The position numbers and the translations under genes are program-made. Below are positions 1 to 64,000 of a stretch of DNA of 64,000 bases, piece by piece. The DNA is taken from IMG/VR virus record IMGVR_UViG_3300027793_000052, positions 1 through 64,000 of that record; one strand, written 5' to 3'. Below the pieces are notes generated by a model. That model searched no databases. It saw nothing but the letters and a program-made list of their open reading frames with translations, and had not been told where the DNA came from. Each line of letters starts with the position of its first letter. Positions within the stretch are counted from its first letter, which is position 1.

Positions 1-884
1 CTTATAGAAACCCATCCGAAGATGCCACAACCAAGATACAAGAAATAAATGAAGCCTATGAAATTTTAATAGGTAAAAAACAACCACCAAGAGAAGAAAT
101 ACCTAATAAAGGTGGTTTTGGTGGTAACCCATTTAATAATCCTTTTAATAACCCTTTTGCTGGGTTTAGAATGAAATCTAGACCCATTAGTATACTGGTT
201 AATGTAACATTAGAAGATATTTTTCACGGTGTTAACAAAAATATAAAATTTAATGTTAATAAAACTTGTAAAACATGTCAGGGTAATGGTGGTAACACCA
301 CAACATGTACACATTGTAATGGAAGAGGTGGTAAAATAGAATACCACCAAGCTATGGGTATGCAAACAATGATAATGTGTAGTCATTGTGGTGGTTCTGG
401 ACAAATGAGGGTTGATACTTGTGGTACATGTCACGGTGCTGGCATTATAAACCATATAGAAAGTTTTGATTTAAAAATACCCAAAGGACTAACCGAAGGT
501 GGTAGATTAATTATACAAGGTTTGGGGGCTGAAGGTCCTAACTTGGAAAGGGGCGACGTAGTTGTCAATTTTAATATACAACCCCACCCAAAATTCCAAT
601 TGGAAGGTTTAAATTTACATAAAACAGAAGAATTACCTTTTGTTGATATGATATTAGGTAAAGAAATTGAAATAGAAAGTTTTAGTGGTAAGTTTAAAGT
701 TAATATACCTGAATATTGTGAAAGTAACAAAGTCATAAGATTAAAAGGCCAGGGTTTAATTGACGAGGATACAGGTATTACAGGAGACTTATATGTTAAA
801 TTAACACCAAAAGTACCAAAAAATATAACAGATAGAGAAAAAGAATTGTTACAAGAACTTAGGAGCTCAATCAATTTTTCGTGA
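1..884 (+). CDS. dnaJ: DnaJ-type co-chaperone, 5'-truncated by the window edge
   Basis: Frame open from nt 3: YRNPSEDATTKIQEINEAYEIL (end of J-domain), G/F-rich linker, four CxxCxGxG zinc-finger repeats, C-terminal substrate-binding domain. Confidence 0.92.
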   Translation, partial: YRNPSEDATTKIQEINEAYEILIGKKQPPREEIPNKGGFGGNPFNNPFNNPFAGFRMKSRPISILVNVTLEDIFHGVNKNIKFNVNKTCKTCQGNGGNTTTCTHCNGRGGKIEYHQAMGMQTMIMCSHCGGSGQMRVDTCGTCHGAGIINHIESFDLKIPKGLTEGGRLIIQGLGAEGPNLERGDVVVNFNIQPHPKFQLEGLNLHKTEELPFVDMILGKEIEIESFSGKFKVNIPEYCESNKVIRLKGQGLIDEDTGITGDLYVKLTPKVPKNITDREKELLQELRSSINFS

Positions 885-896
885 TATTTATAAAAT

Positions 897-2036
897 ATGA
901 AAAAGAAAGAGTTACTTAAAGAAATCATGGGTGTACCCAAAGCTTTAAATTTTTGGGTTGATTATTTTAGTATTATATTAGCTGGTATGGCCAAATCAAT
1001 TTCACAATCAGATGAGATGGAAGAAGCTGAAGTAACCTATAAAAATCCAAATAACCCTGAAGAAATTGTTGAGGATTTAGCAAATCGTGGTTATAAAACC
1101 ATGGATGGTAAAACAGTGATGGATTGGGTACAAAAAATAGGTGGTTATTCAGACTTAGGGCAATTAATAAAAAATCCAACATATAAAGAATTTCCATTAT
1201 ACAAACCAACAATTGGTTTGATGGTAACATTTGTACCTGATGAATTATATGAAAGTGAAATTAGTGGTGATTATACAAAATCGATTCATGCCTATCATAT
1301 TTGGGATCCAAATACAATAAAACTGTCTAAAATGGGTGGTGACAATTTTGTTTTTCTTGGACAAAGTTTTAATTTTGAAGTTATGGTACCATTTTCATGG
1401 ATTGAGAATTTTGATACGGATCAGTTTAGAAAAATGTTAAAACCTGTTATTGGTCATGAGTTGACACATGCTTATGAAACATATAAAAGATTTCTTGGAA
1501 CAGGTGATCCTCTAAAAGGTCGTGAAACTTTTTTAAATGTCGCTTCTGAAACGGCTAAAAAATCCGATAACCCTTATTGGGGAAAATTTTTGTATTTGAT
1601 ATATCTATCATTATCCTATGAAATAAATGCCAGAATAGTAGAATTATATTCTTTTATTAAAAACAATGACATTAAAAACCAAGAGGAATTTATGAATGTT
1701 TTACAAAAAAGTTCTATATGGGATAAGATTAAAAAATTACAATCTTTTAATGCTGAAAACTATATTAATAATTTTAGTGACGATGAAATTAAATCTTTAA
1801 TAGATAATTGGGACCGAACATTACAGGATTTAAACATAGAAATGACAAATAAATTAGGTCACATATATAAGGGAAAATTAATGGACAAGGTACCACAATC
1901 GGCCAAAGAAAACCCAATTAAATTTTTTAAATTTTTTGAAAAAATATTCCATAAAAAAGGTGAAGATTTTAGAAGAAAGGCATTAAGATTATCTTCTTTA
2001 TTAATAAATGGTGAACAAGAAAAAATAGTGAAATGA
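897..2036 (+). CDS. HExxH (zincin-like) putative metallopeptidase, late-type gene
   Basis: GHELTHAYE motif with downstream EINAR; ATATTTAT motif at 884-891. Confidence 0.6.
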   Translation: MKKKELLKEIMGVPKALNFWVDYFSIILAGMAKSISQSDEMEEAEVTYKNPNNPEEIVEDLANRGYKTMDGKTVMDWVQKIGGYSDLGQLIKNPTYKEFPLYKPTIGLMVTFVPDELYESEISGDYTKSIHAYHIWDPNTIKLSKMGGDNFVFLGQSFNFEVMVPFSWIENFDTDQFRKMLKPVIGHELTHAYETYKRFLGTGDPLKGRETFLNVASETAKKSDNPYWGKFLYLIYLSLSYEINARIVELYSFIKNNDIKNQEEFMNVLQKSSIWDKIKKLQSFNAENYINNFSDDEIKSLIDNWDRTLQDLNIEMTNKLGHIYKGKLMDKVPQSAKENPIKFFKFFEKIFHKKGEDFRRKALRLSSLLINGEQEKIVK

Positions 2037-2139
2037 TGGAAAATTATAAAATTAATAGTGATTTAATTTCACAAGAAGAGATGGCAAAAAGGTGGGAAGA
2101 AAAAATAATTGGGTTACTACCTAAATTAAAAAAAATAAT

Positions 2140-2181
2140 TTGACATTTAAATAAACTTTTGTATATTTGTATCATATTTAT
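2140..2181 (+). promoter_or_regulatory. Composite promoter of tRNA operon 1 (TTGACA / TAnnTTTG / ATATTTAT)
   Basis: TTGACA 2140, TATATTTG 2162, ATATTTAT 2174; near-identical blocks precede tRNA operons 2 and 3. Confidence 0.7.
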
Positions 2182-2212
2182 TAAACACAAAAAATTATAT
2201 AGTAAACTCACC

Positions 2213-2302
2213 ATGACAAAGGCGACAACATACATTGTTTTAACTCACAGAGAGGAGAGAGAACGTTATCTGACTAACAGTCGGAGTGGATGTCGTATAT
2301 AG
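2213..2302 (+). CDS. Leader peptide 1 (MTKATTYIVLTHREERERYLTNSRSGCRI), putative attenuator uORF
   Basis: ATG..TAG between promoter and terminator; AGA GAG GAG AGA GAA CGT run matches downstream tRNA-Glu and tRNA-Arg. Confidence 0.7.
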   Translation: MTKATTYIVLTHREERERYLTNSRSGCRI

Positions 2303-2326
2303 TCATGTCTCTATATATCAAGATAT

Positions 2327-2358
2327 AAACCCCGATTAAGAGTCGGGGTTTTTTATTT
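2327..2358 (+). terminator. Attenuator-type intrinsic terminator, tRNA operon 1
   Basis: AAACCCCGAT/GTCGGGGTTT hairpin plus T run. Confidence 0.8.
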
Positions 2359-2409
2359 TGGCCAATAAATAAAAAATTTATACTTTTGTAAAAGTTCTTT
2401 GATAAACAA

Positions 2410-2481
2410 GCTCCCGTCGTCTAAAGGCAAGGACACATCTCTTTCACAGATGAAATACGGTTTCAAGATCCGTCGGGAGTA
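2410..2481 (+). tRNA. tRNA-Glu(UUC)
   Basis: GCTCCCG/CGGGAGT acceptor; CATCT-CTTTCAC-AGATG anticodon arm. Confidence 0.85.
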
Positions 2482-2486
2482 CAAAT

Positions 2487-2560
2487 GGTTCCGTAACTCA
2501 ATAGGATAGAGTAACTACCTTCTAAGTAGTAAGTTACAGGTTCGATCCCTGTCGGAATCA
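2487..2560 (+). tRNA. tRNA-Arg(UCU)
   Basis: GGTTCCG/CGGAATC acceptor; ACTAC-CTTCTAA-GTAGT; GGTTCGA T-loop. Confidence 0.9.
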
Positions 2561-2650
2561 CAAAAAAAGTGATAAAAAATTTATAAAGCGTATTGACAGA
2601 AGAGGTTTTTATCACTAGTATTAACAAACAAAAACGATATAGTTCTTTAA

Positions 2651-2972
2651 AATACTGATACTTGAATATTTGAAGCGGTTGGAATGATTACATCAAACAA
2701 CTATGATTCAGAAAAAGGACATTTTACCTAAGTATTGTCCAAGGTTTAATTAAAAGATGGGTATTAAGTTATCGTCCTGTTAAACTTAAAAAAACAATGG
2801 GAGTTTGTTAGCAACTCTAAAATCTAACAAGTTAGGAAGGGACTTTAAAACCCCCGAGTTTATTAGTGTCTGTAAAACCTAGTCAGGGTCACTCCTGGTC
2901 TTCCCCGAGATGGGGAACACGAAAAGTAACCATTATTCTGAAACATTCTCAGATATCAAGTTATCTAGTATT
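2651..2972 (+). ncRNA. Candidate Ro60-associated (Y-like) RNA, long form
   Basis: Ends pair (AATACT-GATA-CTTGA with TCAAG-T-TATC-T-AGTATT); carries GAAGCGGT-N8-TTACATC motif; lies upstream of Ro60. Confidence 0.5.
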
Positions 2973-2974
2973 TA

Positions 2975-3063
2975 AAAATATTCTATTGAAGCGGTGAAGA
3001 AAGTTACATCATTATTATTGAAAACGAAAAACACTTTCATCTAAAATACTCAATAGGTACTTT
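2975..3063 (+). ncRNA. Candidate Ro60-associated (Y-like) RNA, short form
   Basis: TATTCTATTGA/TCAATAGGTA closing stem, GAAAG/CTTTC inner stem, same GAAGCGGT-N8-TTACATC motif. Confidence 0.5.
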
Positions 3064-3105
3064 ATTTGTCCACGTTAACTGTAAGAGTTAATTGTGAGAC
3101 CTTAC

Positions 3106-3139
3106 AGTCCCTACGAGTAAAATTGTGGGGACTTTTTTT
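3106..3139 (+). terminator. Terminator hairpin immediately upstream of the Ro60 start
   Basis: AGTCCCTAC/GTGGGGACT plus T run; overlaps alternative hairpin CTGTAAG/CTTACAG. Confidence 0.6.
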
Positions 3140-3169
3140 ATTTTATTAAACAATATTAAATTTTAAGTT

Positions 3170-4780
3170 ATGACAAAGTTCAAATCAAAAGCAGTGGAAA
3201 ATTTTGACGGTGGTATTTCTTATACCTTAAACCCATTGGATACATTACGTATCGTGGCAGCATCATCTATCTTTGGTGAACCATCTTATTACAGAGGTTC
3301 TCACGACAAACCATCTAACTTATCTACGTTAAAGACGTATGACGTGTTAGGTTTGTACAAAGACCCAAGTGATACAACTACTGATGTTTTCACTAAGGCT
3401 ATCGACGAGGCTTTAGACTATGACTTCAAGGCAACCCTTGAGTTAGCTAAGACTCTTCGTCACGAACACTTCATGAGGTTAAACCCAGCGGTTATCTTCA
3501 TTAGAGCGTCTCAACACCCAAAGAGGGTTGAATTTAACGAAGCAAACCCAGGTTTGATGAAACAATACGGTTTGGACATTGTTGGTCGTCCTGATGACAT
3601 CACCAACCAATTTGATTACTACATGTTCTTAAACGGTTCTAAGAATGGTTTACCATCTATCGTTAAGAGGACATGGGCTGAGAAGTTGGCGTCTTTCACC
3701 AAGTACCAAATCAAGAAATATAAGTCAAAGTCATTAATTGACTTGGTTCGTATTTCTCACGCACACTCTGAAGTTATCGATGAGTTAATGAAGACTGGTG
3801 ACGTGGCTGTTTCTGAAACTGAAACAACTTGGGAATCACTTAGGTCTCAAGGTAAGACTTGGAAGGAAATTCTTAACACAATTAAGGTTTCACACATGGC
3901 TTTACTTAGGAACTTAAGGGGTATTTTCACTGAGGTGAATGATACTGAAGTGGCTAAGAAGGTTTTAACTGACCTTAAGGCAGGTGTTAAGTTTGGTAAG
4001 CAATTCCCATTCCGTTACTACACAGCTTACAAGGAAATCGATAAGGTTTCTATAAACCACAAGGGTATGATACTTGACGCTTTACAAGAGTGTCTTGACA
4101 TCTCTATCGAAAACTTCCCTAAGTTAAAGGGTAAGGTGGCTTGTTTATCAGATAACTCTGGTTCAGCTTGGGGTACAATGACCTCTGAGTATGGTACAAC
4201 CCATATTGCTGAAATTGCTAACTTATCATCTATCATCACAGCTTTATGTTCTGATGAAGGATATGTCGGTGTCTTTGGTGAAAGATTGAGTTTAAAACCT
4301 GTTTCTAAAAGAGACGGTATTATTACTCAGTTGGAAGAAACTTGTAAGAGAGGTAAGTCTCAAGGACAATCTTGTGAACACGGTATTTGGTTATTCTTAC
4401 GTGAAGCAATCGACACTAAAACTCACTATGATACTATCTTTATTTATAGTGACATGCAGGCAGGACACGGTGGTCTTTACGGTACAAGTGTAAGCCGTGG
4501 TGACGTTCACTCTAGAGGTGGAAGTTATGTAGACGTACTTAAAATGGTACAAGAATACCGTAAGAAGGTTAACCCAAAGGTTAACGTATTCACAGTCCAA
4601 GTGGCTGGATACAACAACTCTGTTGTACCTGAAAACCTTTACAGGGGTTCAGTACTTGGGGGTTGGACTGGTAAGGAAGCCTTATACGCTAGTGAGGTAA
4701 TCAAGACTTGGGATGAAATTGAGTCTAACGACAAGGTTACATCTGAGGTTGAAGTTACTGAACAAGTAGTACAATCTTAA
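3170..4780 (+). CDS. Ro60/TROVE-domain RNA-binding protein (Rsr-like) with vWA domain
   Basis: MALLRNLR, KQFPFRYYTAY, vWA DNSGS and YSDMQ motifs; 536 aa; codon usage (AAC, TTC, CGT) suggests high expression. Confidence 0.9.
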   Translation: MTKFKSKAVENFDGGISYTLNPLDTLRIVAASSIFGEPSYYRGSHDKPSNLSTLKTYDVLGLYKDPSDTTTDVFTKAIDEALDYDFKATLELAKTLRHEHFMRLNPAVIFIRASQHPKRVEFNEANPGLMKQYGLDIVGRPDDITNQFDYYMFLNGSKNGLPSIVKRTWAEKLASFTKYQIKKYKSKSLIDLVRISHAHSEVIDELMKTGDVAVSETETTWESLRSQGKTWKEILNTIKVSHMALLRNLRGIFTEVNDTEVAKKVLTDLKAGVKFGKQFPFRYYTAYKEIDKVSINHKGMILDALQECLDISIENFPKLKGKVACLSDNSGSAWGTMTSEYGTTHIAEIANLSSIITALCSDEGYVGVFGERLSLKPVSKRDGIITQLEETCKRGKSQGQSCEHGIWLFLREAIDTKTHYDTIFIYSDMQAGHGGLYGTSVSRGDVHSRGGSYVDVLKMVQEYRKKVNPKVNVFTVQVAGYNNSVVPENLYRGSVLGGWTGKEALYASEVIKTWDEIESNDKVTSEVEVTEQVVQS

Positions 4781-4785
4781 AAAAT

Positions 4786-5256
4786 ATGGGGGACTTAATG
4801 TCCCCCTATTTATTTTATAGTGATATTATATTATTATTATATTCCGTGGTAAAGACGGAATATTTTTCATTTCTCAAGTACAACCGATTCAAATTTGGTA
4901 AACAGGAGGTTTCACAATTTGTAATTTTTGAGTTTAAGTGGTTGTTTTCAATAATAATTTTTTATTTTCATAAGTGTGATGATTCACAAGATAGGTTTCA
5001 TACTCACGCTTTTAATGCCCTATCATTTAAACTATTTGGTCAATATGATGAACATATATTAGATGATGAATCTAATGGTTCCTATCATACAGAACGTAGA
5101 ACACAAGTGGTAAAATATTTCCCTAGGGATTCTTATCATCGTATAGCAAACAGTAATGGTTGTTGTACTTTGTTGTTATCAGGCCCATGGAAAAAACATT
5201 GGAAGGAGTATGTTGACGGTAATGTAATACATTATACTTGGGGTAGAAAGAAATAG
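4786..5256 (+). CDS. Cupin-like hypothetical protein
   Basis: RFHTHAFNALSF ... YHRI ... TLLLSGPW pattern. Confidence 0.45.
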   Translation: MGDLMSPYLFYSDIILLLYSVVKTEYFSFLKYNRFKFGKQEVSQFVIFEFKWLFSIIIFYFHKCDDSQDRFHTHAFNALSFKLFGQYDEHILDDESNGSYHTERRTQVVKYFPRDSYHRIANSNGCCTLLLSGPWKKHWKEYVDGNVIHYTWGRKK

Positions 5257-5309
5257 TTTGATTTTAATTTTTTATACACTATATTTGTGGTTAATAAAAA
5301 CAAACAGTC

Positions 5310-5993
5310 ATGGAAAAAGTAACATTAGAAATTCGAGCCGCTGAGGGTGGTGAAGATTCGAAACTCCTTGTGGAGGACATGGCTGCAGTCTATCTGAAAG
5401 CAGCCAAGAATAAAGGTTTTACCGTAGAGTCCGAACATTGAAGAGACGGACTTGTTAGTATTTAGCTGACAGGTAAAGGGGTTAAGAAATACTTCCAAAA
5501 CGAAGTTGGTTGTCATAGATGGCAAAGAATTCCACCCACTGAAAAACGTGGTAGAGTACATACAAGTACAATTACAGTAGCTTTATTAGATTCCCAAAAT
5601 TATCAGGAGATAGACATCAATATGGATGAATTACGTATTGAAACAACTCGTGGTACAGGTAATGGTGGTCAACATAAGAACACAACAGATTCTTGTGTGG
5701 TTATAACCCATATACCAACAGGGATAAAAGTGGTTAGAGATGGTAGAAGTCAACATAAGAATAAGGACGAGGCTTTAAACGAAATAAAACAACGTCTAAA
5801 TGATTTATACCAACAAAACCATATGGATAAAGTTTCTAAAGAAAGAAAGGGTCAAATCGGTAGTGGTAATAGGGGTTCTGAAAAGAAACGTACCTACAAC
5901 CAAAAAATGGATTTGGTTATCGATCATGAAAGTGATAAGTCTACAAGTCTTAAACAATTCATGAAAGGTAAATTAGAACTATTAATGTGTTAA
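5310..5993 (+). CDS. Class I peptide release factor homolog (RF1/PrfH-like, no N-terminal domain) with in-frame UGA and UAG
   Basis: EIRAAEGGED, HRWQRIPPTEKRGRVHTS (PxT) and GGQ all in one frame; stops at 5439 (TGA) and 5463 (TAG). Confidence 0.8.
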
Positions 5994-6068
5994 TATTAAA
6001 GGTGGGAATTACCCACCTTTTTTGTTTTAAAGAATATTTATAAGTGTGAGACATTTAGTAGGTGAAAT

Positions 6069-6260
6069 ATGGAAACTTATGAAAGAGAAAAAATAGATAA
6101 AATATTAGAACTAATTAAGGAGTTAAACATTAAACACAATGATAAGGATTTTGTTATTAGAGAGGTTTTAAATAACGAATTAAGGGCTAACTTAACAATT
6201 AATGGACTATTTGTTTCAGACGAATTCATATCAAATTATATAAAATATGTTATCGATTGA
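6069..6260 (+). CDS. Hypothetical protein
   Basis: ORF track; co-directional in gene run. Confidence 0.5.
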   Translation: METYEREKIDKILELIKELNIKHNDKDFVIREVLNNELRANLTINGLFVSDEFISNYIKYVID

Positions 6261-6263
6261 AAT

Positions 6264-8063
6264 ATGAGACATTTAATCAAGAAAATATTAAAAGAAGACA
6301 TCTTTCAAATGGATAGATTAAGGCAATTGGAAGAAGGTGACTTGTTCATCATCACAAAAGTTAATCAAAATCTAGAAGATTGTGATCCAGATGCTCTTAG
6401 TGTTCTAAACCCACTTATCGGTAAAGTTTGTAAAGTTATAACCACAGATTGGGATGTTAATTTATATGACGGTATGTGTGAAGAACATTATGGTTGGGGT
6501 GCTTATATAATGTCAGAAGATATGGTTGGTGGCCACGATTTATACGAAAAGAATGGTGAATGTAAAAAGGATAAATGTTATTGGGTTAATGACTACTATA
6601 TAGATTATGATATAATAGATGATGTAAATACTGATGAATTTTTTACACAACTAGACGAACAAGAAGAAGATTTTGGATGGATGGATGATATTATAGATAT
6701 ATCTATAAAAATAGGTGATGTTTTTTATATAGTAGATTATAATTACGGTTATGACATGCAACCTATAAATTATAGACCAAATGTAGTAAGATATATTTTT
6801 TATGTTACAGATATTTTTGAAGAAGGCGGTAAACTTCATTTAAATTACAAATATTGTGAACCTGTAAATGTCACATATAACCCAAAAGACTATATTAAAT
6901 CCAAATGTCGTTCCACGCAAGATGAGGTTATTGAATATGAAAGAGCTTTAGAGTTGGTAGATAAACAATATTGGCGATTTATGGGTAATAACAATATGAG
7001 TAATAATATAAACGAACAAGAAGAAGATTTTGGTTGGGCTGAAGAATCCATCTCAGGTGATTTAAATTTGGGTAAATATTTTGAAAATTCTGATATTTGT
7101 TTTGATGATGAAGTTAATGTTGATAACAACTGTAAAATTACCGTAACAAAAGATAGTTTTGTTTTTAAACTAAATTATAGTTGGTGGTTGAATAAATTTG
7201 GTGAAGACAATTGGATGTTGGATAGACTTATCAGATATGGAAGTATGGGATATGACAGTTATTATGTTGATTATGAGTTGGATGATGAGGAGTTTAATTA
7301 TATTTATTATATGATTAATGAAGAAAATAGATATAAACTAGCTGATTGTTTAAGTGTATTAAATGAAGATGTAAGTGAAAATGATTTAAAAAATAATCTA
7401 TATGATGTTTTTGAAAATTTTAATGGTATCTTACCGGTAGAAGGAATGGCCTCAGATGTTGTTTATGAACTATCAAGAGCTTTAGAAAAAAATCGAAATC
7501 AACAAATAAATTTGGAGTTTGAAGATTTAATGTCAAAGACTGTCGCTAAATTTGAACATGTTGGAGGTTGGAAAGAAGACTACATTTTAATAAAAATACC
7601 AAAAGAATTGGTTTTAGAAGCTTTAGAGCAAAATAAGGATGAAAATTTAACTGATATTGTGAAAAAATACAGTTACGTTTTTGATATAAATTGGGATGAT
7701 TTTTATTATGGTACTTTTGATTTAAGTGGTTCTGAGGATCAAATTAACGATATTATGGCCGATTATTTGGATAAATTAATTGATATATTAAATAATGATG
7801 ATACGATACAGACATTAAATAATTTTACATCTTCATTAAAAAAATTAGGTTTTAAAAAAGAAAATAATAAATGGTATAAAACAATTAAAAAAGATAATTT
7901 AGATTATGTTTTTATTGTTAGTGATATAAATGGTGAAGACATGAATTTAATTCTAACTATAACCGTTTTTTATGATACACAAACCAAATATAAAAATTAT
8001 AAATATAAAATAAGTTTTGACGAGTTGGGTTATTACATTAATAATTATATTTTAGACATATAA
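6264..8063 (+). CDS. Modular protein with MRHLIKKILKE leader and two EQEEDFGW junctions
   Basis: Leader plus repeated junction motif. Confidence 0.7.
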   Translation: MRHLIKKILKEDIFQMDRLRQLEEGDLFIITKVNQNLEDCDPDALSVLNPLIGKVCKVITTDWDVNLYDGMCEEHYGWGAYIMSEDMVGGHDLYEKNGECKKDKCYWVNDYYIDYDIIDDVNTDEFFTQLDEQEEDFGWMDDIIDISIKIGDVFYIVDYNYGYDMQPINYRPNVVRYIFYVTDIFEEGGKLHLNYKYCEPVNVTYNPKDYIKSKCRSTQDEVIEYERALELVDKQYWRFMGNNNMSNNINEQEEDFGWAEESISGDLNLGKYFENSDICFDDEVNVDNNCKITVTKDSFVFKLNYSWWLNKFGEDNWMLDRLIRYGSMGYDSYYVDYELDDEEFNYIYYMINEENRYKLADCLSVLNEDVSENDLKNNLYDVFENFNGILPVEGMASDVVYELSRALEKNRNQQINLEFEDLMSKTVAKFEHVGGWKEDYILIKIPKELVLEALEQNKDENLTDIVKKYSYVFDINWDDFYYGTFDLSGSEDQINDIMADYLDKLIDILNNDDTIQTLNNFTSSLKKLGFKKENNKWYKTIKKDNLDYVFIVSDINGEDMNLILTITVFYDTQTKYKNYKYKISFDELGYYINNYILDI

Positions 8064-8488
8064 TGAAAAATTTAATTAAAAAGATATTAAAAGAAAACGA
8101 AGAAGATTTTGGTTGGGCCGAAAATATTATAAGTTCTGATGATTTATTTATAAAAAGAGGGGATAATTATATTATAGATATGTGTAAAGATATGGTTGAT
8201 CCCAATTTGTTTAAAAAAAAATTTTACGAATTTTATGGTGAAAAAATAGTTGATGATTTAACTTCAAGAATGGATATTAACATCTTTAACAACCCCAACA
8301 TTGATGGTTATCTCAGAGAAAAAAAACCATTTCAAATATTAGTCGAATATGATGGAATAAAAATAAGTAGGACAGGATGGAATCCTTGTTATAGTGACTA
8401 TCAAGGTGAAAAATCCAAATTTACCAAAAAATTTCCTAAATTAAAATCTTTTACACCTTCAGACTTTCTATCGCTTATAATGGTTTAA
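8063..8488 (+). CDS. Single-module protein with MKNLIKKILKENEEDFGW leader
   Basis: Same motif family. Confidence 0.7.
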   Translation: MKNLIKKILKENEEDFGWAENIISSDDLFIKRGDNYIIDMCKDMVDPNLFKKKFYEFYGEKIVDDLTSRMDINIFNNPNIDGYLREKKPFQILVEYDGIKISRTGWNPCYSDYQGEKSKFTKKFPKLKSFTPSDFLSLIMV

Positions 8489-8614
8489 ATTTTTTAACAA
8501 ACTATTGATACTAATTTACTGTTTGTTTTTTATTGGTTATATTTTAATTGTAGGTAACAAAAAATAATACATTACGTATTAAAATGTAGATATTTATTAT
8601 GAAAGGGTGTATCA

Positions 8615-10249
8615 GTGAAAATAAAATTATCCATATTATTTTTTTTATTCAGTTTAATCAATTCGGTTAAGTCACAAGTATCTACATGGTATACATTTTC
8701 TGAAACGGTTGGTACTTATACGGCCATAACAGGTGGTACTCAATTAGTTACCACAACTGCCGGTGCTATAACATATGATACTGACGGTAATAATATCGTT
8801 CTTCCTACCACATCAAGATTTGTCGTAAATGGTATTATCATTACAAATGTAAATATGACTGCGGATGGTTCACTATGGTGTAATCCAGTTACACCGACAT
8901 CTGGTTTTGGTACTACGGGTCCATTACAATCAGGTCAAGATGCGGCTGGTATAATATCAGTTATGGGAATGGATTTACGTAGTACTGCATTAGCTACACA
9001 AGTTTATGAAAGAAGATGGCAAGATGTGGGGACTGAAGTTGTATTTCAATGGCAGAATTGTGCGAGATATCTACAAAGTGGTACGGAAAGATTTTCATTT
9101 CAAATTAGAATAAACAAAACAAATAATCAGATTAGAATGGTATATGGTAATATGACAACCATAGCCAACAGTACCACTTATCAACCACAAGTTGGAATAC
9201 GAGGTCTTACCAATGCTGATTACATAGCCAGACGATTAACTAATTCAGTACCCGATGCATCTCCTAATTGGGGCGCACCTAATGGGACGACTAACGCCAC
9301 TACAAACGCACATACAGTTAGGTTTACATCTAATGGTTCTTGTTTTCCTGTTTCAGGATTAACATTTATATGGTCATATAGCGGTCCTTTATTCAATAAC
9401 GATTTGTGTGAGAATGCAACTCTTGTTACATTACCATATAATAGTGGAGTTGTAACAACGATAGGTTCAAGTACAGATGTTCCGAATGTCGCATCACCCT
9501 GTGACGATTATATTACTCAATCAAATAACTTATGGTATAGAGTAGTTGGTACGGGTAATGATATGACTTTTAATACATGTAACGCCTCTACTAATTTTGA
9601 TTCTGAAATAAGAGTTTATACAGGTGATTGTTCTTCATTAAATAGTATGGTTGAAGTTGTATGTAGTGATGATGATCCAAATTGTACTTCAGGTGGTGTG
9701 TTAGATCCTTCCGTTACGTGGTGTTCATCATTAGGTGTTAATTATTTTATATCTGTCGGATATTACACAGTTACAAGTACATTAAGTACTGGTAATTACG
9801 TATTAAGTGGTGTAGAAGGAGGTTCTTGTTCATCACTACCAGTAGAACTAATTCATTTTTCCGGTAAAGGATTTGAACATTATAATTTATTAAGGTGGAA
9901 AACCGCCACAGAAATAAATAATGACCATTTCACACTTGAAAGAAGTTTAGATGGAATTAGATTTCAAGAAATACAACAAATTGATGGTATGGGTAATTCT
10001 AATGTAATTCAAGAATACTCGACACGTGATTTTGAACTAAATACAGGGTTAATATATTACAGACTTATACAAACAGATTATGATGGTACACGTACCTATT
10101 CAGATATAATTGTAATTAATAGAGACCCTTACAAATCACTTAAGGTTGTTAGAATTACAAATGTATTAGGTCAAGACATAAATGAATGGAGTCCAGGTAT
10201 TAAACTCTATCATTATAGTGATGGTAGTATTGAAAAGAGAATAGAATAA
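8615..10249 (+). CDS. Secreted beta-rich protein with T9SS-type C-terminal region
   Basis: GTG start, signal peptide, LPVELIHF...WKTATEINNDHFTLERS...YYRLIQTDYDG and terminal NVLGQ..G..YSDG..EK typical of Bacteroidota T9SS cargo. Confidence 0.7.
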   Translation: MKIKLSILFFLFSLINSVKSQVSTWYTFSETVGTYTAITGGTQLVTTTAGAITYDTDGNNIVLPTTSRFVVNGIIITNVNMTADGSLWCNPVTPTSGFGTTGPLQSGQDAAGIISVMGMDLRSTALATQVYERRWQDVGTEVVFQWQNCARYLQSGTERFSFQIRINKTNNQIRMVYGNMTTIANSTTYQPQVGIRGLTNADYIARRLTNSVPDASPNWGAPNGTTNATTNAHTVRFTSNGSCFPVSGLTFIWSYSGPLFNNDLCENATLVTLPYNSGVVTTIGSSTDVPNVASPCDDYITQSNNLWYRVVGTGNDMTFNTCNASTNFDSEIRVYTGDCSSLNSMVEVVCSDDDPNCTSGGVLDPSVTWCSSLGVNYFISVGYYTVTSTLSTGNYVLSGVEGGSCSSLPVELIHFSGKGFEHYNLLRWKTATEINNDHFTLERSLDGIRFQEIQQIDGMGNSNVIQEYSTRDFELNTGLIYYRLIQTDYDGTRTYSDIIVINRDPYKSLKVVRITNVLGQDINEWSPGIKLYHYSDGSIEKRIE

Positions 10250-10289
10250 TTATGTTTACGTTGTTGTTTTTATTCTTTATATTTTAACT

Positions 10290-11033
10290 ATGGAAAATAG
10301 TGAGGATATACGTAAGTTTATAAACAGAGAAATTAAGGCAAATTCAATTTTTATCATCAAACAAATAGATAAAAAAGTTGCTTATGAATTTGTTAGGGTT
10401 TACCATTATTTGGGTGATGCTAAGTTCTTTGCTAAGTTTTCCTTTGGTTTATACCATAAAGAAACCGATGAATTATTAGGGATTACCGCCTTCTCAAACC
10501 CACAAGGTAATGTGGCTTTAAAAGGTTGGTTCGGATTACCTAATACAGACCAAACAGTATTAGAACTTAGTAGACTATGTGTTAAACCATACTTAAACGG
10601 AACCAACGCAACATCTTATTTATTGGGTAACAGTATAAAACTTCTTAAGAAAGAAGGGGTTAGAGCTGTTATAACATTAGCAGATGACAGTAGACACAAT
10701 GGTAGTATATACCAAGTATGTAATTTCAAATACTACGGTCTAACAGATAAAAAATCAGACTTCTTTCATTTGAACGATAAAGGCGAATGGAAAGTCAATC
10801 CAAGAGGACCCACAAAAGATAAAAACGGTGTATGGATTAATAGAACACAAAAACACAGATATGCCTACATCATAGACGAAAACCTAAAATGTCTATACGA
10901 ACAACTTTCATATCCTAAAAAAGACGATACAAAACAATATGATTGTTGTGCTGGTACTAAAATTGTAAAAGATAAACGCTTCAATATTGACTATCCGTGC
11001 CCCAAATGTACACTTTCTGTATTGGTCGAGTGA
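10290..11033 (+). CDS. Mom-like (GNAT-fold) DNA-modification protein
   Basis: HYLG, ELSRLC, LGNSIKLL, AVITLADD, HNGSIYQVCNFKYYG pattern. Confidence 0.65.
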   Translation: MENSEDIRKFINREIKANSIFIIKQIDKKVAYEFVRVYHYLGDAKFFAKFSFGLYHKETDELLGITAFSNPQGNVALKGWFGLPNTDQTVLELSRLCVKPYLNGTNATSYLLGNSIKLLKKEGVRAVITLADDSRHNGSIYQVCNFKYYGLTDKKSDFFHLNDKGEWKVNPRGPTKDKNGVWINRTQKHRYAYIIDENLKCLYEQLSYPKKDDTKQYDCCAGTKIVKDKRFNIDYPCPKCTLSVLVE

Positions 11034-11046
11034 TATTTATTAATAT

Positions 11047-11262
11047 ATGAATATCCATAAATTTATAAGAAGACATGATTTCATAAGTGGTAAACCATTT
11101 TATTCATTGTCAATGATTGAGGTTGTACCGAGAATTATATTTGATTTTGTACCAAACCGAATACCAACAAGATATTCAACAACAATGATTGATAGTAGGT
11201 ATTATTCTACGATAACATATAATAACCCAATGCCAATGGTCAACGGTACGGTACTATTTTAA
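11047..11262 (+). CDS. Hypothetical protein
   Basis: ORF track; ATATTTAT upstream. Confidence 0.45.
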   Translation: MNIHKFIRRHDFISGKPFYSLSMIEVVPRIIFDFVPNRIPTRYSTTMIDSRYYSTITYNNPMPMVNGTVLF

Positions 11263-11816
11263 TGATAACCAAATCTTTACCAATATTTTCTTTTATCAAT
11301 CCATCATTTAAATGGAGTTGTGTTCAATCTCGTATTGTAGTTGGTGAAACTAGGGCTATAAGAGCTATATGGACACCAGAACTCGCTCAAGATTTACAGG
11401 CTTTCCACAATATAGATGCTGAAGCTGAATTAACAGCTTTATTGACGGAAAATCTTAGACAAGAAATTGATACACAAATATTAAACGATTTACGTGTACG
11501 TGGTTGGGATAATTTATTTGATGTTAACAGAGGTTTAATTAATAACAGACCTGTAAATGATTTTGATAATATACAGTTACCTTTAATTAGACAAGTATCT
11601 GCAAGAACATTAGGTATGGATTTAGTAGGGGTACAATCATTGGAACTACCTGATGGGTTAATGAATTACCTAGATTATAATTATAGAACTTTACCTAATG
11701 AGGAAGGTTGGTACACAAACGATACTTGGGAATCTATATTCATTAATATGTATTTAAAACCACATAAATTTTTACCACCGAAACGTAGAAGTAGAAGGGA
11801 TATAAGAAATTTTTAA
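11262..11816 (+). CDS. Short protein built from T4 gp23-like major capsid segments
   Basis: WTPELAQDLQAFHNIDAEAELTALL..EID and LPLIRQV..DLVGVQSLELPDGLMNYLDY. Confidence 0.7.
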   Translation: MITKSLPIFSFINPSFKWSCVQSRIVVGETRAIRAIWTPELAQDLQAFHNIDAEAELTALLTENLRQEIDTQILNDLRVRGWDNLFDVNRGLINNRPVNDFDNIQLPLIRQVSARTLGMDLVGVQSLELPDGLMNYLDYNYRTLPNEEGWYTNDTWESIFINMYLKPHKFLPPKRRSRRDIRNF

Positions 11817-11852
11817 AATTTCATGGATAAATATTTATATGAAACATAGATT

Positions 11853-12524
11853 ATGAGAAACTTAATTAAAAAAATCATAAAAGAAGAAATAATTAATGAA
11901 TTTAATTTAAAAGAAACATTTACAAGACCATTGAAAAATATTTCTAAATTAGATGATTTCACCTACATTGGTTATGAAGACAATGTTAAGGCCATATATA
12001 ATTTCAGATTAGAAACTGTGGATGATAATATACCGAAAAGGTATTTTGGGGATTTGATTGATTATTTTTATGAATTTTCATGGAAATTCGACATGGAAAT
12101 GGATGTAGAATTAAAAAACGATTGGTCTTGGGTTAAAGCCACAACAACATCTATAAAAATAATAGATGATTTTATTAGAACAATAAACCCAAAACTTATA
12201 AAATTTAGTGGTAGAAGTGAAGGTACCAAATCTATGTATAATAACGACATTTTTGTTGATAAATTAAGATCAATATTTGGTCAAACACATAATATTATAT
12301 TAGATGATGACGATCCTGAAAATAGAAAAATCTACATATCAAAAAGAGAATACAATATTTTAAGTGAAGATACCATCCGTAAAAACATGGATTGTATGAC
12401 TTATGAAGAGGCTTATAGAATTGTGAAATTCCCTAAAAAAAACCAATTTAAAGGTATAGTAAGGAATAAATTTAAAAAAGAACAAATACAAAGAATATTA
12501 AACAAAGAAAAATATTTATTTTAA
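11853..12524 (+). CDS. Hypothetical protein with MRNLIKKIIKE leader
   Basis: Leader motif; ATATTTAT at 11832. Confidence 0.65.
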   Translation: MRNLIKKIIKEEIINEFNLKETFTRPLKNISKLDDFTYIGYEDNVKAIYNFRLETVDDNIPKRYFGDLIDYFYEFSWKFDMEMDVELKNDWSWVKATTTSIKIIDDFIRTINPKLIKFSGRSEGTKSMYNNDIFVDKLRSIFGQTHNIILDDDDPENRKIYISKREYNILSEDTIRKNMDCMTYEEAYRIVKFPKKNQFKGIVRNKFKKEQIQRILNKEKYLF

Positions 12525-12531
12525 AAAAAAC

Positions 12532-12578
12532 TTGACAAGTAATAAACTTTTACTATCTTTGTATCATATTTATTAACA
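12532..12578 (+). promoter_or_regulatory. Composite promoter of tRNA operon 2
   Basis: 47 nt identical to 17274-17320; TTGACA, TATCTTTG, ATATTTAT. Confidence 0.75.
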
Positions 12579-12595
12579 GTAACAGAATTAAACAA

Positions 12596-12688
12596 ATGAA
12601 GACTTTAACAAACATATTATTCGTGATGACACTAACGGTGTTATTTCAGTTTACACAAACTGAACTCGGGTTCTTATGTCTAAGTTAA
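12596..12688 (+). CDS. Leader peptide 2 (MKTLTNILFVMTLTVLFQFTQTELGFLCLS)
   Basis: 22 of 29 non-start codons are Q/F/M/T/V/L, the amino acids of the downstream tRNAs. Confidence 0.8.
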   Translation: MKTLTNILFVMTLTVLFQFTQTELGFLCLS

Positions 12689-12713
12689 TCATTTAATATA
12701 TTAACAAATTTAG

Positions 12714-12748
12714 AAGAACCCGAGAAAAACTCTCGGGTTTTTTTATTT
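12714..12748 (+). terminator. Attenuator terminator, tRNA operon 2
   Basis: AACCCGAGA/TCTCGGGTT plus T run; left arm also pairs perfectly (11 bp) with 12665-12675. Confidence 0.85.
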
Positions 12749-12753
12749 TATAT

Positions 12754-12827
12754 TATCCCGTCGCCTAATTGGCATGGCACTAGATTTTGACTCTAGCATA
12801 GTACAGGTTCGAACCCTGTCGGGATAA
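12754..12827 (+). tRNA. tRNA-Gln(UUG)
   Basis: CTAGA-TTTTGAC-TCTAG; TATCCCG/CGGGATA. Confidence 0.88.
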
Positions 12828-12857
12828 CCGAAGAAGTTATTTGACATATTATATTTT

Positions 12858-12930
12858 GTGGAAGTTACCAAGTTGGTCAAGGTGTTGGTCTGAAAAACCA
12901 ATTATATGAGTTCGATTCTCATCTTCCACA
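12858..12930 (+). tRNA. tRNA-Phe(GAA)
   Basis: TTGGT-CTGAAAA-ACCAA; GTGGAAG/CTTCCAC. Confidence 0.88.
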
Positions 12931-13061
12931 CAACAAGCCGTAGGTATGAATAAGTATATATATATATATATAATATTATTTTAATAACTTATTTAATCAT
13001 TAATTAAAATAATCATCTAAAGTTCGATAATTTTTATCGATATATAATGATATTTATTACT

Positions 13062-13895
13062 ATGAAATGGTATAAAAAAGATATTGAAACATTGATTGAA
13101 TTAATTCGTCAAGGTAACACCTATGATGAAATAGGTGTTATAATGAAAAGAAGTAGATCTTCTATTAAAGCTAAATTATTAAAATTGGGTGAGACATATA
13201 GAAAGTATTCTGAAAACAATTATTATGAAAAGGTTAATTGTAAAAATTGTGGTATAGAATTTAAATCTTTAATGTCTAATAAACAAAAATTTTGTAACCA
13301 TACATGTGCTGCAAGTTATAATAATGTAATTAGAGGTAAAAGAAGTCAAGAAACAAAAAATAAAATAAGTAAATCATTAAAAAGTAAAAAAAAGGAGAAA
13401 TATGATTTAAATCCTAAAAAATGTATGAAATGTGGTGAACATATACCATATAGTAAATGGTGTAATTATAGAAAAAATTGTGACGAATGTAACATTATTA
13501 TTCGTAAAAATATGGGTAGGATTTTAGGTCAAAAAACCTCACAAACCAAAATAAAAAGATCGAAAGACGAGATAAATTTATATGAGTTATGTAAGATGAG
13601 TTTTAACGATGTTGAACATAATAAAATAATAAGTTCTGGATGGGATGCTGATATTGTTATAAATGATTATAAAATACTTATACTATGGAATGGTCCTTGG
13701 CATTATAAACAGTTACCATTAAAAAACCATAGTTTAAATCAAGTACAAACTAGAGATAAAATAAAACAAAAATTGTTTGAAAGTTTAGGTTGGAGAGTTA
13801 TAATATTTGAAGATAGATATTACACACCATATACAGCTTTTGATTATTTAAAAAATATAATTCGGGATATATCTCCCCACTCTCATAAGGTGTAG
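13062..13895 (+). mobile_element. Putative free-standing homing endonuclease (Cys-rich DNA-binding repeats plus Vsr/PD-(D/E)xK-like C-terminus)
   Basis: CKNC...FCNHTC, WDADIV..ILILWNGPWHY, RDKIK..GWRV; inserted inside a tRNA cluster. Confidence 0.6.
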
Positions 13896-13941
13896 AAAGA
13901 GTAATTGGCAACATGTGAGTTCAACTCTCACTATCCCGACA
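13862..13941 (+). ncRNA. Atypical tRNA-like RNA with CAU anticodon loop and no normal D-arm
   Basis: 8-bp TCGGGATA/TATCCCGA stem, CTCATAA loop, GTGAG-TTCAACT-CTCAC T-arm; only ~7 nt between acceptor and anticodon arm. Confidence 0.55.
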
Positions 13942-13985
13942 AAATAATGGTTCGATCTGTTCAAATCAGATATACGGTACTATAT

Positions 13986-14059
13986 TCCGGTGATACTCTG
14001 AAGGTAAGGGTGCTCGCCTTGTAAGCGAGATTTAGTCGGTTCGATCCCGACCACCGGAT
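13986..14059 (+). tRNA. tRNA-Thr(UGU)
   Basis: CTCGC-CTTGTAA-GCGAG; TCCGGTG/CACCGGA. Confidence 0.88.
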
Positions 14060-14064
14060 CAAAA

Positions 14065-14135
14065 GCCCTGATGACGTAATGGTAGCGTACTAATTTTACA
14101 TGTTAGCAGCAAAGGTTCAATTCCTTTTCAGGGCA
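14065..14135 (+). tRNA. tRNA-Val(UAC)
   Basis: CTAAT-TTTACAT-GTTAG; GCCCTGA/TCAGGGC. Confidence 0.8.
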
Positions 14136-14141
14136 CAAAAA

Positions 14142-14218
14142 GCCTTCGTGACGTAATTGGTAACCGTGTTAGTTTTAGAAACTAAATTTTGTGAGTTCAA
14201 ATCTCACCGAAGGCACCA
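14142..14218 (+). tRNA. tRNA-Leu(UAG), short variable loop, CCA encoded
   Basis: TTAGT-TTTAGAA-ACTAA; GCCTTCG/CGAAGGC. Confidence 0.85.
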
Positions 14219-14266
14219 AAAATTTTGATAATAAATAAACTTTTACTATATTTGTATCAACAAAAT

Positions 14267-14340
14267 GTTCCCATGGCGAAATTGGTAAACGCAACGAGTT
14301 TAAGCCTCGTATGTTCTCGGTTCAAATCCGGGTGGGAATA
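14267..14340 (+). tRNA. tRNA-Leu(UAA), short variable loop
   Basis: ACGAG-TTTAAGC-CTCGT; has its own TATATTTG promoter just upstream. Confidence 0.82.
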
Positions 14341-14556
14341 CAAAACATTGACGATATGGCGTGTAGGTGTAACTCGTTATAACACCGAGGGGAACATATG
14401 GTATACGAGAAACCATTGTGGTGTGTCTGAAGGGTCAATGTTGATATGGGGTGAGAATCTTAGTTGGCCACTAAGAAAATATGGAAGGGTGTCGCGTTAC
14501 CCAATCGGCTCAAATCCGATCCACTCCACTTTGGGTTATTTTTTGACCAAAAAATA

Positions 14557-14830
14557 ATGAGTAAGAGATACTCAAGAGTTGGGCTACTGGTCTATATCGC
14601 GTGGCAGTCTAGATGAGTGATGAGACTTTAAACTTCACCCCTTGGGTTAAAGGAGAAACATCGAACTCCTCCATTGTACGGTTGACAGGTTTTTATGTGG
14701 TAAGACACTAATGTAAACTCATAGAATTACCGATTAGAGACAAAGGGCTCTTCTGCAGGTGTTATGAGATGGTTCTCGAAACAGTCAGAGAAACCCGTTA
14801 AAATCTAATCCTCAAAGTAATCTCATTTGG
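14557..14830 (+). ncRNA. Unidentified structured RNA
   Basis: Non-coding and GC-enriched; nested stems AATGAG/CTCATT, GATTAGA/TCTAATC, GGG-CTCT/AGAG-CCC. Confidence 0.4.
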
Positions 14831-14839
14831 GGTAAAAAT

Positions 14840-14941
14840 AGTCAGGTGGCGTAATTGGTAACCGCTATAGGGTTGAGGCGTGCTAACTACCTATATAAAT
14901 TGTTTTTAAACAATGCAGGTTCGAGTCCTGTCCTGACTACA
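14840..14941 (+). ncRNA. tRNA-like RNA, AGTCAGG family copy 1 (aberrant anticodon arm)
   Basis: AGTCAGG/CCTGACT acceptor, CAGGTTCGAGTCCTG T-arm, no 7-nt anticodon loop. Confidence 0.65.
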
Positions 14942-15057
14942 AAAATAAAGACATATGGAATATATATTAGGATTTTTAATTGGTATAAGTATTTTTATTA
15001 TTTTTCATAAACCTATTATTAGAGCTTTAGAAAAATTAATCGACATTATCCAAGAAT

Positions 15058-15160
15058 AGTCAGGTGGTGAAATTGGTAGCCACAGCATATAAGACCATGG
15101 GCGTTGTGTTGAAACCTACTGGGGATTAGATTTACAGGTTCGAGTCCTGTCCTGACTACA
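15058..15160 (+). ncRNA. tRNA-like RNA, AGTCAGG family copy 2
   Basis: Same acceptor and T-arm, unrelated central region. Confidence 0.65.
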
Positions 15161-15384
15161 CGAGTCGAGTTGTGTTCGACTAATGTGCTCCCGCATGATG
15201 GAAGTGGTGTCACACCCACAGGGACCTGAGCCGATTACTTGAATCTAAGTCGGTTGGTTGGTGTACCAGTAACAGGAGGAAGTTAACACACAAGTCCTAA
15301 CCCCTCACGTAAGTGGGTTGCCGCTGAAGCCTCGAGAAGCTATTCGGTATTGGGGACAGTCAGAAATGATTGGGCGAAAATTAT

Positions 15385-15461
15385 AGTCAGGTGGTAGAAT
15401 TGTGATTACACCTTGGGACGAATGTCTAGGAGATACAGGTTCGAATCCTGTCCTGACTACA
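15385..15461 (+). ncRNA. tRNA-like RNA, AGTCAGG family copy 3
   Basis: Same acceptor and T-arm; central hairpin with 4-nt loop. Confidence 0.6.
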
Positions 15462-15492
15462 AGATATTTATAAAAGAGATAGGAGGGATTAC

Positions 15493-15975
15493 ATGGTACT
15501 AATACTTAACGCTGACTACACACCATTAACTGTGGCTAACTTTAAAAGAGCCTACAGATTAGTGTATAAAGGTAAGGCAGAAATAGTGGTTTCTCATGGT
15601 AAAGTTGATGCTGGTATAATATTGGATAAGCCTTCCATAATTAGATTAATTAAATATGTTTACTTTCCATATAAAAAAGTAACCTTATCAAGGTATAACA
15701 TTTATAGAAGGGATGAACATAAGTGTTTATATTGTGGATCCAAAGATAATTTAACGTTAGACCATGTTATACCAAGAAGTAAGGGTGGGCCAAACAGTTG
15801 GACAAACTTGGTGACATGTTGTATGAGATGTAATATGTTAAAGGGTGATAGAACACCTGATGAGGCAGGAATGGTATTATCACATAAACCATTTACACCT
15901 AATTATTTATATTTTATAAACAAAATGCATAAAATACATGAAGAATGGAAACCTTATTTAATGGATGATAAATAA
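15493..15975 (+). CDS. HNH endonuclease (McrA-like)
   Basis: CLYCG..LTLDHVIPRSKGG..WTNLVTCCMRCN; AGGAGG upstream. Confidence 0.85.
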   Translation: MVLILNADYTPLTVANFKRAYRLVYKGKAEIVVSHGKVDAGIILDKPSIIRLIKYVYFPYKKVTLSRYNIYRRDEHKCLYCGSKDNLTLDHVIPRSKGGPNSWTNLVTCCMRCNMLKGDRTPDEAGMVLSHKPFTPNYLYFINKMHKIHEEWKPYLMDDK

Positions 15976-16163
15976 TGGAAGGAAAAGAATTTAAATTTGT
16001 TGAGGGTATAGATTATTACCTAGATAAAGGTAGTATTGTACTTACTGAAGAATATTTAACACGTAGAAAAAAATGCTGTGGCTCTGGTTGCCGACATTGT
16101 CCATTTTGGCCTAGACATACTAAAGGTAATACAGAGTTAAGAGAAAAACCTAAAGAAAATTAA
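15975..16163 (+). CDS. Small Cys-rich protein
   Basis: CCGSGCRHCPF motif. Confidence 0.6.
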   Translation: MEGKEFKFVEGIDYYLDKGSIVLTEEYLTRRKKCCGSGCRHCPFWPRHTKGNTELREKPKEN

Positions 16164-16213
16164 AAAATACTTGACAGGAGATAAAAATTAATATATAATT
16201 GTATCATTAATAT

Positions 16214-16285
16214 CGCGATGAGGGTGTTGGTTCCCCACCGGTCTCATAAACCAGGTCCACGGCCGTTCGATTCGGCCCGTCGCCA
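16214..16285 (+). tRNA. tRNA-Met(CAU), possibly initiator type
   Basis: CTCATAA loop; C1:C72 mismatch in acceptor stem; anticodon stem lacks the usual three G-C pairs. Confidence 0.75.
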
Positions 16286-16382
16286 CTAAGTCCCCTATAG
16301 TATTATAGGGGATTTTTTTTAACATTAAAGACAACTTGACAAATTTAACAATCATAACGATATTTATATAAAAAGATATACC

Positions 16383-16961
16383 ATGAGAAATTTTAACGAA
16401 GACGATTTTAACAATGAATTTGGTGATGACTTTTTTGGTCGTTGGGAACGATTTAATGAACGTATGAAAAACGATAGAGATTTTAGACGTGAAATTAATA
16501 GATTCCAAAAAGATTTTGAAGAAATGATGCGTATGATGTCTAAAAATAAAAAAAATGGCATAAATTTATTTGGTTTAAATGATGATATGAGGTTTATACC
16601 TTTAAACGATTTTAGGACAAATAATTTTGATGGAATGGATATTCCTGAAGATGAAATGGATATTGAAAAAGGTGAGGATGAAAATGGTGAATGGGAAAAA
16701 AGAAATTGGGCATCACCTGACGGTTCTGTTTCTTATACTTCTTTCACACGTTCATCAGGTATTGAGGATTTTGGTGATAAAATATTTGATAGAGATAAAA
16801 ACAGAAATATTTTTGACCCTGAAAAAGAAAAATATTTAAAGTTGGCTAAATTAAAAAAGGCTTTGGATTATTGTGTTGAACAAGAAAAGTATGAAAAAGC
16901 CGCTGAACTTAAAAAAGAAATTGATAAAATAACAGCTTCTTTAAAAAAGAAAGAGGAATAA
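16383..16961 (+). CDS. Hypothetical protein with C-terminal UvrB/UvrC (UVR) motif
   Basis: LKKALDYCVEQEKYEKAAELKKEI. Confidence 0.6.
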   Translation: MRNFNEDDFNNEFGDDFFGRWERFNERMKNDRDFRREINRFQKDFEEMMRMMSKNKKNGINLFGLNDDMRFIPLNDFRTNNFDGMDIPEDEMDIEKGEDENGEWEKRNWASPDGSVSYTSFTRSSGIEDFGDKIFDRDKNRNIFDPEKEKYLKLAKLKKALDYCVEQEKYEKAAELKKEIDKITASLKKKEE

Positions 16962-17030
16962 AAACTATAAGTAATATTTTTTTACTGTTTTTTCTTATAG
17001 TTAATTTTAAATAATCATACATGGACAGTA

Positions 17031-17261
17031 GTGATGAACCGTATAAACAAAGAAAGACTCGCAACCATAAGCTTAATTTTGGCAATGTTCTTCAACCCTC
17101 TAGGGTTCGACGCACTATTCAACGCTGTAATGACATTGACAGGTTCTTATTGGATTACGGATATAATATTTTACCTTATATCACTATCGTTTCTTGGGTT
17201 ATATTTCTTATTACAAGGTATTAACCCAATAAAACACGTAAAAGAAAAAATAAAAAAATAA
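17031..17261 (+). CDS. Small membrane protein
   Basis: Two hydrophobic segments. Confidence 0.5.
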   Translation: MMNRINKERLATISLILAMFFNPLGFDALFNAVMTLTGSYWITDIIFYLISLSFLGLYFLLQGINPIKHVKEKIKK

Positions 17262-17273
17262 TTTAAAAAATAG

Positions 17274-17320
17274 TTGACAAGTAATAAACTTTTACTATCT
17301 TTGTATCATATTTATTAACA
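17274..17320 (+). promoter_or_regulatory. Composite promoter of tRNA operon 3
   Basis: 47 nt identical to 12532-12578. Confidence 0.75.
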
Positions 17321-17338
17321 AACAAAACAATTAAAGAA

Positions 17339-17434
17339 ATGAAAAATTGGCATAACATATCGAGTATACATAGTAATCGAATTAATAGTTCGGTGTACAC
17401 ATGGTGTGTTTTGTCCAATCAAGATAATACTTAA
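17339..17434 (+). CDS. Leader peptide 3 (MKNWHNISSIHSNRINSSVYTWCVLSNQDNT)
   Basis: Codons 3-18 are 16 consecutive N/W/H/I/S/R, the amino acids of the downstream tRNAs. Confidence 0.82.
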   Translation: MKNWHNISSIHSNRINSSVYTWCVLSNQDNT

Positions 17435-17459
17435 TGGGAATTAAGTTTTTTGTACAAGG

Positions 17460-17496
17460 AAAACCCACCACATGAAAATGTCGGTGGGTTTTTTGT
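17460..17496 (+). terminator. Attenuator terminator, tRNA operon 3
   Basis: AAAACCCACC/GGTGGGTTTT plus T run; competing strand at 17401-17412. Confidence 0.8.
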
Positions 17497-17522
17497 TATT
17501 TGACATATTGGTAAATTAAAAT

Positions 17523-17611
17523 GGAGAGTTAAGCAGATGCATTGGAGCGTCGACCAGCTTTGAAACCTGGGTCTCGTTAAGTCGGGTGGGGGTCGGGTCC
17601 TCAGCTCTCCG
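17523..17611 (+). tRNA. tRNA-Ser(UGA)
   Basis: TTTGAAA loop, long variable arm, GGAGAGT/GCTCTCC. Confidence 0.75.
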
Positions 17612-17617
17612 CAAAAT

Positions 17618-17706
17618 GGTGTTAGAGTCGGATATTGGTTAGCCGAGCTTGTCTGTGAAACAAGTGTTCTTTAGTGAACGTGCGGGTTCAATCCCCGTCT
17701 ATCACC
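17618..17706 (+). tRNA. tRNA-His(GUG)
   Basis: CTTGT-CTGTGAA-ACAAG; G-1:C73 pair; enlarged variable region. Confidence 0.8.
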
Positions 17707-17713
17707 CAAATAC

Positions 17714-17788
17714 GGGTCTGTAGTACTAATTGGATAAAACTTTCGGCTGTTAACCGAGATGATGTGAGTTCGAGTCTCACTGGACCCG
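17714..17788 (+). tRNA. tRNA-Asn(GUU) copy 1
   Basis: TTCGG-CTGTTAA-CCGAG. Confidence 0.85.
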
Positions 17789-17795
17789 CTGATTT

Positions 17796-17871
17796 GGACT
17801 GTAAGCTGACAAGGGGTAGCTGTGGCCTGTTAAGCCAAGGGTGGTGGGTTCGATTCCCACACAGTCCGCCA
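17796..17871 (+). tRNA. tRNA-Asn(GUU) copy 2, CCA encoded
   Basis: TGGC-CTGTTAA-GCCA; GGACTGT/ACAGTCC. Confidence 0.85.
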
Positions 17872-17874
17872 AAC

Positions 17875-17946
17875 GGGGGTATAGCTCAGTGGTAGAGCAG
17901 AGAGCTGTTAACTCTAAGGTCGTAGGTTCAATCCCTTCTACCCCCG
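17875..17946 (+). tRNA. tRNA-Asn(GUU) copy 3
   Basis: AGAG-CTGTTAA-CTCT; canonical D-arm. Confidence 0.9.
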
Positions 17947-17953
17947 CAAATAT

Positions 17954-18026
17954 AGTATCGTGTCTGAACGGTTTAGGAACTATCCTGATAAGATAGGAAA
18001 AGTGGGTTCAACTCCCACCGATACTA
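17954..18026 (+). tRNA. tRNA-Ile(GAU)
   Basis: CTATC-CTGATAA-GATAG. Confidence 0.85.
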
Positions 18027-18033
18027 CTAAAAT

Positions 18034-18107
18034 ACATCTGAGACCATATAGGAATTGGTACTGGCTTCCAAACCCAGTTGTTGCAGGTTCGAATCCTGTC
18101 AGATGTG
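18034..18107 (+). tRNA. tRNA-Trp(CCA)
   Basis: TTCCAAA loop; ACATCTG/CAGATGT. Confidence 0.8.
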
Positions 18108-18112
18108 CAAAA

Positions 18113-18202
18113 GGAAGATAGGTAAATATTGGTTTGTTACAGCATCCTGCTAAGATGTCCCGGGTAATACCGGTGAGGGTTCAATTCCCTTGTCTTCCGC
18201 CA
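18113..18202 (+). tRNA. tRNA-Ser(GCU), CCA encoded
   Basis: GCATC-CTGCTAA-GATGT; long variable arm. Confidence 0.88.
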
Positions 18203-18205
18203 AAT

Positions 18206-18293
18206 GGAGAGTTAAGGAAGGGAGTGGTTCCCTCGCTTGTTTGGAAAACAAGAACCCATTAAGTTGGGCACAGTTCGACTCTGTATCTCTCCG
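18206..18293 (+). tRNA. tRNA-Ser(GGA)
   Basis: CTTGT-TTGGAAA-ACAAG; long variable arm. Confidence 0.85.
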
Positions 18294-18303
18294 CTAATAA
18301 CAT

Positions 18304-18375
18304 GGGCGTGTCATATAAGGGTTATTATGCGAAGCTTATACCTTCGTCAAGGTGGCTCAACTCCACCCACGCCTA
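18304..18375 (+). tRNA. tRNA-Ile(UAU)
   Basis: CGAAG-CTTATAC-CTTCG; GGGCGTG/CACGCCT. Confidence 0.78.
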
Positions 18376-18380
18376 CAAAT

Positions 18381-18455
18381 GGTTCCATAGTGTAATTGGA
18401 TAACACGCAAAGCTACGAACTTTGAGACTTGAGGGTTCAAATCCTTCTGGAACTA
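18381..18455 (+). tRNA. tRNA-Arg(ACG)
   Basis: CAAAG-CTACGAA-CTTTG. Confidence 0.88.
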
Positions 18456-18460
18456 CTAAC

Positions 18461-18487
18461 AAACCCACCCCATGGTGGGTTTTTTTA
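18461..18487 (+). terminator. Terminator ending tRNA operon 3
   Basis: AAACCCACC/GGTGGGTTT plus T run. Confidence 0.8.
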
Positions 18488-18522
18488 TTTACATATGCCC
18501 CTAGTTTAAGTATAATTTATAT

Positions 18523-19041
18523 ATGATTAAAAATAGTATTCCTGAACATAGAATGGGTGTACATGTTTCTGTACCGATAGAAGATATTAGACAGAACATG
18601 GATTTTGGTAATATAATCCAACCTAGATGGTTATTAACAATACCACACAATCATGGTTTATATCAGTATTTAGTAAAAACAGATGGTCCATCAGTGGTAA
18701 CAGTTGGTAATATTGATTTTGGTGTACCAAGATTGGAATGGCAACCATTAAAATTAACCGTTGTAAGATGTGATGATTATGACACCACAAATACTATAAC
18801 TTATACCAGTGGTACAATTACATTAGGTGATAGTCCTTTAGATGTAATCAGAAATTGGATGATGAGTTATGAAAAGAAAAATATTAGGTTGGAAAAAATA
18901 AACCATAATGGTTTATGGCATGAAAGGTTTGATATAAGAGGTTCATTTATAACAGAAATGAATCATGAGGTAATTATGGATAGGGAGATCAGTCAAATGG
19001 AGATAACAATAAATTTTGACCATTTACAGTATATATTATGA
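18523..19041 (+). CDS. Divergent T4 gp19-like tail tube paralog
   Basis: EWQPLKLT..VIRNWM..KKNIRLEKINHNG..ERFDIRGSFITE..EITINFD resembles the gp19-type pattern. Confidence 0.45.
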   Translation: MIKNSIPEHRMGVHVSVPIEDIRQNMDFGNIIQPRWLLTIPHNHGLYQYLVKTDGPSVVTVGNIDFGVPRLEWQPLKLTVVRCDDYDTTNTITYTSGTITLGDSPLDVIRNWMMSYEKKNIRLEKINHNGLWHERFDIRGSFITEMNHEVIMDREISQMEITINFDHLQYIL

Positions 19042-19508
19042 AAGAAAAAATTATGAGCAAGGTGTTGAAAAAGATAATAAAAGAATCGTTATTGTTAGAA
19101 TCTATAGATATTTTTGATATAAATAACATACCTTGTGAGTTTAATATACATACTGAAAATAATAATAACATAACAGTAATATTCACACCAAATTCAGAAG
19201 ACTTTTACCAATTAAGTATTGAAATAAAAGATGACGGTTGTTATTATGTTATATTCGGTGTTATTATTGATGATGTAGTTAGAACATCTTTGACTTTAAA
19301 TAGTGATTACAGACTTAAAGTTTTATCTACTGTGTTCTCTTTAATTAAATACTATACAGATAAGTATAACGTTGAATGTTTGGAAATGGATATAGATGAT
19401 GAAATGAGATTAAAATTATATAATCTTTATTTTAGTAAACATTTTAAAAATTTCCAAGTAGATAAGTTAGGTAACAAAGTGAGATTAGTAAAAAATGATA
19501 AACTTTAA
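19038..19508 (+). CDS. Hypothetical protein with KVLKKIIKE leader
   Basis: ORF track; leader motif. Confidence 0.55.
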   Translation: MKEKIMSKVLKKIIKESLLLESIDIFDINNIPCEFNIHTENNNNITVIFTPNSEDFYQLSIEIKDDGCYYVIFGVIIDDVVRTSLTLNSDYRLKVLSTVFSLIKYYTDKYNVECLEMDIDDEMRLKLYNLYFSKHFKNFQVDKLGNKVRLVKNDKL

Positions 19509-19812
19509 TCAATATTTTAAAGAAATTGTTAGACCAATAATTGGTGGGGATATGATAAAGGATGTTATATTGGTTAATAACGCTAAAATTAAAAATATAA
19601 CAATAACGGAAGAAATTGAGTTACAAAAAAATAGTGTAGGTATTGATTTAATTGAGGATTGGACTTTTGATTTTATAGACCTTATTCAAAAAATAGAAAA
19701 AGATTATGGAATCACAATAAAAGATGATGAATATTGTTGTGATAATAACGGTTATTTCACTGTTAAAACTTTTGATGAATTAAATGATATTATAAAAAAT
19801 AAAACATTATGA
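19495..19812 (+). CDS. Acyl-carrier-protein-like protein lacking the DSL serine
   Basis: WTFDFIDLIQKIEKDYGITIKDDE...TFDELNDII aligns to the ACP helix II-IV pattern. Confidence 0.4.
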   Translation: MINFNQYFKEIVRPIIGGDMIKDVILVNNAKIKNITITEEIELQKNSVGIDLIEDWTFDFIDLIQKIEKDYGITIKDDEYCCDNNGYFTVKTFDELNDIIKNKTL

Positions 19813-20081
19813 AAGAAAAAATTATGAGCAAGGTTTTTATAACCTTATTGGTTGTATGGGTGTTTTCGGCAGTTTATTTGTCGATTAATTCAATTTTTGG
19901 TATCTTTATGGATACAAATCCAAATATATCTAAAGCCATATTAGGTTTTAGTTTTTTAGGTATGGTTGGTTCTGGTATCGTTAACAAATTTATTGGTAAC
20001 GATTTAAATAAAATCGGTGAAGATTTAAAACAAAAAGGTTGTAAAACTTGTAAACAAAAGAATAAGAATGGGAATGTTTGA
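19809..20081 (+). CDS. Membrane protein
   Basis: Two TM segments; C-terminal CKTC. Confidence 0.55.
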   Translation: MKEKIMSKVFITLLVVWVFSAVYLSINSIFGIFMDTNPNISKAILGFSFLGMVGSGIVNKFIGNDLNKIGEDLKQKGCKTCKQKNKNGNV

Positions 20082-20541
20082 TTATCTTAATGTTGACATC
20101 AATATTCTACCTGATTTAACAGAAGAAGAAAGGGTTAAATTAGGTGGTAATAATATTGATTGGCAAACAAAACATTTTGAATGTGAAATGACCCATGTTT
20201 ATATTGTTGAGGATACAGAAAATAAATTTAGACATTCATTCTTAAAAAACAGAACACCTTATAAATTACAAATAAAAAGATTTGATTGGGAAGAGGTACC
20301 AAAAGAAGAAAGACCGTACCCAAATGCTGATGAAAATTCTTTTGAACACCTTCTAGGTTCTTTTAGGGAAATTAATGTAAGAGTTGAAGATTTAGATTAT
20401 ACAGGAACTTTTACTTTCTATACTTATATAAAACCAGAAGATGAGGGGATTGGTGATGTTAAAAAGTTAAAATGGGTTGAGTTTATTTGTGAAGTTGAAA
20501 ATGGTAAAATAATTTCAATAAAGCGGTTGACAGATGAATAA
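20068..20541 (+). CDS. Hypothetical phage protein
   Basis: ORF track. Confidence 0.55.
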   Translation: MGMFDYLNVDINILPDLTEEERVKLGGNNIDWQTKHFECEMTHVYIVEDTENKFRHSFLKNRTPYKLQIKRFDWEEVPKEERPYPNADENSFEHLLGSFREINVRVEDLDYTGTFTFYTYIKPEDEGIGDVKKLKWVEFICEVENGKIISIKRLTDE

Positions 20542-20760
20542 TAATCCTTATATTTGTATAAGAAATAAAAATACATAACATAAATTTAACATAAGCGTTG
20601 ACAAATAAATAAAACTTTATTAATTTTGTCCATATTTATTTATAGAAGTTGTGGTTCTGATGGGTTTCAGGAACCACCCCAAAAAAGACAGATACAGAAC
20701 GGGGACTGTTTACAACGAAAACCCCACAAAAAAAACTATAAACAAATTAAAACTAAAAAA

Positions 20761-20868
20761 ATGAGAAAGAATTACACATATCAACCGAGTACACCGAAAG
20801 CAGGGAAAGTAGCCGATAAAGGCTGTGATACCTTGAATGGTTGTGGTATGTACAATTCTGTCTCATAA
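20761..20868 (+). CDS. Leader peptide 4 (MRKNYTYQPSTPKAGKVADKGCDTLNGCGMYNSVS)
   Basis: 11 of 12 codons in PKAGKVADKGCD are from the Y/P/D/G/A/C/K set of downstream tRNAs. Confidence 0.78.
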   Translation: MRKNYTYQPSTPKAGKVADKGCDTLNGCGMYNSVS

Positions 20869-20892
20869 GAATATATAGAGAAGAGTTTAAAT

Positions 20893-20930
20893 AACCCCCA
20901 CAACCGATAAAAAAGTTGTGGGGGTTTTTG
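20893..20930 (+). terminator. Attenuator terminator, tRNA operon 4
   Basis: AACCCCCACAAC/GTTGTGGGGGTT plus T run; competing GGTTGTGG at 20839-20846. Confidence 0.85.
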
Positions 20931-20943
20931 TTTATAGTTATAC

Positions 20944-21025
20944 CCGTAAGTTGAACAGGTGGTGAGTTCCGTTGACTGTAGATCAACCGTTTTAAACTGT
21001 GGGGGTTCGATTCCCTCCTTACGGA
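20944..21025 (+). tRNA. tRNA-Tyr(GUA)
   Basis: GTTGA-CTGTAGA-TCAAC; variable arm. Confidence 0.85.
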
Positions 21026-21045
21026 CAAAAACGTTCATTGAAAAT

Positions 21046-21169
21046 AAAAAGAATAGAAGCGGTGGTATTGGTTACATCGATAATGGATATCAATTTGACA
21101 GCAAATCAAACGTTGTGGGTTCGAGTCCCATGATAAAAAACACCGATATTTTTATTCTCTGTTCTTTTT
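21046..21169 (+). ncRNA. tRNA-Cys-like body closed by a Y-like stem
   Basis: GAAGCGGT-N8-TTACATC motif, D-like hairpin, TTTGA-CAGCAAA-TCAAA, GTGGG-TTCGAGT-CCCAT; no normal acceptor stem. Confidence 0.55.
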
Positions 21170-21175
21170 AAATAT

Positions 21176-21254
21176 ATGGGGTTGGAGGAGTCAGGTTTTC
21201 CTCGCTTGGTTTGGGACCAAGAGACTTGCGTGGGTTCAAATCCCACACCCCATA
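21176..21254 (+). tRNA. tRNA-Pro(UGG)
   Basis: CTTGG-TTTGGGA-CCAAG. Confidence 0.82.
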
Positions 21255-21260
21255 CAAAAC

Positions 21261-21338
21261 GGATACGGCGCATAACGGCTGGTGTACCTGACTGTCTATC
21301 AGGTTTTAAGAGGGTTCGACTCCCTTCGTATCCGCCAA
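21261..21338 (+). tRNA. tRNA-Asp(GUC), CCA encoded
   Basis: CCTGA-CTGTCTA-TCAGG. Confidence 0.88.
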
Positions 21339-21340
21339 TG

Positions 21341-21410
21341 CGGGATTAGCATAAAGTTAATGTACTAGTCTTCCAAACTAGTGAAGTCGGATAGTTACCG
21401 GCATCCCGCT
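21341..21410 (+). tRNA. tRNA-Gly(UCC)
   Basis: CTAGT-CTTCCAA-ACTAG; GCGGGAT/ATCCCGC, U73; non-canonical T-loop. Confidence 0.78.
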
Positions 21411-21420
21411 CTAAAATTAT

Positions 21421-21495
21421 GGGCTACATCCCGAAGGCAGGGCACTTGATTTGCACTCAAGTGAAAACGGTAGGGTTCGATTCCCTCGTGGTCCA
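21421..21495 (+). tRNA. tRNA-Ala(UGC)
   Basis: CTTGA-TTTGCAC-TCAAG; G3-U70. Confidence 0.85.
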
Positions 21496-21509
21496 CAAAT
21501 ATAATAAAA

Positions 21510-21600
21510 GGGTCTGTGGTGTGAGTGGTTTAAACCACCTGTCTGCAAAACAGGGATGACAATTAATTTTGTTACGTCAGTTCGAATCTGACCAGACCCT
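21510..21600 (+). tRNA. tRNA-Cys(GCA) with long variable arm
   Basis: CCTGT-CTGCAAA-ACAGG; U73. Confidence 0.82.
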
Positions 21601-21612
21601 CTAAAAAATAAA

Positions 21613-21687
21613 GACCTCGTAACTTAGTTGGTTTAAAGTGCTAATCTTTTAAATTAGAAATCGTGAGTTCGAATCTCACCGGGGTCA
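21613..21687 (+). tRNA. tRNA-Lys(UUU)
   Basis: CTAAT-CTTTTAA-ATTAG. Confidence 0.88.
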
Positions 21688-21688
21688 C

Positions 21689-22141
21689 TTAACCACCATA
21701 ACAATCAATACCTTTTATGGTTATTGTTGTATCGTTTTTAATTGTAATTTCTGTTTTTTCAGGGAAATATTCCTCATGGGTTAAATCATTACTACACTCA
21801 ACCCTAGGATTGTCCAATTTTATAATAAGTTTATCATCTGATATCACACCTCTAATTGGTGTGTCTAACTTATAATAAACATTACCACCATCATAATCTT
21901 TATGTACTGTTCTTTCGTAAAATATTGAACCAAATATTGAATCTGAAAATACTGATTTTGTGTAATCTATAGTACAATAATAAGAAGTGTTACCACTCAT
22001 AGTACTACGAATTTGACCTTCATATCTATAACTCGAACTAAACAATCCACAAATCAAGGCAATTATAATCACCAAAAATACTAATCCACCGCCTCCACCA
22101 CTAGGTGTTGATGGTACCCATACCCAAAAACCTTTTGACAT
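21689..22141 (-). CDS. Membrane-anchored hypothetical protein
   Basis: N-terminal hydrophobic segment. Confidence 0.5.
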   Translation of the reverse strand: MSKGFWVWVPSTPSGGGGGLVFLVIIIALICGLFSSSYRYEGQIRSTMSGNTSYYCTIDYTKSVFSDSIFGSIFYERTVHKDYDGGNVYYKLDTPIRGVISDDKLIIKLDNPRVECSNDLTHEEYFPEKTEITIKNDTTITIKGIDCYGG

Positions 22142-22152
22142 AATCTTTATTT

Positions 22153-22341
22153 TTAATTAAAAACCTCACTACTTAATTTTAAATATTTAATATGTTTTAT
22201 TGGTAATAAATTACCCTCGTAACGTAATTCCAAACAAAGTTCACCTTTGTTATTTGTTACAACAATCCCTGTTGAAAATACATCCATTGGTACATCCAGT
22301 TCATCACCAATTTTAATTTCGTTACCGTTTAAATCTTTCAT
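22153..22341 (-). CDS. Small hypothetical protein
   Basis: MKDLNGNEIKIGD start pattern. Confidence 0.5.
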   Translation of the reverse strand: MKDLNGNEIKIGDELDVPMDVFSTGIVVTNNKGELCLELRYEGNLLPIKHIKYLKLSSEVFN

Positions 22342-22342
22342 T

Positions 22343-23311
22343 TTAAGTTGTTTTTGGAAAATAAAAATTTGAGTTTGTTATTCTAACACCTTCTAACATT
22401 AATTTTATATTTAAATCATTAATGATAGCCTGTGCTTCTTTTTCATCATACAAGTCTAAATCTACGGTAAAAGAATTATATTTTCCACCGCCACCTTTAA
22501 CTGAATTGTATTTTACGTTCATGGAATCTAGTCTATCCATTAGTCTAAATTTATTGTAAGTTGGTTCCGAAACCTCAAAACTCATAATACAATTTACGTC
22601 TGGTTTTTTATACCTAAAACCCATAACTCTTTGACTATCTTCGTTTAAATTTTCAATCACGTTATTATCTACAATATAACCCCATTTTCTATATGGTGTT
22701 TGTATTAAATGTCTTTTAGCATAATCTCGCCAAGTATTTAAAACAGTTTTAATTTCATCAGGGTGTATGTTAATACTTTCCAAATAATTACCAAACTCAT
22801 CAATTAAAATATTTAATGGTTCTTTCATAGTTTTAGCCTTTTTATATAAACCTCTAACATACGCTTCAACCTCATAAGGTTCCGTAAGGTATTCATAATA
22901 TTCTAAATCCTCTGGATATCTTCTTTTTGTTGAAAAAAAGCTTCCACGTTCTTTTACTTTAAATCTATCTTGTGCTATGTGTTCAATTTCGTGCCTAATT
23001 ATATTTTTTAGTTCAGCAACCAATTTATTTAAATCGGTATAAAAATCTTGTTCATTACTAGATACGGTTATATCTAATATCATTTTTTTATATTTACCTC
23101 TATTTGGAGACAATTCCATATGGCCACCAACCAAAGGTTCTTTTAAATTATCCATTTCTTTTATCTTAACGATTACGTCAATAAAAGTTCTACTAAATAA
23201 CCTTATTCTTGTTCTATATTTTTTTACACCTTTTTTAACAGCATAGATAATTTCTTTTGTTAATTCATTAGTTACATTATCGTACCTACCTTCGTTTAAT
23301 AAATTACTCAT
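22343..23311 (-). CDS. HExxH putative metallopeptidase
   Basis: IRHEIEHIAQ...EVEAYVRG; paralog of the C-terminal module of 40204-42819. Confidence 0.6.
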   Translation of the reverse strand: MSNLLNEGRYDNVTNELTKEIIYAVKKGVKKYRTRIRLFSRTFIDVIVKIKEMDNLKEPLVGGHMELSPNRGKYKKMILDITVSSNEQDFYTDLNKLVAELKNIIRHEIEHIAQDRFKVKERGSFFSTKRRYPEDLEYYEYLTEPYEVEAYVRGLYKKAKTMKEPLNILIDEFGNYLESINIHPDEIKTVLNTWRDYAKRHLIQTPYRKWGYIVDNNVIENLNEDSQRVMGFRYKKPDVNCIMSFEVSEPTYNKFRLMDRLDSMNVKYNSVKGGGGKYNSFTVDLDLYDEKEAQAIINDLNIKLMLEGVRITNSNFYFPKTT

Positions 23312-23381
23312 TGATTTTGCTATATGATATAAATATCATATATTTGGTGTTATGAATATATTATTTTATAAAAATTGATGT

Positions 23382-24170
23382 ATGCCAGAAATTAGTGAAG
23401 TTAGAATAATGTCAGAATACATTAATGAAGTTAGTCAGGATAAAACTTTTATTAACATTAAAAAATCTGAGGTAAGTAAGATAAAAACTAACTTGGATTA
23501 TGACTGGTCTGTTGGTTTTAAGTTAAAATCAGAAAGCAGGGGTAAAGAATTAATTTTAAAGTTAGAAAGTTTAAATAAATCTTTATTAACCAACATGGGA
23601 ATGTCTGGTAATTGGGTTTTTATTAAAAATAAAATAACCCCAAAACACGCACATTTGATATTTGAAACCACAGATGGTGGGTTATTGTGTTTGGTTGATG
23701 TTAGAAGGTTTGCCAAATGGAAATGGTCAGAAACTTGGTCTGAAAATAGGGGACCTGATCCTATAAAAGAACATTTAAAATTTAAAGAAAATATTCTTGA
23801 TAACTTAAATAAAAAAGATTTTCAAAAACCAATTTATGAACTGATGATGAACCAAAAATATTTTAATGGTATTGGGAATTATTTAAGGTCGGAAATAATC
23901 AACAGAATAAACGATAACCCTTTTTTAACTTCAAAAGAATTTATCACAAAAAACCCAAATTTTTTTGATGTTTGTAAAGACGTTATATTGGAATCTTATG
24001 TTTTAGGTGGGGGTCAACTTAAAGAATGGGTAAATCCTTTTAATGAGGATAAAATAACATTTTCAGAATGGTTAAAATGTTATGGCAAAAAAAATATGTC
24101 CACAATTATAGATAAAAATGGTAGAAAGTTTTGGTATAACCCAAAATTTGATTTATCTTTGGTTAGTTAA
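23382..24170 (+). CDS. Fpg/Nei-family DNA glycosylase
   Basis: N-terminal MPE, GMSG, H2TH GIGNYLRSEI. Confidence 0.85.
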   Translation: MPEISEVRIMSEYINEVSQDKTFINIKKSEVSKIKTNLDYDWSVGFKLKSESRGKELILKLESLNKSLLTNMGMSGNWVFIKNKITPKHAHLIFETTDGGLLCLVDVRRFAKWKWSETWSENRGPDPIKEHLKFKENILDNLNKKDFQKPIYELMMNQKYFNGIGNYLRSEIINRINDNPFLTSKEFITKNPNFFDVCKDVILESYVLGGGQLKEWVNPFNEDKITFSEWLKCYGKKNMSTIIDKNGRKFWYNPKFDLSLVS

Positions 24171-24186
24171 TTTTAAAAGAAAAAAT

Positions 24187-24384
24187 ATGAGTAAGATTAA
24201 AGATGAAAATTTTGACGAAATAATTTTTCGTAAAGAATTACTTAAAGTTTATAAAGAATTGGAAAATCATCCAACATTTGAAGAATTTAGTCCTATAGTT
24301 TTGGCTAAAAGTCTTTATGGTAAGTTTCATTTAAATGATGAAGATGTTTTGATGGCTGTTAAAATGTATTATAATTTTGAGTAA
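24187..24384 (+). CDS. Hypothetical protein
   Basis: ORF track (ATG at 24187). Confidence 0.45.
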   Translation: MSKIKDENFDEIIFRKELLKVYKELENHPTFEEFSPIVLAKSLYGKFHLNDEDVLMAVKMYYNFE

Positions 24385-24661
24385 GTTTAGTAAATATAGG
24401 GAAAAACCTAATTGGAAACCTAAGGAAGGTAACCTTATTCTAATAAATACTAATGGTTGTTTGATGGAGGTTGGTGGTACTGAAGATATTGACGGGGAAA
24501 GAAAAGTTTCTTTAAATATGGATTGTGGTGATTATAACTTAGGGGTTGAAATGGTGCCTATCAGAGATTTAATTCAAAAAGTTAGAAATGGTGAATGGAA
24601 AATTGTTAAAGATGGACCGATAGAACCCGAAAAAATATTAAAGCAATATAAATTTATTTGA
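24377..24661 (+). CDS. Hypothetical protein
   Basis: ORF track. Confidence 0.45.
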   Translation: MSKFSKYREKPNWKPKEGNLILINTNGCLMEVGGTEDIDGERKVSLNMDCGDYNLGVEMVPIRDLIQKVRNGEWKIVKDGPIEPEKILKQYKFI

Positions 24662-24704
24662 TATTTTCTTGACTGTTAATAATTTTTTTTGTAATTTTAC
24701 TTTG

Positions 24705-24836
24705 TGACGAGTGGCGGAGGGTATACGCGGTTCATCGACGGATGGATTGGTTCAAAACACTAAGGTTACATATTGGTACCTTTAAATATTTGACACGAAA
24801 TAGAACATCGAAAGGTTTAAATCCTTTCCTCGTCAA
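24705..24836 (+). ncRNA. tRNA-like RNA with expanded anticodon region
   Basis: TGACGAG/CTCGTCA acceptor, GTGGCGGA-type D-arm, GAAAGG-TTTAAAT-CCTTTC T-arm; followed by a terminator. Confidence 0.5.
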
Positions 24837-25068
24837 AAAATTCCCCCGATTGATTGAGATTTATCTCTCTCGGGGGGTTTTTAATTTAAAAACTTTTTAC
24901 TATATTTGTAATAAACCTTAGAATAATGAAAGAATATAAATTAGTGTCTAAAGGGGGTGAAAAAATTTCTAAATACTCCACATATAGTTTAGAATTAGCT
25001 ATTGAGTATTTTGCTAAAGTCAAAAAGTTAAAAGTTTCACAATTATTAAAAATTTATAACGTAGAAGA

Positions 25069-25842
25069 ATGTTAATCACACTGGGCGATATACACGGTAA
25101 TTTTAACTACGTTAAGTGGTATATAAAGGCACACAAGATTAAAGATTGTACTATATATCAGGTAGGTGACTTTGGTATTGGGTTTACCAATGAATTCAAC
25201 GATATGAATACATTGGGTGATTTGAATAAGTTTTTAAACGAATATAACATTCAAATGTATGCTATACGTGGTAACCACGATAACCCAAAATACTTTGACG
25301 GGCATTTAAGAAACTACTTTACCAACTTACATTTACTACCTGATTATACAGTAATAAACGTAGATGGTGTTAACATATTAGGTGTTGGTGGTGCTGTGAG
25401 TGTTGACCGTAGACCACATATGAGAGAACAACTTCAATATGCCAGAAATGGTGTTGAGAGAGAGTTATATTGGTACGATGAGGTTTTCGTGTTGGATGAG
25501 GAAAAACTAAAAGGTTTTAGGGATATAGATATTGTTGTAACACATACAGCACCTGATTTCTGTCACCCTGTAAATACAAACGGGTTTGGATATTTGGTTA
25601 ATCAATTTGCCATGGATGATGAAAAACTAAAAGATGACCTTTTAGAAGAGAGAAAATTGGTTACTAAGATGTGGGAGATATTAAAAGAGAATAATAAACC
25701 TTTTATGTATTTTTATGGCCATTTTCACAATGTATGGCTTGAAGATATTGATGGATGTGAATTCAGATTATTAGGTATTAACGAATTCTACGACCCAAAA
25801 ATCGATTACATGAATTATTTAAACAAAAAATATGGGGATTAA
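25069..25842 (+). CDS. Calcineurin-like metallophosphoesterase
   Basis: GDIHG, GDFG, RGNHD, THTAP, GHFH. Confidence 0.88.
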   Translation: MLITLGDIHGNFNYVKWYIKAHKIKDCTIYQVGDFGIGFTNEFNDMNTLGDLNKFLNEYNIQMYAIRGNHDNPKYFDGHLRNYFTNLHLLPDYTVINVDGVNILGVGGAVSVDRRPHMREQLQYARNGVERELYWYDEVFVLDEEKLKGFRDIDIVVTHTAPDFCHPVNTNGFGYLVNQFAMDDEKLKDDLLEERKLVTKMWEILKENNKPFMYFYGHFHNVWLEDIDGCEFRLLGINEFYDPKIDYMNYLNKKYGD

Positions 25843-25887
25843 TGGTTTTCAGTCCCTTTACATATATTTATATGTAAAGGGGTTTTT

Positions 25888-26697
25888 ATGCAAAAATGGT
25901 CAACATATGAAATAAATTATTTAAAAGAAAATTATGAAAATAAAGGTAGTGAATATTGTTCAAAACAATTAAATAGAAGTTTAAACTCTGTTAGGAATAA
26001 AGTTAGAAAACTTAAACTATCCATTAATAAAGAACTTAAATCTGAAATACAATCTAAAAACGGGTCAAAATATGAAAAAATGGTATTCTCCTTTGAAAAC
26101 CCCCAAGATTTATATATAATGGGATTTTTATGGGCGGACGGTTATCTTCACGATACATTTAATAGATTGGAGTTATATACCACTACTGAAGATTTTAAAA
26201 CCATAGAATGGTTATTTGATGATAATAAATGGTCTATTTCACATAGAGAAAGGGTGAATAAAAAACCATCAACAACATTAGGATTGTATCAAAAAAATGT
26301 TTGTGAAAATTTTAGAGAGTATGGTTATACAGGGAAAAGTTTATATTCCCCTAATTTTTTACACAAAATACCAGAAAACATAATACATTATTTTTTTAGG
26401 GGTTTTTTTGACGGTGATGGATGTTTTTATGTTAGTAAAGATAATAAACAAAAACAATGTTATTTGGCCGGTAGTTATGAACAAGATTGGTCATGGGTTG
26501 AAGATAGGCTTAAAAAATTGAATATTGATTATACCATAAAAAGAAAAACACAAAAAGGTGGTAAGGAAAAATATTCTATTGTTTACATTAAAAAATCATA
26601 TATAAAGAATTTCGGTTTTTTTATATATGAAAATTATGATATAGATAATATTGGTTTACCTAGAAAATATAATAAATTTTTACAAATAATAAATTAA
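25888..26697 (+). mobile_element. Free-standing LAGLIDADG homing endonuclease
   Basis: YIMGFLWADG and FFRGFFDGDG motifs. Confidence 0.85.
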
Positions 26698-26701
26698 TTT
26701 T

Positions 26702-26797
26702 GAAGGTACTAACTTTAGATTGTTAGGGATAAACGAACATTATATGTATCAAAACCATAATGATTATACACCTGAATGGGAGAAGGAATTAAAATAA
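26702..26797 (+). pseudogene. Orphan alternative 3' end of the phosphoesterase gene
   Basis: EGTNFRLLGINEHY... versus DGCEFRLLGINEFY at the end of 25069-25842. Confidence 0.7.
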
Positions 26798-26842
26798 AAA
26801 AGGGACAATTAAGTCCCTTTTTTTATTATTTGTTATTTTAAT

Positions 26843-27751
26843 TTATTTTAAAGCTGGTACGGCATCCTTAGTATAACCCAAGAACTCACAAATAACTTGA
26901 CCGCCTTGTCCTTGTCGGTTAGTTTGTGATGTATTTATTTGACCATATTTTGTAGAACACTCCACTGGGTAAGATGGGTCAGAACATGGTGTAGGTGGCT
27001 CAAACTGTTTATAACCCCAATCACAACCGTAAGGAAAAACACCTGGAATATCTACACAACTTTTAAATGATACACCATTAGTTGCTGTAGTAAATTTGGC
27101 TAATTGACCAGTACTGTCAGTATATCCAAAATCCCAAAACGCACCGAAGTTAGGGTTTAATCCGTTAGTGTTTCTAGGCCCAAAAGAAGTAACACTTTCT
27201 CTAAGTACGGAATGTAAACCATCAACACAAGAAATATCGAAAGATTCGACATCACCTAATACTTTACCGTTTTGCCACCAAGTATTTACTGAAAATTCAA
27301 ATATATTTAAACCATACGGATAAACTTGTTTTTCATTTGAATCCAATATACTTTGAGCTGCAGTGCAAGCTTGATTATCAATACCCCAAGTAATAACAAC
27401 TGAATTTATAGCTAAAGTATCACCCAAATGATATTGTACACCTTTTTTTGCCCAAAATATACCTTTACATTTTACTGGTGTACCATCAGGGTTTTTAGCT
27501 TCAGGGTTAAAGTTAGTAGAATCCATACCAAACTTACCTACAATTGATTGTGTACTTGGTAATGTAACAAATACTTGTACGGAATCCAAATTTGAATTAT
27601 TTATTAATACAACATCAGTGTATTTAGTTGTATCTACCGTGTTAGTTGATGGTGGAGTTACGGGTTTAGAATTTTTCCAATTCCAAAGAACACCACCCGC
27701 AATTATAGAACCTATTCCTATTGCGATTAAAATTTTAGCGATTTTTTTCAT
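26843..27751 (-). CDS. Membrane-anchored Cys-rich protein, possibly thaumatin/GH64-like
   Basis: N-terminal TM; IFEFSVN...ESFDISCVDG resembles thaumatin DFYDVSLVDG. Confidence 0.4.
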   Translation of the reverse strand: MKKIAKILIAIGIGSIIAGGVLWNWKNSKPVTPPSTNTVDTTKYTDVVLINNSNLDSVQVFVTLPSTQSIVGKFGMDSTNFNPEAKNPDGTPVKCKGIFWAKKGVQYHLGDTLAINSVVITWGIDNQACTAAQSILDSNEKQVYPYGLNIFEFSVNTWWQNGKVLGDVESFDISCVDGLHSVLRESVTSFGPRNTNGLNPNFGAFWDFGYTDSTGQLAKFTTATNGVSFKSCVDIPGVFPYGCDWGYKQFEPPTPCSDPSYPVECSTKYGQINTSQTNRQGQGGQVICEFLGYTKDAVPALK

Positions 27752-27860
27752 TTTGTTTATTGTTTATTACTAAATATCTCTTAATAATAAAAAAATGTCA
27801 CATTAAAAAAAGCGTTAACTATTTAAATATTTTTCTTATTTTTATATTAAATAATTAATT

Positions 27861-28328
27861 ATGTACTTTTCAGCAATAGTAGCTCACGATAAAAACAAAT
27901 TAATAGGTGGTAACAATAAACTTTTGTGGCACATACCTGAAGATTTAAAAAGGTTTAAGAAAATAACCACCAATTCGGTTGTGGTTATGGGTAGAAAAAC
28001 TTATGAAAGTATAGGAAAACCATTGTCAAATAGGATAAATGTTATATTGACTAAAAATAAAAACTATAAGGTAGATGGTTGTATTGTGTTAAATTCTGTT
28101 GATGAGATTATTATGGAATTTAAAAACACACCAGAAGTTTTTATCATAGGCGGTGGTGAAATTTATAAACAATTTTTATCATATATTGATAGAATTTATG
28201 TAACTTTGGTGGAAGGAAATTATGAAGGTGATTCTTATTTCCCTGAATATTCAGAATATGATTGGAAATGTTTTTATGAAGAAAAGGGCGAAGGTTTTAC
28301 GTATAAAACTTATATTAGAAAAAAATGA
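27861..28328 (+). CDS. folA: Dihydrofolate reductase
   Basis: LLWHIPEDLKRFK, VVMGRKTYESIGKPL, FIIGGGEIY. Confidence 0.95.
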   Translation: MYFSAIVAHDKNKLIGGNNKLLWHIPEDLKRFKKITTNSVVVMGRKTYESIGKPLSNRINVILTKNKNYKVDGCIVLNSVDEIIMEFKNTPEVFIIGGGEIYKQFLSYIDRIYVTLVEGNYEGDSYFPEYSEYDWKCFYEEKGEGFTYKTYIRKK

Positions 28329-28705
28329 AACTATTCTTAGATGATGTACGTACTTTAGATATGATATACCCTAAGGAAAACCATAAAGATTGGGTTATCG
28401 TTAGAAGTTACCATGAATTTGTTAACTACATTAAAAAATTTGGGTTGCCAACTTTTATTAGTTTCGACCATGATTTAGGTTTTGAACATACTAGATGGTA
28501 TTTTGAAAACGGTGGTCATGAAAATCCACCCGATCCTTTTGATACTGATTTTAAAGAAAAAACTGGTTATGATTGTGCAAAATTTTTAGTTGATTATTGT
28601 CTTAGTAATAAAAAATCATTACCTATTTGGCAAGTACATTCACATAACCCTGTAGGGTCAAAAAACATTAGAAGTTACTTAAAAAATTTTGAAAAATTTT
28701 ATTAA
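28325..28705 (+). CDS. Cyclic-phosphate-processing receiver-like domain protein
   Basis: LFLDDVR, ISFDHDLG, TGYDCAKFL, VHSHNPVG. Confidence 0.7.
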   Translation: MKLFLDDVRTLDMIYPKENHKDWVIVRSYHEFVNYIKKFGLPTFISFDHDLGFEHTRWYFENGGHENPPDPFDTDFKEKTGYDCAKFLVDYCLSNKKSLPIWQVHSHNPVGSKNIRSYLKNFEKFY

Positions 28706-28724
28706 ACAATATAAATTTATAAAC

Positions 28725-28955
28725 ATGAGAATTAATATCCAAAACCTATTGGTACAACAAGACTTATTTGAAATACTAAACTCTAATTCTATGGAGTTGG
28801 GGGTTCAGGAAGATGACAACAAAGTATATTTAATCAAAACAATTACAGACGGAGAATATTGGTTGGGTGAATCCAGATATATTTACGACAACAAAGAAGA
28901 AGCTTTAAAAGATTTAGAAACCTTAAAAAACATCATGAAAAGTATTGATGTCTAA
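28725..28955 (+). CDS. Hypothetical protein
   Basis: ORF track. Confidence 0.45.
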   Translation: MRINIQNLLVQQDLFEILNSNSMELGVQEDDNKVYLIKTITDGEYWLGESRYIYDNKEEALKDLETLKNIMKSIDV

Positions 28956-28957
28956 AT

Positions 28958-29557
28958 ATGAAATACGAAAAACAAAATATATTTTTTATTAGTGATTTAC
29001 ACATAGGACACACCAACGTAATAAGATACGATGGTAGACCTTTTGCGGATGTAAATGAAATGCATATAGAATTAATTAAACGATGGAACAATGTTGTGGG
29101 TGAAAACGATATTGTCTATTATTTAGGTGATTTGTCTTTTACTAGAGATGATATCACTAAATGGTTTATAAACTCTATTAAGGGTAAAATACATTTTATT
29201 ATGGGTAATCACGATAAAATGAAACATATTATAAAATTTAATAGATGGGAAAATATCTATGAATATGGTACTGAAATTTTTGTTAAAGATGAAAATAACA
29301 ATAAAACAAGAGGTTCAAACGGTTACCAACAAATTATTCTATCACATTACCCCATATTAAGTTGGAATAAAGCACATTACGGGAGTGTACATTTGCATGG
29401 CCATTGCCACGGTAGTTTGTTAAAATCAAACCAAGAATATTACAAAAGGAGAGTAATGGATGTAGGTGCTAATTGTATTGACTATACACCTATATCGTAC
29501 CCACAAGTTATGGATGTTATGAGTAAAAAAATTATATCTAGTGTTGACCATCATTGA
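28958..29557 (+). CDS. Calcineurin-like metallophosphoesterase
   Basis: SDLHIGH, YYLGD, GNHD, LSHYP, LHGHCH. Confidence 0.88.
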   Translation: MKYEKQNIFFISDLHIGHTNVIRYDGRPFADVNEMHIELIKRWNNVVGENDIVYYLGDLSFTRDDITKWFINSIKGKIHFIMGNHDKMKHIIKFNRWENIYEYGTEIFVKDENNNKTRGSNGYQQIILSHYPILSWNKAHYGSVHLHGHCHGSLLKSNQEYYKRRVMDVGANCIDYTPISYPQVMDVMSKKIISSVDHH

Positions 29558-29563
29558 TAGTGA

Positions 29564-30199
29564 TTATTTAAAAAACATTTTATTATTATATTTTTTTAAT
29601 ATTTCATTTAAGTAAATAATATTAATGTTTATAACACTCCCATTTAAATTAGAACCTAACCAAACAAAGGTTTTATTTTTTATTGAAACTATCTTATAAT
29701 AATAAATCGGTATTTTTATCCTAGATTTACCTAAGTAAGTTTTTTTATTGTTATCATAAACAACACCAGTTATTATTCTAACATCAGACTTGTATTTTGA
29801 TATGGTGTCTTCAACACCCAACTCCATCATTTTCCATTTACCTCTGTTAAAATCTGCCAACTGTGGTGCTTGGTTAAACATTGAGAACGAATGATATTGT
29901 AATGTGTCATCATATGATGTTATGTGTGCCGGAGTTAAATGACCCAAATCATAACCTGAATTATGATAATATTCTTTTTTGTAAGGCCCATTCGGTTTTT
30001 CATTATGCCACCTATCTTTCCTATCAGAATCCAATTTCTGAAAATCAGCCCATTTTATATTATGTTCTGATATAAAAGTACACGTATCATTATCTAGTGA
30101 TAGTTTTATATCACCATGATTTATAGTAAATTTAGTTTTTTGATATGTAATTGGTTTAACTAATAAAACAATTAAAATAATGTAAGATATGATTTTCAT
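29564..30199 (-). CDS. DNA/RNA non-specific endonuclease (NucA/EndA-like), signal peptide
   Basis: YDLGHLTPA, FNQAPQLADFNRGKW, IPIYYYKI. Confidence 0.85.
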   Translation of the reverse strand: MKIISYIILIVLLVKPITYQKTKFTINHGDIKLSLDNDTCTFISEHNIKWADFQKLDSDRKDRWHNEKPNGPYKKEYYHNSGYDLGHLTPAHITSYDDTLQYHSFSMFNQAPQLADFNRGKWKMMELGVEDTISKYKSDVRIITGVVYDNNKKTYLGKSRIKIPIYYYKIVSIKNKTFVWLGSNLNGSVININIIYLNEILKKYNNKMFFK

Positions 30200-30585
30200 T
30201 TTTTTCTTTTGATTTTTCTTAAAACTTTATGTGATTCCGTTGTTAACTTATGACCCTTCCTCATGTTAATTGTGGACCTAATAAATCTTAAATTAGATAT
30301 ATGCCCTATTTTTTCTGGTGGTATGTTGTTATAAAATCCGTAAGAAATAGGTACGATGTGGTCTAAATGCCAGCAATTAACCCCTCTAAAACAACGGCGT
30401 TCGTGATTTTTTAATAAATGTAATGGTTGAGATTCGGTAATAGACCACACCTTTAAGTAGAAAAGGCGCCTATCCAAATCCTTTATTGTATTTAACTTAC
30501 GTTTTTTAAGGTTTGGGTGTTCTTTTAATATCTTCTTACACTCTGTTATTAATAATTTTTCTCTTTCTGTTAAAACTTTCTTCAT
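30196..30585 (-). CDS. Small HNH-like protein
   Basis: WHLDHIVPI...NLRFI...N. Confidence 0.55.
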   Translation of the reverse strand: MKKVLTEREKLLITECKKILKEHPNLKKRKLNTIKDLDRRLFYLKVWSITESQPLHLLKNHERRCFRGVNCWHLDHIVPISYGFYNNIPPEKIGHISNLRFIRSTINMRKGHKLTTESHKVLRKIKRKK

Positions 30586-30624
30586 TTCTATAAATATTAG
30601 ATTATATTTATAAAAAATAAAATT

Positions 30625-30810
30625 ATGACAAGAGAAGAAAAAGCTAAAAAATTTGATGCATTATTACTTGAACACGATAAACTAAGTCGTGAAGTTAGTG
30701 TAATACAATCTAAATTTGATTTAACAGTTGAGGATAATAAAAAAATCAAGGAGTTAAAGATAAAAATGGATGATTTACAAAGACAGGCAACAAGTTTAGG
30801 TAGTTATTAA
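30625..30810 (+). CDS. Small coiled-coil protein
   Basis: ORF track. Confidence 0.45.
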   Translation: MTREEKAKKFDALLLEHDKLSREVSVIQSKFDLTVEDNKKIKELKIKMDDLQRQATSLGSY

Positions 30811-30868
30811 TTTTTATATTGACAGAATACTAATTATTACCTATCTTTATATTGTTCTTTGAAATTAT

Positions 30869-31259
30869 GGGGGTGACTTGGAATTGATTGGCTACATTAG
30901 TTATTGTAAAAGCATGTCGAGACTTGTTTGTAGGCTCGTTAAACCAACAATCAAAATTTTAAATGGCGACATTTTCGCAGACGCTACTGTAGGTCACTTT
31001 GTGACTGAAGGTGCAGAGGTTGTAGCCTAATTAGATTAGGGTACACAACGGGGTTGGATTACCTAGGAACAGAAGTCCAAAAAAGGGTGTTACCACTACC
31101 ACAAAAGGGTAAAGTCAAACATGGAATGTGTCAACTAAGTCCATGGGAGAACTAAAAGATGAAGTTGTATATTTTGGGTGGTTAGAAAACCACATCCTAA
31201 ACATGTAGAAGACTTTAATTCATTAGAACAAGACGGCGGTTCGACCCCGCTCACCTCCA
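30869..31259 (+). ncRNA. ssrA: tmRNA
   Basis: GGGGGTG/CACCTCC-A acceptor with G3-U70, GCATGTCGAG after helix 2, GACGGCGGTTCGACCCCGC T-arm; tag ORF 30965-31030. Confidence 0.92.
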
Positions 31260-31292
31260 CTTTAGAAATTTATTAACCTAAAAATCGAAAAA

Positions 31293-31586
31293 ATGGACAT
31301 TACTAAAAAGAAAGAGAAATTCTTAAAAAGACTGAGAAATGCTAAATCTGGTGAAACAGTTAAAGTTGTTGAATTTAAAAGAAAACATTTTAAATCAGAA
31401 CTTTCTACTGAGTTTGGTTTTGGAATTCAAGATATGAAAAAGAAGTCTAGAGAGTTTTATAATTGGTTAATTACCAGTGGTTATGATATTAACGTAACAC
31501 CTACAAGTATGGAACCATCTAATTTTGGTGTCTTAGTTACAGTTAAGAAGGAAAAAATTGATGAGGTTTATTTTGTTGGTGACTAA
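31293..31586 (+). CDS. Hypothetical protein
   Basis: ORF track. Confidence 0.5.
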   Translation: MDITKKKEKFLKRLRNAKSGETVKVVEFKRKHFKSELSTEFGFGIQDMKKKSREFYNWLITSGYDINVTPTSMEPSNFGVLVTVKKEKIDEVYFVGD

Positions 31587-31744
31587 ACATTTGTTTCTTG
31601 GTTCGTAAACCAAGTGGTGGATTCCGAAAAAGATAAAATCTTGTCGGCCCTAACCTCTGATTTTCAGGGGTTTTTTATTGCCTAAAAATTTGATAAATTA
31701 GTATTTACTTTTTATATTTGTACGTGGTATTAAATTTAATCACT

Positions 31745-33655
31745 ATGAAAATAACGGATTTTTTAAACTCAAAAGAAACATTAAATAAAGTTTTGGATGT
31801 ATTGGTTGAGAGAGGTTTGGATTTTGCCAAACTACCCCAAGATTGCTTTATCGCAGGTGGTTCAGTTTCTAATGTACTAATATCAATGTTACACGGTGGT
31901 GAACCTATCGTTAATGATATTGATGTGTATGTTAAAACCGACGATAAAAATGCTAAGGTTGGTAATAGTTGGTACCCTTCTATGTACACAACTGAAGACT
32001 CTATTGAGGTGTTGGATGATGATTATGGTCGTATATACATTTCAGAAGGTGGTGATAGAATGAGAGTAGTTGCACATCGTAGAGACGGTGTTTTAAATAT
32101 TATACAATATGCATACGAAAAAGGTTACCAAAGAATGAACGGTAAACCTAGTACTAAGACTGAATGTGAATTAACCATTGAGGGTTTTGATTTGAATTGT
32201 TGTATGGCAGGTATTGACCTATCCAATCGTAAGATAGTTTATAACGAAAACTTTGTGGATTTTTTGAAAACCAAACAATTAAAGGTTGTGAATCCAATGG
32301 CACCAATTCAGACAACCATCCGTATCTATAAAAAATTAAAAGATTTGGATTGTTACTGTAATGTAGAACATGAAATACGTTTTTTAACTGTTGCTTTTAG
32401 AAAGTTAACCAATAATCAGTTATGTAAGTATATAGGACCTGAAACTGAGGCTAAGTATAGAAAGTATTTTGACTTTGTTTCTAAGTATTTTACAATTCGT
32501 GAACCAAAAAATTCTGATGAAATACCCCATAATATGAAGGATAAATATTTCATCGATACTCCCATAAATCCTAACTGTAAAATTTGGTTATATGAACCTG
32601 TGATGGATTTTGATATAATAGAAGAGGTTACTTCGGCCATAAGACTAAAACGTATTTGGTATTTGAATTACACGCCAAAGAAAAAATCTGAACAAGATAA
32701 GATTAATAAAGTTTTTTATAAAAATGTATTCACAGGTAATCTTAGTGAAGATGCTTGGGAATACAAAGAGGGTTGGCCTGTATCTGTCGTAAAACCCATT
32801 TACGCGTCAAGTAGATATAGTTATATGATGGTATTAGCTAAGAAAGATTACCACAAGTGTGATTTTACTATTAAACATTTAAATGTTATAGACGAGTTTA
32901 CAAAGAAACATTACTACATTAGAAGGGTTTTATCTAAACTTGATACTGTTAGTGAACAGTATAAAATGGTTAAATTTATAAAATCTTTAGCTAAAAAAGA
33001 GGGTGAATGGATTATTGGTTTGTTGGAAAATGTTGACAATAAAGAACTACCTAATAATTTTACAAATGAACAATTAGTAAAGTTTATTGAAGAGGAAAAA
33101 TCTAAGGATAGTCAAGCACTTGTTGAACCTTTAAATTTGAATGATTTTATATTTAATAAAAACATCAAAGAGTTAATATCAAACCTTCAATTAAAAATGG
33201 AAGGTACTATGATGGGTCATTGTGTAGGTGGTTACGGTTCTCAAGTGGAAAGAGGGTACTCACGTATTTTTCACGTTGAACATAATGGCATCGGGTCTAC
33301 TTTAGAACTATCCTTACCTAATCTTGTTAAACCTAATTATAATGTTTTCATAGACCGTGGTGACGGACCAAAAATAGAGGAGATTATTAGGTCTACAAAA
33401 TATGAAGATAAATTTATTGTTAGATATAGTGATGATAGCACAGCTGTGTTATCAGAAAAGGACCTAGGTTATAAAGTTAGACAACATCAAGGAAGATACC
33501 CTGAAAAAGGTAATCTTACACCAACAGAAAGAAATACTTATGTTGCTACAGAATTAGTTAAATTTTTAAACCAAAAATACTTTTTGGAAAAGTTCAATAT
33601 TGATTTAACAGAAAATTTTGCCATCAAAAAAAATAATCTTACATTTGTTGAGTGA
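31745..33655 (+). CDS. Nucleotidyltransferase-like N-terminal domain fused to a PcfJ-like C-terminal domain
   Basis: FIAGGSV...NDIDVY, FDLNCC; EGTMMGHCVGGY. Confidence 0.55.
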   Translation: MKITDFLNSKETLNKVLDVLVERGLDFAKLPQDCFIAGGSVSNVLISMLHGGEPIVNDIDVYVKTDDKNAKVGNSWYPSMYTTEDSIEVLDDDYGRIYISEGGDRMRVVAHRRDGVLNIIQYAYEKGYQRMNGKPSTKTECELTIEGFDLNCCMAGIDLSNRKIVYNENFVDFLKTKQLKVVNPMAPIQTTIRIYKKLKDLDCYCNVEHEIRFLTVAFRKLTNNQLCKYIGPETEAKYRKYFDFVSKYFTIREPKNSDEIPHNMKDKYFIDTPINPNCKIWLYEPVMDFDIIEEVTSAIRLKRIWYLNYTPKKKSEQDKINKVFYKNVFTGNLSEDAWEYKEGWPVSVVKPIYASSRYSYMMVLAKKDYHKCDFTIKHLNVIDEFTKKHYYIRRVLSKLDTVSEQYKMVKFIKSLAKKEGEWIIGLLENVDNKELPNNFTNEQLVKFIEEEKSKDSQALVEPLNLNDFIFNKNIKELISNLQLKMEGTMMGHCVGGYGSQVERGYSRIFHVEHNGIGSTLELSLPNLVKPNYNVFIDRGDGPKIEEIIRSTKYEDKFIVRYSDDSTAVLSEKDLGYKVRQHQGRYPEKGNLTPTERNTYVATELVKFLNQKYFLEKFNIDLTENFAIKKNNLTFVE

Positions 33656-34176
33656 TGACTAAAATATTAATAAATTTTTTTCTAATTATAACTTTGTTTG
33701 TAGGTGTAACTTCTTGTAAGAAAGAAAAACCACAAGCAAAGTATAATTTTATTGTCGGTAAATGGTCATACAGTCCTTTATACCCGATACCTGGTAGACC
33801 TAAAAGTAAAGAAGAAAGTTTAGAACAATGTACATTACTTTTCAATGAAAAAGGTATTGTAACAATCACAATTGGTGACGACTATTCAAGTGATAATCCA
33901 ATCAAAAATTATAAAGCAAGGTATTACATTACAGAAAGTAAGGATACTTTTTTTACATACCAAATAAAAATTGATTTTAAATTAAATTTTGACCATAACC
34001 AAAAATACGGTGACATTATAAGAAAAGATTTTTCCCTTTTTCAAAACAAAACCATAAATTTTAAACACTATTTAAAGGGTGATTATATCGTTGATTTTGG
34101 TGAAGGACCAAAGGATAATAATGAATTGATAATATTTAATGAGGTAAGTGATAGAACTTTTGTCAGAAATTTTTAA
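33652..34176 (+). CDS. Lipoprotein
   Basis: Lipobox VTSC followed by KK. Confidence 0.65.
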   Translation: MMTKILINFFLIITLFVGVTSCKKEKPQAKYNFIVGKWSYSPLYPIPGRPKSKEESLEQCTLLFNEKGIVTITIGDDYSSDNPIKNYKARYYITESKDTFFTYQIKIDFKLNFDHNQKYGDIIRKDFSLFQNKTINFKHYLKGDYIVDFGEGPKDNNELIIFNEVSDRTFVRNF

Positions 34177-34235
34177 ATAAAAATATTTTGTAAAGTCAAG
34201 TTTATTTATTACTTTTACATAGTCAAAAAAATCAT

Positions 34236-35195
34236 ATGAAAAATATTTTATACCTTTTATTTTTATTTAACATATTTCTTACTTCTTGTGAGAAAGAAGA
34301 AAAATATATACCCAGTACACTTACTGTGGTAGAAAAAGACCCTTACGTAAATCCTATTGGGTATAAATGGGAGTTGATTGATGCTAAAGTTTTTGTTACC
34401 AAAAGTTTATCAGGTGGTAATGGACAAGTTGTGAGTAAAAAATATTACGACCATTTTGATGTGAATAAAAATACATCCAACATGGACATATTTGTACCAT
34501 CTTGGTTACCAATTGATAATGTAATTAAAAATGTAACTACCTTTCAATTAAGTACTTCAGGTTTTTTCACTCTAAATGATAATCAACAATATGATTATAC
34601 TTACACCGAAGTTAAAGGTTTAAACCCCACTATAAGGGTAAACGGTTTAGAAAATGGTAGTGCTAGGGTTTTTAGTATATTAAAAGCCACCGAAAGTTAC
34701 ATGCATGTTGAGGCTTATCTTAGTCACGCTAGTGATAGTCAATATGATTATGACTATTACTCTATTTTAGAGTTTGTTAAGGTTGGGGGTAGTGGAAATT
34801 ATGAAAATTATAAAACACCATATGATTTTGTTTATAGTGGTGTTTGGAACGTAACGCCACAACCAAATACAAACGATATGACAGGTCAGAAGTGGGTTGT
34901 AACTAGATACAATAACGGTTTAAGTGGTAACGTATACCCAAATGACACTTTAGAGTTTACCTCTCAAACTGAATATAAAATAAATAATGGTTTATTAAGA
35001 AATTATACATTAAGTAATGTTACAGGTAATAATATGAAAAGTTTAAGTTTGTATTCATTTACAACTTTGGGTGGTGATTACAGTGGTCAGGTAATATCTA
35101 CATTCATAACTGACGGTGTTATAAACAATAATAATTTTGTGGATATATTCAACGTTAATAACACTGTGACAGTTTGGATGAAACGTGTACAATAA
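34236..35195 (+). CDS. Lipoprotein with two lipocalin-like beta domains
   Basis: Lipobox LTSC-EKE; GYKWELI and GQKWVVT starts. Confidence 0.65.
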   Translation: MKNILYLLFLFNIFLTSCEKEEKYIPSTLTVVEKDPYVNPIGYKWELIDAKVFVTKSLSGGNGQVVSKKYYDHFDVNKNTSNMDIFVPSWLPIDNVIKNVTTFQLSTSGFFTLNDNQQYDYTYTEVKGLNPTIRVNGLENGSARVFSILKATESYMHVEAYLSHASDSQYDYDYYSILEFVKVGGSGNYENYKTPYDFVYSGVWNVTPQPNTNDMTGQKWVVTRYNNGLSGNVYPNDTLEFTSQTEYKINNGLLRNYTLSNVTGNNMKSLSLYSFTTLGGDYSGQVISTFITDGVINNNNFVDIFNVNNTVTVWMKRVQ

Positions 35196-35221
35196 AAAAA
35201 TGGGGGTCATGACCCCCATTT

Positions 35222-35419
35222 TTATTCGTTATTATTTTTATATTTTTTATTAACGTAAATAGCTTTCTTTTTTTGTTTTCTTCTTTTAACTGAACCTTTT
35301 TCGTATACACGACGATCGTTCAATTCAGACATTTGACGCGTCTTAATCACTTTGGAACGATAGTTTTTTAAGGCTTTTTCGATACTACCTTTACCTTCTT
35401 TTACCTTTACTTTTAACAT
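35222..35419 (-). CDS. rpsU: Ribosomal protein bS21
   Basis: SIEKALKNYRSKV..ELNDRRVYEKGSVKRRKQKKKA. Confidence 0.85.
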   Translation of the reverse strand: MLKVKVKEGKGSIEKALKNYRSKVIKTRQMSELNDRRVYEKGSVKRRKQKKKAIYVNKKYKNNNE

Positions 35420-35546
35420 ATATTAATAAATATATCTTTTTTAATTAAAATTAAAGATTATGTTAAAAAATAGTGTGGAGGATATATAGTACAGATGTTA
35501 CAAGATATTTATTGAAACAATAAGTCTCAATTAAAACTGATTGATT

Positions 35547-36149
35547 ATGGATATCGTAAAAATTATGTTACTTGGTAGCGGTTACGATGTAACGAGAGGC
35601 ATTGTCACAAAGAAGAATTACAAAAAAATTAAAAATTCTTCAACTCTCGATAATGTATGGATTAAAAAGTTAGGAAAAAAAATAGAAAAAAATTTTACAG
35701 GATTTAAAACAGAATTTAATGATTATGGAATATCAAAAGGTGATTTAATAATAGAAGTAAACGGCGAAGAATTTGTAAATATACCAATAAGTGTTTTAGA
35801 AGATTATACATTTAATAATGTTGAACTAATGGAATTGGAAGGGTATCAATATCCTTCAACAGATGGTGTTGTTGTAACGTCTGTACAAGAATTATATGGT
35901 GTTTTTATGGATGTAATATTTGTAACTTCTGAAAAATTTGATGTCACAAAGTTTAAATTTATTAAAAAAGAAATACAAGACGAAAAAGAAGAAACTTTAT
36001 TTAATTTAATTTCTGAAGTTTACTATGATGAAGAGTTAATTAAATTTGAGGGTGATAACACAGATTTACGTATGTCAAATGTTAACTTTGATATAGGTAA
36101 AAAAGAAAAAGTTTCAAAAAATGAAAAAGACGATAATAGACAACTTTAG
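35547..36149 (+). CDS. Hypothetical protein
   Basis: ORF track. Confidence 0.5.
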   Translation: MDIVKIMLLGSGYDVTRGIVTKKNYKKIKNSSTLDNVWIKKLGKKIEKNFTGFKTEFNDYGISKGDLIIEVNGEEFVNIPISVLEDYTFNNVELMELEGYQYPSTDGVVVTSVQELYGVFMDVIFVTSEKFDVTKFKFIKKEIQDEKEETLFNLISEVYYDEELIKFEGDNTDLRMSNVNFDIGKKEKVSKNEKDDNRQL

Positions 36150-36348
36150 GATTAACGATAACGTTTTAATAACAAGTTTTAACCCACCTTTGGAGGGTAG
36201 AATAGCTGACATGTATGAAATGGAACCAAATATGATTGGTGATCCTACTTTAACAAAAATGTATCCTAAAATGGTACCAATTATTGAGGTGATATTGAAA
36301 GACGGTAAGTTACGTTCTTTTGTGAAAGATGTTGTAAAAAAGGTTTAA
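36121..36348 (+). CDS. Hypothetical protein
   Basis: ORF track. Confidence 0.45.
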   Translation: MKKTIIDNFRINDNVLITSFNPPLEGRIADMYEMEPNMIGDPTLTKMYPKMVPIIEVILKDGKLRSFVKDVVKKV

Positions 36349-36350
36349 AT

Positions 36351-36442
36351 CTTTCGTTTATGGGTTTCATACAACTTCAATATATTCGTTTAGTGTTACT
36401 TTAACCGCTGTAGATACCTTTCGTTTATGGGTTTCATACAAC
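36351..36442. CRISPR. CRISPR-like mini-array A (1 full and 1 truncated 36-nt repeat, 31-nt spacer) overlapping an ORF 3' end
   Basis: GCTGTAGATACCTTTCGTTTATGGGTTTCATACAAC at 36407-36442; identical 25-nt part at 36351-36375; 32/36 identical to the array B repeat. Confidence 0.5.
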
Positions 36443-37347
36443 ATACGCACGCAGATTTTCTGAAATTCTGGGTATTCTACCCCCATTTCTTTACATTTTA
36501 ACCATATTTTATCATAATCTGCATATAAAACCGGTTTCTGATCACCAGTATCTATGTTATCTAAAAATAAAAAATCCCCATTTTTATCAATATATTTTGT
36601 CCATCCTGGTTGTTTTTCTGATTCTACCAATTCACAATCCATTAATTTTTCCATAATAAACCCCTCACATGGGGATAATTCCGGAACATCATTAACCCAA
36701 TCAAATTCTTCTTCGTTTTCTTTTAACCCTTTTTTACTTTTCATTAAGTTCTTTAAAACGTAAGAACCGGCTGATAATGATATACCCATCATAAGTTCAT
36801 CTAAGTTATCAACACTAAAACCTTTTTCTGATGCAATATCTTTTAAAGTATTTAAAATCGGAACTGACATAAAAGTAAAAGACAACACATCAATTAAAGT
36901 TGTTATAGTAACACCAATCTTCATACCTATAGTTTTAAATAAATTAATACTGGCATTCATAAATTTGACAACGCCCTTTAACTCTTCATTTAGTTTACGT
37001 TTTTTTAATTCAGAAATTAATTTTTTTAAATCTTCTTTGGACTTAGATGTCAAAATGTAAACTGCTGTCATAACCAAAAGTGTTGCATCATATTCGGTTA
37101 TGTTTATGTTTTTATTATGTAATAATTCTATAACAGGCCCAGAAAAAGCACTAATACCTAAACCATAAGTTAACATAAAGTCAGCATTGATTTTCATATC
37201 GTTAATAACTTTTTTAATTATAGGTTTACTACTTGGTATACCACCACTACCTTCATTAATTATTTTTTCATACATCATGTGAACTTGACCTTCCATGTAC
37301 ACACGTTCAGTTAATAAGTTTAACGATAATTTTGATAAGTTACTCAT
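36367..37347 (-). CDS. Two-module protein: membrane module plus array-associated module ending in repeat/spacer-coded peptide
   Basis: LKENEEEFDW junction; C-terminal module paralogous to 48217-48675. Confidence 0.65.
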   Translation of the reverse strand: MSNLSKLSLNLLTERVYMEGQVHMMYEKIINEGSGGIPSSKPIIKKVINDMKINADFMLTYGLGISAFSGPVIELLHNKNINITEYDATLLVMTAVYILTSKSKEDLKKLISELKKRKLNEELKGVVKFMNASINLFKTIGMKIGVTITTLIDVLSFTFMSVPILNTLKDIASEKGFSVDNLDELMMGISLSAGSYVLKNLMKSKKGLKENEEEFDWVNDVPELSPCEGFIMEKLMDCELVESEKQPGWTKYIDKNGDFLFLDNIDTGDQKPVLYADYDKIWLKCKEMGVEYPEFQKICVRMLYETHKRKVSTAVKVTLNEYIEVV

Positions 37348-37415
37348 ACAATAATAAATATGCTTTACCTTTCTTTAAAGATAATTTAGAATATTTATAT
37401 AATAAAATATTTAAC

Positions 37416-38078
37416 ATGAAAAAAGTCATAAGATTAAATGAAAATGATATTGAAAAATTGGTTAAAAAAATCATCAGAGAAGGTGAAACCAGTTACATGA
37501 ATGATCACGAAGCTAATACATATATGTTTTGGCAAAACCTTGAAACCATTAAACATGCCGCAGAGGAAATTTTGGAGATGGACAGGGAAAAAATAAATGA
37601 AATTTTAGCAGATGGTCATGCTTGGGCCATGGACCATATTGCGACTTCAGCTGATGATGTTGAAGAAGTATATCATTTTTTGGAAGGTCGTGAAGATGAT
37701 TATGAAAAACATGAACACAAGGAAGAAGAAGAGGAGGAGGAAGAATATGGGCAATATATGGAATCCATCAAAGGTAGAATAATTCATGCTGACGAATTTG
37801 GCTTCACAGAGTTATTACCAATAAATGAAGGTAAAGGTAAAGGGGCTTGTGCAAACAGAGATTTAAATAAACCTTGGTTAACACCTGATGGACCTAAAAA
37901 ACGTTCTGTTTGTGTTAAAAACGCTTCAGGAAATGTGGTTAAAGTTAATTTTGGTGACCCTAATATGAGAATTAAAAAATCAAACCCTGAAAGAAGAAAA
38001 TCTTTTAGAGCTAGACATAAATGTGAGAATCCAGGACCAAAGTGGCGTGCACGCTATTGGTCGTGTAAGTTTTGGTGA
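37416..38078 (+). CDS. Conserved phage protein with leader motif
   Basis: LVKKIIRE; VNFGDPNMRIKKSNPERRKSFRARHKC..RYWSC. Confidence 0.6.
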   Translation: MKKVIRLNENDIEKLVKKIIREGETSYMNDHEANTYMFWQNLETIKHAAEEILEMDREKINEILADGHAWAMDHIATSADDVEEVYHFLEGREDDYEKHEHKEEEEEEEEYGQYMESIKGRIIHADEFGFTELLPINEGKGKGACANRDLNKPWLTPDGPKKRSVCVKNASGNVVKVNFGDPNMRIKKSNPERRKSFRARHKCENPGPKWRARYWSCKFW

Positions 38079-38959
38079 TACAACCCAATACCCCTATAAG
38101 ATTTTAACTTACCCTTAATAACTTTAGTTATATTTGACCTATCTAGATTATTTTCTTTACAAAATTTAGATAGGTCATTTTTTAATATATCTATGACTAA
38201 TTTTTTACCCATATCATAAAGTTTCACCATTTCAACATTTAAAACATCGTATTCTTGACATTTTGTTAAAATTTCATCATCAGTTTGTTGGGTGTCTAAA
38301 AAACAATAATAACCATTATGTCTTTTAATATTTTTAGTATGACCTCTTAGTGTGTTAACAAAAAAATGTATTTTCAAATTATTTTGTTGACAAAAATCCC
38401 CCAAATTTTTAATCCTCAAAATATTATTTTTTCCATCAACTAAAATCCAACTTTTTGATTTGTTTTTATTTTGTTCAATTAATCTGGGCCCGTTTTTTTG
38501 ACTTATCTTATTTTTATGTTCTTCGGTAAATTTTTTACCTTTGTTGTATCCTATGAATTTGACTTTAATTTTTTCCTTATAATCATTACTGTTTAAAGTT
38601 TTTTGCCATTTTTCAGATTTTTTTAAACCTTCAGAAATTCTATTAGATAAATCTTCAGATATTATTCTATTTTTCTGACCACCTCCTAAAACATTATACC
38701 CATTAGGTGTTAGTGAGTTATGTTCATTTATCCAATAGATTTCCTTTTTATCTAACTCATCAATCGATGAAGCCTCATCAATCACTTCCCATTCAAAATT
38801 ATCTATACCATATTTTTTTATTGCATTTAAAAATGGTCTATCATTTTTATCATTTTTCGATTCTTTTAGGTGTCCACTAATTCTTTTATCTAAACCCCTT
38901 ATGGTCTGACCTATGTAAACTTTCCCATTTATTTTATTTTTAACCATATAAATTACCAT
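38054..38959 (-). mobile_element. GIY-YIG homing endonuclease with NUMOD-like repeats
   Basis: VIYMVKNKINGKVYIGQT...GYNV; KGKKFTEEHKNKIS. Confidence 0.88.
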
Positions 38960-39024
38960 AACTACTGACTATTTATTATATAAATATCTATAACTTTTAA
39001 TGGAGTTGTAAATTTTGGTAAAAT

Positions 39025-39471
39025 ATGAAACATATAATCAAAGAAGTTCTCTTACAAGAGGCTAAAAAAAAGAAATCGAATGACCGTTGTACACGTATTG
39101 CTAAACGTAAATACGACGTATGGCCATCTGCTTACGCATCAGGTGCTGTAGTTAAGTGCCGTCAAGGTAAAATTTGGAAAAATGAAGATTTGGAATATGA
39201 TTTGGATACTTTGATGGAAAATACTGAGTATGAAGATTTACTTAGTGAAGAACCTAAGAGAGATTTTTCAAAAGAAAAAGAAAAGGGGTTACACGGATGG
39301 TTTGAACGTAGAGGTGGAACAGGTAAGGCTAAAGGATGGGTAGATTGTAACACTTGTCGTGACGGTAAATGTAAACCGTGCGGTAGACAAGAGGGTGAGA
39401 AAAGAAAGAAACCTAGATGTAGGCCAACACCATCACAATGTAAGGGGTATAAAAGACCGGATCAAAGATAA
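39025..39471 (+). CDS. Cys/basic-rich phage protein
   Basis: WPSAYASGAVVKCR, GLHGWF, WVDC, PRCRP. Confidence 0.6.
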   Translation: MKHIIKEVLLQEAKKKKSNDRCTRIAKRKYDVWPSAYASGAVVKCRQGKIWKNEDLEYDLDTLMENTEYEDLLSEEPKRDFSKEKEKGLHGWFERRGGTGKAKGWVDCNTCRDGKCKPCGRQEGEKRKKPRCRPTPSQCKGYKRPDQR

Positions 39472-40197
39472 ATGAAAAATTTAATTCGTAAAATATTAAA
39501 AGAAGAATTAAAGACTAAAAAATATAAGTCTTTAAAACCTGGCGTTGCTGAACTACATGGTAAAAAGATTGTTGTGGTTTTAGATGAGAACGATAGAATA
39601 GTTGCACATGGACCTTACATAACTGACACTACAGATAAAAGGTATATATGTCATATTGCTGAAGGTTTAATAGAAGAACTATTCGATGAAGGTGAAATAC
39701 AAATGGAAAGTTTGTTAAAAGAACTAGATACAAAAGATTTTACTAATATTCAAAAAATAAACTATTGTGACAACATTAGAGAATCCGAAGAAATAGATTC
39801 TGAAAATGTTTTATTAAGTGGTCATAAAGGTCACACAGGTAAAGTGTTTGTACATAGAAATTTAAATAAACCACCTTATTGGACAATAAAGGCTAGAAGT
39901 GGTGAAAACGCTGGGATTGTTATTGGTTATGATAAAACAGTTTGTTTAACAAATGTTGTATTCTCAGTTAGTGAAAAATCACGTCAAAGGGTTTTAGTGA
40001 CAAAACAAAAAAACGTACATGCTGGGGTGGTTGGGTATTTAAAAGAAAATTGTTCTACGAACACAAGCGGTTGGATTCCTGTCACATATAATCCTTACAA
40101 ATATAGTACTTTTATTAGATTAGATAATGGTCAACCTATATATGAAGCTAGTGAGGCCATATTAAAAAATGAAAAAGAAATTTGGGTAAAAATTTAA
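39472..40197 (+). CDS. Hypothetical protein with MKNLIRKILKE leader
   Basis: Leader; C-terminal HRNLN..KNVHAGVVG..VTYNPYKY domain. Confidence 0.6.
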   Translation: MKNLIRKILKEELKTKKYKSLKPGVAELHGKKIVVVLDENDRIVAHGPYITDTTDKRYICHIAEGLIEELFDEGEIQMESLLKELDTKDFTNIQKINYCDNIRESEEIDSENVLLSGHKGHTGKVFVHRNLNKPPYWTIKARSGENAGIVIGYDKTVCLTNVVFSVSEKSRQRVLVTKQKNVHAGVVGYLKENCSTNTSGWIPVTYNPYKYSTFIRLDNGQPIYEASEAILKNEKEIWVKI

Positions 40198-40203
40198 TTT
40201 ATT

Positions 40204-42819
40204 ATGCCTTACGAAATAGATCCTAAAAATAAAAAATGTGTCAGAAAGGCCGATAGCAAAAAACGTGTCGGTTGTACAAAAGGTTCTGTAAAGAAGTACC
40301 TTACAGCATTACGTATGAATGTTAGTGAATCTGAAATGGGTGATTTTGAATGGGCGGAAGAAACTATAAGTGGTGGAGTGGATTTAAACAACCCTGAAGT
40401 TTTATTTACAGTTTTAGAAGATACATTTAAAAACAGTAATTTTAAAATAGTAAAAAACGGTGGTATCTATCATATCGAAGACCAATACGGTGATATATAT
40501 TCCTACATAAGTAAAAATGACTTCAACCTACCTTTTATTTATCATGATATTAAAGATAATATAACATTTTTAACTGGTGAAGGTGATAATGATTTATTAC
40601 CTTATTATAGGAGATTACTTAACTTAATAAGACATTTATATAAAAACAACATAAACCAATTATTCAAACCCATCAATGAAACAGAAGATGATTTTAGTTG
40701 GTTTGATTTGGATAGTGGGGTAAGATTAGGTGACTTATGGCAAAGTGGTACCTTAAAAGTTGGTGATGTTATTTTTATCTCTGGTGATGTTTATGATGGT
40801 GAAGGTAAGTTATTAACAACATTTAATAAAGAATTATTCGAAGTCACTCAAATAATCGTACATGGTGATGACCATAGAATGAAATTTAAATGGGTTGATA
40901 ACACAAAAGAAAAACCTAATGATTGGAAGGATGTTTTGAGTTATGAAAATACTATAATAGTAGACGGTTTAATTGATTCTGATTTTAAATGGATAATAGA
41001 ACCTGTAACAAAATCAATTAATGAATCTGAAGAAGGTGAATTTGGTTGGGTTGAAGATATCTTAGATAACCCAATTAATATGTTAGTAAAGGGTGGTGTT
41101 TATTTAGTTAATCACAGAGATAAGGATGAATGGGGGTTAAATGTTAAAGTTTTAGATTTTACAAGTGATACTGTGTCTTACATAAGAAGAGTAACTGATA
41201 ATGGTGATCAAACCTTAAATAATAGTGAAAACATAATAGGTAGAAGTAGGGTTGATAAGTTAATAACCCGTAATTATTGGCAATTAATACCAACCAAAAC
41301 CTCTTTATTTAGTGATACTATAAAAGAATCCGAAGATAATTTTGGATGGGCTGAAGATATAATTGAAAAACCATTTTTAGATTTTACAGGTAAGGAACTT
41401 TTAATAGATGTTAGAGGTTTTACAGAGGAAGAACGTGAAGAATTGTACCAAGTCTTAAAAGGTTATATAGATTTTGATTATGGTAGAGAACATAGAGGTG
41501 ATTGGAACCCCAAATGTATTATAGATAATTATAATCTTAAATCGGTTTGTCTTCATTGTGGTACTGAGGATTTTGATTATGAACCACAAAGAGGTCATAT
41601 ATGTTGTTTATCTAACACATATGACGAACAACCGGCTTACACCAAAGCAAATATCATACCAATTGACGGTAAAATTTTATTGGGTAAAAATAATTTAAAT
41701 GAGGCTGAAAAAATTAGTTCTGATGATTTTGGATGGGCTGAAGATATAATACACGGTGAAGCTATCGGAATTAACATACAAGGTAAAGACGATTTTATAA
41801 GAAACCTAAAACCAGGTTCCGTTTTAAAGATAAGTGGTGACCAAGACGGATTGTTTTTTTATGATGAAATGGTTGAGGTTGTGTCTAATTTTCCTAGTTC
41901 CGATGATAGAGCGACAAATTTAAAATTAATAAAATTTAGTGGTTTTTTAGCAACTGATGATGCTGATGCTGATATGGAAGGTACACATTGTGGTGGTATT
42001 TCAACTAATGATGAAATTAAATCTAAATGTGGGTGTGAAAATTATGGTGAAGGTATAAATCAAGATATGGGTATTGGTAGATGCTGGTGGGTTGATTTGA
42101 AAAACTCAGTAGACGAAATATCTTTCTATCCATCCAAAAGTAATATAATGGAAAATAAAAATAAAAAACCTTTATTAAAAGAAGGTCGTTATGACCGTAT
42201 AACAAGTAGTGTTGTAAGGGACATTATGGAATTGGTGAAAACTAATAAAGAAGGTTATTTTCATTTACCCGATGATGTTAGGGATGAATTATATTATGAA
42301 CAAGAAGGTTTATCTTTTAGTGTTGAAATAACGATAAAAAAAACAGAAGATCCTATAACATTTGAAGTTGGTACTATTACGGTTGGTGATGAAGAATATG
42401 ATGAAGAATACGATGAAAACGTGTTAGAAATGTCAATCTTATTGGGTACAAATTTTAATAGACAAAATTTTGAAAGTTTATTTTATAAACTACAAGAAGA
42501 TGTGAGACATGAAATAGAACACTTTACTCAAGAAGGTCCTGATAGAATAAAAGATAAACCTAAATCTAAAGAAAAAACATCAGAATTACCACCATTCGAA
42601 CATCATACACATATAACTGAAATACCAGCTTTGGTACATGGTTTTTATCGTCGAGCTAAATTGGAAAGAAGACCATTAGATGAAATAATGGTTGAAGATT
42701 TAGATGAAGATATATCCAAAGGTAATTTAACCAAAGAACAGGCTAGTCAAATACTCACATTATGGATTGATTACGCCAAAAAACATTTACCACATGCTCA
42801 ATATAGTGGTGAATATTAA
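40204..42819 (+). CDS. Large modular polyprotein-like protein: five E-x-DFGW-type junctions plus C-terminal HExxH module
   Basis: VSESEMGDFEW, INETEDDFSW, INESEEGEFGW, IKESEDNFGW, LNEAEKISSDDFGW; VRHEIEHFTQ. Confidence 0.7.
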   Translation: MPYEIDPKNKKCVRKADSKKRVGCTKGSVKKYLTALRMNVSESEMGDFEWAEETISGGVDLNNPEVLFTVLEDTFKNSNFKIVKNGGIYHIEDQYGDIYSYISKNDFNLPFIYHDIKDNITFLTGEGDNDLLPYYRRLLNLIRHLYKNNINQLFKPINETEDDFSWFDLDSGVRLGDLWQSGTLKVGDVIFISGDVYDGEGKLLTTFNKELFEVTQIIVHGDDHRMKFKWVDNTKEKPNDWKDVLSYENTIIVDGLIDSDFKWIIEPVTKSINESEEGEFGWVEDILDNPINMLVKGGVYLVNHRDKDEWGLNVKVLDFTSDTVSYIRRVTDNGDQTLNNSENIIGRSRVDKLITRNYWQLIPTKTSLFSDTIKESEDNFGWAEDIIEKPFLDFTGKELLIDVRGFTEEEREELYQVLKGYIDFDYGREHRGDWNPKCIIDNYNLKSVCLHCGTEDFDYEPQRGHICCLSNTYDEQPAYTKANIIPIDGKILLGKNNLNEAEKISSDDFGWAEDIIHGEAIGINIQGKDDFIRNLKPGSVLKISGDQDGLFFYDEMVEVVSNFPSSDDRATNLKLIKFSGFLATDDADADMEGTHCGGISTNDEIKSKCGCENYGEGINQDMGIGRCWWVDLKNSVDEISFYPSKSNIMENKNKKPLLKEGRYDRITSSVVRDIMELVKTNKEGYFHLPDDVRDELYYEQEGLSFSVEITIKKTEDPITFEVGTITVGDEEYDEEYDENVLEMSILLGTNFNRQNFESLFYKLQEDVRHEIEHFTQEGPDRIKDKPKSKEKTSELPPFEHHTHITEIPALVHGFYRRAKLERRPLDEIMVEDLDEDISKGNLTKEQASQILTLWIDYAKKHLPHAQYSGEY

Positions 42820-42894
42820 TTTACTGTACCAATTATTTAACCTATATTTGTAATAATAAAGAATTTAATTAAATAAATTTTAAGTTTACAAAAA

Positions 42895-43149
42895 ATGGGT
42901 AAAGCAAAAAAAGAACACAGAAAAAGAGTTGAAGCACGTAATCGTAGAATTGAACAGGCTAGAAAAAGTTTTAGAGACAAGTTCAGAGAAGAACTTTTAA
43001 AAGAAATTGAATTGGAAAAGGCAAGAAGAATTGCTGAAAACCCTGAACTAATGGCAGAATTAGAAAAGAAAGTTAGGGAAGAAGGGGAAAAAATTGTCGA
43101 GACAAACCCGAATGACACTGAAACTATTATAACAAAATCTATAGAATAA
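42895..43149 (+). CDS. Charged helical hypothetical protein
   Basis: ORF track. Confidence 0.5.
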   Translation: MGKAKKEHRKRVEARNRRIEQARKSFRDKFREELLKEIELEKARRIAENPELMAELEKKVREEGEKIVETNPNDTETIITKSIE

Positions 43150-43153
43150 CCAT

Positions 43154-43777
43154 ATGAACAGTGAAGTTTTAGAATACGAAATTATAAACCGCGAAACCAA
43201 GTACAAAGGATTTTCCAAATTAGAAGAAGTTACAGTAAAACACGGTGATACTGAATTTAAACGTGAAGTTTTTGATAGAGGTAATGCTGCGGCAGCTTTA
43301 GTTTATAACACAGAAACTAATAAATTTCTTTTTGTGGAACAGTATCGTCCAGGTGCCGACGGAGTAACAGTTGAAATTGTGGCCGGTGGTATTGATGACG
43401 GTGAAAAACCACAAGATACGGTTAAAAGAGAAATTGCTGAAGAGTTGGGGTATAAAGTTGATAAGTTGACCCATATTACAGATTGTTACGTATCACCTGG
43501 AGCTAACACAGAAGTTACCGCTATATTCTACGCTGAAGTAAGTGAAAAAATAGGTGAAGGTGGTGGTATTGATAATGAAAATATTAAAATAGTTGAAGTG
43601 GACGAGTTGGGTTTAAACGGGAATTTATTTTTTAGTATACCTGAAGATGGTAATATAGTTCCACCATATAAACTTATTGATGCTAAATCCATAATTGCGG
43701 TTAGTTGGTTTATGACTTCTAAATTGATGAAATCCCTTTGGGAAACTATTTCTGATTATAAAATGAAATCTTTATAA
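43154..43777 (+). CDS. NUDIX hydrolase (ADP-ribose pyrophosphatase/NudK-like)
   Basis: EIVAGGIDDGEKPQDTVKREIAEELG; SPGANTE. Confidence 0.88.
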   Translation: MNSEVLEYEIINRETKYKGFSKLEEVTVKHGDTEFKREVFDRGNAAAALVYNTETNKFLFVEQYRPGADGVTVEIVAGGIDDGEKPQDTVKREIAEELGYKVDKLTHITDCYVSPGANTEVTAIFYAEVSEKIGEGGGIDNENIKIVEVDELGLNGNLFFSIPEDGNIVPPYKLIDAKSIIAVSWFMTSKLMKSLWETISDYKMKSL

Positions 43778-44394
43778 TGAAAACAATATTCGTAAACGTA
43801 AACACACAAGAAGATTTCTTTGGTGAGGATAGTAAAGTTAAAGTTCCAAATGTGGAATCAATACGTCCTAAATTAAAAGCTTTAACATCATTCGCTAAAG
43901 AAAATAAAATAAAGGTGGTCAATGTTATTAGTTGGTATGATCCTAAAAATGAAATGTTTAAACCACCACATGATTTTAATAAAACATTTCCTGAACACTG
44001 TGTCGCAAACACAAATGGAACCAACTTTATCAAAGAAACTTTACCTGAAGATGATTATTTTTTAATCAAATGGGATGCACCTTATATTGTCTTTCCTGAA
44101 ATACATAAACATCGTAATTTGATTGTTTTCAAAAACAACATCAACCTTATTGAAGGTAACAAATTTGCTGACAGTGTATTAAACAATTTAGGTACCGTAT
44201 TAATGGATAGACCTTTGTATGTTGTTTACGGTGTTGGTGCGGGATTGGTCGCCAAAGATTTAACACGTAGAGGTTACAATGTTAAAGTTATAACTGATGC
44301 TACCATAGAATTTAATAACATACCTTTAAGTTACGAAGAGGTAGGTGTTGAACCAATAACTACTGAGTATTTATTTTCTTCTGAATTGGCATAA
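43777..44394 (+). CDS. Isochorismatase/nicotinamidase-fold protein, catalytic residues degenerate
   Basis: VNTQEDF, FPEHCV retained; catalytic Asp and Cys not evident. Confidence 0.6.
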   Translation: MKTIFVNVNTQEDFFGEDSKVKVPNVESIRPKLKALTSFAKENKIKVVNVISWYDPKNEMFKPPHDFNKTFPEHCVANTNGTNFIKETLPEDDYFLIKWDAPYIVFPEIHKHRNLIVFKNNINLIEGNKFADSVLNNLGTVLMDRPLYVVYGVGAGLVAKDLTRRGYNVKVITDATIEFNNIPLSYEEVGVEPITTEYLFSSELA

Positions 44395-44415
44395 TATTTA
44401 ATAAAATAATTTAAA

Positions 44416-45033
44416 ATGGAATATACTGAAGATGAAATATTAGAAGTTGTATCTCGTTGGGAAAATTCGGGATTATTATACGGTTTACCTTTATATGAAA
44501 AACAAGAGTTAGCACCAATATACGATAACGTTGCCAGACTTGCCATCTCTAAATTAGACAAAGGTTTAATAAGTCGTGAAGTATCAGACTTATTGGATAA
44601 CGTAATGTTTCCTATATGTAGAAGACTTTATCGTAGGGTTGGTTCAGACTTTGAAATAGAAAGAATGATAGAAAATCTAATCAAAGAAGTTAATGAAAAT
44701 AAAGATAAATTAAACAGTTTTGTGGTTGACAAAACTACAAATCCTATTGTTGAATTTTGTGTTACATTCGCGGACGGGTATGAAGATGAAACAATAAGTA
44801 ATAAGCAATTTAGTGATGAAGAATATATAGAAAGAGTTGATAAAGTATTAGATACACTACGTCACATACTCCTCAACAAAGATATGGTATCATTTGTGGA
44901 TAGAACAAATTCTGATTGGAAGATTATGTTATCTGACGCTAAAAAATCTTCCAAACAAGTAAGATATTGGAACCAAAAAATATGTAAAGAATTTCTTAGT
45001 CAAATTATGTCAGATACAAACAAAGCTATATAA
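44416..45033 (+). CDS. Protein whose N-terminus resembles the N-terminal region of T4-like major capsid proteins
   Basis: RWENSGLLYGL..LAPIYDN..VMFPICRRL. Confidence 0.45.
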   Translation: MEYTEDEILEVVSRWENSGLLYGLPLYEKQELAPIYDNVARLAISKLDKGLISREVSDLLDNVMFPICRRLYRRVGSDFEIERMIENLIKEVNENKDKLNSFVVDKTTNPIVEFCVTFADGYEDETISNKQFSDEEYIERVDKVLDTLRHILLNKDMVSFVDRTNSDWKIMLSDAKKSSKQVRYWNQKICKEFLSQIMSDTNKAI

Positions 45034-45089
45034 GTATATTAAACCATTTTTTCAAACTAATTAATATTTATTGTTAGTAAATAATTTTA

Positions 45090-45614
45090 ATGAGTAAATA
45101 CAACAAATCCTATCTTATTAATTATGAGATAAAAGCAAATAAAGTTCGTATTATAGGTGACAATATAGAACCAAGAATATGTAACATCAAAGAAGCTATC
45201 AGTATAGCGGAATCCATGGAAATGGATTTGGTTGAAATAAATTCAAATTCAGAACCACCAATATGTAGAATTGTCAGGTATGACAAATTTTTATATGAGG
45301 AAAAACGTAAACAAAGGGATGTAGAAAAAAGAAACCGTGAAAATCGTATAGAAGTTAAAGAAATACAATTATCACCAAACATTGATATTCATGATGTGGA
45401 ATTTAAATCAAAACATGCCATCAAATTTTTAAAAGAAAATAACAAAGTAAAGTTAGTGGTCAAGTTCGGCGGTCGTGAAATTATGTTTAAAGAGCGGGGT
45501 GAAAAACTTTTATTAGAATTTGTTCAAAATTTGGAATCCTTTGGGGTACCTGAGTATTTACCAAAATTAGAAGGTAAAAGAATGCATTTAATTTTAAAAC
45601 CTAAAAAACAATAA
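45090..45614 (+). CDS. infC: Translation initiation factor IF3
   Basis: INYEIKANKVRII, DLVEI, PPICRIVRYDKFLYE, KVKLVVKFGGRE. Confidence 0.95.
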   Translation: MSKYNKSYLINYEIKANKVRIIGDNIEPRICNIKEAISIAESMEMDLVEINSNSEPPICRIVRYDKFLYEEKRKQRDVEKRNRENRIEVKEIQLSPNIDIHDVEFKSKHAIKFLKENNKVKLVVKFGGREIMFKERGEKLLLEFVQNLESFGVPEYLPKLEGKRMHLILKPKKQ

Positions 45615-45624
45615 AAAAAGGGAC

Positions 45625-45819
45625 TTATGTCCCTTTTTCTGTATTTTGTATTTTTTTATGTGTTTCCATCAGTTCCCTCATGTCAGCATATATTTGTTCA
45701 ACAGCTAATTTGAGGTATCCGGTTTTTTCTTCATCATTAGATTTATCCATTTCAGACTTTAACCCTTTTACCTTATCAACCAAATTTTGTAATTTTATAT
45801 AATATATTTCCTTATCCAT
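45625..45819 (-). CDS. Small helical protein
   Basis: ORF track. Confidence 0.45.
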   Translation of the reverse strand: MDKEIYYIKLQNLVDKVKGLKSEMDKSNDEEKTGYLKLAVEQIYADMRELMETHKKIQNTEKGT

Positions 45820-47282
45820 CTTTGTTCTCTTATTCTATCATCCACAAGTTTTGGTGGGGGTAGTATTTTAAGCATTGTATTTTTTTCATTTCTAGCTGTT
45901 TTTTTATCGTTACTTAAAAAAACAAACTTATCTGTTAATCTTACCACTGTTACATTAGTACCTGGACCCCACTTTCTACCCCTTTCTTTATACACAACAG
46001 TATCACCAATAGATAAATTTTTGGTGGATTGATTTATTTTGGTACCTTCTTCACCCATTATTTTATAAAAATTTAAAACTAATCTATACGCAATTTCTTC
46101 TTTTGCCTCACTATTTAAATCCTTAGTTACCCCATCTTCATCTAGTGATTTAATAATTTCTGATAATTTAACAATTTGATTTTTATCTTTTAAATTATTT
46201 AAAAAATAATAACCAAAATCATCTTGACTAAAATAATCCGACATATCTTCAAAGTTAGAGGTCAAAAGTAAAGAAATATCTAATGTTAAAAAAGGTATAT
46301 CGTAACCGTTATAGTTATTAAAATAACTATTCATCGGTAAACCCCTATAATTTATTATTATATCATTTAAAAAAGGAACATCTTGAATGACACCATTTAA
46401 CATTTTAGGGAAAATATGTATGTAACCACGGTTAGTTGTAATACCTGCGACATAAGGTTTTAATTTATCAAGAAAGGTATTAATTTTATTTTTTTTATTT
46501 TTTACAATATCACCTACATATTTTTTACAAGCCTCGATACCATCTTTAGGTAAGATAGTTATCATAAAAGAAGATTCCATTCTTTGGTCCTCCATCGAAT
46601 ACCATTCCCAATCAATTGGTTTTTCAAAAAAAGGAAACTTTATATGGACGGCTATTTTGTAATTTCCAACTTCCTGACCTCTAGTTGGGTGTAATTCTTT
46701 TTTATCTAACCAAAATATCAAAGAACCTTCTTTAGAGTATCTATTCCAATAATTTGAATTAGATGTTGACACACACCAACTTGAGTGTATTCCGTATTTA
46801 CATGAAGCCTCATGTGTTAAAGGTGAAATAAGTAACCATCTATCATCCTCCCAAATTTTAACCCTATTAGCTGTGGCCGGTTTTAATTCTTCAAAGTACT
46901 CACACATTGGTTTTATCCAAAGGTGTGAAACATAAGAGTTAATATCTTTTGGTGCTTTTTTAATCCTATCAAATTCTTTTTTTTGTTCTTCACTTGGATT
47001 TTGGAAGTTTTGTTCACTATATATTGCGGCAACAGTTTTGTCATTTAAACGATTAGTATTTGTATGAAAACATTTAACCGCATCAATTATTTCATTACCA
47101 CTTTCCGGTGAAATAATAATATTTTTAACCATCCACTCAAGGTATTTGTTATTACCTGAGGGGTCGTTTCCAGATAAAGAACGTATGGTTTCTTCATCTA
47201 CATTATTATATTTTTTAATGACATCCTCTAAACGCCCTTCATTTATAATCTGCTCTAATATAATGTATTTAATATTTGTCAT
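45795..47282 (-). CDS. DPSGNNKYL-family protein
   Basis: DPSGNNKYLEW and PLTHEASCKYG..WCV shared with 50324 and 55049 ORFs. Confidence 0.6.
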   Translation of the reverse strand: MTNIKYIILEQIINEGRLEDVIKKYNNVDEETIRSLSGNDPSGNNKYLEWMVKNIIISPESGNEIIDAVKCFHTNTNRLNDKTVAAIYSEQNFQNPSEEQKKEFDRIKKAPKDINSYVSHLWIKPMCEYFEELKPATANRVKIWEDDRWLLISPLTHEASCKYGIHSSWCVSTSNSNYWNRYSKEGSLIFWLDKKELHPTRGQEVGNYKIAVHIKFPFFEKPIDWEWYSMEDQRMESSFMITILPKDGIEACKKYVGDIVKNKKNKINTFLDKLKPYVAGITTNRGYIHIFPKMLNGVIQDVPFLNDIIINYRGLPMNSYFNNYNGYDIPFLTLDISLLLTSNFEDMSDYFSQDDFGYYFLNNLKDKNQIVKLSEIIKSLDEDGVTKDLNSEAKEEIAYRLVLNFYKIMGEEGTKINQSTKNLSIGDTVVYKERGRKWGPGTNVTVVRLTDKFVFLSNDKKTARNEKNTMLKILPPPKLVDDRIREQRWIRKYII

Positions 47283-47521
47283 GGTATTAATTTAATTATT
47301 TATTCTAATAAATAAATATCAATTTATTTGTAATAATATCTTGACAGTAATATAAAAAATAAGTAATATTAACTTGTAATCGAAACGGTGAGACCGACAA
47401 CAAAACTCAGACAGTAAGGTTAAGGAAAGATTCGAGTGAATCATGGAAATAATCGAGGACTGTAATTATAAGAAAGGGTCTCTATTGATTAATAGGAGGT
47501 AACCCGAAAGTTACCACATAC

Positions 47522-47594
47522 GCGGAAGTAGTTTAACTATTAGAACACAACACATCCTGTGTTGGGGTAACAGTGAAAATCTGATTCTTCTGCT
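47522..47594 (+). ncRNA. tRNA-Gly-like RNA with non-canonical loop, copy 1
   Basis: GCGGAAG/CTTCTGC, U73; CAACA-CATCCTG-TGTTG; T-loop TGAAAAT. Confidence 0.55.
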
Positions 47595-47603
47595 CTAATA
47601 AAC

Positions 47604-47673
47604 GCGGAGGTCGTATAATGTTAATATGTCGTACATCCTGTATGAAGATTGTGGACGAACCCACACTTCCGCT
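47604..47673 (+). ncRNA. tRNA-Gly-like RNA with non-canonical loop, copy 2
   Basis: GCGGAGG/CTTCCGC, U73; TCGTA-CATCCTG-TATGA; T-loop ACGAAC. Confidence 0.55.
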
Positions 47674-47715
47674 CAACCCATAACCCGATAATAAAATATC
47701 GGGTTTTTTTATACG

Positions 47716-48138
47716 ATGGAAAAATTAAAAGTAGGTGATTTCGTTTCTTGTTTCTATAGTTTTAGAACTGGTACCGCTTACGGTAAAGTTTTAAAAATAC
47801 ATGATTTAAAAAATAATATAGATTGTGATGAATACGGTCCTATTATTACAGGTATGGGTGATGAGAATAGTAAACTTAAAGTAACCGTAAAAATATTAGG
47901 TTATGATATGGGTGAAGATTACGGTATTAACAGTTTAGGTGAAATTGTTGAAGATGTTGAAGAGACTAGGGAGTTGGATGTACATAAAATTTTCTACATT
48001 ATAGATGAGAAACTAATTCGTGAAATGAGAATTGAGTGGGAGAATTTAATGAAAAAGAAGTTAGATTTCTTATATAAAAACATTAATAGGGATGTTTTGT
48101 CAGGCAGAAAAACCATCAAAGGGTTAAATATGACTTAA
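47716..48138 (+). CDS. Hypothetical protein
   Basis: ORF track. Confidence 0.5.
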   Translation: MEKLKVGDFVSCFYSFRTGTAYGKVLKIHDLKNNIDCDEYGPIITGMGDENSKLKVTVKILGYDMGEDYGINSLGEIVEDVEETRELDVHKIFYIIDEKLIREMRIEWENLMKKKLDFLYKNINRDVLSGRKTIKGLNMT

Positions 48139-48141
48139 TAA

Positions 48142-48367
48142 ACCTTTCGTTTATGGGTCTCCCACAACCAAGGTTTAAAAAGGGATCTTAAAAAATGGAC
48201 TGTAGACACCTTTCGTTTATGGGTCTCCCACAACAAACTTGCGGTGGAGTGGGGAGTTAAATTTAGCTGTAGACACCTTTCGTTTATGGGTCTCCCACAA
48301 CAGTTCATCAACCGTACCGTCAATTGGTGAAGCTGTAGACACCTTTCGTTTATGGGTCTCCCACAAC
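48142..48367. CRISPR. CRISPR-like mini-array B: 3 full and 1 truncated 36-nt repeats, spacers of 30/31/30 nt
   Basis: GCTGTAGACACCTTTCGTTTATGGGTCTCCCACAAC at 48199, 48266, 48332 and partial at 48142; unique spacers; repeat can fold into a hairpin; no cas gene seen. Confidence 0.65.
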
Positions 48368-48675
48368 ATATTAACACATATTTTCTGAAATTCTGGGTAA
48401 GAAACCCCCATTTTTTGACATTTTTTCCAGATTTTACCATAATCAACATATAAAACCGGTTTCTGATCACCAGTATCTATATTATCTAAAAATAAAAAAT
48501 CCCCATTTTTATCAATATATTTTGTCCATCCTGGTTGTTTTTTTGATCCTACCAAGTTACATTCTGATAATTTATCATAAATAAATTTTTCTGCCTCAGA
48601 TAATTCTGGAATATCATCAAACCAATCTAAATTTTCTATGGATTCTTTTAATATTTTTTTAATTAAATTCCTCAT
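48217..48675 (-). CDS. Leader-bearing protein reading in frame into array B
   Basis: MRNLIKKILKE; LWETHKRKVSTA occurs twice, encoded by the repeats. Confidence 0.65.
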   Translation of the reverse strand: MRNLIKKILKESIENLDWFDDIPELSEAEKFIYDKLSECNLVGSKKQPGWTKYIDKNGDFLFLDNIDTGDQKPVLYVDYGKIWKKCQKMGVSYPEFQKICVNMLWETHKRKVSTASPIDGTVDELLWETHKRKVSTAKFNSPLHRKFVVGDP

Positions 48676-48732
48676 ATCATATAAATATTTTGTATATTTG
48701 TAAAAATTAAAATAAATAGACCTCTCTAAGAG

Positions 48733-49251
48733 ATGGAAAATTTAGTATTAAAAGGTAAAATAATATTTGATCCTGAAAACAGAACCAGGAAACACAACCG
48801 TCAGGCTGATTGGAAACGTATTGCCATGGTTCATTTTGATGGTGAGATGTGTGATTATTATGCTTGGTTTATTGAACGTAGATATAATATAAAACTAAAT
48901 AAACCACTTAGAGGTTCACACATTACCTTTATTAATGATAGTACTAAGGACCTGACTAAGAATTTTACAATACCCGTCAAAGTTATTAATGACAATTGGT
49001 CTAAACTTAAAGATAAGTGGGATGGTAAAGAAATAGAAGTTACTTTAAACCTAGATTTACGTTCCAACGGGGAACATTGGTGGATGAAAGTTCATTCACA
49101 ATCATTCGAGGATATTAGAACCGAAATAGAATTAGGTAGACCTTTCTTTAACTATCACATGACTATTGGTTATGCTAATGAACGTAATATAGAACATTCT
49201 GAATATATTGTTGGTCTCATAGATAAATTTGGTAATAATTATGGTATATAA
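48733..49251 (+). CDS. 2H phosphoesterase-family protein
   Basis: Two HxT motifs: SHITF and YHMTI. Confidence 0.65.
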   Translation: MENLVLKGKIIFDPENRTRKHNRQADWKRIAMVHFDGEMCDYYAWFIERRYNIKLNKPLRGSHITFINDSTKDLTKNFTIPVKVINDNWSKLKDKWDGKEIEVTLNLDLRSNGEHWWMKVHSQSFEDIRTEIELGRPFFNYHMTIGYANERNIEHSEYIVGLIDKFGNNYGI

Positions 49252-49278
49252 TACCAACAAATTGATTATAATTGTAAA

Positions 49279-49830
49279 ATGAAAATTATAGAAACTAAAA
49301 TAAAAGATTTGGTTATCATTAAACCAAAAGTTTTTAAAGATGACAGAGGTCATTTTCTTGAAACTTATAATCAAACCGTGTTTGAAAAATTGGGCATAAA
49401 TTTCGGTGACTTTCACCAAGACAATCAATCTTTATCTAAAAAAGGTGTATTAAGAGGTTTACACTTTCAAAAGGGTGAACACGCCCAAGCCAAATTGGTT
49501 AGAGTTATAAAAGGTTCAGTTTTAGATGTGGCGGTTGACCTGAGAGAAGGTTCACCAACTTACGGTGAATGGAAATCTGTTTTGTTAACTAGTGATAATA
49601 ATGTTATGTTTTTTATACCGGAAGGTTTTGCACATGGATTTATTACACTAGAAGATGATACAATATTTAGTTACAAATGTAATAAACCTTACAACAAAGA
49701 ATTTGAATCCGGTATTTTGTGGAATGATCCTGATTTAAACATAGATTGGATGTTATACGGTGATGAACCAATAATGTCAGGAAAAGACCTAACTTTACCA
49801 ACCCTTGAGGAATTAAATCAAAACTTATAA
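49279..49830 (+). CDS. rfbC: dTDP-4-dehydrorhamnose 3,5-epimerase
   Basis: VFKDDRGHF, QDNQSLS..GVLRGLHFQ, QAKLVRV, PEGFAHGF. Confidence 0.95.
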   Translation: MKIIETKIKDLVIIKPKVFKDDRGHFLETYNQTVFEKLGINFGDFHQDNQSLSKKGVLRGLHFQKGEHAQAKLVRVIKGSVLDVAVDLREGSPTYGEWKSVLLTSDNNVMFFIPEGFAHGFITLEDDTIFSYKCNKPYNKEFESGILWNDPDLNIDWMLYGDEPIMSGKDLTLPTLEELNQNL

Positions 49831-49844
49831 AATTTTAAAATTGA

Positions 49845-50249
49845 ATGGAAAAATTTAAAGTGGGTGATGTCGTTAGATTGACCAATGGTTTGACTGCAAA
49901 GGTTTTAAATAAACCTGGTACTTTTATGTCAAACGGTTCTTATGAAATAATGTTGGTGGAGTATACTATGAACGGTAGGATTTTACCTATAAAAGACAGT
50001 AAAAAATGGATTAAACCTGACGAAATTGCCTATAGTTTAACACAAACTGACACACATGAACCTCTTGAAAATTACATGGAAATTATCTATAACGGTCAAG
50101 AAATAGTCTTCATACCAAAAGATATTAGTAAAGTAGAATTGGTTAAAGATGAAAACGGTTTTCAAACAATCAGACTCCATTATGAAGGTCACATACATGG
50201 TAGTATAAACATTCTAATTGGTGATAATAAAATAGAAAATAATGGGTAA
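49845..50249 (+). CDS. Hypothetical protein
   Basis: ORF track. Confidence 0.5.
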   Translation: MEKFKVGDVVRLTNGLTAKVLNKPGTFMSNGSYEIMLVEYTMNGRILPIKDSKKWIKPDEIAYSLTQTDTHEPLENYMEIIYNGQEIVFIPKDISKVELVKDENGFQTIRLHYEGHIHGSINILIGDNKIENNG

Positions 50250-50323
50250 GATTTTGTCAAAATGACCAAACAAACATGGAAAATCTAAGTTTAATTTATT
50301 AATGTTAGATAAAAGTTTTAAAT

Positions 50324-51265
50324 ATGAATAAGAAAGAATTAAAAAACCTAAATAAAGATTTGGAAATACATTTGGTTGACATAATCAACATGTTTGACCC
50401 TTCTAAGACAAATAAATACACTAAATTCTTAGTTGATATGTTTAAAAATTATATTTCTGAAAAAAATGAAAAAATTTCAAATAGGGACATACCATTAATT
50501 GGTAAAATAACTGGGGTGAAAGATGATAATGAGTTTTTATATAAAATACCACAATCTAAAAATGAACTAGAAGAAGTATTAGTTGATTATATTCACGATG
50601 TTTTTAGTTATGAAAGATTAGAATCCTTACACAAATTTGACTACCATTTAAAGTTTGGTAGAATACCTCTTGAATATCGTGATATAAACAAATGTAATAG
50701 TTGGGACGATATTGTTCGTCTTAGTTCTTTAGCTACAATTAAAGAAAAAGAAAAATCACTAGAAAAAGAAATTTTAAAAGTTTACGAAGATAATTCTTGG
50801 CTCGCAATTAAACCATTAACTTTTAAAGCTTCATTGGCATATGGTTCTGGCACAAAATGGTGTACAGCCTCAAAAAACAACAAAGATTATTTTTATAGAT
50901 ATTCTAGAAATGGTGTTTTGATTTATGTAATTAGTAAGGAAAGTGGTAGAAAATTTGGTGTGTATTATACTGATTATGATGTGTTAACACCAGAATTTTC
51001 TGTATGGAATGAAATTGATAATAGAATTGACACTATTCAAACGGGTATACCTTCTGATGTGATGTCTGAAATTTATAAAAATTGTGTATCAGATATGAAA
51101 AACGTAAAATATTTTTCTGAAGAAGAATACCTAAAAAGTGAAAAGTATTATATACCAGAAGTAGTACCGATACAACAAATTGACGAAGAAGAAGCTAATA
51201 TCATATATAATTATGGTGTTGATTACGAGACACCAGACACACCCCCAAGAGAAACCGATTTTTAA
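50324..51265 (+). CDS. DPS-family protein (PLT..AS..YG..WC motif)
   Basis: FDPSKTNKY, KPLTFKASLAYGSGTKWCTAS. Confidence 0.6.
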   Translation: MNKKELKNLNKDLEIHLVDIINMFDPSKTNKYTKFLVDMFKNYISEKNEKISNRDIPLIGKITGVKDDNEFLYKIPQSKNELEEVLVDYIHDVFSYERLESLHKFDYHLKFGRIPLEYRDINKCNSWDDIVRLSSLATIKEKEKSLEKEILKVYEDNSWLAIKPLTFKASLAYGSGTKWCTASKNNKDYFYRYSRNGVLIYVISKESGRKFGVYYTDYDVLTPEFSVWNEIDNRIDTIQTGIPSDVMSEIYKNCVSDMKNVKYFSEEEYLKSEKYYIPEVVPIQQIDEEEANIIYNYGVDYETPDTPPRETDF

Positions 51266-51290
51266 TAATTAAAAAAATAAAAAATATAAT

Positions 51291-51527
51291 ATGTTATTTG
51301 TAATTGAAGAAAATAAAACAAAAATGGCTCCACTAAAAAGCGGAGCTTTGATTGAATTAGACACATTTGGAAATGTGTGGTATAAATCTGATATAGATGT
51401 TGTGTTAGGTAAAGTTGTCAAGGATAAGTTTATACCTTTAACCAATAAAGAATTTAATTCAGATATGTTATTAGCGATAGCTAAAGTAGTCAACCAAGAA
51501 AGTATTGTTGATGAAATAAAAAAGTAA
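51291..51527 (+). CDS. Hypothetical protein
   Basis: ORF track. Confidence 0.45.
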   Translation: MLFVIEENKTKMAPLKSGALIELDTFGNVWYKSDIDVVLGKVVKDKFIPLTNKEFNSDMLLAIAKVVNQESIVDEIKK

Positions 51528-51582
51528 TTCTTTATGAAACCCCTTTACCGAGGGGTTTTTTATTTTAAGATGATATTTATTA

Positions 51583-52779
51583 ATGATGAATACTATCCGT
51601 AAAATTATTAAAGAACAATTACTCACTGAAAAGGCTGGAATATCGGAAATTGTTAGAAAATGGGCTACAATATTAAAAAATGAAGTAGACGAAAATTTAA
51701 AAATTCATAGAGAAGAACAACACAAAAAATATTCCCAAAAAACAAAGGGTATTTCATACCCATCCATGAGTGATATTTTTGATGTAAATTTAGATAAGCC
51801 TGTAAACCCTGAAGATGATCCTTTTTATTGGGAGGATGACACTAGTAAAGGAAAAAATTATTATAAGAAAGGTTATGATGATTATATGAGAGAGGATTAT
51901 AGGTCTAGACAGAGTTACAGTCAAATGTACGAACCTTTAGCCGAGGTTGTGGTATACGGTGAGGATTACCCCAAAGAATACGAAGAATTTTCAGTAGATG
52001 TTTGGGTTCTAACAAATAGTAATCGTATTGAGTATGACCATTATGAATCTGGTTATGATGAAGATGGTTATTATATTGTTTACCTTAATATACCTTTAGC
52101 TGCCATGAGTATGTCCACTTTTATTCATGAAATTAAACATGCTTACGATGATTGGAATAGGATGCGAACCGGTGGTAAACCAATAAGAGATAGTTGGGAA
52201 ATTAAAAATATATACACAAAAGATTTTGAAAAGTTAATACTAGGTGCTTCGGTAAACTTTCCACAATTGGGTCCTATAATTCGTAATTATTATATGGGTT
52301 CTAAATTGGAAACACCTGCTTACTTGGAAAACGAATATGACAACGCAATGGTAAACTATCAAGATATTGGTAAAAAATTGATGAATTTTAAAGCATCTAC
52401 TTTTATGACCAAGGAAGGTGAACCGGCTAGAGGTTTGGGGGATGAGTTTAAAAAACTACAAAGTTACGATATACCTTTATTCAAAAAATTTGATAATGTT
52501 TTAGATTTTTTAAGGTATACAGAAAAATATTTCAACCAAAGAGGTGAAGACATTTTTAGACGAGTTAACAAAATGAGATACGTTCACGGTTTACCGGCTA
52601 AACAAGAACCTAAAAAATGGGAACCAAGTACAAAAACACAAAAAACAACAAGTACGAAGGGTACACAACAAGACCTTTTTAGTTCAAGTGAAGATTTTGA
52701 TGATTGGAAATATTCTAGAGAAAGGGGTTGGTATTATGCTGGTAAAGGTGGTGAAGATTTTAATGATTATTATTACTAA
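51583..52779 (+). CDS. HExxH putative metallopeptidase with leader motif
   Basis: MNTIRKIIKE; FIHEIKHAYDDW. Confidence 0.62.
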   Translation: MMNTIRKIIKEQLLTEKAGISEIVRKWATILKNEVDENLKIHREEQHKKYSQKTKGISYPSMSDIFDVNLDKPVNPEDDPFYWEDDTSKGKNYYKKGYDDYMREDYRSRQSYSQMYEPLAEVVVYGEDYPKEYEEFSVDVWVLTNSNRIEYDHYESGYDEDGYYIVYLNIPLAAMSMSTFIHEIKHAYDDWNRMRTGGKPIRDSWEIKNIYTKDFEKLILGASVNFPQLGPIIRNYYMGSKLETPAYLENEYDNAMVNYQDIGKKLMNFKASTFMTKEGEPARGLGDEFKKLQSYDIPLFKKFDNVLDFLRYTEKYFNQRGEDIFRRVNKMRYVHGLPAKQEPKKWEPSTKTQKTTSTKGTQQDLFSSSEDFDDWKYSRERGWYYAGKGGEDFNDYYY

Positions 52780-52789
52780 ATTAAATTAA

Positions 52790-53419
52790 ATGAACATTAG
52801 AAAAATAATAAAAGAAACTTTATTATTGGAAATAGGTGAAGCCAATGTAGAACCATTCATGTGGAAGTTGGCTAACAAGACAGACGATTTTTATATCTAT
52901 GAATTTAAAACGGCTGGAGGTTCAAACTTAAACATAAATGTTACGTTTTATAAATTAAGTCCCAAGATGATGTCTAACTTAGTTGATAGAGACAGAAGAT
53001 TACCAGAGGAGGCAATTAATTTAATTAAAAAAAATCCTACGGGTTATTGGGATGTTGAGTTTACTGTTGAAGAAGACAGAGGTAGTGCACTTGATAATCC
53101 TTATCTTACAATTAGTAAATCAGAGTTTAAATCAGATAAAATAGAGTTATTTAAAATATTATCCACCTTAAACAAAATTGTTAATGATTTTTTGTATAAA
53201 GAAAAAAATGTCAGAGGACTTACTTTTAAACCAGTAAATAGAAAAAGGGGGATGTTGTTTTTAACTTATTTTAAAAAACTTTTACCTGATGCACAAAAAA
53301 TGGTAACACATTATGGTGTTCATATTATTGTTTTGGATAAAAATTTAAATAAAGTGGATACAAGATTAAAAAAACAATCTTATCTGGATAGAAAAACGTT
53401 TGGTGATGATGAATATTAA
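52790..53419 (+). CDS. Hypothetical protein with MNIRKIIKE leader
   Basis: Leader motif. Confidence 0.6.
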   Translation: MNIRKIIKETLLLEIGEANVEPFMWKLANKTDDFYIYEFKTAGGSNLNINVTFYKLSPKMMSNLVDRDRRLPEEAINLIKKNPTGYWDVEFTVEEDRGSALDNPYLTISKSEFKSDKIELFKILSTLNKIVNDFLYKEKNVRGLTFKPVNRKRGMLFLTYFKKLLPDAQKMVTHYGVHIIVLDKNLNKVDTRLKKQSYLDRKTFGDDEY

Positions 53420-54191
53420 AAAAATAATAAAAAATATTCTAACAGAAAGTGCTGGTATCTCTTTTGAAGTAAGAGCTTGGTCTGATATTATTTATAACCT
53501 GTTGATAAATAACTCTGGTGATGAATTAATAGTTGATGGTCAAGAATATCCAGAAATATTTGAAAAATTTTCTGTTGATTATTTTGTTATTGATTTTAAT
53601 AAAAGATTAAATGGTTATTTAAATGAAACTTCTGGTTATGATAAAGACGGTAATTATGTGGTTCATATTTTAATTTTAGACAAACTTAAAGGTCACCCTT
53701 ATTTAAAAACCGTTTTAAATCACGAAATCAAACACGCATACCAAGATTGGCAAAGAATAAGTAAAGGTTATCCAAACATTAATTCAACAAAGGAATCCAT
53801 AAACATGTATACTCGTGATTTTATCAAAGTTTTAAATAATGAAACCCAAGTTAGTCAGATTTTTAAAGATGTATTAAAAGGTTATTACTTATTGTCAGAC
53901 TTAGAGTTAGACGCTTTTATGGAAAATGTTTATGACCGAGACATGATGAATGATTACAGAGGAATGGTTTCGGAGTTAAAAAATTTATATGTGTTCAAAG
54001 ACCTTCGTCATATAAGCCCAAAAATTTTAAAAAACGATTGGTCTCTTTTGATAAACATGGACATACCTTTTTTAAAAAAATATAAAAATTACAATTCATT
54101 TTTGAAAAAATCTAACGAATATTTTAAAACAAGAAGTGAGGAAATAATTCGTAAATTAAATAAAATGGAATATGTTCACAGAGGAAGATAA
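53409..54191 (+). CDS. HExxH putative metallopeptidase, paralog of 51583-52779
   Basis: LTESAGISFEVRAW versus LTEKAGISEIVRKW; LNHEIKHAYQDW. Confidence 0.62.
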   Translation: MNIKKIIKNILTESAGISFEVRAWSDIIYNLLINNSGDELIVDGQEYPEIFEKFSVDYFVIDFNKRLNGYLNETSGYDKDGNYVVHILILDKLKGHPYLKTVLNHEIKHAYQDWQRISKGYPNINSTKESINMYTRDFIKVLNNETQVSQIFKDVLKGYYLLSDLELDAFMENVYDRDMMNDYRGMVSELKNLYVFKDLRHISPKILKNDWSLLINMDIPFLKKYKNYNSFLKKSNEYFKTRSEEIIRKLNKMEYVHRGR

Positions 54192-54301
54192 ACATCCCGA
54201 TATTATTTTATTAGAAAATAAATTAATTAAAGTTGTTGGTGAAGAAGAGTATGAAAGAGCTGCTATATTGAAAAAGTGGATTGACTTGTTAGAAGAATAC
54301 C

Positions 54302-54598
54302 ATGAAAAGAAAAATATTAAGAAAAATAATAAAAGAAGAACTTCTTAGAGAACAAATTGTTTGTCACTTAGTAGCACCCAAAGGTAAAGGTAAGGGTGGT
54401 TACATGAGTAATGAAGAGGCTTTGGATTTAATAGATAAAATACAAATAGGGGGTCGAAAAGAAATTCATGACCCACAACTTTGGGCAAAATTTGTTGAGA
54501 CATTATCCGAATTTAGACAAAACATTAAAAATATTGACACCAACAACGATACTGTAGACACTTATTTACACAAATTGAGAGATTTGATTGGTTGTTAG
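54302..54598 (+). CDS. Small protein with ILRKIIKE leader
   Basis: Leader motif. Confidence 0.55.
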   Translation: MKRKILRKIIKEELLREQIVCHLVAPKGKGKGGYMSNEEALDLIDKIQIGGRKEIHDPQLWAKFVETLSEFRQNIKNIDTNNDTVDTYLHKLRDLIGC

Positions 54599-54635
54599 TC
54601 TTTTTAATTTCACAAATTTTTCATACTATTGTTTT

Positions 54636-54995
54636 ATGAAACTATTAGATAAATTTTATTACGAACCTATTTTGGGTTTATTTCACCTATCAGGTATTGA
54701 AAGAATTATTAATGTATTTGTTATTTTATCGATTGGGGCTTTTGTTGGTGCCAACAATGTAGATTTACTAAATAAAGTTAACCCCATTGAACAAATTGGT
54801 ATTTGGTATATAGTACCTTTTTTAGTTTTAAGTTATATAATAATGGAACCTATGATAAACTTAACACCAAAAACAGAAAAAAAAAGTTTTTCTTATTTTG
54901 TGATAAATGTTTTATCAATTTTGGTTACCATGTTAGTATTTGAGTTTATTTACAAATTGTTGTTAATCGTTTTTTTAGACTATTTTTTCAAATAA
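54636..54995 (+). CDS. Membrane protein
   Basis: Three hydrophobic segments. Confidence 0.5.
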   Translation: MKLLDKFYYEPILGLFHLSGIERIINVFVILSIGAFVGANNVDLLNKVNPIEQIGIWYIVPFLVLSYIIMEPMINLTPKTEKKSFSYFVINVLSILVTMLVFEFIYKLLLIVFLDYFFK

Positions 54996-55048
54996 CATGT
55001 GACTTTTTATGAATTTTTAATATTTATATAAAGATAAATTATATTAAT

Positions 55049-56590
55049 ATGAATTCATTATATAAACTACTAGAAGAAACAGTACTACTAGAAGGTCGTA
55101 AAGAACAAGTTATGGCCAAATACCCTGATGTGGATAAAGAAGTTATAGAATTTATTTCACAAAATGACCCTTCAGGTAATAATAAATATTTAGATTGGGC
55201 TGTCAAACAAGTTAAAGAAGGTGGAGACAAAGCTGATGTGGTATATTTGGTAAACAAATATCACCAAAACTTAAGTCTGATAAACACTGACCTAATAAAA
55301 GATTATCTTGAAACTTATGACACACCTATTGAAGACAAATTAAAAAAATCAGCAAAAGATATTAATATATTTCCGGATCTTGATGAATTAAGGGTTTTTG
55401 CCGAATTTTTAGGAAGATACTCTGCCAAATCCAAAGAAGAAAAAGAAATAAAAAGTGAAGGTGATAAAGTTTTTGAAAATAAAGATTTAACTGTTGTATC
55501 ACCAAGAACTCACAGAGCTTCTTGTAAATATGGTGTACACAGTGCATGGTGTGTTGCTACAGCAAACACAAGTCATTTTGCTAATTATACAAAAGACGGT
55601 ACTTTATATTTCTTCATTAGTAGAAAAGATTACCCTTATACGGAATATTGGAAGGATAAAGACGGTGGTAACCCACCTTACAAAACAGCTTTATTATTGA
55701 AAGACAATGGTCAGGCTTCATGGTGGTCCAAGGGTGATAGTAATTACGCTAATGGTTTAGACACTAATGATCCTAAATTATCACCTTTTTTCACTGAAAA
55801 AATTAAAAATGCGGTATTAGCTCACAACAGAGACGCGATAAAAAATCGTAAACAAAGACAAATAGAAGATACTTTAAAAGCTAAAGGCTTTTATAAACCA
55901 GGTTATGGAGATAATAGTTTGAAGGACAATTTTGGTGGATTTGTTCAATCTGGGATTTATTCAAAAGAACAATTGGTTTCAATAATAAAAAATGATAATT
56001 GGTTGGCTTTATATGAGAACTCAAATACTGGTAAAATCGTTCGTGAACAATTAGGTGGTGAAACTGTGTTTGGTTTGATAATTGAAATGTTAAGTTCTTT
56101 GGGTGTAGAAGATGTTCGTACAAAACTTAAAGACATGGAGGCACAAGATTTTTTCAGATCGGCAGTAACAAAACTAAGTGATGATGAAAATCGTCAAATA
56201 GCAAAACTTATTATCCAAAAACTTGGTGCAAAACCAACATCAAAAGACGTTGGTAATGATATTAAAATTTATGTTGACAAATGGACATTATCACCTGAAG
56301 GTTGGCGTACATATAACACAACTTCTAACTATTTTGTGGTAGGTGATATTGTTGGTGAAACAATAAAACCAATTCAAATGATAAAAGTTGATAGATTTAA
56401 TCCAGCAGACCACAGTCAATTACAAGTTTCTTCTTGGGTAGCTAAAAACTCTAATTCTAAAATGTACGCTGTCACAACAGAAAAAGATTTATTAGACGAT
56501 TATATTGGTAAAAACGTAGAATTACCTCCAGCAATACAAAAACTAGTATCCCAAAAAGCTAGTCAGGTGTGGCCAAAGGTAGATAAATAA
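55049..56590 (+). CDS. DPSGNNKYL-family protein
   Basis: LEGRKEQV..DPSGNNKYLDW; PRTHRASCKYGVHSAWCV. Confidence 0.6.
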   Translation: MNSLYKLLEETVLLEGRKEQVMAKYPDVDKEVIEFISQNDPSGNNKYLDWAVKQVKEGGDKADVVYLVNKYHQNLSLINTDLIKDYLETYDTPIEDKLKKSAKDINIFPDLDELRVFAEFLGRYSAKSKEEKEIKSEGDKVFENKDLTVVSPRTHRASCKYGVHSAWCVATANTSHFANYTKDGTLYFFISRKDYPYTEYWKDKDGGNPPYKTALLLKDNGQASWWSKGDSNYANGLDTNDPKLSPFFTEKIKNAVLAHNRDAIKNRKQRQIEDTLKAKGFYKPGYGDNSLKDNFGGFVQSGIYSKEQLVSIIKNDNWLALYENSNTGKIVREQLGGETVFGLIIEMLSSLGVEDVRTKLKDMEAQDFFRSAVTKLSDDENRQIAKLIIQKLGAKPTSKDVGNDIKIYVDKWTLSPEGWRTYNTTSNYFVVGDIVGETIKPIQMIKVDRFNPADHSQLQVSSWVAKNSNSKMYAVTTEKDLLDDYIGKNVELPPAIQKLVSQKASQVWPKVDK

Positions 56591-56664
56591 TTGAGGGGGG
56601 TTGTAAAACCCCTTTTTTATTTTTATATTTGTTATAATTAAAAAATTAATATAACATTGTAAAA

Positions 56665-57150
56665 ATGAAAATTGTAGAAGTCATTCTGTTATTGTCTTTA
56701 TTACACGTTTTAATTTCGATGTTTTGTTGTATATCTACAATTGAGATTGGAAAAAAATGGTATGAAAAAATATATTTGTTAATACCAGGTCTTAATTTTA
56801 TTTGGACCTTATACACCTTAGATAGTGAAATTTCATTATTAAAATTGGACAAATCTTATTTTGAATTAAAGTCTCAAATACACCAAAGACAAATAGTAGA
56901 ATTACGTAATATCAACAAATCACCTAGAAAAATAAAGATTGGTGATGGTATTGTTTACCCAAATAACGAAACTGTAAAAAATGAGGTCAGAGGTAAAATT
57001 GGTGTCATAGTGGAAATAAATGATGAAGGTGTTGTAGCTGAGATAGTTGATAGTGATACATATTGGACTACAAGTTGGGATGTTATATACGGTGATAACA
57101 TTGTAATTATAGGTAATGATGTTTTAAAACCTTTTAAATTTGTAAATTAA
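56665..57150 (+). CDS. Membrane-anchored hypothetical protein
   Basis: N-terminal hydrophobic segments. Confidence 0.5.
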   Translation: MKIVEVILLLSLLHVLISMFCCISTIEIGKKWYEKIYLLIPGLNFIWTLYTLDSEISLLKLDKSYFELKSQIHQRQIVELRNINKSPRKIKIGDGIVYPNNETVKNEVRGKIGVIVEINDEGVVAEIVDSDTYWTTSWDVIYGDNIVIIGNDVLKPFKFVN

Positions 57151-57269
57151 ATGAACCCAAAAACAACTTTAAATCTTAAATTAACTTTTAAAATCATCAA
57201 AAAATTTTTAAAATTTGTTTGTAAACCTTTTTATTCTTATATTTGTAACCGTATAGAAAAAAGGAAGTC

Positions 57270-57692
57270 ATGGTGAACAGGAAAGTTAGGTTTAATTACG
57301 ATATATTAGAAGAATATAAGGCAGGTATTGTTTTAATAGGTTCTGAGGTTAAGTCTATTAAATCGGGTGATGTCAGTGTCGACGGGTCTTATTGCTTCTT
57401 CAAGGACGGTGAGTTGTTTATTAAAAATATGTACGTCAAACCATATGAAAGTTCAAGAAATGATTTAGACCCAAGACGTGATAGAAAATTACTTCTTAAA
57501 AAAAAAGAAATTAAAAAGTTACAAATAGCTCTTAGTGAAAAAGGTTTAACTATAATACCTTTGGCTTTAAAAAATGAAGGTAGAATAAAAGTTATAATTG
57601 GTGTTGGTAGAGGTAAAAAAATATACGATAAAAAAGAAACAATAAAAGAACGTGATATAAAAAAACAATTAAAGAAAAATTATGAAATTTAA
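57270..57692 (+). CDS. smpB: SsrA-binding protein SmpB
   Basis: NRKVRFNY..AGIVLIGSEVKSI, DPRRDRKLLL, GRGKKIYDKKETIKERD. Confidence 0.95.
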   Translation: MVNRKVRFNYDILEEYKAGIVLIGSEVKSIKSGDVSVDGSYCFFKDGELFIKNMYVKPYESSRNDLDPRRDRKLLLKKKEIKKLQIALSEKGLTIIPLALKNEGRIKVIIGVGRGKKIYDKKETIKERDIKKQLKKNYEI

Positions 57693-57990
57693 CTTTACCG
57701 AAAAAAAATCAAAAGTAATACCTTTAGAAATGGTACCTAACATCACTTCAGTCTATAGTGAAGAAAATGAAAATGGTGATTTTTATGATTTTAGTGATGG
57801 TGCTTATATATCTGATAATGAAAAACAAAAATGGATTGAAGAAGTTATTGATTACTTAAATGAAAATCCTGATGAGGCATACTGTAACATATCTTGTGGT
57901 GGTTCTATGGTTATAGGTCTTAGAAGTATTGATAGTATAGAAATAATTGTTATAAATTCTTATATGACAGCAACAATTGTAGAGGATTAA
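57682..57990 (+). CDS. Hypothetical protein
   Basis: ORF track. Confidence 0.45.
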   Translation: MKFNFTEKKSKVIPLEMVPNITSVYSEENENGDFYDFSDGAYISDNEKQKWIEEVIDYLNENPDEAYCNISCGGSMVIGLRSIDSIEIIVINSYMTATIVED

Positions 57991-58000
57991 AACTATTTAT

Positions 58001-58219
58001 ATGGAAAAAAGTAAAATGGAAAATTATAAAATTAAAGTTCAAATAACTTCTTTGGGTGATGATGTTGTTGGTGAATTTGAGGTCACAACCAAAGAATATG
58101 AAATGGTCAAAGAAACCACAGGTAGGGATTTGGTTAGTCAAGGAGTGGATTTGGTTTTAAATGATTTTAGAGAAATGAGAAAATCTAATCCACATCACCA
58201 CACAAATAGGTTAGATTGA
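58001..58219 (+). CDS. Hypothetical protein
   Basis: ORF track. Confidence 0.45.
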   Translation: MEKSKMENYKIKVQITSLGDDVVGEFEVTTKEYEMVKETTGRDLVSQGVDLVLNDFREMRKSNPHHHTNRLD

Positions 58220-58256
58220 AATTTATAAAAATTTTATTTACAATTAATAATAAAAA

Positions 58257-58478
58257 ATGTATACAATAAAATATGAAAAAGGTAATTTTTATCTTTACAT
58301 TGACAACCTTAAAATGTATAGGGTAAAATACGATGAAAGATTAATAAGTATGTTGGAGGGTACATACGACAATTCTTTTCCAATTAAAAAAGATATGGTT
58401 GAGTTGAATACATTTGCTTTTGGTGATAAAAATTGGTTTGGTACGGAAAAAAGAGAAACACTTTATATATTAAAATAA
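58257..58478 (+). CDS. Hypothetical protein
   Basis: ORF track. Confidence 0.4.
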   Translation: MYTIKYEKGNFYLYIDNLKMYRVKYDERLISMLEGTYDNSFPIKKDMVELNTFAFGDKNWFGTEKRETLYILK

Positions 58479-58780
58479 TGGAAAAACAAGTTGAAATCAG
58501 GTTGAAAAAATCTACAAGAAAAAAAGCCAAATGGGTGGTTATTTTTTTAAACAGTTTATTGACCATAGTTGGTGCATTCACTGGTAGTGTAGCATTACTA
58601 GTATTACCCGCGTTATTATTTTGGGTGTACGTTTTGTTAGATAAATTTAACCCACTAACAAAAAATACTGATATCAGTAAGATAGTAAGAAAAGATGTAA
58701 AAGTTAAAAACAAAAAAACAAAGCTGGTTGAAACAAAAGAAAATAATTTTTATGATAATTCACACGAAAGTGGGTATTAA
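58478..58780 (+). CDS. Membrane protein
   Basis: Two TM segments. Confidence 0.5.
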   Translation: MEKQVEIRLKKSTRKKAKWVVIFLNSLLTIVGAFTGSVALLVLPALLFWVYVLLDKFNPLTKNTDISKIVRKDVKVKNKKTKLVETKENNFYDNSHESGY

Positions 58781-58796
58781 TTAGTATATTTGTGAT

Positions 58797-59429
58797 ATGA
58801 AATTAAGTATAACAAACAAATTTATCAAATCATTTGCTGAAATGATTAATCGTCAAACAGTTTTATGGAAAACTTGGGATTTTTTACGTTATGAAATGCC
58901 AAACTTTTTCAAAAACGTTTGGTTATTTAGAAAAGCATTATTCCAATATCGTTGGTATGGATATAATGGTGTTCTTATGTTTATGGAAACATCAATTGGT
59001 GACATGGCAAAAAACATAGACATAAAAGGTAATGAAGTTGATAGTTCCAGAAAGAAAAAAGTGGACAAAATGATTACCGCTCAATATATTTTAGATAGAT
59101 TTATCAAAGATGATTTTGTTGAGTTGGCAGAAAAAGAATTAGGGGTTTTACCTGATAGACCTTTACAATTTAAACCTTGTGAAGATAGACCTGGTTATTA
59201 CGAAATGGTTGATGATGATACTCCTGAAGAAAAAGAACTTAGAAAAAAAGTTTATGAAAGGTCACGTCAAATTGAAAAACAAATGTGGGAACAACTATGG
59301 GAAATTTTTAAAGGACAGGATTTTGATAAGTTTAAAGATGCACCCGAAAATATCACCGATTGGGATGAACAATACAAATATTGGGATGAACAATTTGATG
59401 GTTCTGGTCTAAAAGGATGGTGGGATTAA
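58797..59429 (+). CDS. Conserved phage hypothetical protein
   Basis: Ends FDGSGLKGWWD. Confidence 0.55.
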   Translation: MKLSITNKFIKSFAEMINRQTVLWKTWDFLRYEMPNFFKNVWLFRKALFQYRWYGYNGVLMFMETSIGDMAKNIDIKGNEVDSSRKKKVDKMITAQYILDRFIKDDFVELAEKELGVLPDRPLQFKPCEDRPGYYEMVDDDTPEEKELRKKVYERSRQIEKQMWEQLWEIFKGQDFDKFKDAPENITDWDEQYKYWDEQFDGSGLKGWWD

Positions 59430-59477
59430 TGGTGATTTTTATCACCATTAATTTTTTAAAATTTTTAATTTTGTGAT

Positions 59478-60020
59478 ATGAAAAAATTATTATTATCTTT
59501 ATTATTACCCCTGAATTTATTCGCCACTGATTTTGTATATTTAGTCGGACAAGAATGGCCCAATAATAATATATCCGGAAATTACAGTTCAGATACAGTT
59601 CAGATAAGTGTTACAAATTTTGACAAATTAATTGTACGTAATGTCGCCACGTATGGTATTGGGTGTAGTATAAATGGGTTTATAGTAGATGGTATGGCAC
59701 AGTCAGAGGCAAGATTATTTGATTTTACTAATGATAACCTAAGTGACACCAAACAATTTGTATTTTTTGATGGTAATAATGTATTTGTTGTAAACGTATT
59801 AATTATTGACGTTATTACAAACGTTAGATATGTAAGATTATTTAACCATCCAAACTTTAAGTCAGAACTACAAAACTCAAATGTATATGTCGTTGATATA
59901 TTTGGTAATATTATCTACATGGGTGATGGAAATAAATTAGATATCATCAACATATCTGACTATGGTATTGGTATGTATATATTGATGATTAACAATAAAA
60001 AAATTAAAATTATAAAATAA
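59478..60020 (+). CDS. Secreted protein with T9SS type-A-like CTD
   Basis: Signal peptide; VYVVDIFGNII..ISDYGIGMYILMI..KIKIIK. Confidence 0.55.
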   Translation: MKKLLLSLLLPLNLFATDFVYLVGQEWPNNNISGNYSSDTVQISVTNFDKLIVRNVATYGIGCSINGFIVDGMAQSEARLFDFTNDNLSDTKQFVFFDGNNVFVVNVLIIDVITNVRYVRLFNHPNFKSELQNSNVYVVDIFGNIIYMGDGNKLDIINISDYGIGMYILMINNKKIKIIK

Positions 60021-60102
60021 CGGTTGATGATAAACAATCGTTTTAATGTTGTTTATCATTTGTTATATTCAGTTTTTATTAGTATATTTGTAAAAAAATA
60101 AA

Positions 60103-60402
60103 ATGATTAAAGAAATTAAAAAATGGGTATTGTTTAATATTTTGAAAGGTAAAGCACATCTTTTAAGATTCAAACATTTTTTAAAAACAGGAAGAGACAT
60201 TGAAATGTTACCACCACCACAAAAAGATTATGCTAGAGCTTATTTTTTTGAAATAGAAAATGGTGATTATGTTTTAAAACATCATGAAATTCCGTCAAAT
60301 TTCATAGAAAAGTTCCACGAAGACTTCAATAACAAAAATGGTAAGTTAATGGGTTTAACAAGGGAACAAGTGGTTAGATGGGTTGTAGAAAATAAAAATT
60401 GA
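60103..60402 (+). CDS. Cassette ORF 1, hypothetical
   Basis: Bounded by GTTATATTC (60062) and GAATATAAC (60401). Confidence 0.55.
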   Translation: MIKEIKKWVLFNILKGKAHLLRFKHFLKTGRDIEMLPPPQKDYARAYFFEIENGDYVLKHHEIPSNFIEKFHEDFNNKNGKLMGLTREQVVRWVVENKN

Positions 60403-60459
60403 ATATAACGATACTCAGATATATTTCAGGTTTCTGATATTTATATATAAAACAAAATT

Positions 60460-60708
60460 ATGAGCAAAGAAATGAGAAAATACATAGACACTTTCAAACA
60501 GAGACTAACTGAATCAGAAAACTTGAATATATCTGATGTTAGTGATAGTGAGTTATTCACTTTACAAGATATAAAAGACGCTATTACAATAGCGTTCAGA
60601 TGGGGAAAACCTATTGGTTGGGGCGAAGGTCCTGAAAAATTTGATGAGGAGGAAAAGAATGTCTTTAACGAGATTATCAAGGAATTAAGAATTAGGAAAA
60701 GTGAATAA
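60460..60708 (+). CDS. Cassette ORF 2, hypothetical; start lies inside the attC-like site
   Basis: GTTAGTGATA (60538) with TATCACTAAC (60715). Confidence 0.5.
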   Translation: MSKEMRKYIDTFKQRLTESENLNISDVSDSELFTLQDIKDAITIAFRWGKPIGWGEGPEKFDEEEKNVFNEIIKELRIRKSE

Positions 60709-60962
60709 ACTAATTATCACTAACGTTTGCAAATATGAGAAGTAAATTTTTCCTCTAAGATTTGGTAATCTAAAATTTATTTCTTATATTTGTTGTTATA
60801 AGTAGTGTGTGGGTGATTAACCCCGCATCGGAAGATTAACTAATAGTGGTGAAAATCCACAGCGGGGTCAATGTCATCTACACACATTACTTATAACGGT
60901 TTCGGGCTTTGCGTTCGGCAGGGCTTATGGAAACGGATTTATCAACTTAAAAATAAATAACA

Positions 60963-61250
60963 ATGGAAAACGAAAACTTAAATTTGAACGAAACCCCTGC
61001 TGACGCAAAACCCGTGTTAGGCGATGTTTTCCCTTCGGGTGGAATTGACCTTGTTGGGTACAATGTAGAATATTGGGTAAGAAGTCCAAAAGCAACTTTT
61101 TTAGCTAAAGGCTTAATTGTGTCTTACAGCAAAAAGGGCAAACATGGGAAAGGGTCTTATTCGGGTGGTGTTTATGTAATTAGATGCGGTAAAAGGACGT
61201 TTTCAAAGAGAAGATGTGAATTTACGGTGGTGTCTAAAAATATCGCCTAA
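60963..61250 (+). CDS. Cassette ORF 4, hypothetical; start lies inside the attC-like site
   Basis: GTTAGGCGAT (61016) with ATCGCCTAAC (61242). Confidence 0.5.
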   Translation: MENENLNLNETPADAKPVLGDVFPSGGIDLVGYNVEYWVRSPKATFLAKGLIVSYSKKGKHGKGSYSGGVYVIRCGKRTFSKRRCEFTVVSKNIA

Positions 61251-61297
61251 CTATTATATATAAACAAGTATAGGTTAAACCATTTAAAATCAATTAA

Positions 61298-62099
61298 ATG
61301 AACCAAAAAATTATAAAGATTTGCGAAGAAAAGTTTATATACTTAAATTACTCTCCTCGAACAAAAGATAATTATTTAAGTCACATTAAAGACTTCCTAA
61401 AATCTCTGGGAGATAAACAAGTCATTCATTGTAATTCAAAAGATTTCCAATCTTACTTAGATAACTACAAATTTACCTCTATTTCACAACAAAACCAAGT
61501 TATTAACTCAATCAGATTTCTCTACAAATTCGGTCTAAATAAGAAATACGATAAAGTATCTTTCAAACGACCCAAGTCAGAAAAGAAGTTACCAAAAGTA
61601 ATTGATAATGATTACATTATAGAGTGTCTATCGAAGATAAATAATTTGAAGCATAAATCAATATTATCTTTGTCGTATTCGGTTGGTTTGAGGGTTTTCA
61701 GAAGTTGTTAATCTTAAGATAGAAGACATTGATTCTAAAAGAATGATAATCCATATCAAAAACGCTAAAGGTAGAAAAGATAGGGTAGTCCCCCTTTCTC
61801 AGAACATCTTAGAATTATTAAGAAGTTATTACAAAGAGTTTAGGCCAATTGATTTTTTATTTAATGGTCAAAATAACTTAAAATATAGTACTGGCAGTTG
61901 TAACCAAATTGTTAAAAAATACTTAGGTGAAAAATATCACATTCACCAATTAAGACATAGTTGTGCAACAAACCTATTGGAGAATGGTACAGACCTAAAA
62001 TTAATTCAAAAAATATTAGGTCATTATTCAGTTAAAACTACAGAAATATATACACATGTCTCAAATCAATTATTGTCAAAGGTAAATCTTCCTATTTAA
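61298..62099 (+). pseudogene. Tyrosine recombinase (IntI/XerD-like) split by a 1-nt frameshift
   Basis: YSVGLRV then, after an extra T at about 61694-61697, SEVVNLKIEDID..KGRKDR..HQLRHSCAT..LGHYSVKTTEIYTHV. Confidence 0.85.
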
Positions 62100-62135
62100 T
62101 TTTGCCACCAAATAGATAATCACTATATTTGTTAT

Positions 62136-62384
62136 ATGAAAAATACATTATTAGTTTTATTAGGTTTATTTCTGATGTCAACCACGGTTGTGACTGTAAA
62201 TAAAATGTCAGACAGAAGTAAGGAACAAAAGGTTATTCTAGGAAGAAATCTTAACCAATTAAAGGTTGAAATACAAGATAACTTTAAATTAGGTTATCGT
62301 GTTGTGGCTATGGTTAATCAAAACCAAGACACTTATAGCAATTCATCACCAAACGATGAGATAATGGTTGTAATGGAAAAATAA
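62136..62384 (+). CDS. Secreted small protein
   Basis: Signal peptide. Confidence 0.45.
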   Translation: MKNTLLVLLGLFLMSTTVVTVNKMSDRSKEQKVILGRNLNQLKVEIQDNFKLGYRVVAMVNQNQDTYSNSSPNDEIMVVMEK

Positions 62385-62389
62385 TTATC

Positions 62390-62701
62390 ATGTCAACAAA
62401 ATTCAAATTCAATAACGGTAATATGGCATTAGTATGTTCTTCTTGTGGGAGGATACTAAAAACAGGCGGTGAGTTTACAGAACAAGAATGGAGGTGTTTA
62501 AACGGTGAGGTAGATTTAGGTGATAAGTATTGTTCTGATTGTGAAGATAATGTTAAACCTGAAGATAAAACTGGTGATAACATGATGTCAAATTTAGAAC
62601 ATATAAAAAATATTTTACCACATATTAGGAATGATGAAAATTTTCAGTTAAATTTGTTAAATAGTTTAATGAAAAAAATCAAAAATGATAAACAATCGTA
62701 A
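62390..62701 (+). CDS. Zn-ribbon hypothetical protein
   Basis: CSSC...CSDC. Confidence 0.5.
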   Translation: MSTKFKFNNGNMALVCSSCGRILKTGGEFTEQEWRCLNGEVDLGDKYCSDCEDNVKPEDKTGDNMMSNLEHIKNILPHIRNDENFQLNLLNSLMKKIKNDKQS

Positions 62702-63098
62702 ATTTAAAACAAACTTATTAATAACAATTTTTAATTTCTTATTTGGAATAAGTTTGTTTGGTCAAAATAGTTATGTTGTACTAAAATATAGTAATATTAA
62801 AATAGTAACTCCTACCGATACAACAATACACAAGATACAAAATTATTTTTATTTTAACGAATGTTCTTTTGTTATATCTTCACAATCAACAAGGGTTTAT
62901 GATATTCTAATACCTTCTGTAAATGAATTTGATGTTACAGGTGTTAGGGTATTACAAGATACTGGTGTGAAGTTGGAGGATGGTGGTGTGATTTATGAGG
63001 CACCAATGCATAAGAGACAAGTTGCAGTTTATTTTAGTGAAGGTTTAACCGAATTAAAAATAATGAGAAAAGATAAAACAGGTGTTATATTTTATTAA
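62685..63098 (+). CDS. Secreted hypothetical protein
   Basis: Hydrophobic N-terminus. Confidence 0.45.
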   Translation: MINNRKFKTNLLITIFNFLFGISLFGQNSYVVLKYSNIKIVTPTDTTIHKIQNYFYFNECSFVISSQSTRVYDILIPSVNEFDVTGVRVLQDTGVKLEDGGVIYEAPMHKRQVAVYFSEGLTELKIMRKDKTGVIFY

Positions 63099-63100
63099 TT

Positions 63101-63370
63101 ATGACGTTAGAGGCACAATACAAAGAATTTAAAACAAAAAACCCAGATTCTGCTTTGACATTTGAAGAATGGTATGAAAGTAAGTTTTACAGGATTAATG
63201 AATTAATTGTTGAAAAATTAAAAGAGAAAAAACATGGTTTTAACATAGAACATATGTATCATTTTTTTTGTGGTGATTGTAAAGAATTATGGTCATTAAG
63301 TGAGTATAAACCAAGTAAAGATAAAATGTTAACTTGTCCACATTGTGGGTTTAAATCAAATATTATTTAA
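63101..63370 (+). CDS. Zn-ribbon hypothetical protein
   Basis: CGDC...CPHC. Confidence 0.5.
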   Translation: MTLEAQYKEFKTKNPDSALTFEEWYESKFYRINELIVEKLKEKKHGFNIEHMYHFFCGDCKELWSLSEYKPSKDKMLTCPHCGFKSNII

Positions 63371-63520
63371 ATTTATGAAAGAAGTTATTGGAAAATCAAA
63401 GGTTAGTACTGCCTTAATATTAATGGGACCTATAGCTAAGGGATATAATCTTAGACTTAATCGTGTCAAAGAATTTAAAAAGGTACGTGAAATTGTGGAA
63501 AGTAAGTATAAAATCATAAA

Positions 63521-63808
63521 ATGGAATTAAAAAAGAATATATTACCTATAATTTTTAAGACCAAAGTTGGTGAGTTATACAAACCAATAGATAATTCTTG
63601 GGCTTATTGTTTAGATGATGGTTATAATCACTTTTTGGCCGGTACAGGATTTCCTAATGATGAACCACCACAAACTGTTATTATAGTTAAAGGTCCTTAT
63701 TATTTAAAAAAGAAATGGATAGGCGATGTAATTTATGATTTAAAATTTGTTACAGTTAAATGTCAAAAAGGATTATTACACGAAGTATTATATCATGGAG
63801 AAGATTAG
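63521..63808 (+). CDS. Hypothetical protein
   Basis: ORF track. Confidence 0.4.
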   Translation: MELKKNILPIIFKTKVGELYKPIDNSWAYCLDDGYNHFLAGTGFPNDEPPQTVIIVKGPYYLKKKWIGDVIYDLKFVTVKCQKGLLHEVLYHGED

Positions 63809-64000
63809 AAAAGGTGATTATGTTTTTATCACAGACGGACAAACTTGGATATCAAAAAACTTATTCGATAGAAAATTTTTATGTATGAAACCCAATAAGT
63901 TTTATAGGGTTCTAGGTTTGAATGATAAATCTGTTTTTTTAACTTGTGAACCAAATGCGGGTAAATTCACTAGAATTAAACTAGAAAGTCCAATACTTGA
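63795..64000 (+). CDS. Hypothetical protein, 3'-truncated by window edge
   Basis: ATG at 63795; frame open to the end of the window. Confidence 0.35.
   Translation, partial: MEKIRKGDYVFITDGQTWISKNLFDRKFLCMKPNKFYRVLGLNDKSVFLTCEPNAGKFTRIKLESPIL

Follow-up and report, generated by a model that had tools for sequence, protein, structure and literature searches.

In the leader-peptide transcription attenuators of amino acid biosynthetic operons (trp, his, leu, thr, ilvGMEDA, and pheA; Yanofsky-type), a promoter is followed by a short translated ORF enriched in regulatory codons, mutually exclusive antiterminator and terminator hairpins, and an intrinsic terminator before the structural genes, with ribosome position acting as the switch. 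Multi-amino-acid panels exist in the thr and ilv leaders, and his-leader attenuation is used experimentally as a read-out of codon decoding speed (PMC4046918). A component of the translation apparatus is also controlled in this way, as the pheM leader of E. coli regulates pheST, which encodes phenylalanyl-tRNA synthetase. T-box riboswitches instead bind tRNA directly, without translation, to switch an antiterminator/terminator pair upstream of genes of the tRNA and amino acid economy. Phages carry tRNAs that replace host tRNAs that are depleted or cleaved, as described for the T5 tRNAs against anticodon nucleases (PMC10264068) and T5 tRNA-Lys against PARIS (PMC11464382).

Here we examine a giant phage in which each of four blocks of tRNA genes is preceded by a short ORF written in codons that the block decodes, so that these tRNAs are probably transcribed only when ribosomes struggle with those codons. 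The same design occurs in many other uncultured phages, and our literature searches found no description of it.

Four tRNA units with leader ORFs

We analyzed a 64,000-nucleotide stretch of the phage sequence (IMGVR_UViG_3300027793_000052:1-64000; hereafter, the window). It contains four units consisting of a promoter, a short ORF (leaders L1 to L4), a terminator, and tRNAs (Table 1). Each leader ORF lies 27-140 nt downstream of a TAnnTTTG promoter belonging to one promoter repeat family, and is followed 22-27 nt later by a hairpin and T-tract that lie 9-60 nt before the first tRNA. The 3′ part of each ORF holds a segment (segment 2) that is complementary to the left arm of the terminator.

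Table 1. Coordinates of the tRNA units and associated elements in the window
Coordinates	Strand	Feature	Details
2140-2561		Unit 1	
2140..2169	+	Promoter P1a	TTGACA-N16-TATATTTG, Bacteroidota-type -7 box
2213..2302	+	Leader ORF 1 (L1)	29 aa, MTKATTYIVLTHREERERYLTNSRSGCRI; control codons AGA GAG GAG AGA GAA at 2249-2263; segment 2 at 2278-2288
2327..2351	+	Attenuator terminator 1	11-bp stem, -14.3 kcal/mol, T-tract
2358..2388	+	Second, leaderless promoter-like site	TTGGCC..TACTTTTG; between terminator 1 and tRNA-Glu; promoter family D19; resembles the tRNA-Glu promoter of L002 (another sequence in our numbering)
2410..2561	+	Cluster 1	tRNA-Glu(UUC) 2410-2482, tRNA-Arg(UCU) 2487-2561
12532-14341		Unit 2	
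12532..12561	+	Promoter P2	TTGACA..TATCTTTG
12596..12688	+	Leader ORF 2 (L2)	30 aa, MKTLTNILFVMTLTVLFQFTQTELGFLCLS; control run of 15 codons at 12617-12661; segment 2 at 12664-12676
12711..12745	+	Attenuator terminator 2	-19.3 kcal/mol
12754..14218	+	Cluster 2	tRNA-Gln 12754, Phe 12858, homing-endonuclease-like ORF 13047-13895, borderline tRNA-like element with a CAU loop 13863-13939, Thr 13986, Val 14065, Leu(UAG) 14142
14225..14341	+	Leaderless copy of the promoter and tRNA-Leu(UAA)	Promoter 14225-14254, directly before tRNA-Leu(UAA) 14267-14341
16171..16315	+	Stand-alone tRNA-Met unit	Consensus promoter 16171-16199, tRNA-Met(CAU) 16214-16286, terminator 16288-16315; no leader
17274-18482		Unit 3	
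17274..17303	+	Promoter P3	95% identical to P2
17339..17434	+	Leader ORF 3 (L3)	31 aa, MKNWHNISSIHSNRINSSVYTWCVLSNQDNT; control run of 16 codons at 17345-17392; segment 2 at 17397-17413
17459..17493	+	Attenuator terminator 3	-19.5 kcal/mol
17521..18482	+	Cluster 3	tRNA-like element 17521-17610 (unsupported Ser(UGA)), His 17620, Asn x3 17714/17796/17875, Ile(GAU) 17954, Trp 18034, Ser(GCU) 18113, Ser(GGA) 18206, Ile(UAU) 18304, Arg(ACG) 18381, end terminator 18461-18482
20527-21688		Unit 4	
20527..20628	+	Tandem promoters P4a and P4b	P4a 20527-20556, P4b 20598-20628; followed by a 130-nt structured 5′ UTR
20761..20868	+	Leader ORF 4 (L4)	35 aa, MRKNYTYQPSTPKAGKVADKGCDTLNGCGMYNSVS; control region 20773-20829; segment 2 at 20838-20847
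20893..20926	+	Attenuator terminator 4	-19.8 kcal/mol
20944..21688	+	Cluster 4	Tyr 20944, tRNA-like element 21072-21139, Pro 21176, Asp 21261, Gly 21340, Ala 21421, Cys 21510, Lys 21613

ARAGORN and Rfam confirmed the tRNA clusters, including tRNA-Asp, Ile(UAU), and Ser(GGA). Although a preliminary description stated that the four operons together cover all 20 amino acids, the clusters decode every sense codon except CGG and ATG, and thus 19 amino acids. tRNA-Met is not in the four operons and stands alone with its own leaderless promoter. Two other calls in that description, the first of three Ser tRNAs and a "CAU-like" tRNA, are only tRNA-like. The Ser element received no tRNA score, though it can be drawn as a cloverleaf by eye, and the CAU-like element scored 28.5 bits against a 29-bit threshold. 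A tRNA-like element in cluster 4 scored 21.4 bits.

Leader composition and alternative folds

To determine if the leaders differ from chance, we examined their composition. The leader runs LFVMTLTVLFQFTQT and NWHNISSIHSNRINSS, of 15 and 16 residues, are the longest runs of their residue sets in all six frames of the 64 kb, while REERER, in L1, ties for second. Codons of the leader's own cluster make up 21 of 29 in L2 (P 3.5e-7), 20 of 30 in L3 (P 3.8e-6), and 19 of 34 in L4 (P 9e-3). L1 is the weakest case, as only the local five-codon run matches. Every amino acid of each cluster occurs in its leader, and the correct leader-to-cluster assignment ranks first of 24.

We next folded the nascent RNAs with the ribosome at different positions. 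With a ribosome stalled on the control codons, folding predicts that segment 2 pairs with the left arm of the terminator; with the ribosome at the stop codon, only the terminator is predicted to form. In L2, segment 2 and the left arm pair over 11 perfect bp (-19.6 kcal/mol), which was reached in 0 of 500 shuffles (p 0.002). L2 is the only leader for which this antiterminator is individually significant: the value was 0.10 for L4 and 0.12 for L1, and the L3 pairing was no better than shuffles (254 of 500), forming only in the position-dependent folds. The four leaders combined gave a Fisher P of 0.004. In four of eight leaders folded, W2 among them, the antiterminator forms even without a ribosome, and therefore the default state of an untranslated transcript differs between units.

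Most of the leaders begin ATG AAA ACN/AAY after an A-rich stretch. The missing Shine-Dalgarno sequence fits a Bacteroidota host, as indicated by the TAnnTTTG promoters, whose consensus appears to be of the Bacteroidota type.

Related units in other phages

Other phages carry the same design with different amino acid groupings, and the leader tracks the grouping. L038, which is homologous to L4, has the leader MKNYKTYKGCDAKADKGCDYILNGQNMSV before Lys, Tyr, Asp, Gly, Ala, and Cys; it has no tRNA-Pro and no Pro codon. Three other leaders are L039 (..IITSTSSRNGISIFCS..FTGRNNG..), before Cys, Asn, Ile, Ser, Phe, Gly, Thr, and Arg; L049 (..RTNTATVATTTTAPVGGRPVR..), before Pro, Ala, Thr, Gly, Val, and Arg; and L045 (..TPCPVAFRRGTGTGTAMPPG..), before Arg, Thr, Val, Ala, Gly, and Pro. 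Among 12 pairs of leader and cluster, 0 of 200,000 permutations reached the observed match, and among 7 non-homologous pairs the true assignment is the single best of 5,040. Antiterminator complementarity over the 12 pairs gave a Fisher P of 1.5e-10.

We also surveyed viral contigs independently of the bait gene and of the promoter motif, obtaining 26 more non-redundant leaders. Of 45 terminators followed by three or more tRNAs, 40 have only a small ORF ending less than 70 nt upstream. For 18 restricted clusters, the summed z for composition was 29.5, compared to 1.9 +/- 4.3 when permuted (0 of 100,000). Although some survey leaders, such as L116 and L126, show no enrichment, leaders before near-complete tRNA sets hold all 20 amino acids in 40-59 residues in 4 of 8 cases. 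The antiterminator had p<0.05 at 16 of 26 sites (Fisher P 1.2e-16).

Notably, one family of eight leaders shows compensatory changes. Segment 2, left arm, and right arm change together, with AGTTAGGGG/CCCCTAACT/AGTTAGGGG in some and AGTTAAGGG/CCCTTAACT/AGTTAAGGG in others. In leader L098, segment 2 follows the left arm while the right arm keeps a G-U pair. Homologous leaders keep an open frame through segment 2 while the peptide sequence drifts, and L039 and L044 even differ by a 2-nt indel near the end.

Interpretation and comparison with known systems

As the preliminary description proposed, the data support trp/his-type ribosome-mediated attenuation with control codons that match the tRNAs behind them. 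In the model we favor, a ribosome translates a leader whose middle is a panel of the codons that the downstream tRNAs decode. If these codons are decoded quickly, the ribosome runs on over segment 2, which lies inside the ORF 0-30 nt before the stop codon; the terminator then forms and transcription ends before the tRNAs. If any codon of the panel is decoded slowly, as could happen when a tRNA is scarce, cleaved, or uncharged, the ribosome stalls upstream, segment 2 pairs with the left arm as that arm emerges, and the polymerase reads through into the cluster. We estimate the probability of this reading at about 0.8. Translation of the leaders, transcription-translation coupling (apparently not established in Bacteroidota), conditional read-through, and the physiological trigger are inferred; metatranscriptome contigs, which carry only mean depth and cannot resolve 3′ ends, were uninformative. 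Control is also not exclusive, since a promoter-like site lies between the L1 terminator and tRNA-Glu, and tRNA-Leu(UAA) has its own leaderless promoter although TTA is the commonest control codon of L2. The result would be a self-limiting, demand-driven supply of phage tRNAs, with the amino acids divided among separately gated operons. Anticodon-nuclease attack, suggested in the preliminary description, is one possible trigger, but the element would respond to any shortage of decodable, charged tRNA.

Possibly, the same attenuator hardware responds mainly to amino acid supply or tRNA charging in a starving host, as a nutritional or growth-phase control rather than a sensor of intact tRNA lost to host defenses or host shut-off. 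Classical leader attenuators respond to charged tRNA, nothing in the sequence separates uncharged from absent tRNA, and the leaders sample many amino acids at once, as a general monitor of translation capacity would. We consider this reading less likely, since making more tRNA does not relieve amino acid starvation, so the output would not correct the signal; the exact match between codon panel and tRNA set fits a feedback loop on the tRNAs themselves.

Other explanations appear very unlikely. The hairpins could be ordinary, possibly leaky, terminators or processing and insulator elements before constitutively expressed tRNAs, with the ORFs as untranslated by-products. Small ORFs are frequent in AT-rich DNA, leaderless promoters occur next to some tRNAs, and the antiterminator statistics of L1 and L3 are weak. 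However, leader composition tracks tRNA content across unrelated clusters, the runs are the longest in the window, and the complementary segment always lies inside the ORF just before the stop and co-varies with the terminator arm. Direct sensing of tRNA by codon-anticodon pairing, in the manner of a T-box, would suit the regulated function and the antiterminator/terminator read-out. However, no T-box or other riboswitch family matched, even at a permissive E-value (no RF00230-type hit at E<=0.1 over positions 1-24000); the leaders are only about 90-190 nt from the predicted start to the terminator and lack a conserved T-box sequence; and 15-16 cognate codons in a row, in frame between an ATG and a stop, are the signature of a translated panel. 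Finally, the ORFs, which are conserved as open frames with a common MK[TN] start, might encode functional micropeptides linked only incidentally to the tRNAs. Yet peptide sequence is not conserved between homologous units, as in W3 against L038a and in the C-terminal frame change between L039 and L044, and residues in segment 2 change as the pairing requires (K-L-G, K-L-R, K-L-E). Only composition is kept, and it follows the tRNA set.

T-box riboswitches use a single specifier codon and a conserved T-box sequence and are found mainly in Firmicutes. The studies of T5 concern the tRNAs themselves, with no demand-sensing control described, and the T5 tRNA region has small ORFs but none of this architecture. 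The pheM leader regulates a synthetase, senses one amino acid, and is cellular, and the E. coli tRNA-Phe gene pheV itself has no leader. Compared to the leader-peptide attenuators of amino acid operons, the regulated genes here are tRNAs, not enzymes. Rfam amino acid operon leader families (Trp_leader, His_leader, Leu_leader, Thr_leader) do not match at the gathering score, the only hit being a sub-threshold Trp_leader match (27.2 bits against 41) over the L1 terminator. The panel covers 2-7 amino acids, and up to all 20 in relatives, chosen to equal the tRNA set downstream; segment 2 lies inside the ORF upstream of the stop; and the element is phage-borne, in a Bacteroidota-type expression context without Shine-Dalgarno sequences.

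tRNA clusters and candidate leader ORFs in the window

The window, with approximately 30% G+C, comprises the first 64 kb of a 317,983-bp IMG/VR contig. A near-identity search of GenBank phages with positions 2100-22000 gave only stray tRNA hits, a distant search with the third tRNA cluster gave generic tRNA matches in T4-like phages, and no cultured relative was found in these searches. When ten large ORFs were compared with PHROGs, only the Ro60-like protein matched. A search for close relatives using a protein that flanks the second tRNA unit recovered only the same phage on two contigs, 100% identical, leaving no strain variation to exploit. Promoters of the TTG...TAnnTTTG type, which probably corresponds to the Bacteroidota sigma-A consensus, occur before protein genes as well as before tRNA genes and would account for the lack of Shine-Dalgarno sequences at the leader ORFs.

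ARAGORN identified 22 tRNAs and Rfam 24, all on the + strand between 2410 and 21688, and relaxed ARAGORN settings added Ser(GGA), Ile(UAU), Asp, and a lone Met. Four units share one layout, consisting of a member of a repeated promoter family, an ATG-initiated ORF of 29, 30, 31, or 35 codons, a G+C-rich hairpin with a T-tract 22-27 nt after the stop, and the tRNAs. The peptide strings and residue runs given in the preliminary description are exact. LFVMTLTVLFQFTQT and NWHNISSIHSNRINSS are the longest runs of their residue sets in any of the six frames of the window, while REERER of leader 1 ties for second place for {E,R}. At the codon level, 21 of 29 codons of leader 2, 20 of 30 of leader 3, and 19 of 34 of leader 4 are decodable by their own clusters (binomial P = 3.5e-7, 3.8e-6, and 9e-3, respectively), but leader 1 has only the local run AGA GAG GAG AGA GAA. 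Every amino acid served by a cluster appears in its leader, and the true leader-to-cluster assignment ranks first of 24.

Some details of the preliminary description required correction. Although it stated that the four operons cover all 20 amino acids, the four clusters decode all sense codons except CGG and ATG, which amounts to 19. tRNA-Met forms a separate unit with a consensus promoter and its own terminator but no leader, and the same arrangement is seen in a relative, phage L002. In the window, tRNA-Met starts 15 nt after the -10 element. The "CAU-like" tRNA is borderline, falling just below the Rfam threshold, and the element counted as a third tRNA-Ser is not supported. In addition, a promoter-like site, resembling the leaderless tRNA-Glu promoter of L002, lies between the leader-1 terminator and tRNA-Glu, and a leaderless copy of the promoter precedes tRNA-Leu(UAA). 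Together with the tRNA-Met promoter, these suggest a basal supply for some species.

Other unusual features lie among the tRNA operons. Three paralogous tRNA-like genes share the acceptor AGTCAGG/CCTGACT, have oversized or irregular anticodon regions, and are separated by G+C-rich, ORF-free stretches. In two of the three RNA libraries this region has the highest depth, while the DNA run is mostly flat. Many other contigs join 14860 to 15435, suggesting that an abundant normal tRNA with the same ends is present elsewhere in the community. tRNA-like genes with long insertions downstream of a leaderless promoter in contig L038 parallel window 14225-15460 and may reflect intron-containing tRNAs. 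A 26-nt element (TTGAAGCGGT...TTACATCA) occurs twice in the region of an ORF-free stretch that precedes a Ro60/TROVE-like RNA-binding protein gene and once inside tRNA cluster 4, where a weak tRNA-like element lies. Possibly, these are Y-RNA-like partners of the Ro protein.

Features of the window and of related contigs, with coordinates
Sequence	Feature	Coordinates	Remarks
Window	Segment 2, leader 1	2278-2288	duplex -8.8 kcal/mol
Window	Segment 2, leader 2	12664-12676	duplex -19.6 kcal/mol (11 perfect bp)
Window	Segment 2, leader 3	17397-17413	duplex -11.5 kcal/mol
Window	Segment 2, leader 4	20838-20847	duplex -14.5 kcal/mol
Window	Promoter-like site before tRNA-Glu	2358-2388	
Window	Leaderless promoter copy before tRNA-Leu(UAA)	14225	
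Window	tRNA-Met unit	16171-16315	tRNA-Met at 16214-16286
L002	tRNA-Met unit	1405-1520	no leader
Window	"CAU-like" element	13863-13939	28.5 bits against a threshold of 29
Window	Element described as tRNA-Ser	17521-17610	no tRNA score
Window	tRNA-like element in cluster 4	21072-21139	21.4 bits
Window	Region of odd tRNA-like genes	14342-15480	genes at 14840-14940, 15058-15158, 15385-15460; ORF-free stretches at 14342-14830, 15160-15380
L038	tRNA-like genes with long insertions	1213-2650	Rfam tRNA hit of 110 nt at 1517-1626; split Leu/Ser-like gene at 2357-2640
Window	ORF-free, promoter-to-terminator stretch and the Ro60/TROVE-like gene it precedes	2593-3140 and 3170-4780	Pfam TROVE; phrog_850
Window	26-nt element	2670, 2986, and 21054-21079	
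Window	5' UTR of leader 4	20632-20760	strong hairpin at 20650-20680; GTTGTGG at 20649; CCCCACAA at 20720
Window	Homing-endonuclease-like ORF	13047-13895	
L031	Homing-endonuclease-like ORF	1986-2837 (-)	
L039	Homing-endonuclease-like ORF	3439-4233	
Window	Paralogous proteins interspersed with the tRNA operons	6264-8063, 8063-8488, 11853-12524	shared N-terminus M(R/K)(H/N)LIKKI(L/I)KE and repeated EDFGW motifs; no Pfam match; 11853-12524 is the flanking protein used to search for close relatives
L031	Member of the same protein family	around 5017 (-)	
Window	DnaJ C-terminal/zinc-finger protein, Mom-like protein, and HNH endonuclease (Pfam)	171-884, 10290-11033, 15493-15975	encoded among the tRNA operons
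L002	GOLLD RNA	2233-2646	Rfam, 282.8 bits

Predicted alternative pairing in the leaders

To determine if the leaders could form mutually exclusive structures, we searched for the best pairing partner of each terminator's left arm. In each leader this segment, designated segment 2, lies in the 3' part of the ORF, 9-19 nt before the stop. We then folded the nascent RNA with a ribosome in two positions. With a ribosome placed on the control codons, the fold gave this antiterminator in all four leaders, while with the ribosome at the stop codon only the terminator could form. Against dinucleotide shuffles, the complementarity is individually significant only for leader 2, as the number of shuffles reaching the observed energy was 0 of 500 for leader 2, 50 for leader 4, 59 for leader 1, and 254 for leader 3 (combined P = 0.004). 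In folds without any ribosome, segment 2 of leaders 1, 3, and 4 is sequestered by the control-codon region, a four-segment design like trp, whereas in leader 2 the antiterminator forms by default, a three-segment design. Leader 4 also has a 130-nt 5' UTR behind tandem promoters, which holds a strong hairpin and two stretches resembling the terminator arms that may add further alternative pairings.

Leaders and tRNA clusters in other viral contigs

We looked for the same architecture elsewhere. A scan for the promoter motif recovered two other phages. We then used as bait the homing-endonuclease-like ORF inside cluster 2 (conserved MKW...CKNCG...FCN.SC.A.YNN), which sits inside tRNA clusters of several unrelated phages, including Prevotella phage Lak-C1, while GIY-YIG-like ORFs occupy similar positions in L038. 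Scans of viral and metagenome contigs with this bait recovered more loci. A search for a terminator, a small ORF ending just upstream, and tRNAs downstream revealed the same architecture with different amino-acid groupings. In L002, a GOLLD RNA lies between a promoter and the leader/attenuator of the 16-tRNA cluster, such that GOLLD and the attenuated tRNA operon would be on one transcript.

Leaders recovered in other contigs and the tRNAs behind them
Locus	Leader	tRNAs
L038	MKTINVHMISISNWGRNSHH...	His, Ser, Asn, Ile, Trp, Ser, Arg
L038	MKNYKTYKGCDAKADKGCDY...	Lys, Tyr, Asp, Gly, Ala, Cys (no tRNA-Pro called, no Pro codon, unlike window leader 4)
L039	...IITSTSSRNGISIFCSDFTGRNNG...	Cys, Asn, Ile, Ser, Phe, Gly, Thr, Arg
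L049	...RTNTATVATTTTAPVGGRPVR...	Pro, Ala, Thr, Gly, Val, Arg
L045	...TPCPVAFRRGTGTGTAMPPG...	Arg, Thr, Val, Ala, Gly, Pro
L002	43-residue leader with all 20 amino acids	16 or more tRNAs

Over 12 leader/cluster pairs, the summed enrichment z is 39-40, compared to 8-9 +/- 5 for permuted assignments, and none of 200,000 permutations reaches it. For 7 non-homologous pairs, the true assignment is the single best of 5,040. Antiterminator complementarity over the 12 pairs gives Fisher P = 1.5e-10. Ten of the 12 leaders have a TAnnTTTG box 27-140 nt upstream, and most begin MK[TN].

To obtain a sample independent of both the bait and the promoter, we scanned IMG/VR for GGGTTTTTT-N3-30-GTAGCTCAG, a pattern that requires only a T-tract followed by a tRNA D-arm. 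This gave 76 sites. Of 45 sites followed by three or more tRNAs, 40 have only a small ORF ending within 70 nt of the hairpin, and 26 non-redundant leaders remained after removal of near-duplicates. For the 18 with restricted tRNA sets, the summed own-cluster z is 29.5, compared to 1.9 +/- 4.3 when permuted (0 of 100,000). Examples from this survey are L078 (MRNTMRNLLSSLFSLLSSSLYS... before Phe, Leu, Ser, Tyr), L140 (...LSSPSLYPSQL... before Leu, Pro, Ser, Tyr), and L113 (...PSTPRWCGCFCGST before Cys, Gly, Met, Pro, Ser, Thr, Trp). Notably, leaders in front of near-complete tRNA sets are unusually diverse, with four of 8 having 20 different residues in 40-59 positions (P = 0.001-0.02 each). Pairing of segment 2 with the left arm beats shuffles at p < 0.05 in 16 of 26 sites (Fisher P = 1.2e-16).

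One family of eight leaders is related to L002, and in this family segment 2, the left arm, and the right arm change together. Five members have AGTTAGGGG / CCCCTAACT / AGTTAGGGG or a close variant, while L104, L105, and L112 have AGTTAAGGG / CCCTTAACT / AGTTAAGGG. In L098, segment 2 (AGTTAGAGG) follows the left arm (CCTCTAACT), while the right arm keeps a G and forms a G-U pair. The antiterminator is paired in 97% of cells, with two of its pairs changing on both sides, and the terminator is paired in 100% of cells. Although the sample is small and the sequences are related, making this supportive rather than conclusive, the encoded residues at segment 2 change accordingly (K-L-G, K-L-R, K-L-E), which argues that the RNA pairing, and not the peptide, is under selection. 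Likewise, the leaders of L039 and L044 keep the frame open through segment 2 but differ by a 2-nt indel near the C terminus.

Interpretation and comparison with known leader systems

The best-supported reading is classical ribosome-mediated attenuation applied to tRNA genes. Fast decoding of the codon panel would let the ribosome cover segment 2, and the terminator forms. A stall on any panel codon would free segment 2, the antiterminator forms, and the tRNA cluster is transcribed. Since the products are the tRNAs that decode the panel, the loop would be a negative feedback on decoding capacity. This interpretation, as proposed in the preliminary description, is supported computationally, with the corrections above, and generalizes far beyond this window, but translation of the leaders and conditional read-through are inferred. 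Metatranscriptomes contain the region, but as Logan contigs with contig-mean depth whose breaks coincide with the repeated promoter, and they allow no statement about termination. Candidate triggers include codon-usage mismatch, decay of host tRNA after shut-off, tRNA-cleaving defences, and amino-acid limitation, and the anticodon-nuclease attack suggested in the preliminary description is one plausible case.

Chance or untranslated ORFs appear to be ruled out by the composition and co-variation statistics, the latter with the reservation noted for the small family of eight. A T-box-like RNA sensor is not supported by the Rfam search, and the long in-frame codon panels argue against it, while a micropeptide function is contradicted by the lack of peptide conservation.

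One possibility, to which we assign a probability of roughly 0.6, is that codon-panel leader peptides gating tRNA operons are a widespread class of phage regulatory element, in which each operon is switched on only when ribosomes stall on the codons it serves. Full-text searches found no description of leader-peptide control of tRNA genes, although the literature searched was incomplete and earlier or very recent work may exist. Such elements would give phages a built-in sensor of host decoding capacity for each codon group, which would also fire when host defences cleave tRNAs or when host tRNA decays after shut-off. Phage tRNA genes are usually discussed as constitutive cargo, for codon compensation or counter-defence. 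A demand-sensing switch would mean that phages top up decoding capacity only when needed, would explain why tRNA genes in large phages sit in discrete operons with particular amino-acid groupings, and would offer a natural read-out, namely which shortage induces which operon, for the debate between codon compensation and tRNA-targeting defences. It would also supply compact, modular sensors of codon-specific translation speed. Dozens of examples are already retrievable from public viral contigs.

We also examined other tRNA genes for this arrangement. The E. coli tRNA-Phe gene pheV has no such leader. In phage T5, the small ORFs among the tRNAs lack terminators and codon matching, and the Cys-rich T5.070 looks like a zinc-ribbon protein. 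In Prevotella phage Lak-C1, a 37-codon ORF and a strong terminator lie before Trp/Ile/Val, but we consider this case unconvincing, as the antiterminator complementarity was not significant (165 of 500 shuffles).

The closest known systems are the trp, his, leu, thr, ilv, and pheA leaders and the pheST leader, with which the leaders described here share the same hardware. What differs is that the target is tRNA genes, that the sensor is a panel defined by the operon's own tRNA set, up to all 20 amino acids, that segment 2 lies inside the ORF, and that the setting is phages with Bacteroidota-type signals. These leaders would extend leader-peptide attenuation to a new class of target genes and to Bacteroidota-type expression systems.

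Follow-up and report, generated by a model that had tools for sequence, protein, structure and literature searches.

A predicted leader-peptide attenuator ahead of tRNA-Glu and tRNA-Arg genes in a giant phage

Why should a phage place a short open reading frame and a transcription stop signal in front of two of its own tRNA genes, and does the reading frame have anything to do with the tRNAs that follow it? This question is raised by a locus near the start of a 64,000-nucleotide stretch (positions 1 to 64,000 of IMG/VR record IMGVR_UViG_3300027793_000052, hereafter the window), which belongs to a 318-kb phage genome. The features of the locus and of three sister units are summarized in Table 1. 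The initial annotation had described it as a Glu/Arg-sensing attenuator in which AGTCGG (2279-2284) competes with the terminator right arm for CCGATT (2332-2337). This observation is confirmed, since the terminator right arm starts with the same AGTCGG at 2341, and its interpretation as a ribosome-mediated attenuator is supported by the analyses below, although only in silico.

Table 1. Coordinates of unit 1, its sister units and a nearby gene in the window.
Position	Strand	Feature	Description
2140-2182	+	Promoter box P1	TTGACA, 16 nt, TATATTTG, then a conserved start of the transcript; likely transcription start about 2175
2213-2302	+	Leader ORF	29 codons plus TAG stop (2300-2302); first ATG after the start of the transcript
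2249-2263	+	Regulatory run	Codons 13-17, AGA GAG GAG AGA GAA
2196-2317	+	Closed leader fold (predicted)	-30 kcal/mol; encloses the start codon, with the 1:2 hairpin (CTGACT 2270-2275 with AGTCGG 2279-2284) at its tip
2279-2337	+	Antiterminator hairpin (predicted)	59 nt, -18.7 kcal/mol; base 2279-2284 plus 2286-2287 paired with 2329-2330 plus 2332-2337, upper helices at 2290-2325
2327-2359	+	Intrinsic terminator	11-bp stem (2327-2337 with 2341-2351), 3-nt loop, T-rich tail; -14.3 kcal/mol
2357-2388	+	Possible second promoter P2	TTTG, 20 nt, TACTTTTG; ends 21 nt before tRNA-Glu
2410-2482	+	tRNA-Glu(UUC)	Rfam tRNA, 48.8 bits
2487-2561	+	tRNA-Arg(UCU)	Rfam tRNA, 65.9 bits
12532-12752	+	Sister unit 2	P1 box, leader ORF 12596-12688, terminator; then tRNAs Gln, Phe, Thr, Val, Leu, Leu and others
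17274-17497	+	Sister unit 3	P1 box, leader ORF 17339-17434, terminator; then tRNAs His, Asn x3, Ile, Trp, Ser, Ser, Ile, Arg(ACG)
20598-20934	+	Sister unit 4	P1 box, leader ORF 20761-20868, terminator; then tRNAs Tyr, Pro, Asp, Gly, Ala, Cys, Lys
30869-31262		tmRNA	

The promoter scan scored P1 at 11 of 12, and the 43-nt box occurs exactly four times in the genome, each time ahead of a leader ORF, a terminator and tRNAs. All tRNAs of the genome lie behind these four boxes; tRNA-Glu and tRNA-Arg were detected by ARAGORN and Rfam, and the extra tRNAs of unit 3 were confirmed by ARAGORN at a relaxed threshold. P1 contains the motif TAnnTTTG, which probably corresponds to the Bacteroidota -7 element, and TTG-N19-21-TAnnTTTG is 3.5-fold enriched upstream of the genes of this phage. 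No Shine-Dalgarno sequence precedes the leader ORF. Nevertheless, this does not argue against translation, as only 2 of 222 genes in this genome have one.

The five consecutive codons of the regulatory run are read by the two tRNAs that follow. The initial annotation had extended the run to codon 18 (codons 13-18 spanning 2249-2266), but this codon (CGT) is not read by tRNA-Arg(UCU). Under the codon usage of the genome, a run of 5 codons cognate to these two tRNAs in a 28-codon ORF has P = 1.3e-4, whereas the overall count of 5/28 is not significant (P = 0.10), and the run is short. The many Thr codons noted previously, which have no tRNA in this cluster, are five in number and are not conserved in any ortholog, indicating that they are probably not regulatory. 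It could be argued that a purine-rich repeat reads as Arg and Glu codons by chance next to an ordinary terminator, since AGAGAGGAGAGAGAA is low-complexity sequence. This is very unlikely given the run probability, the preservation of the same run in frame in diverged orthologs, and the same rule in three sister units and 23 leader families (see below).

How the leader might control the terminator was investigated by minimum-energy folding with a ribosome mask. The stretch 2175-2409 folds far better than shuffles (z = -5.1). Without a ribosome, the leader folds on itself, the left arm of the terminator is free and the terminator forms. When the ribosome A site is at codons 1-19 and arm 4 is not yet made, the antiterminator hairpin is the minimum-energy fold and eight nucleotides of the left arm are pre-paired; from codon 21 the arm is free again and the terminator forms. 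The result holds for 15 footprint settings, and only 18 of 1000 dinucleotide shuffles of 2264-2326 reproduce this three-state logic. The antiterminator had been taken as a 6-bp helix and the weakest of the four. Whereas, the minimum-energy fold adds two pairs after a bulge and two upper helices, and the second claim holds only in part. The arm-to-arm duplex in unit 1 is -8.3 kcal/mol and does not beat shuffles (P = 0.15), unit 3 is about equal at -8.5 kcal/mol, and unit 2 has an 11-bp perfect antiterminator of -19.6 kcal/mol. Support for the weak base helix of unit 1 comes from the upper helices and from its position being the same in the orthologs. Folding with a mask is crude, however; L010 (one of the IMG/VR relatives, which are given L numbers here) loses the antiterminator from codon 10 onwards, and units 3, L024b and L061 give unclear patterns.

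Specificity was first examined inside the genome. When the four leaders were compared with the four tRNA sets, only the matching pairs were significant, with run P values of 1.3e-4 (unit 1), 1.3e-5 (unit 2), 4e-9 (unit 3) and 0.036 (unit 4), and all 12 other pairings were not significant. In unit 2, 21 of 29 leader codons are cognate (P = 1e-6) with a run of 11; in unit 3, 20 of 30 with a run of 16; in unit 4, 19 of 34 (P = 0.011).

Orthologs of unit 1 fall into three diverged leader subfamilies, namely unit 1 of the window; L010, L019 and L012; and L014 and L017. Orthologous ORFs of 22-23 codons lie at the same place in all five of these relatives. An Arg/Glu run is kept in four of the five ortholog types, and its Arg codons are always AGA. 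All keep a 1:2 hairpin right after it and a region 2 that pairs with the terminator arm, while the rest of the peptide changes. In L012/L021 the run has shrunk to two codons and helix 2:3 has lost a pair, thus unit 1 may be decaying in some lineages. The arm duplexes of L010, L014, L017 and L019 beat shuffles (P = 0.000 to 0.022), and L012 against L019 shows a compensatory C-G to T-A change in helix 1:2. A MAFFT alignment of the seven unit-1 sequences did not put the helices of the three subfamilies in the same columns, and the helices are therefore reported per sequence. No close DNA relatives were found among isolated phages, and a search with ORF 897-2036 gave only a near-identical contig and one distant locus without tRNAs.

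The strongest evidence is comparative, and it includes a wider survey. The promoter box finds 125 sites in IMG/VR, 88 of them with a tRNA within 1.5 kb downstream. Across 23 leader families, on average 57% of leader residues belong to the downstream tRNA set against 31.5% for permuted pairings, and the mean longest run is 10.3 against 3.4; none of 20,000 permutations reaches either value, although the counts include related sequences and are not phylogenetically independent. Glu travels with Arg in this clade, with Phe, Asp and Ala in L064 and L103 (L103 also has His), with Phe in L163, and with Asp, Met and Leu in L024, and the leaders change accordingly. The signal is frame-specific, being 0.50 with a run of 9.0 in the ORF frame against 0.30/0.27 with runs of 2.8/2.6 in the other two frames.

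These data bear on the possibility that 2175-2359 is a separate small non-coding RNA gene with its own promoter and terminator, that the tRNAs are transcribed independently from P2, and that the ORF and its codon run have no function. The strong folding of the stretch, its flanking promoter and terminator, and the weak helix 2:3 would be consistent with this. A motif like P2 is also found in the L019/L080-type spacer by pattern search and, by eye, in L012. The motif type occurs at 0.14 per kb per strand genome-wide, and the sigma-70 scan does not call P2; if it is active, part of tRNA-Glu and tRNA-Arg synthesis escapes the attenuator. Nevertheless, this explanation is considered unlikely, as it accounts neither for the match of the codon run to the downstream tRNAs, nor for its restriction to the ORF frame, nor for its following of cluster make-up across the 23 families. 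It also does not explain L017, where the motif is absent and tRNA-Glu follows the terminator directly, or the 30 of 43 distinct units in which the first tRNA starts 5-41 nt after the terminator stem and no promoter-like motif was found in the gap.

Alternatively, the leader may be translated and sense the same codons while stalling changes processing or stability of the precursor, Rho access, or recruitment of the phage's own tmRNA and release factor. The phage encodes the tmRNA and release-factor domains close by, and the codon match alone says nothing about the output step. This is also regarded as improbable, because every unit has a canonical hairpin plus T tract 18-32 nt after the stop codon (24 nt in unit 1), and in most units a competing helix overlaps the 5' arm of the terminator, which is the hallmark of termination control.

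Taken together, in the absence of transcript, ribosome or reporter data, unit 1 is with good though not complete confidence explained as a ribosome-mediated transcription attenuator that gates read-through from P1 into tRNA-Glu(UUC) and tRNA-Arg(UCU). In this model, a ribosome loads on the leader and, if either charged tRNA is scarce, lingers on codons 13-17, which keeps the closed leader fold and the 1:2 hairpin open and leaves 2279-2325 free to pair with the left arm as soon as it is made, and the polymerase reads through. If the codons are decoded quickly, the ribosome reaches codons 21-30 or the stop and covers the 5' half of the antiterminator, the terminator forms and transcription ends. 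With no translation at all the terminator also forms. The result would be negative feedback, in which each tRNA operon is switched on by a shortage of exactly the decoding capacity that it supplies. Translation of the leader and the response to tRNA supply are inferred, and tight coupling of transcription and translation in the probable Bacteroidota host is assumed.

What is sensed is more likely the supply of the tRNAs themselves (decoding capacity for AGA and GAR) than the amino acids Glu and Arg. Characterised leader-peptide attenuators are described as amino-acid sensors, and a ribosome cannot tell a missing tRNA from an uncharged one. However, making more tRNA does not relieve amino-acid starvation, so such a loop would have no benefit, and the run uses only AGA, the codon of tRNA-Arg(UCU). 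In addition, split codon boxes lean towards the isoacceptor present downstream. Units with only Arg(ACG/GCG) have 8 CGN codons to 5 AGR, although AGR makes up about 78% of Arg codons in the genome; units with only Ile(UAU) have 7 ATA to 1 ATY, and units with only Leu(UAG) have 19 CTN to 8 TTR. A classical amino-acid sensor is thus unlikely.

The mechanism itself is known, but its target appears to be new, and no report of attenuators ahead of tRNA genes was found in literature searches that did not cover most subscription journals. In the multivalent attenuators of amino-acid operons in Enterobacteria, such as the thr leader (Thr and Ile codons), the ilvGMEDA leader (Ile, Leu and Val), trpL and hisL, a short translated leader with regulatory codons, helices 1:2, 2:3 and 3:4 and an intrinsic terminator are likewise present, and ribosome position decides between antiterminator and terminator. 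Those leaders control biosynthetic enzymes, whereas the only genes behind the terminator here are two tRNA genes of a phage, and the sister leaders list up to about 12 different amino acids. The resemblance to Rfam Trp_leader (RF00513) concerns the hairpins only, as the match at 2282-2356 scores 27.2 bits (E = 0.004) against a gathering score of 41. The His leader ahead of hisS paralogs in bacilli (PMC2965389), and probably pheM ahead of pheST in E. coli, also read codons of the amino acid that their target handles, but control a charging enzyme for one amino acid, while the present leader is matched to the tRNAs down to isoacceptor codons. T-box riboswitches also choose between terminator and antiterminator by sensing a specific tRNA, but bind uncharged tRNA directly through a specifier codon and the T-box sequence without a ribosome; no T-box match was found here at gathering threshold or at E up to 5 in 2100-3200, and the frame-specific multi-codon ORF points to translation.

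It is likely, though not demonstrated, that a clade of giant phages, probably infecting Bacteroidota, wires every tRNA operon to a leader peptide that spells out the codons read by its own tRNAs, as a demand-driven homeostat for viral tRNA supply. This would be the first case of tRNA genes under ribosome-mediated attenuation, with sensors reading up to a dozen tRNA species at once, and the same circuit would raise synthesis of a tRNA automatically when a host anticodon nuclease or host shut-off depletes it. If this reading holds, phage tRNA synthesis is not constitutive but tuned codon by codon to translational demand, and transcription and translation would have to be tightly coupled during infection of a host with Bacteroidota-like expression signals, for which no evidence is known to us. 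The more than 20 leader families would form a ready-made library of sensors for specific tRNAs, useful for studying tRNA depletion by host defences and as synthetic-biology parts, and many small hypothetical ORFs next to phage tRNA clusters could be re-annotated.

More distant phages served as a negative control. Loci with 38-55% TROVE identity and Bacillus phage G show no matching leaders except at one cluster of L061, the best runs elsewhere being 0-3 residues. Bacillus phage G (Donellivirus) is the closest cultured relative by the TROVE/Ro60-like protein (52% identity), and the region around its gp540 has the same neighbourhood of TROVE gene, scattered tRNA genes and a tmRNA. Its tRNAs, however, sit behind ordinary sigma-A type promoters, and it uses Shine-Dalgarno sites, in contrast to the phage studied here.

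The sequence is the first 64 kb of a 317,983-bp IMG/VR virus record, which has a G+C content of 30% and is rated 96% complete. The features are summarized in the table below. In this genome, 22 tRNA genes were found by ARAGORN and further tRNA-like elements by Rfam, and all of them lie between 2410 and 21688, together with a tmRNA at 30869. Downstream of the unit under study (unit 1), a promoter-like site is followed by about 500 nt of structured RNA (fold z = -3.2) with a long closing stem and its own terminator. Since this region lies directly upstream of the TROVE/Ro60-like gene, it is a candidate Y-RNA-like partner, although no Rfam family reaches threshold. In addition, a 23-nt motif occurs three times against 0 expected, twice in this RNA region and once between tRNA-Tyr and tRNA-Pro of unit 4.

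Features of the examined sequence, with positions, strand where given, and description.
Feature	Position	Strand	Description
DnaJ gene	3-884	+	
Unknown ORF	897-2036	+	
Unit 1	2140-2561	+	
Promoter-like site of unit 1	2140-2167		TTGACA, 16 nt, TATATT; scores 11 of 12
Closed structure of untranslated leader	2196-2317		-30 kcal/mol; buries the start codon
Leader ORF	2213-2302		Codons 13-18 AGA GAG GAG AGA GAA CGT
Small hairpin	2270-2275 with 2279-2284		CTGACT with AGTCGG, at the tip of the closed structure
Long hairpin	2279-2337		-18.7 kcal/mol on its own; includes CCGATT at 2332-2337
Terminator	2327-2351		11-bp stem with a T tract; -14.3 kcal/mol; right arm opens with AGTCGG at 2341
Second promoter-like site (P2)	2357-2360 and 2381-2388		TTTG, 20 nt, TACTTTTG
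Structured RNA region	2593-3135	+	Promoter-like site 2593-2621; closing stem roughly 2650-2975; terminator 3106-3133
23-nt motif	2672-2694, 2988-3010, 21056-21078		GAAGCGGT, 8 variable bases, TTACATC
TROVE/Ro60-like gene	3170-4780	+	
Release-factor gene in two pieces	5310-5441 and 5622-5993	+	PCRF-domain fragment and RF-1 domain ORF, about 180 nt apart
Promoter boxes of units 1 to 4	2140, 12532, 17274, 20598		43 nt
ORF inside unit 2	13065-13890		275 aa; between tRNA-Phe and tRNA-Thr
Partial promoter box	14226-14259		Ends 8 nt before tRNA-Leu(UAA)
tRNA-like elements	14840-14939, about 15060-15160, 15385-15459		Shared acceptor and T arms
G+C-rich stretches	14345-14840, 15160-15385		Apparently structured
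tRNA-Met(CAU)	16214-16286		ARAGORN, relaxed threshold
tRNA-Ser(UGA)-like element	about 17523-17615		Long variable arm; directly after the unit-3 terminator
tRNA-Ser(GGA)	18206-18294		ARAGORN, relaxed threshold
tRNA-Ile(UAU)	18304-18376		ARAGORN, relaxed threshold
Extra stretch of unit 4	20650-20730		About 130 extra nucleotides with a strong hairpin, between promoter box and leader ORF
tRNA-Asp(GUC)	21261-21337		ARAGORN, relaxed threshold

The leader ORF, its Arg/Glu codons and the segment competing with the terminator's right arm, which had been described in the initial annotation, were all confirmed. Under the codon usage of the phage itself, five cognate codons in a row in a 28-codon ORF have P = 1.3e-4, whereas the plain count of 5/28 is not significant. 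Chance is considered a very unlikely explanation.

The unit is one of four. The promoter box occurs exactly four times in the genome, and each copy is followed by a first-ATG ORF of 29-35 codons, a terminator and a tRNA cluster. When the four leaders were compared with the codons read by each of the four clusters, only the diagonal stood out. Unit 1 has 5/28 cognate codons with a longest run of 5 (P of run 1.3e-4), unit 2 has 21/29 with a run of 11 (1.3e-5), unit 3 has 20/30 with a run of 16 (4e-9) and unit 4 has 19/34 with a run of 6 (0.036), while all twelve off-diagonal cells are at or below expectation. In unit 3, nearly every tRNA species of the cluster has its own codon in the leader, for instance ATA for Ile(UAU), ATT for Ile(GAU), AGT for Ser(GCU) and CGA for Arg(ACG). 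TCG also appears and would be read by the Ser(UGA)-like element, which was identified by eye only. This element is not called by ARAGORN here, but a Ser(UGA) is called at the matching place in orthologs (loci L088, L095 and L108). A fifth, partial copy of the promoter box has no leader ORF or terminator and looks like an internal, unattenuated promoter inside unit 2. The extra stretch of unit 4 is lacking in the other three units.

The untranslated leader of unit 1 folds into the closed structure, and the terminator forms beside it. The nascent RNA up to the terminator loop was then folded with about 28 nt masked by a ribosome. With the A site at codons 1-19, which include the Arg/Glu run, the best fold pairs 8 nt of the terminator's left arm with 2279-2287, and these pairs are the base of the long hairpin. 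From codon 21 to the stop, the arm is free again. The pattern survives 15 combinations of footprint edges and arises in only 18 of 1000 dinucleotide shuffles of 2264-2326. The helix proposed in the initial annotation, of only 6 bp, is therefore right but understated. Nevertheless, the arm-to-arm duplex taken alone is weak (-8.3 kcal/mol, P = 0.15 against shuffles). A translated sensor with another output is an unlikely alternative.

Searching IMG/VR with the neighbouring TROVE protein gave 54 loci. In the closest group (77-86% identity), those loci that hold enough upstream DNA have a promoter box, a 22-23-codon ORF, a terminator, tRNA-Glu and tRNA-Arg(UCU) at the same place. The peptides fall into three diverged subfamilies, which share an Arg/Glu run of five to seven codons with Arg always AGA, a small hairpin immediately after the run and a following G-rich segment complementary to the terminator's left arm. 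In loci L012/L021, however, the run has shrunk to two codons, so the unit may be degenerating there. The duplexes in loci L010, L014, L017 and L019 beat shuffles (P = 0.000 to 0.022), and masked folding gives the same three-state pattern in L012, L014, L017 and L019. Between L019 and L012, a C-G pair of the small hairpin has become T-A through changes on both sides. The Thr codons pointed out in the initial annotation are not conserved.

More distant relatives group their tRNAs differently, and their leaders differ to match. In loci L024-L027, a leader rich in Ile, Leu, Pro, Ser and Arg precedes Ser, Arg(UCU), Pro, Ile, Met and Leu, and a second leader, rich in Glu, Met, Asp and Leu, precedes Glu, Asp, Met and Leu. 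In locus L061, a 12-residue run of Lys, Cys, Trp, His, Met, Phe, Gly and Ala precedes exactly those tRNAs. A scan of IMG/VR for the promoter box gave 125 matches, 88 of them with a tRNA within 1.5 kb downstream. The first ATG ORF after each box was taken with no regard to its content, giving 75 units in 23 leader families. On average, 57% of leader residues belong to the downstream tRNA set, against 31.5% (sd 2.7%) when leaders and clusters are paired at random, and the mean longest run is 10.3 against 3.4; none of 20,000 permutations reaches either value. The match exists only in the frame of the ORF, with 0.50 and a run of 9.0 against 0.30/0.27 and runs of 2.8/2.6 in the other frames. The geometry is tight: leaders are 24-37 codons long, the stop codon lies 18-32 nt before the terminator stem, and in 30 of 43 distinct units the first tRNA begins 5-41 nt after the stem. 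As a negative control, tRNA clusters in more distant phages (TROVE identity 38-55%) and in Bacillus phage G were examined; apart from one cluster of L061 they have no such leaders, and the best runs elsewhere are 0-3 residues. Bacillus phage G (NC_023719.1 395465-421030) is the closest cultured relative by the TROVE protein (52% identity) and shares the TROVE, tRNA and tmRNA neighbourhood, but has ordinary promoters and no matching leader ORFs ahead of its tRNAs.

In split codon boxes, the leaders lean towards the family read by the isoacceptor present downstream. Leaders of units with only Arg(ACG/GCG) have 8 CGN and 5 AGR codons, although AGR makes up about 78% of Arg codons in the genome; those of units with only Ile(UAU) have 7 ATA and 1 ATY, and those of units with only Leu(UAG) have 19 CTN and 8 TTR. 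These counts include related sequences and are treated as a trend. Making more tRNA cannot cure amino-acid starvation, which together with the codon trend favours a loop that monitors the supply of the tRNA species, and sensing of amino acids rather than tRNAs appears improbable. The codons of the two tRNAs of unit 1 make up 9% of all codons in the long ORFs of the phage.

Only 2 of 222 long ORFs have a Shine-Dalgarno motif, and the bases before start codons are A/T-rich, so the lack of a Shine-Dalgarno sequence in the leader is normal for this phage. The promoter box contains TAnnTTTG, which seems to correspond to the -7 element of Bacteroidota promoters, and TTG-N19-21-TAnnTTTG is 3.5-fold enriched upstream of genes. 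The box pattern has matches in only 8 contigs of 185,579 prokaryote genomes, and every classifiable one is in Bacteroidota (Emticicia, Cytophagaceae, Saprospiraceae). In at least four of them (Emticicia, Cytophagaceae) it precedes the same protein gene, and one is a phage contig binned into a MAG, which carries a unit-3 ortholog. It is inferred that the host is probably in Bacteroidota. By the same rule, the second promoter-like site, P2, lies between the terminator and tRNA-Glu. A like motif was found in the L019/L080-type spacer by pattern search and, by eye, in L012, but it is absent in L017, where the tRNA follows the terminator at once. Unit 1 may therefore combine a basal, unattenuated supply with an inducible one, and this is the main caveat specific to this unit. 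The alternative of a separate non-coding RNA, with the tRNAs driven by P2, is nevertheless regarded as unlikely.

Taken together, the interpretation in the initial annotation of an attenuator with a Glu/Arg sensor ahead of the two tRNA genes is supported, and it is likely that unit 1 is a functional attenuator of read-through into tRNA-Glu and tRNA-Arg(UCU). The broader claim, that phage tRNA operons are gated by leaders written in their own codons, rests on stronger evidence than unit 1 alone. On this reading, the unit works like the multivalent leader-peptide attenuators of the thr and ilv operons and like the pheM-pheST and hisS leaders (PMC2965389), and it satisfies the structural criteria of leader-peptide attenuators that can be tested in silico. 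It is not a member of any curated family, as Rfam Trp_leader reaches 27.2 bits against a threshold of 41 and there is no T-box match. It departs from the described members in its target, which is tRNA genes; no description of attenuators ahead of tRNA genes, in phages or in cells, was found in the literature searched, a provisional result as most subscription journals were not covered.

Protein ORFs are inserted inside tRNA units. Besides the ORF inside unit 2, an ORF that looked endonuclease-like by eye lies between the unit-1 terminator and tRNA-Glu in loci L014 (about 4060-4460), L015 and L018, and these ORFs look like mobile insertions that ride on the read-through transcript. Of the three tRNA-like elements sharing acceptor and T arms, which are separated by the G+C-rich stretches and have unclear anticodons, the first and third score 41-48 bits as Rfam tRNA, while the middle one was seen by eye only.

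Follow-up and report, generated by a model that had tools for sequence, protein, structure and literature searches.

Three probable YrlA-lineage Y RNAs accompany the Ro60 gene of a freshwater jumbo phage

Analysis of a 64,000-nt stretch of a 318-kb freshwater jumbo phage genome (hereafter the window; positions 1 to 64,000 of IMG/VR record IMGVR_UViG_3300027793_000052) indicates that three YrlA-lineage Y RNAs are probably encoded by this phage as non-coding partners of its own Ro60/Rsr protein. In organisms ranging from bacteria to humans, Y RNAs are obligate Ro60 partners, and the partnership itself is known; what is new is the variant stem module shared by the three RNAs. The features are listed below by position, with S1 and S2 denoting the two stems of the module, R1 our covariance model, and T1 and T2 terminators.

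2410–2561, plus strand: tRNA-Glu and tRNA-Arg, directly 5′ of the RNAs; context, not part of them.
2593–2621, plus strand: promoter-like site of the RNA1–RNA2 unit, TTGACA/17 nt/TAGTAT (scan, 10/12 matches).
About 2651–2973, plus strand: RNA1, Y-like, long closing stem, multi-hairpin insert of 237 nt; minimal module 2666–2956.
2672–2694, plus strand: 5′ strand of the RNA1 module, with G2672-A2673, bulged A2674, G2675, loop 2676–2679, S2 5′ strand 2680–2688 and UACAUC 2689–2694.
2703–2713, plus strand: strand of an alternative helix in RNA1; partner 2936–2946.
2932–2956, plus strand: 3′ strand of the RNA1 module, with S2′ 2932–2940, loop 2941–2947, CUC 2948–2950 and the start of S1′ 2951–2956.
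2982–3057, plus strand: RNA2, a minimal 76-nt Y-like RNA (R1 86.5 bits, E 1.8e-15); S1 2982–2987/3052–3057, GA-A-G 2988–2991/CUC 3049–3051, S2 2996–3004/3033–3041, UACAUC 3005–3010.
3068–3100, plus strand: hairpin between RNA2 and T1, base GUCCAC...GUGAGAC.
3106–3140, plus strand: T1, intrinsic terminator between the RNAs and the Ro60 gene (scan; 11-bp GC-containing hairpin and T7 run).
3170–4780, plus strand: Ro60/TROVE (Rsr-like) protein, 536 aa, vWA MIDAS motif DNSGS (Pfam TROVE).
4788–4816, plus strand: T2, terminator right behind the Ro60 stop codon (scan).
21046–21169, plus strand: RNA3, third Y-like RNA, with the exact motif (R1 46.1 bits, E 9e-7; fold z-score −2.65); S1 21050–21055/21160–21165, S2 21064–21072/21142–21150, CUC 21157–21159.
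21079–21131, plus strand: tRNA-like insert of RNA3, with a D-like hairpin 21079–21091, an anticodon-like arm 21094–21110 and a T arm 21115–21131.

The protein-coding gene encodes a complete Ro60, in which a TROVE HEAT-repeat ring is combined with a vWA domain carrying a MIDAS motif. The protein matched Pfam TROVE at 36.2 bits (cut-off 23) and phrog_850 at 1e-43, and no NCBIfam model matched it; its best PDB sequence match was the Ro60 of Thermus phage phiLo, and it shares 52% identity with gp540 of phage G. An AF2 model (pLDDT 80.6) matched phiLo, Deinococcus, Xenopus, and human Ro60 over its full length, the best 13 structural matches all being Ro60, and residues D328, S330, and S332 of the DNSGS motif were invariant among 12 homologues.

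A preliminary description of this DNA had proposed two RNAs upstream of the gene, sharing the motif GAAGCGGT-N8-TTACATC at 2672 and 2988 inside long closing stems. A sequence scan found exact copies at 2672–2694, 2988–3010, and 21056–21078, the first two each lying in the 5′ strand of a stem as described. Both proposed RNAs are real, but the count was one short, as the RNA at the 21056 motif, located between tRNA-Tyr and tRNA-Pro within a tRNA cluster, had been missed. The three copies, all on the plus strand, compare with a chance expectation of 0.01 for the 318-kb genome, and none of 100 shuffles reached three. Searching the whole genome with a relaxed pattern and with the covariance model returned nothing beyond these copies, and no near-identical DNA was found in the phage collection.

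This motif forms the 5′ strand of a structural module, in which S1, a closing stem, is followed by a G-A-(bulge)-G helix with CUC, a CGGN loop, S2, UAC(A/U)UC, and an AU-rich 3′ loop. S1 is made by the 5′ and 3′ ends of the RNA and runs on into the G-A-(bulged N)-G/C-U-C helix; the internal loop is asymmetric, with CGGN on its 5′ side and 6–7 AU-rich nt on its 3′ side; and S2 comprises 9 bp (the N8 plus U), with conserved single-stranded UUAC(A/U)UC at its apex. UUAC is invariant in the three RNAs of the window and almost invariant across the family. In an alignment of 15 short units, 94.3% of cells were paired, compared to 72.7% after shuffling (0/500 shuffles reached the observed value) and 38–51% when the partners were slid out of register, with both-side changes in 12 of the 18 pairs. 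The 58 bacterial matches were 94.8% paired, compared to 58.3% after shuffling, with both-side changes in 17/18 pairs and, in the GA/UC helix, a conserved A-U swapped to U-A in 15 sequences. Overall, S1, the GA(N)G/CUC helix, the internal loop, and S2 constitute a long end-formed stem of Y RNA type with strong covariation. Pairing of GAAG with C(A/U)UC inside the motif was considered and rejected: the middle positions would be A:A, U:U, and C:A, and the two segments lie on either side of a single S2 strand. The preliminary description had also proposed building a covariance model from such regions, and R1 recovers all three window RNAs along with the phage G copies.

The three RNAs differ in what they carry on top of S2. 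RNA2, for which covariation was shown on alignment A1, has essentially no insert there (YrlB-like). RNA3, itself set within a tRNA operon, carries a D-like, an anticodon-like, and a T arm in natural tRNA order, and the Rfam tRNA model scores 21.4 bits over 21072–21139, under its threshold of 29. For RNA1, the module was found by a descriptor and by R1 (31.8 bits), with a fold z-score of −2.35. Its S2 strands (2932–2940 and 2680–2688) form 9/9 pairs, three of them G-U, the 3′ strand being invariant in class A relatives, and its interior (2695–2931, 237 nt) folds as several hairpins, consistent with the multi-hairpin interior of ~200 nt first noticed. Homologues of 258–299 nt occur in the related loci L017, L094, L046, and L009. 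Pairing of 2703–2713 with 2936–2946 would exclude S2 in RNA1; RNAalifold favours this alternative helix, with one compensatory change (in L009), and constrained folds gave −77.0 kcal/mol for it and −73.1 kcal/mol for the S2 form. Since the alternative helix is predicted to be ~4 kcal/mol more stable and shows a compensatory change, the RNA1 module may not always form. Based on predicted stems, RNA2 spans 76 nt, RNA3 116–124 nt, and RNA1 291–323 nt, the last being 2–3 times the length of described Y RNAs (80–130 nt; PMC4201824).

Next, we evaluated the linkage of the module to Ro60 genes. The same TROVE protein, at 37–100% identity, is encoded at about 25 motif loci in IMG/VR, each with 1–4 motif copies no more than about 800 nt upstream, and the module was present in every related phage locus examined, on the same strand as this divergent Ro60/TROVE subfamily. 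Bacillus phage G contains seven model matches, all near gp540. Chance motif matches within coding DNA had no 3′ partner strands. At least 48 of the 80 bacterial loci contained the module, and about 32 had no detectable copy. Of the 58 model matches, 55 immediately precede or follow the TROVE gene and share its strand; for the 5′ motif alone, 73 occurrences are on the TROVE strand and 5 on the opposite one. Module-adjacent Ro60 genes are found in phages, Bacteroidota, Clostridia, Synergistaceae, and Spirochaetes. The motif is therefore tightly associated with this TROVE subfamily elsewhere, in phages as well as bacteria, an association whose absence would have counted against the preliminary description. 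YrlA RNAs have been reported no more than 4 kb from Ro60, and on its strand, in 254 bacteria and 22 phages (PMC4201824). RNA1 and RNA2 end 197 and 113 nt 5′ of the ATG on the same strand, well inside a distance of ~4 kb (PMC4201824), while RNA3, also on the same strand, is 18 kb from the Ro60 gene and thus lies beyond it.

At the 5′ end of the locus, the block GCGTATTGACAGA...TAGTATTAACAAAC is kept upstream of RNA1 in four relatives (five phages in all), the DNA further upstream being unrelated. T1 lies 30 nt 5′ of the ATG at 3170 and is almost invariant in five relatives, and the 3068–3100 hairpin preceding it keeps its base in the window, L017, L030, L046, and L031, with an apex variable in sequence and length. 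Three freshwater metatranscriptomes each yielded one contig reaching from inside RNA1 (2678, 2803, or 2917) over RNA2 and T1 to 4785–4787, with flanking genes patchily covered or uncovered; as assembled contigs, these are blind to RNA ends, strand, processing, and relative levels. A candidate promoter within T1 (GTGAGA, 18 nt, TAAAAT, 3094–3123) was rejected because its spacing is not kept in L046 and the site is missing in L009. Similarly, a PyrG-leader Rfam match (30.6 bits, threshold 65) is merely the terminator, and a wcaG match at 17 bits (E 1.9) within RNA1 amounts to noise.

This arrangement, in which the RNAs are followed on one strand by T1 and then the ORF, with no obvious promoter in the T1–ATG gap, contigs bridging T1, and, in most relatives as well, a terminator after the last RNA and before the gene, could also be expected if the structures were mainly a cis-acting leader, in which Ro60 would bind its own 5′ UTR, control read-through of T1, and thereby autoregulate. 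We consider this unlikely, as an identical module sits in a distant tRNA cluster, bacterial module arrays are often downstream of the gene, and a SLOG-family ORF separates T1 from Ro60 in L017 and L030; moreover, an RNA-to-mRNA ratio set by a leaky terminator requires no feedback. The preliminary description had raised such autoregulation as a possibility and had noted a terminator just before the Ro60 ATG and an alternative hairpin overlapping it. Both elements exist, the hairpin being formed by CUGUAAG (3079–3085) and CUUACAG (3101–3107), with the 3068–3100 hairpin as its chief competitor, but the overlap with T1 is only 2 nt. As relatives do not conserve this alternative hairpin, it was rejected as an antiterminator, which leaves autoregulation through the terminator unsupported. 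A transcription attenuator would have a conserved, mutually exclusive terminator and antiterminator, and no conserved antiterminator was found in the relatives.

For trans-acting Y RNAs, the closest known family is YrlA. None of the three RNAs reached any Rfam threshold, searches of the region with gathering and with E-value thresholds yielded no family accounting for RNA1 or RNA2, and the YrlA model (RF02553, threshold 69 bits) gave no match on the three RNAs and 31.5–36.2 bits on relatives; its matches at 17816–17932 and 2456–2512 are ordinary tRNAs hitting the tRNA-like part of the model. Among the relatives, the insert of phage G unit L004:1724–1889 gave a match to the tRNA-like domain of YrlA at 36.2 bits (E 1e-5 to 9e-7), and the model aligns end to end on L061:9696–9846, where its stem, internal loop, and CUAc correspond to S1/GA, AGCGGU, S2, and UUAC. 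The YrlA model hence puts the Rsr-binding stem and YUAY on the module, which points to YrlA-lineage Y RNAs with a variant stem and interchangeable inserts. The permuted tRNA-like domain of YrlA (V, T arm, acceptor-like hairpin, D arm) occurs in L004:1724–1889, L061, and L016, all sub-threshold YrlA matches, and is absent from RNA1, RNA2, and RNA3.

Like YrlA, the module-bearing RNAs lie beside Ro60 on the same strand, with two stems, the first formed by the RNA ends, on either side of an asymmetric A-rich internal loop, and have GAA-G near the 5′ end and YUAY atop the binding stem (here UUAC, aligned by the Rfam model to its CUAc). Unlike YrlA, they carry NGA(N)GCGGN ... UAUUCUC instead of GNCGAAN0-1G ... 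ACUUGUC, and their S2 has 9 bp rather than 7. The strict GNCGAAN0-1G of bacterial YrlA, YrlB, and Yrn1 was not found in the three RNAs, which retain only its GAA-G core, with GNC replaced by variable S1 pairs. A divergent Y-RNA class without the usual Ro-binding helix sequence had initially been proposed: the RNAs do appear to be Y-RNA-type partners of the adjacent Ro60, but the GAA-G core and YUAY are kept. The module is best viewed as a clade-specific variant of the known binding stem and not as an unrelated class, and we infer that RNA1–RNA3 are bound by Ro60.

Other described Y RNAs resemble individual members of the set. As in Salmonella YrlB and phiLo Yrl1/Yrl2, which have no tRNA-like domain, RNA2 is a bare binding-type stem with a small apical loop, although no sequence similarity was detected past the GAA core. 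The Ro60 of Thermus phage phiLo binds two upstream Yrl RNAs and complexes with host PNPase (PMC12135203), and the two tandem RNAs just 5′ of the Ro60 gene recall this arrangement; the defining feature of the phiLo RNAs, however, is a CGAA motif located in a large bulge, and Ro60 binding was shown for them, whereas it is predicted here (PMC12135203). Y-like RNAs beside the phage G Ro60 gene have been reported before, as cited in PMC12135203. By description, RNA3 is like Deinococcus radiodurans Yrn1 (PMC4201824) in that a T arm and a 5-bp anticodon-like arm, ordered as in tRNA, sit atop a Ro-binding stem, and differs in its additional D-like hairpin and its location in a tRNA cluster far from Ro60.

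The departure of the Ro-binding sequence from the published consensus, and the many units with tRNA-like inserts or located among tRNAs, would also suit a module recognised by another factor (RNase III-type processing, a tRNA-modifying or repair enzyme, or a phage protein) that merely travels with the Ro60 gene. This has only a small chance of being correct: the TROVE subfamily is the only consistent neighbour gene (if also the search criterion), strand and distance are constrained too, and the module sits where the YrlA model has its Rsr-binding stem, with the GAA-G and YUAY elements kept (PMC4201824). Functionless decayed repeats, tRNA-derived or mobile, which the T arms in RNA3 and several relatives and the tandem arrays of copies might suggest, are already disfavoured and barely credible, given compensatory changes preserving two helices over >70 divergent sequences, sequence blocks that stay invariant while the Ro60 protein falls to 37% identity, a conserved promoter, and the presence of the region in RNA libraries.

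Vault RNA (RF00006) is the partner of another TROVE protein, TEP1. Common to it and these RNAs are a conserved GGUUAC-N-UC and, further downstream, a T-arm-like GGUUCGAG box, but the matches are weak (threshold 34 bits; RNA3 18.1 bits, E 0.08; phage G unit 13.4 bits, E 2.2), the architecture differs, and the likeness is mostly that of any tRNA-like RNA plus an 8–9-nt word. A relationship to vault RNA was set aside as below significance, with no Vault match listed in a wider search of three loci. It is very doubtful that the GCGG and UUAC(U/A)UC(G/A) of the module are the words found contiguous and conserved in eukaryotic vault RNA (..GcGGUUACuUCga..), i.e., a recognition element predating the Ro60/TEP1 split; if true, this phage and bacterial TROVE subfamily would link Y RNAs with vault RNAs.

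Taken together, these observations are consistent with three modular Y RNAs serving the phage Ro60. Transcription of RNA1 and RNA2 would start at the conserved promoter (about 2593–2621), and most transcripts probably stop at T1, presumably a leaky terminator, with read-through yielding a Ro60 mRNA ending at T2. The S1-GA/CUC-S2 module would be the shared candidate protein-binding part, and the variable insert atop S2 the putative effector part: none in RNA2, tRNA-like in RNA3, and the large multi-hairpin domain in RNA1. By analogy with Deinococcus, Salmonella, and phiLo, the RNAs may gate the Ro60 ring and/or tether an exoribonuclease, e.g., host PNPase, which would reshape the turnover of structured RNA during infection.

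To our knowledge, recognition of Y RNAs by bacterial and phage Ro60 is known solely from a short, loosely defined motif. The module, with its covariation, invariant nucleotides, and fixed helical spacing, is a sharply defined candidate recognition element, and it marks a large Ro60 subfamily missed by current models and held by phage G-related jumbo phages, freshwater Bacteroidota-associated phages, and many gut and rumen Clostridia. A covariance model of the module would annotate many unlabelled intergenic RNAs. That a single stem type occurs bare, with either of two kinds of tRNA mimic, or with a domain of 237 nt favours regarding Y RNAs as modular adaptors, and this insert series offers a natural set for finding what each adaptor recruits. 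The operon is represented in freshwater metatranscriptome assemblies, and its neighbours include tRNAs, tmRNA, and a ribosome-rescue factor, which suggests that the phage brings its own RNA quality-control set.

The preliminary description had placed a 23-nt motif ending in N8-TTACATC at 2672 and 2988, upstream of a Ro60 gene, and both copies proved to be exact matches. A third exact copy, overlooked at that stage, lies at 21056. These three copies, all on the plus strand, compare with 0.01 expected, and neither the motif pattern nor a covariance model search found further copies in the whole AT-rich, 318-kb phage genome (IMG/VR), of which the window is the initial 64 kb. The copies fall in three Y-like RNAs (RNA1–RNA3), arranged around the Ro60 gene and its terminators (T1 and T2) as follows:

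~2651-2973, plus strand: RNA1, a structural module (see below) with a 237-nt multi-hairpin insert
2982-3057, plus strand: RNA2, 76 nt, the bare module
3106-3140, plus strand: terminator T1, nearly invariant in five relatives
3170-4780, plus strand: complete Ro60/TROVE protein, with Pfam, phrog, PDB, and AlphaFold matches
4788-4816, plus strand: second terminator T2, directly after the Ro60 stop codon
21046-21169, plus strand: RNA3, the module with a tRNA-like insert, between tRNA-Tyr and tRNA-Pro and 18 kb from the Ro60 gene

The module was compared over copies from the window phage, IMG/VR contigs picked by the motif, and Bacillus phage G. Outermost is the closing stem (S1), followed inward by a helix in which G-A-(bulged N)-G pairs to C-U-C, by the loop CGGN on the 5′ side, and by a 9-bp stem (S2) built from the motif's “N8” and the first U of TTACATC; S2 is topped by UAC(A/U)UC and then a variable insert, while the 3′ side runs from the S2 3′ strand through 6–7 AU-rich nt to CUC. 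Across 15 short units, 94.3% of cells were paired versus 72.7% when shuffled (0 of 500 shuffles reached 94.3%) and 38–51% when partner strands were slid, with 12 of 18 pairs altered on both sides. For 58 bacterial sequences, which are matches fitted to the covariance model, 94.8% were paired versus 58.3% shuffled and 37–48% slid, and 17 of 18 pairs were altered on both sides; in 15 of them, the GA/UC helix has U-A in place of its conserved A-U. The family consensus is G-W-W-G-C-R-G-N-[S2]-UUAC-W-UC ... R-W-U-A-U-U-C-W-C. The fetched DNA contained 116 distinct contexts of the motif, of which only 26 had matching 3′ strands; all 26 were AT-rich and intergenic, and chance motif matches inside genes lacked those strands.

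The identity of the Ro60 gene is supported by a Pfam TROVE score exceeding the cut-off, a phrog_850 match at 1e-43, and a top PDB sequence match to Thermus phage phiLo Ro60 that includes the vWA MIDAS motif. An AlphaFold model (12 homologues as input, pLDDT 80.6) had only Ro60 proteins as its 13 best structural matches, led by phiLo (TM 0.65/0.75) and followed by Deinococcus Rsr, Xenopus, and human Ro60. Among named relatives, gp540 of phage G is the closest (52% identity). An association of the motif with TROVE genes elsewhere, the lack of which the preliminary description had named as refuting its reading, was found in both phages and bacteria, in support of that reading. About 25 IMG/VR loci with the motif encode the same TROVE protein (37–100% identity), each with 1–4 same-strand copies in the ~800 nt upstream of the gene, and phage G has seven model matches, of which five form a tandem series in the 1-kb gap before gp540. 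Scanning a single genome for each species yielded 136 bacterial relatives of the protein (47–61% identity) in Bacteroidota MAGs, many Clostridia, a Bacillus, Synergistaceae, and a spirochaete. In the best 80 of these loci, the model identified 58 units, 55 of which immediately precede or follow the TROVE gene on its strand; at least 48 loci had a detectable unit, and the 5′ motif alone occurred 73 times on the TROVE strand versus 5 on the opposite one.

The inserts differ between RNAs. The multi-hairpin interior of RNA1, first estimated at ~200 nt, matched no known RNA family, and its length and part of its sequence are kept in four related phages. The S2 3′ strand of RNA1 can pair instead with the conserved AUGAUUCAGAA (2703-2713 with 2936-2946), excluding S2; this alternative helix is preferred by RNAalifold, shows one compensatory change (in the relative L009), and is favored by ~4 kcal/mol in constrained folds (−77.0 versus −73.1 kcal/mol with S2), such that RNA1 may be a two-state RNA. 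In RNA3, the insert has natural tRNA order (D-like hairpin, 5-bp arm with a 7-nt loop, T arm), resembling the description of Deinococcus Yrn1 rather than YrlA, and scored 21.4 bits against the Rfam tRNA model, under threshold. Because it is located inside the tRNA cluster, RNA3 is probably co-transcribed with, and excised along with, the neighboring tRNAs. The Rfam vault RNA model gave weak, non-significant matches to RNA3 (21069-21130; 18.1 bits, E 0.08) and to a phage G unit (L004:1734-1812; 13.4 bits, E 2.2), originating from GGUUAC-N-UC and a T-arm-like box, and no vault RNA match was listed in a wider search of three loci. This resemblance is worth noting because vault RNA is a binding partner of the TROVE protein TEP1.

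A promoter-like block upstream of RNA1 (TTGACA, 17 nt, TAGTAT) is conserved among five phages; farther upstream, the DNA of these phages is unrelated. Parts of the stretch were present in 13 public runs, 11 recorded as RNA, the best holders being freshwater metatranscriptomes. Three samples had a single contig from inside RNA1 (2678, 2803, or 2917) via RNA2 and T1 to 4785-4787; as assembled contigs, these indicate that reads span T1, but not RNA ends, strand, or relative levels. Neighboring genes had patchy or no cover in RNA-library contigs, with 2488-2648 and 4903-5224 empty. The simplest reading would be one operon, from the promoter through RNA1, RNA2, a leaky T1, and Ro60 to T2. An ORF at 4786-5256, starting inside T2 and matching phrog_4786 (annotated cysteine dioxygenase) at 1e-21, is missing from three of the four RNA-library assemblies compared. 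Between RNA2 and T1, a hairpin (3068-3100) has a base (GUCCAC...GUGAGAC) conserved in four relatives and an apex variable in sequence and length, and may belong to RNA2 or serve as a processing site.

The terminator before the Ro60 ATG was confirmed as T1, but nothing supports the proposal that Ro60 may be autoregulated through it and an alternative hairpin. That hairpin (3079-3085 with 3101-3107) shares only 2 nt with T1, its main competitor being the 3068-3100 hairpin, and its conservation was not found in the relatives compared; moreover, in two close relatives (L017 and L030), T1 and Ro60 are separated by a SLOG-family ORF, and in many bacteria the RNAs lie downstream of the gene. The L017 ORF (6742-7077; 111 aa, Pfam YAcAr PF10686), also present in L030, has its ATG 11 nt past the T run.

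The window also encodes 22 tRNAs and one tmRNA. Four tRNAs (14840-14939, 15385-15459, 18304-18375, and 21261-21334) were called by Rfam and absent from ARAGORN calls, and several of the window's tRNAs are unusually long (14840-14939, 100 nt; tRNA-His, 89 nt; tRNA-Cys, 92 nt). The tRNAs and Ro60 are accompanied by a DnaJ-like protein (171-884), a small protein with an RF-1 domain (an ArfB-like ribosome-rescue factor; 5622-5993), and the tmRNA (30869-31262); together these look like a gene set for translation and RNA quality control. A Bacteroidota host is hinted at by the AGGA Shine-Dalgarno-like core upstream of only 3 of 60 window ORFs of ≥120 aa, by the closest bacterial-bin relatives of Ro60 (Crocinitomicaceae, Saprospiraceae, Flavobacterium), and by the freshwater holder samples; the sigma-70-like look of the RNA1 promoter is at odds with this hint.

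Chen et al. 2014 (PMC4201824) described YrlA RNAs in 254 bacteria and 22 phages, lying no more than 4 kb from Ro60 and on its strand. These RNAs share a permuted tRNA-like domain, a conserved YUAY, and GNCGAAN0-1G as a 5′ motif. In a 2025 paper (PMC12135203), the Ro60 of Thermus phage phiLo was shown to bind two Yrl RNAs encoded upstream of it and to form a complex with host PNPase, and phage G is cited among phages with Y-like RNAs. The Rfam YrlA model (RF02553) matched none of RNA1, RNA2, or RNA3. The insert of a phage G unit (L004:1724-1889) matches its tRNA-like domain (36.2 bits), and a unit from the relative L061 (9696-9846) aligns with it end to end (32.2 bits; threshold 69), placing the YrlA stem “cggCga” on S1 and GA, the loop on A-G-CGG-U, the second stem on S2, CUAc on UUAC, and the 3′ “uc” on the UC of CUC. 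L061, an IMG/VR contig, holds five units (9403-10279 and 6376-6523), four with YrlA-type permuted tRNA-like domains and three packed head to tail, interleaved with ordinary tRNAs. The alignment superimposes stems, loop, and CUAc on the module, which thus occupies the position of the Rsr-binding stem of YrlA and is the predicted site of Ro60 binding. The statement that these RNAs lack the usual Ro-binding helix sequence was thus half right: the GAA-G core and YUAY are kept, and the sequence is otherwise different. Overall, the observation holds and extends further than first reported, with comparative evidence lending good support to these RNAs as Y RNAs and predicted partners of Ro60, and the module represents a variant within an already known kind of Y RNA, not a new kind.

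Follow-up and report, generated by a model that had tools for sequence, protein, structure and literature searches.

The first 64 kb of a giant freshwater phage contig carry a gene for an RF1-like class I release factor that is interrupted by two conserved in-frame stop codons, TGA and TAG. The full-length factor is therefore probably made only when translation termination in the infected cell is failing. Within the literature searched, we found no prior description of this kind of self-control for bacterial-type factors. The window, by which we mean the whole 64,000-nucleotide stretch analysed, is the start of a roughly 318-kb contig (Ga0209990_10000003; IMGVR_UViG_3300027793_000052). An earlier note, made from the sequence alone, had proposed that the gene is a candidate for autoregulation by double stop-codon readthrough. 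Here, the observation is confirmed and the core of that interpretation is supported, although readthrough, the residues inserted and the feedback are all inferred. The gene and its surroundings are organized as follows.

5258..5285 (+), promoter-like site (TTGATT-16-TATATT) just upstream of the gene, only a consensus match
5310..5993 (+), whole recoded gene for a domain-1-less RF1-like class I release factor, 227 codons plus TAA
5310..5438 (+), N-terminal segment (codons 1-43), aligning to Thermus thermophilus RF1 108-143 and including the EIRAxxGGE(E/D) stretch, conserved in all relatives
5428..5452 (+), AGTCCG/CGGACT inverted repeat (5428-5433 / 5447-5452) around the TGA, not conserved and probably incidental
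5439..5441 (+), in-frame TGA (codon 44), context CAT TGA A
5442..5462 (+), seven codons between the stops (RDGLVSI), translated in frame 0
5463..5465 (+), in-frame TAG (codon 52), context ATT TAG C; relatives have TGA-C here, and one has TAA-C
5466..5990 (+), C-terminal segment (codons 53-227) with PPT (5532-5540) and GGQ (5664-5672)
5991..5993 (+), true stop codon TAA; all relatives end in TAA
5998..6030 (+), intrinsic-terminator-like hairpin (5998-6020) plus T run

Both sides of the stops are release-factor sequence. The Pfam PCRF domain (PF03462) matches the 43-residue N piece (E 1.2e-6), and PCRF plus RF-1 (PF00472) match the 175-residue C piece (E 5e-11 and 2e-26). Among NCBIfam models the best was prfA (185 bits), compared to 108 for prfB and 77 for PrfH. 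The best solved structure was T. thermophilus RF1, to which the C piece aligns over residues 164-321 with 130 bits, against 83 for RF2. The protein carries the RF1-type stretch WQRIPPTEKRGRVHTS, with the PPT motif at codons 75-77 and RF1-type flanking residues (QRxPxTE..GRxHTS) rather than SPF, and GGQ at codons 119-121. However, it is not a canonical full-length RF1. Domain 1 is missing, the PCRF match starts at model position 101 of 194, and the prfA scores (185.7 and 180.6 bits) fall below the cut-offs of the two models (400 and 423). The two stops lie in domain 2, between the helix that carries the EIRAxxGGE(E/D) stretch and the PxT loop.

The window is about 30% G+C, with genes almost all on one strand, and carries 22-26 tRNA genes and a tmRNA. 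Of 79 + strand ORFs of at least 80 aa, 61 end in TAA, 12 in TGA and 6 in TAG; for example, a DnaJ-like gene upstream ends at TGA 10 nt before the next start. No other conserved gene in the window is broken by TGA or TAG. The statement of the earlier note that this is not genome-wide recoding thus holds for the window. Its remark that the 5' part is GC-rich describes a modest but real effect, since GC is 0.43 against 0.34, and GC3 is 0.35 against 0.23, for codons 1-60 against the rest, and most relatives show the same trend. The region 6069-8063 has a 63-codon ORF ending at TGA (6258-6260) and a 599-codon ORF starting at an ATG one codon later in the same frame, which could be two genes or a second readthrough case. 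Adjacent ORFs at 6264-6300 and 8063-8110 share an N-terminal motif (LIKKILKE...EEDFGW), and many partly matching contigs pile up at 6264-6298, suggesting a multi-copy gene family with a common leader. A tyrosine recombinase gene at 61298-62099 is also split into two ORFs, and reading through it requires a +1 shift in a GGG TTT TCA run near 61690. Several independent contigs (L088-L090) show the same split, which could be a frameshift mutation or another programmed shift.

The interruptions are not assembly errors. The same sequence occurs in two IMG/VR assemblies from different samples and in a JGI contig of 318,004 bp, and the stretch is present in 20 public runs from many studies. Relatives 92-93% identical in protein (L086/L087, L191, L193) have the same TGA and TAG, and a divergent DNA strain also keeps both stops. 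Contigs from three freshwater metatranscriptomes begin at 5313, 5347 and 5404 and end at 5989-6061. Over the stops they are identical to the window and show no joints, so RNA editing and splicing were rejected. Depth differs sharply between neighbouring genes in the RNA runs, which argues for real transcripts, although DNA carry-over cannot be excluded. In these three metatranscriptomes a TROVE/Ro60-like gene lying two genes upstream (3170-4780) has an RNA-contig depth of 120-130, far higher than that of its neighbours. No Y RNA was found with Rfam. In L086 an RNA ligase follows the release-factor gene, so the neighbourhood looks like an RNA-repair and translation-quality module.

Every close relative checked has stops at the same two codons. 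Database homologs of 225-228 aa appeared to have Trp at both positions, which suggested simple nonsense mutations of TGG. This possibility was rejected because all five that were traced to DNA have TGA there and had been translated with code 4 by gene callers on short contigs; uninterrupted family members have K or R at the second site. A stop at codon 44 was found in 11 relatives. Pairwise dN/dS is 0.07-0.24 for the 50 codons before the second stop and 0.06-0.24 for the 174 codons after it, with synonymous sites saturated (dS often above 1-2). The seven codons between the stops are conserved as KEGLVSI, REGFVVM or RDGYVSI, with synonymous changes such as Ser AGT against TCC. They are therefore translated in frame 0, which excludes bypassing and paired frameshifts. 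The outcomes that the earlier note had named as refuting its idea (sense codons in relatives, relaxed selection, sequencing errors) were all tested and none occurred.

The contexts of the stops look selected for leakiness. In distinct sequences, 45 in-frame stops are followed by A (22), C (22) or G (1) and never by T, whereas true stops of window genes are followed by T (37), A (34), C (6) or G (5), so that T follows in 45% of cases. Later metagenome hits add one TGA-T exception and one lineage with TAA-C at the second site; an in-frame TAA at the second site is present in the relative L222. The +4U base is the strong termination context in bacteria (PMC5289835). In addition, the Leu after the second site is always CTN (16 of 16), although 76% of Leu codons in the window are TTR. 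By contrast, no conserved stimulatory RNA structure was found, as RNAalifold gave no conserved pairs in 20 relatives, but this feature is not obligatory for bacterial readthrough. The AGTCCG/CGGACT hairpin highlighted in the earlier note exists, with TGA in its loop, but it is confined to the window's subclade. Its 5' arm would be inside the ribosome when the stop is decoded, and it cannot act while the stop is in the A site.

The wider family gives independent support for termination-sensing control. We classified the region upstream of the conserved C-terminal part in 80 viral loci and 13 close loci from MAGs or genomes. About 53 of these 93 need a +1 shift at CTT-TGA-C, CTT-TAG-C or (once) CTT-TAA-C, placed in the same part of domain 2, either at the position of the conserved RF1 Trp or just after the window's second stop. 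In the G+C-rich ones a GGAGG-like element lies 3-6 nt upstream, and it is absent in low-GC ones. About 32 have one or two in-frame stops, three (L023, L032 and L075, with L216/L217 similar) combine an in-frame TGA with a CTT-TAG-C cassette, and only 8 are uninterrupted. On a maximum-likelihood tree the window groups with the relative L003 (TGA+TAG), and that pair is sister to L004, L006 and L091 (TGA+TGA) with 100/95 support. The recoding type changes at least 29 times over the tree. GenBank huge phages from the 2020 survey also belong: LR745206.1 (634,780 bp, complete) has TGA+TGA at the window's codons, LR756501.1 (735 kb) has two TGAs, and LR756504.1 has one. Plasmid and GenBank phage searches returned only canonical prfA genes and unannotated huge-phage genomes. 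Family members occur in cultured bacteria, namely Thiobacillus denitrificans DSM 12475 (CTT TGA C cassette) and the 307-kb plasmid of Cupriavidus sp. TMH.W2 (in-frame TGA), which are possible experimental models. The evidence points to a Bacteroidota host of the window phage, since large secreted-looking proteins (window 8615-10249; L086 3218-6361) have a CHU_C-type C-terminal domain as found in Bacteroidota type IX secretion substrates, start sites lack Shine-Dalgarno sequences, and L091 was binned as Bacteroidetes.

No tRNA with a CUA, UCA or UUA anticodon was found by ARAGORN or Rfam in the window, in L086 or in L088. Four extra tRNAs seen with Rfam are Ile(tat), Asp and two odd ones that cannot be read as suppressors, and the "ccta" tRNA of L004 is most simply a tRNA-Arg(CCU). 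Two paralogous tRNA-like genes (14840-14939 and 15385-15459), found by Rfam but not by default ARAGORN, share acceptor and T arms. Their anticodon loops are enlarged by about 11 and about 3 nt, the first has a long variable arm, and no anticodon can be assigned. Importantly, the complete LR745206.1 has 59 tRNAs, none of which is a suppressor. ORFs under the standard code cover 76% of it, codes 4 or 15 add only 2%, and TGA ends 18% of its long ORFs. At least for the two-TGA state, then, no dedicated suppressor or code change is visible, and this points to near-cognate readthrough, with tRNA-Trp expected at UGA and Gln, Tyr or Trp tRNAs at UAG. The phage tRNA-Trp(CCA) genes have a mismatch in the anticodon stem, C31.C39 in the window (18034-18108) and A28.C42 in LR745206.1 (343033-343104).

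It is thus somewhat more likely than not that the gene encodes a functional phage class I release factor of RF1 type, with domains 2-4 only, whose synthesis requires programmed readthrough of two leaky stops, UGA-A and UAG-C. When the cell's release factors are plentiful, translation would end at one of these stops and only a 43- or 51-residue fragment would be made, whereas when termination is slow ordinary near-cognate tRNAs would win the competition at both. Because the stops are in series, output would depend on the product of two readthrough probabilities, an AND-like, steep response to simultaneous shortage of RF2-type and RF1-type activity. This is the condition under which UAA, the dominant stop of the phage and one read by both factors, would fail. 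The product should restore UAA/UAG termination and so shut off its own synthesis at the UAG. Autoregulation, as worded in the earlier note, strictly applies only to the UAG, since the factor has RF1-type recognition residues and the UGA would report RF2. Two stops in series would give a very low yield at normal release-factor levels, which is odd for a factor that must act stoichiometrically on ribosomes. In addition, TGA, TAG and TAA interchange freely at these sites between close relatives with the same PPT motif, and no link was seen between the tripeptide motif (PPT, SPT, PPN) and the stop used. The interchange fits a generic slow-termination sensor better than specific autoregulation, or suggests that specificity differs from prediction.

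An alternative that appears unlikely but remains possible is that phage-encoded suppressor tRNAs outside the window decode the stops, an amber suppressor for UAG and perhaps an opal suppressor for UGA, so that the factor would appear only after the phage switches the code of the cell. Thirteen of 29 related loci scanned have a tRNA with a CUA anticodon 1-3 kb downstream of the release-factor gene, published models place release factors and suppressor tRNAs together in recoded phages (PMC6784885), and only about 74 kb of the roughly 318-kb genome was inspected, so a suppressor cannot be excluded in the remaining 250 kb or so. However, besides the negative tRNA searches and the standard-code gene structure of the window and LR745206.1, the relatives with tRNA(CUA) have TGA, not TAG, as their in-frame stops. 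Two different suppressors would be needed, and an RF1-type factor would oppose amber suppression.

The remaining explanations are very improbable. General reassignment of TGA (code 4 or 25) and/or TAG might be suggested by the code-4 calls on short contigs that hold only this gene, and by the binning of some relatives with CPR bacteria (for instance L094), but it is contradicted for the window by the TGA and TAG gene ends and by the fact that code 4 or code 15 adds almost no coding coverage; moreover, no single known code explains both TGA and TAG. A decaying pseudogene would account for two premature stops within 52 codons and for the 123-aa remnant annotated by gene callers, but not for the low dN/dS, the avoidance of T after the stop, the representation in RNA, or the lack of further stops or frameshifts in 227 codons of about 30% GC sequence in dozens of distinct relatives. 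Stops are also retained at the same codons across lineages down to about 40-46% identity (the 634-735-kb phages). It is also doubtful that the pieces work separately, with a C-terminal GGQ-domain protein from the internal ATG at 5622 acting as a codon-independent peptidyl-tRNA hydrolase of the ArfB/ICT1 kind behind a leader. In favour of this, ORF 5622-5993 holds GGQ, there is a weak ArfB-model match, and the phage also encodes a tmRNA (30869-31262; Rfam, 82 bits) and an SmpB homolog (about 57270-57692). However, that Met is not conserved, with Leu, Pro or other residues in relatives, and codons 1-104, including PPT and the RF1 108-143 equivalent, are under the same purifying selection and in the same frame. 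No start codon follows the second stop, and there is no ArfB-like C-terminal tail.

A more far-reaching possibility, somewhat less likely than not, is that this would be the first natural bacterial-type release-factor gene controlled by in-frame stop-codon readthrough, an arrangement predicted before prfB was sequenced and listed as unknown for both RF2/UGA and RF1/UAG in a 2016 review (PMC5009743). It would work as a two-input translational AND gate, with a UGA sensor for RF2 and a UAG sensor for RF1, and would be one state of a large, previously unrecognised family of huge-phage release factors that interconvert between in-frame stops and prfB-like +1 cassettes using TGA, TAG or TAA. Such genes, currently called as truncated fragments or mistranslated with code 4, offer a natural test bed for how ribosomes choose between termination, readthrough and frameshifting, and compact sensors of RF1 and RF2 activity for synthetic biology. 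They also offer a possible explanation of why huge phages carry their own termination factors, namely to buffer termination capacity during infection.

Among known systems, the release factors of stop-codon-recoded phages (Lak, Agate and Jade phages) are likewise phage-encoded and next to tRNA clusters, but those reports describe the genes as written in standard code and do not mention recoding inside them, and the window shows no code change and no suppressor. PrfH, the RF-like partner of RtcB2, is also about 200-230 aa, lacks domain 1 and sits in an RNA-repair-type neighbourhood. However, the window protein scores 77 bits against the PrfH model (TIGR03072; cut-off 167) and 50 bits against PDB PrfH, it keeps the PxT-type motif, and no RtcB was found in the neighbourhood. 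The Megavirus/Mimivirus release factor gene needs stop-codon readthrough and a frameshift (PMC5009743), but it is a eukaryote/archaeal-type eRF1 of an amoeba virus, unrelated in sequence and acting on different ribosomes. Programmed UGA readthrough by normal tRNA-Trp, as probably occurs for the Q-beta A1 coat protein, gives a fixed low ratio of two useful products, whereas here two stops of different kinds lie inside a catalytic factor, the short product has no evident use, and the level of the gene product should itself alter the readthrough.

The closest parallel is the prfB (RF2) +1 frameshift at CUU UGA C, the single textbook case in bacteria of release-factor synthesis controlled by recoding. 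A 2025 survey found no TAG among 8,164 prfB motifs and no convincing prfA frameshift (PMC12421855). In both prfB and the window gene, a release-factor gene is interrupted early by a stop codon in a weak context, so that synthesis rises, or is inferred to rise, when termination is slow, and most relatives of the window gene carry literally the same CTT-stop-C cassette. The window gene itself has neither the slippery site, as its stops are preceded by CAT and ATT, nor a Shine-Dalgarno-like element upstream. It stays in frame 0 and would need readthrough rather than a frameshift, and its two stops, one of them TAG, lie in domain 2 of an RF1-type, domain-1-less factor encoded by a phage.
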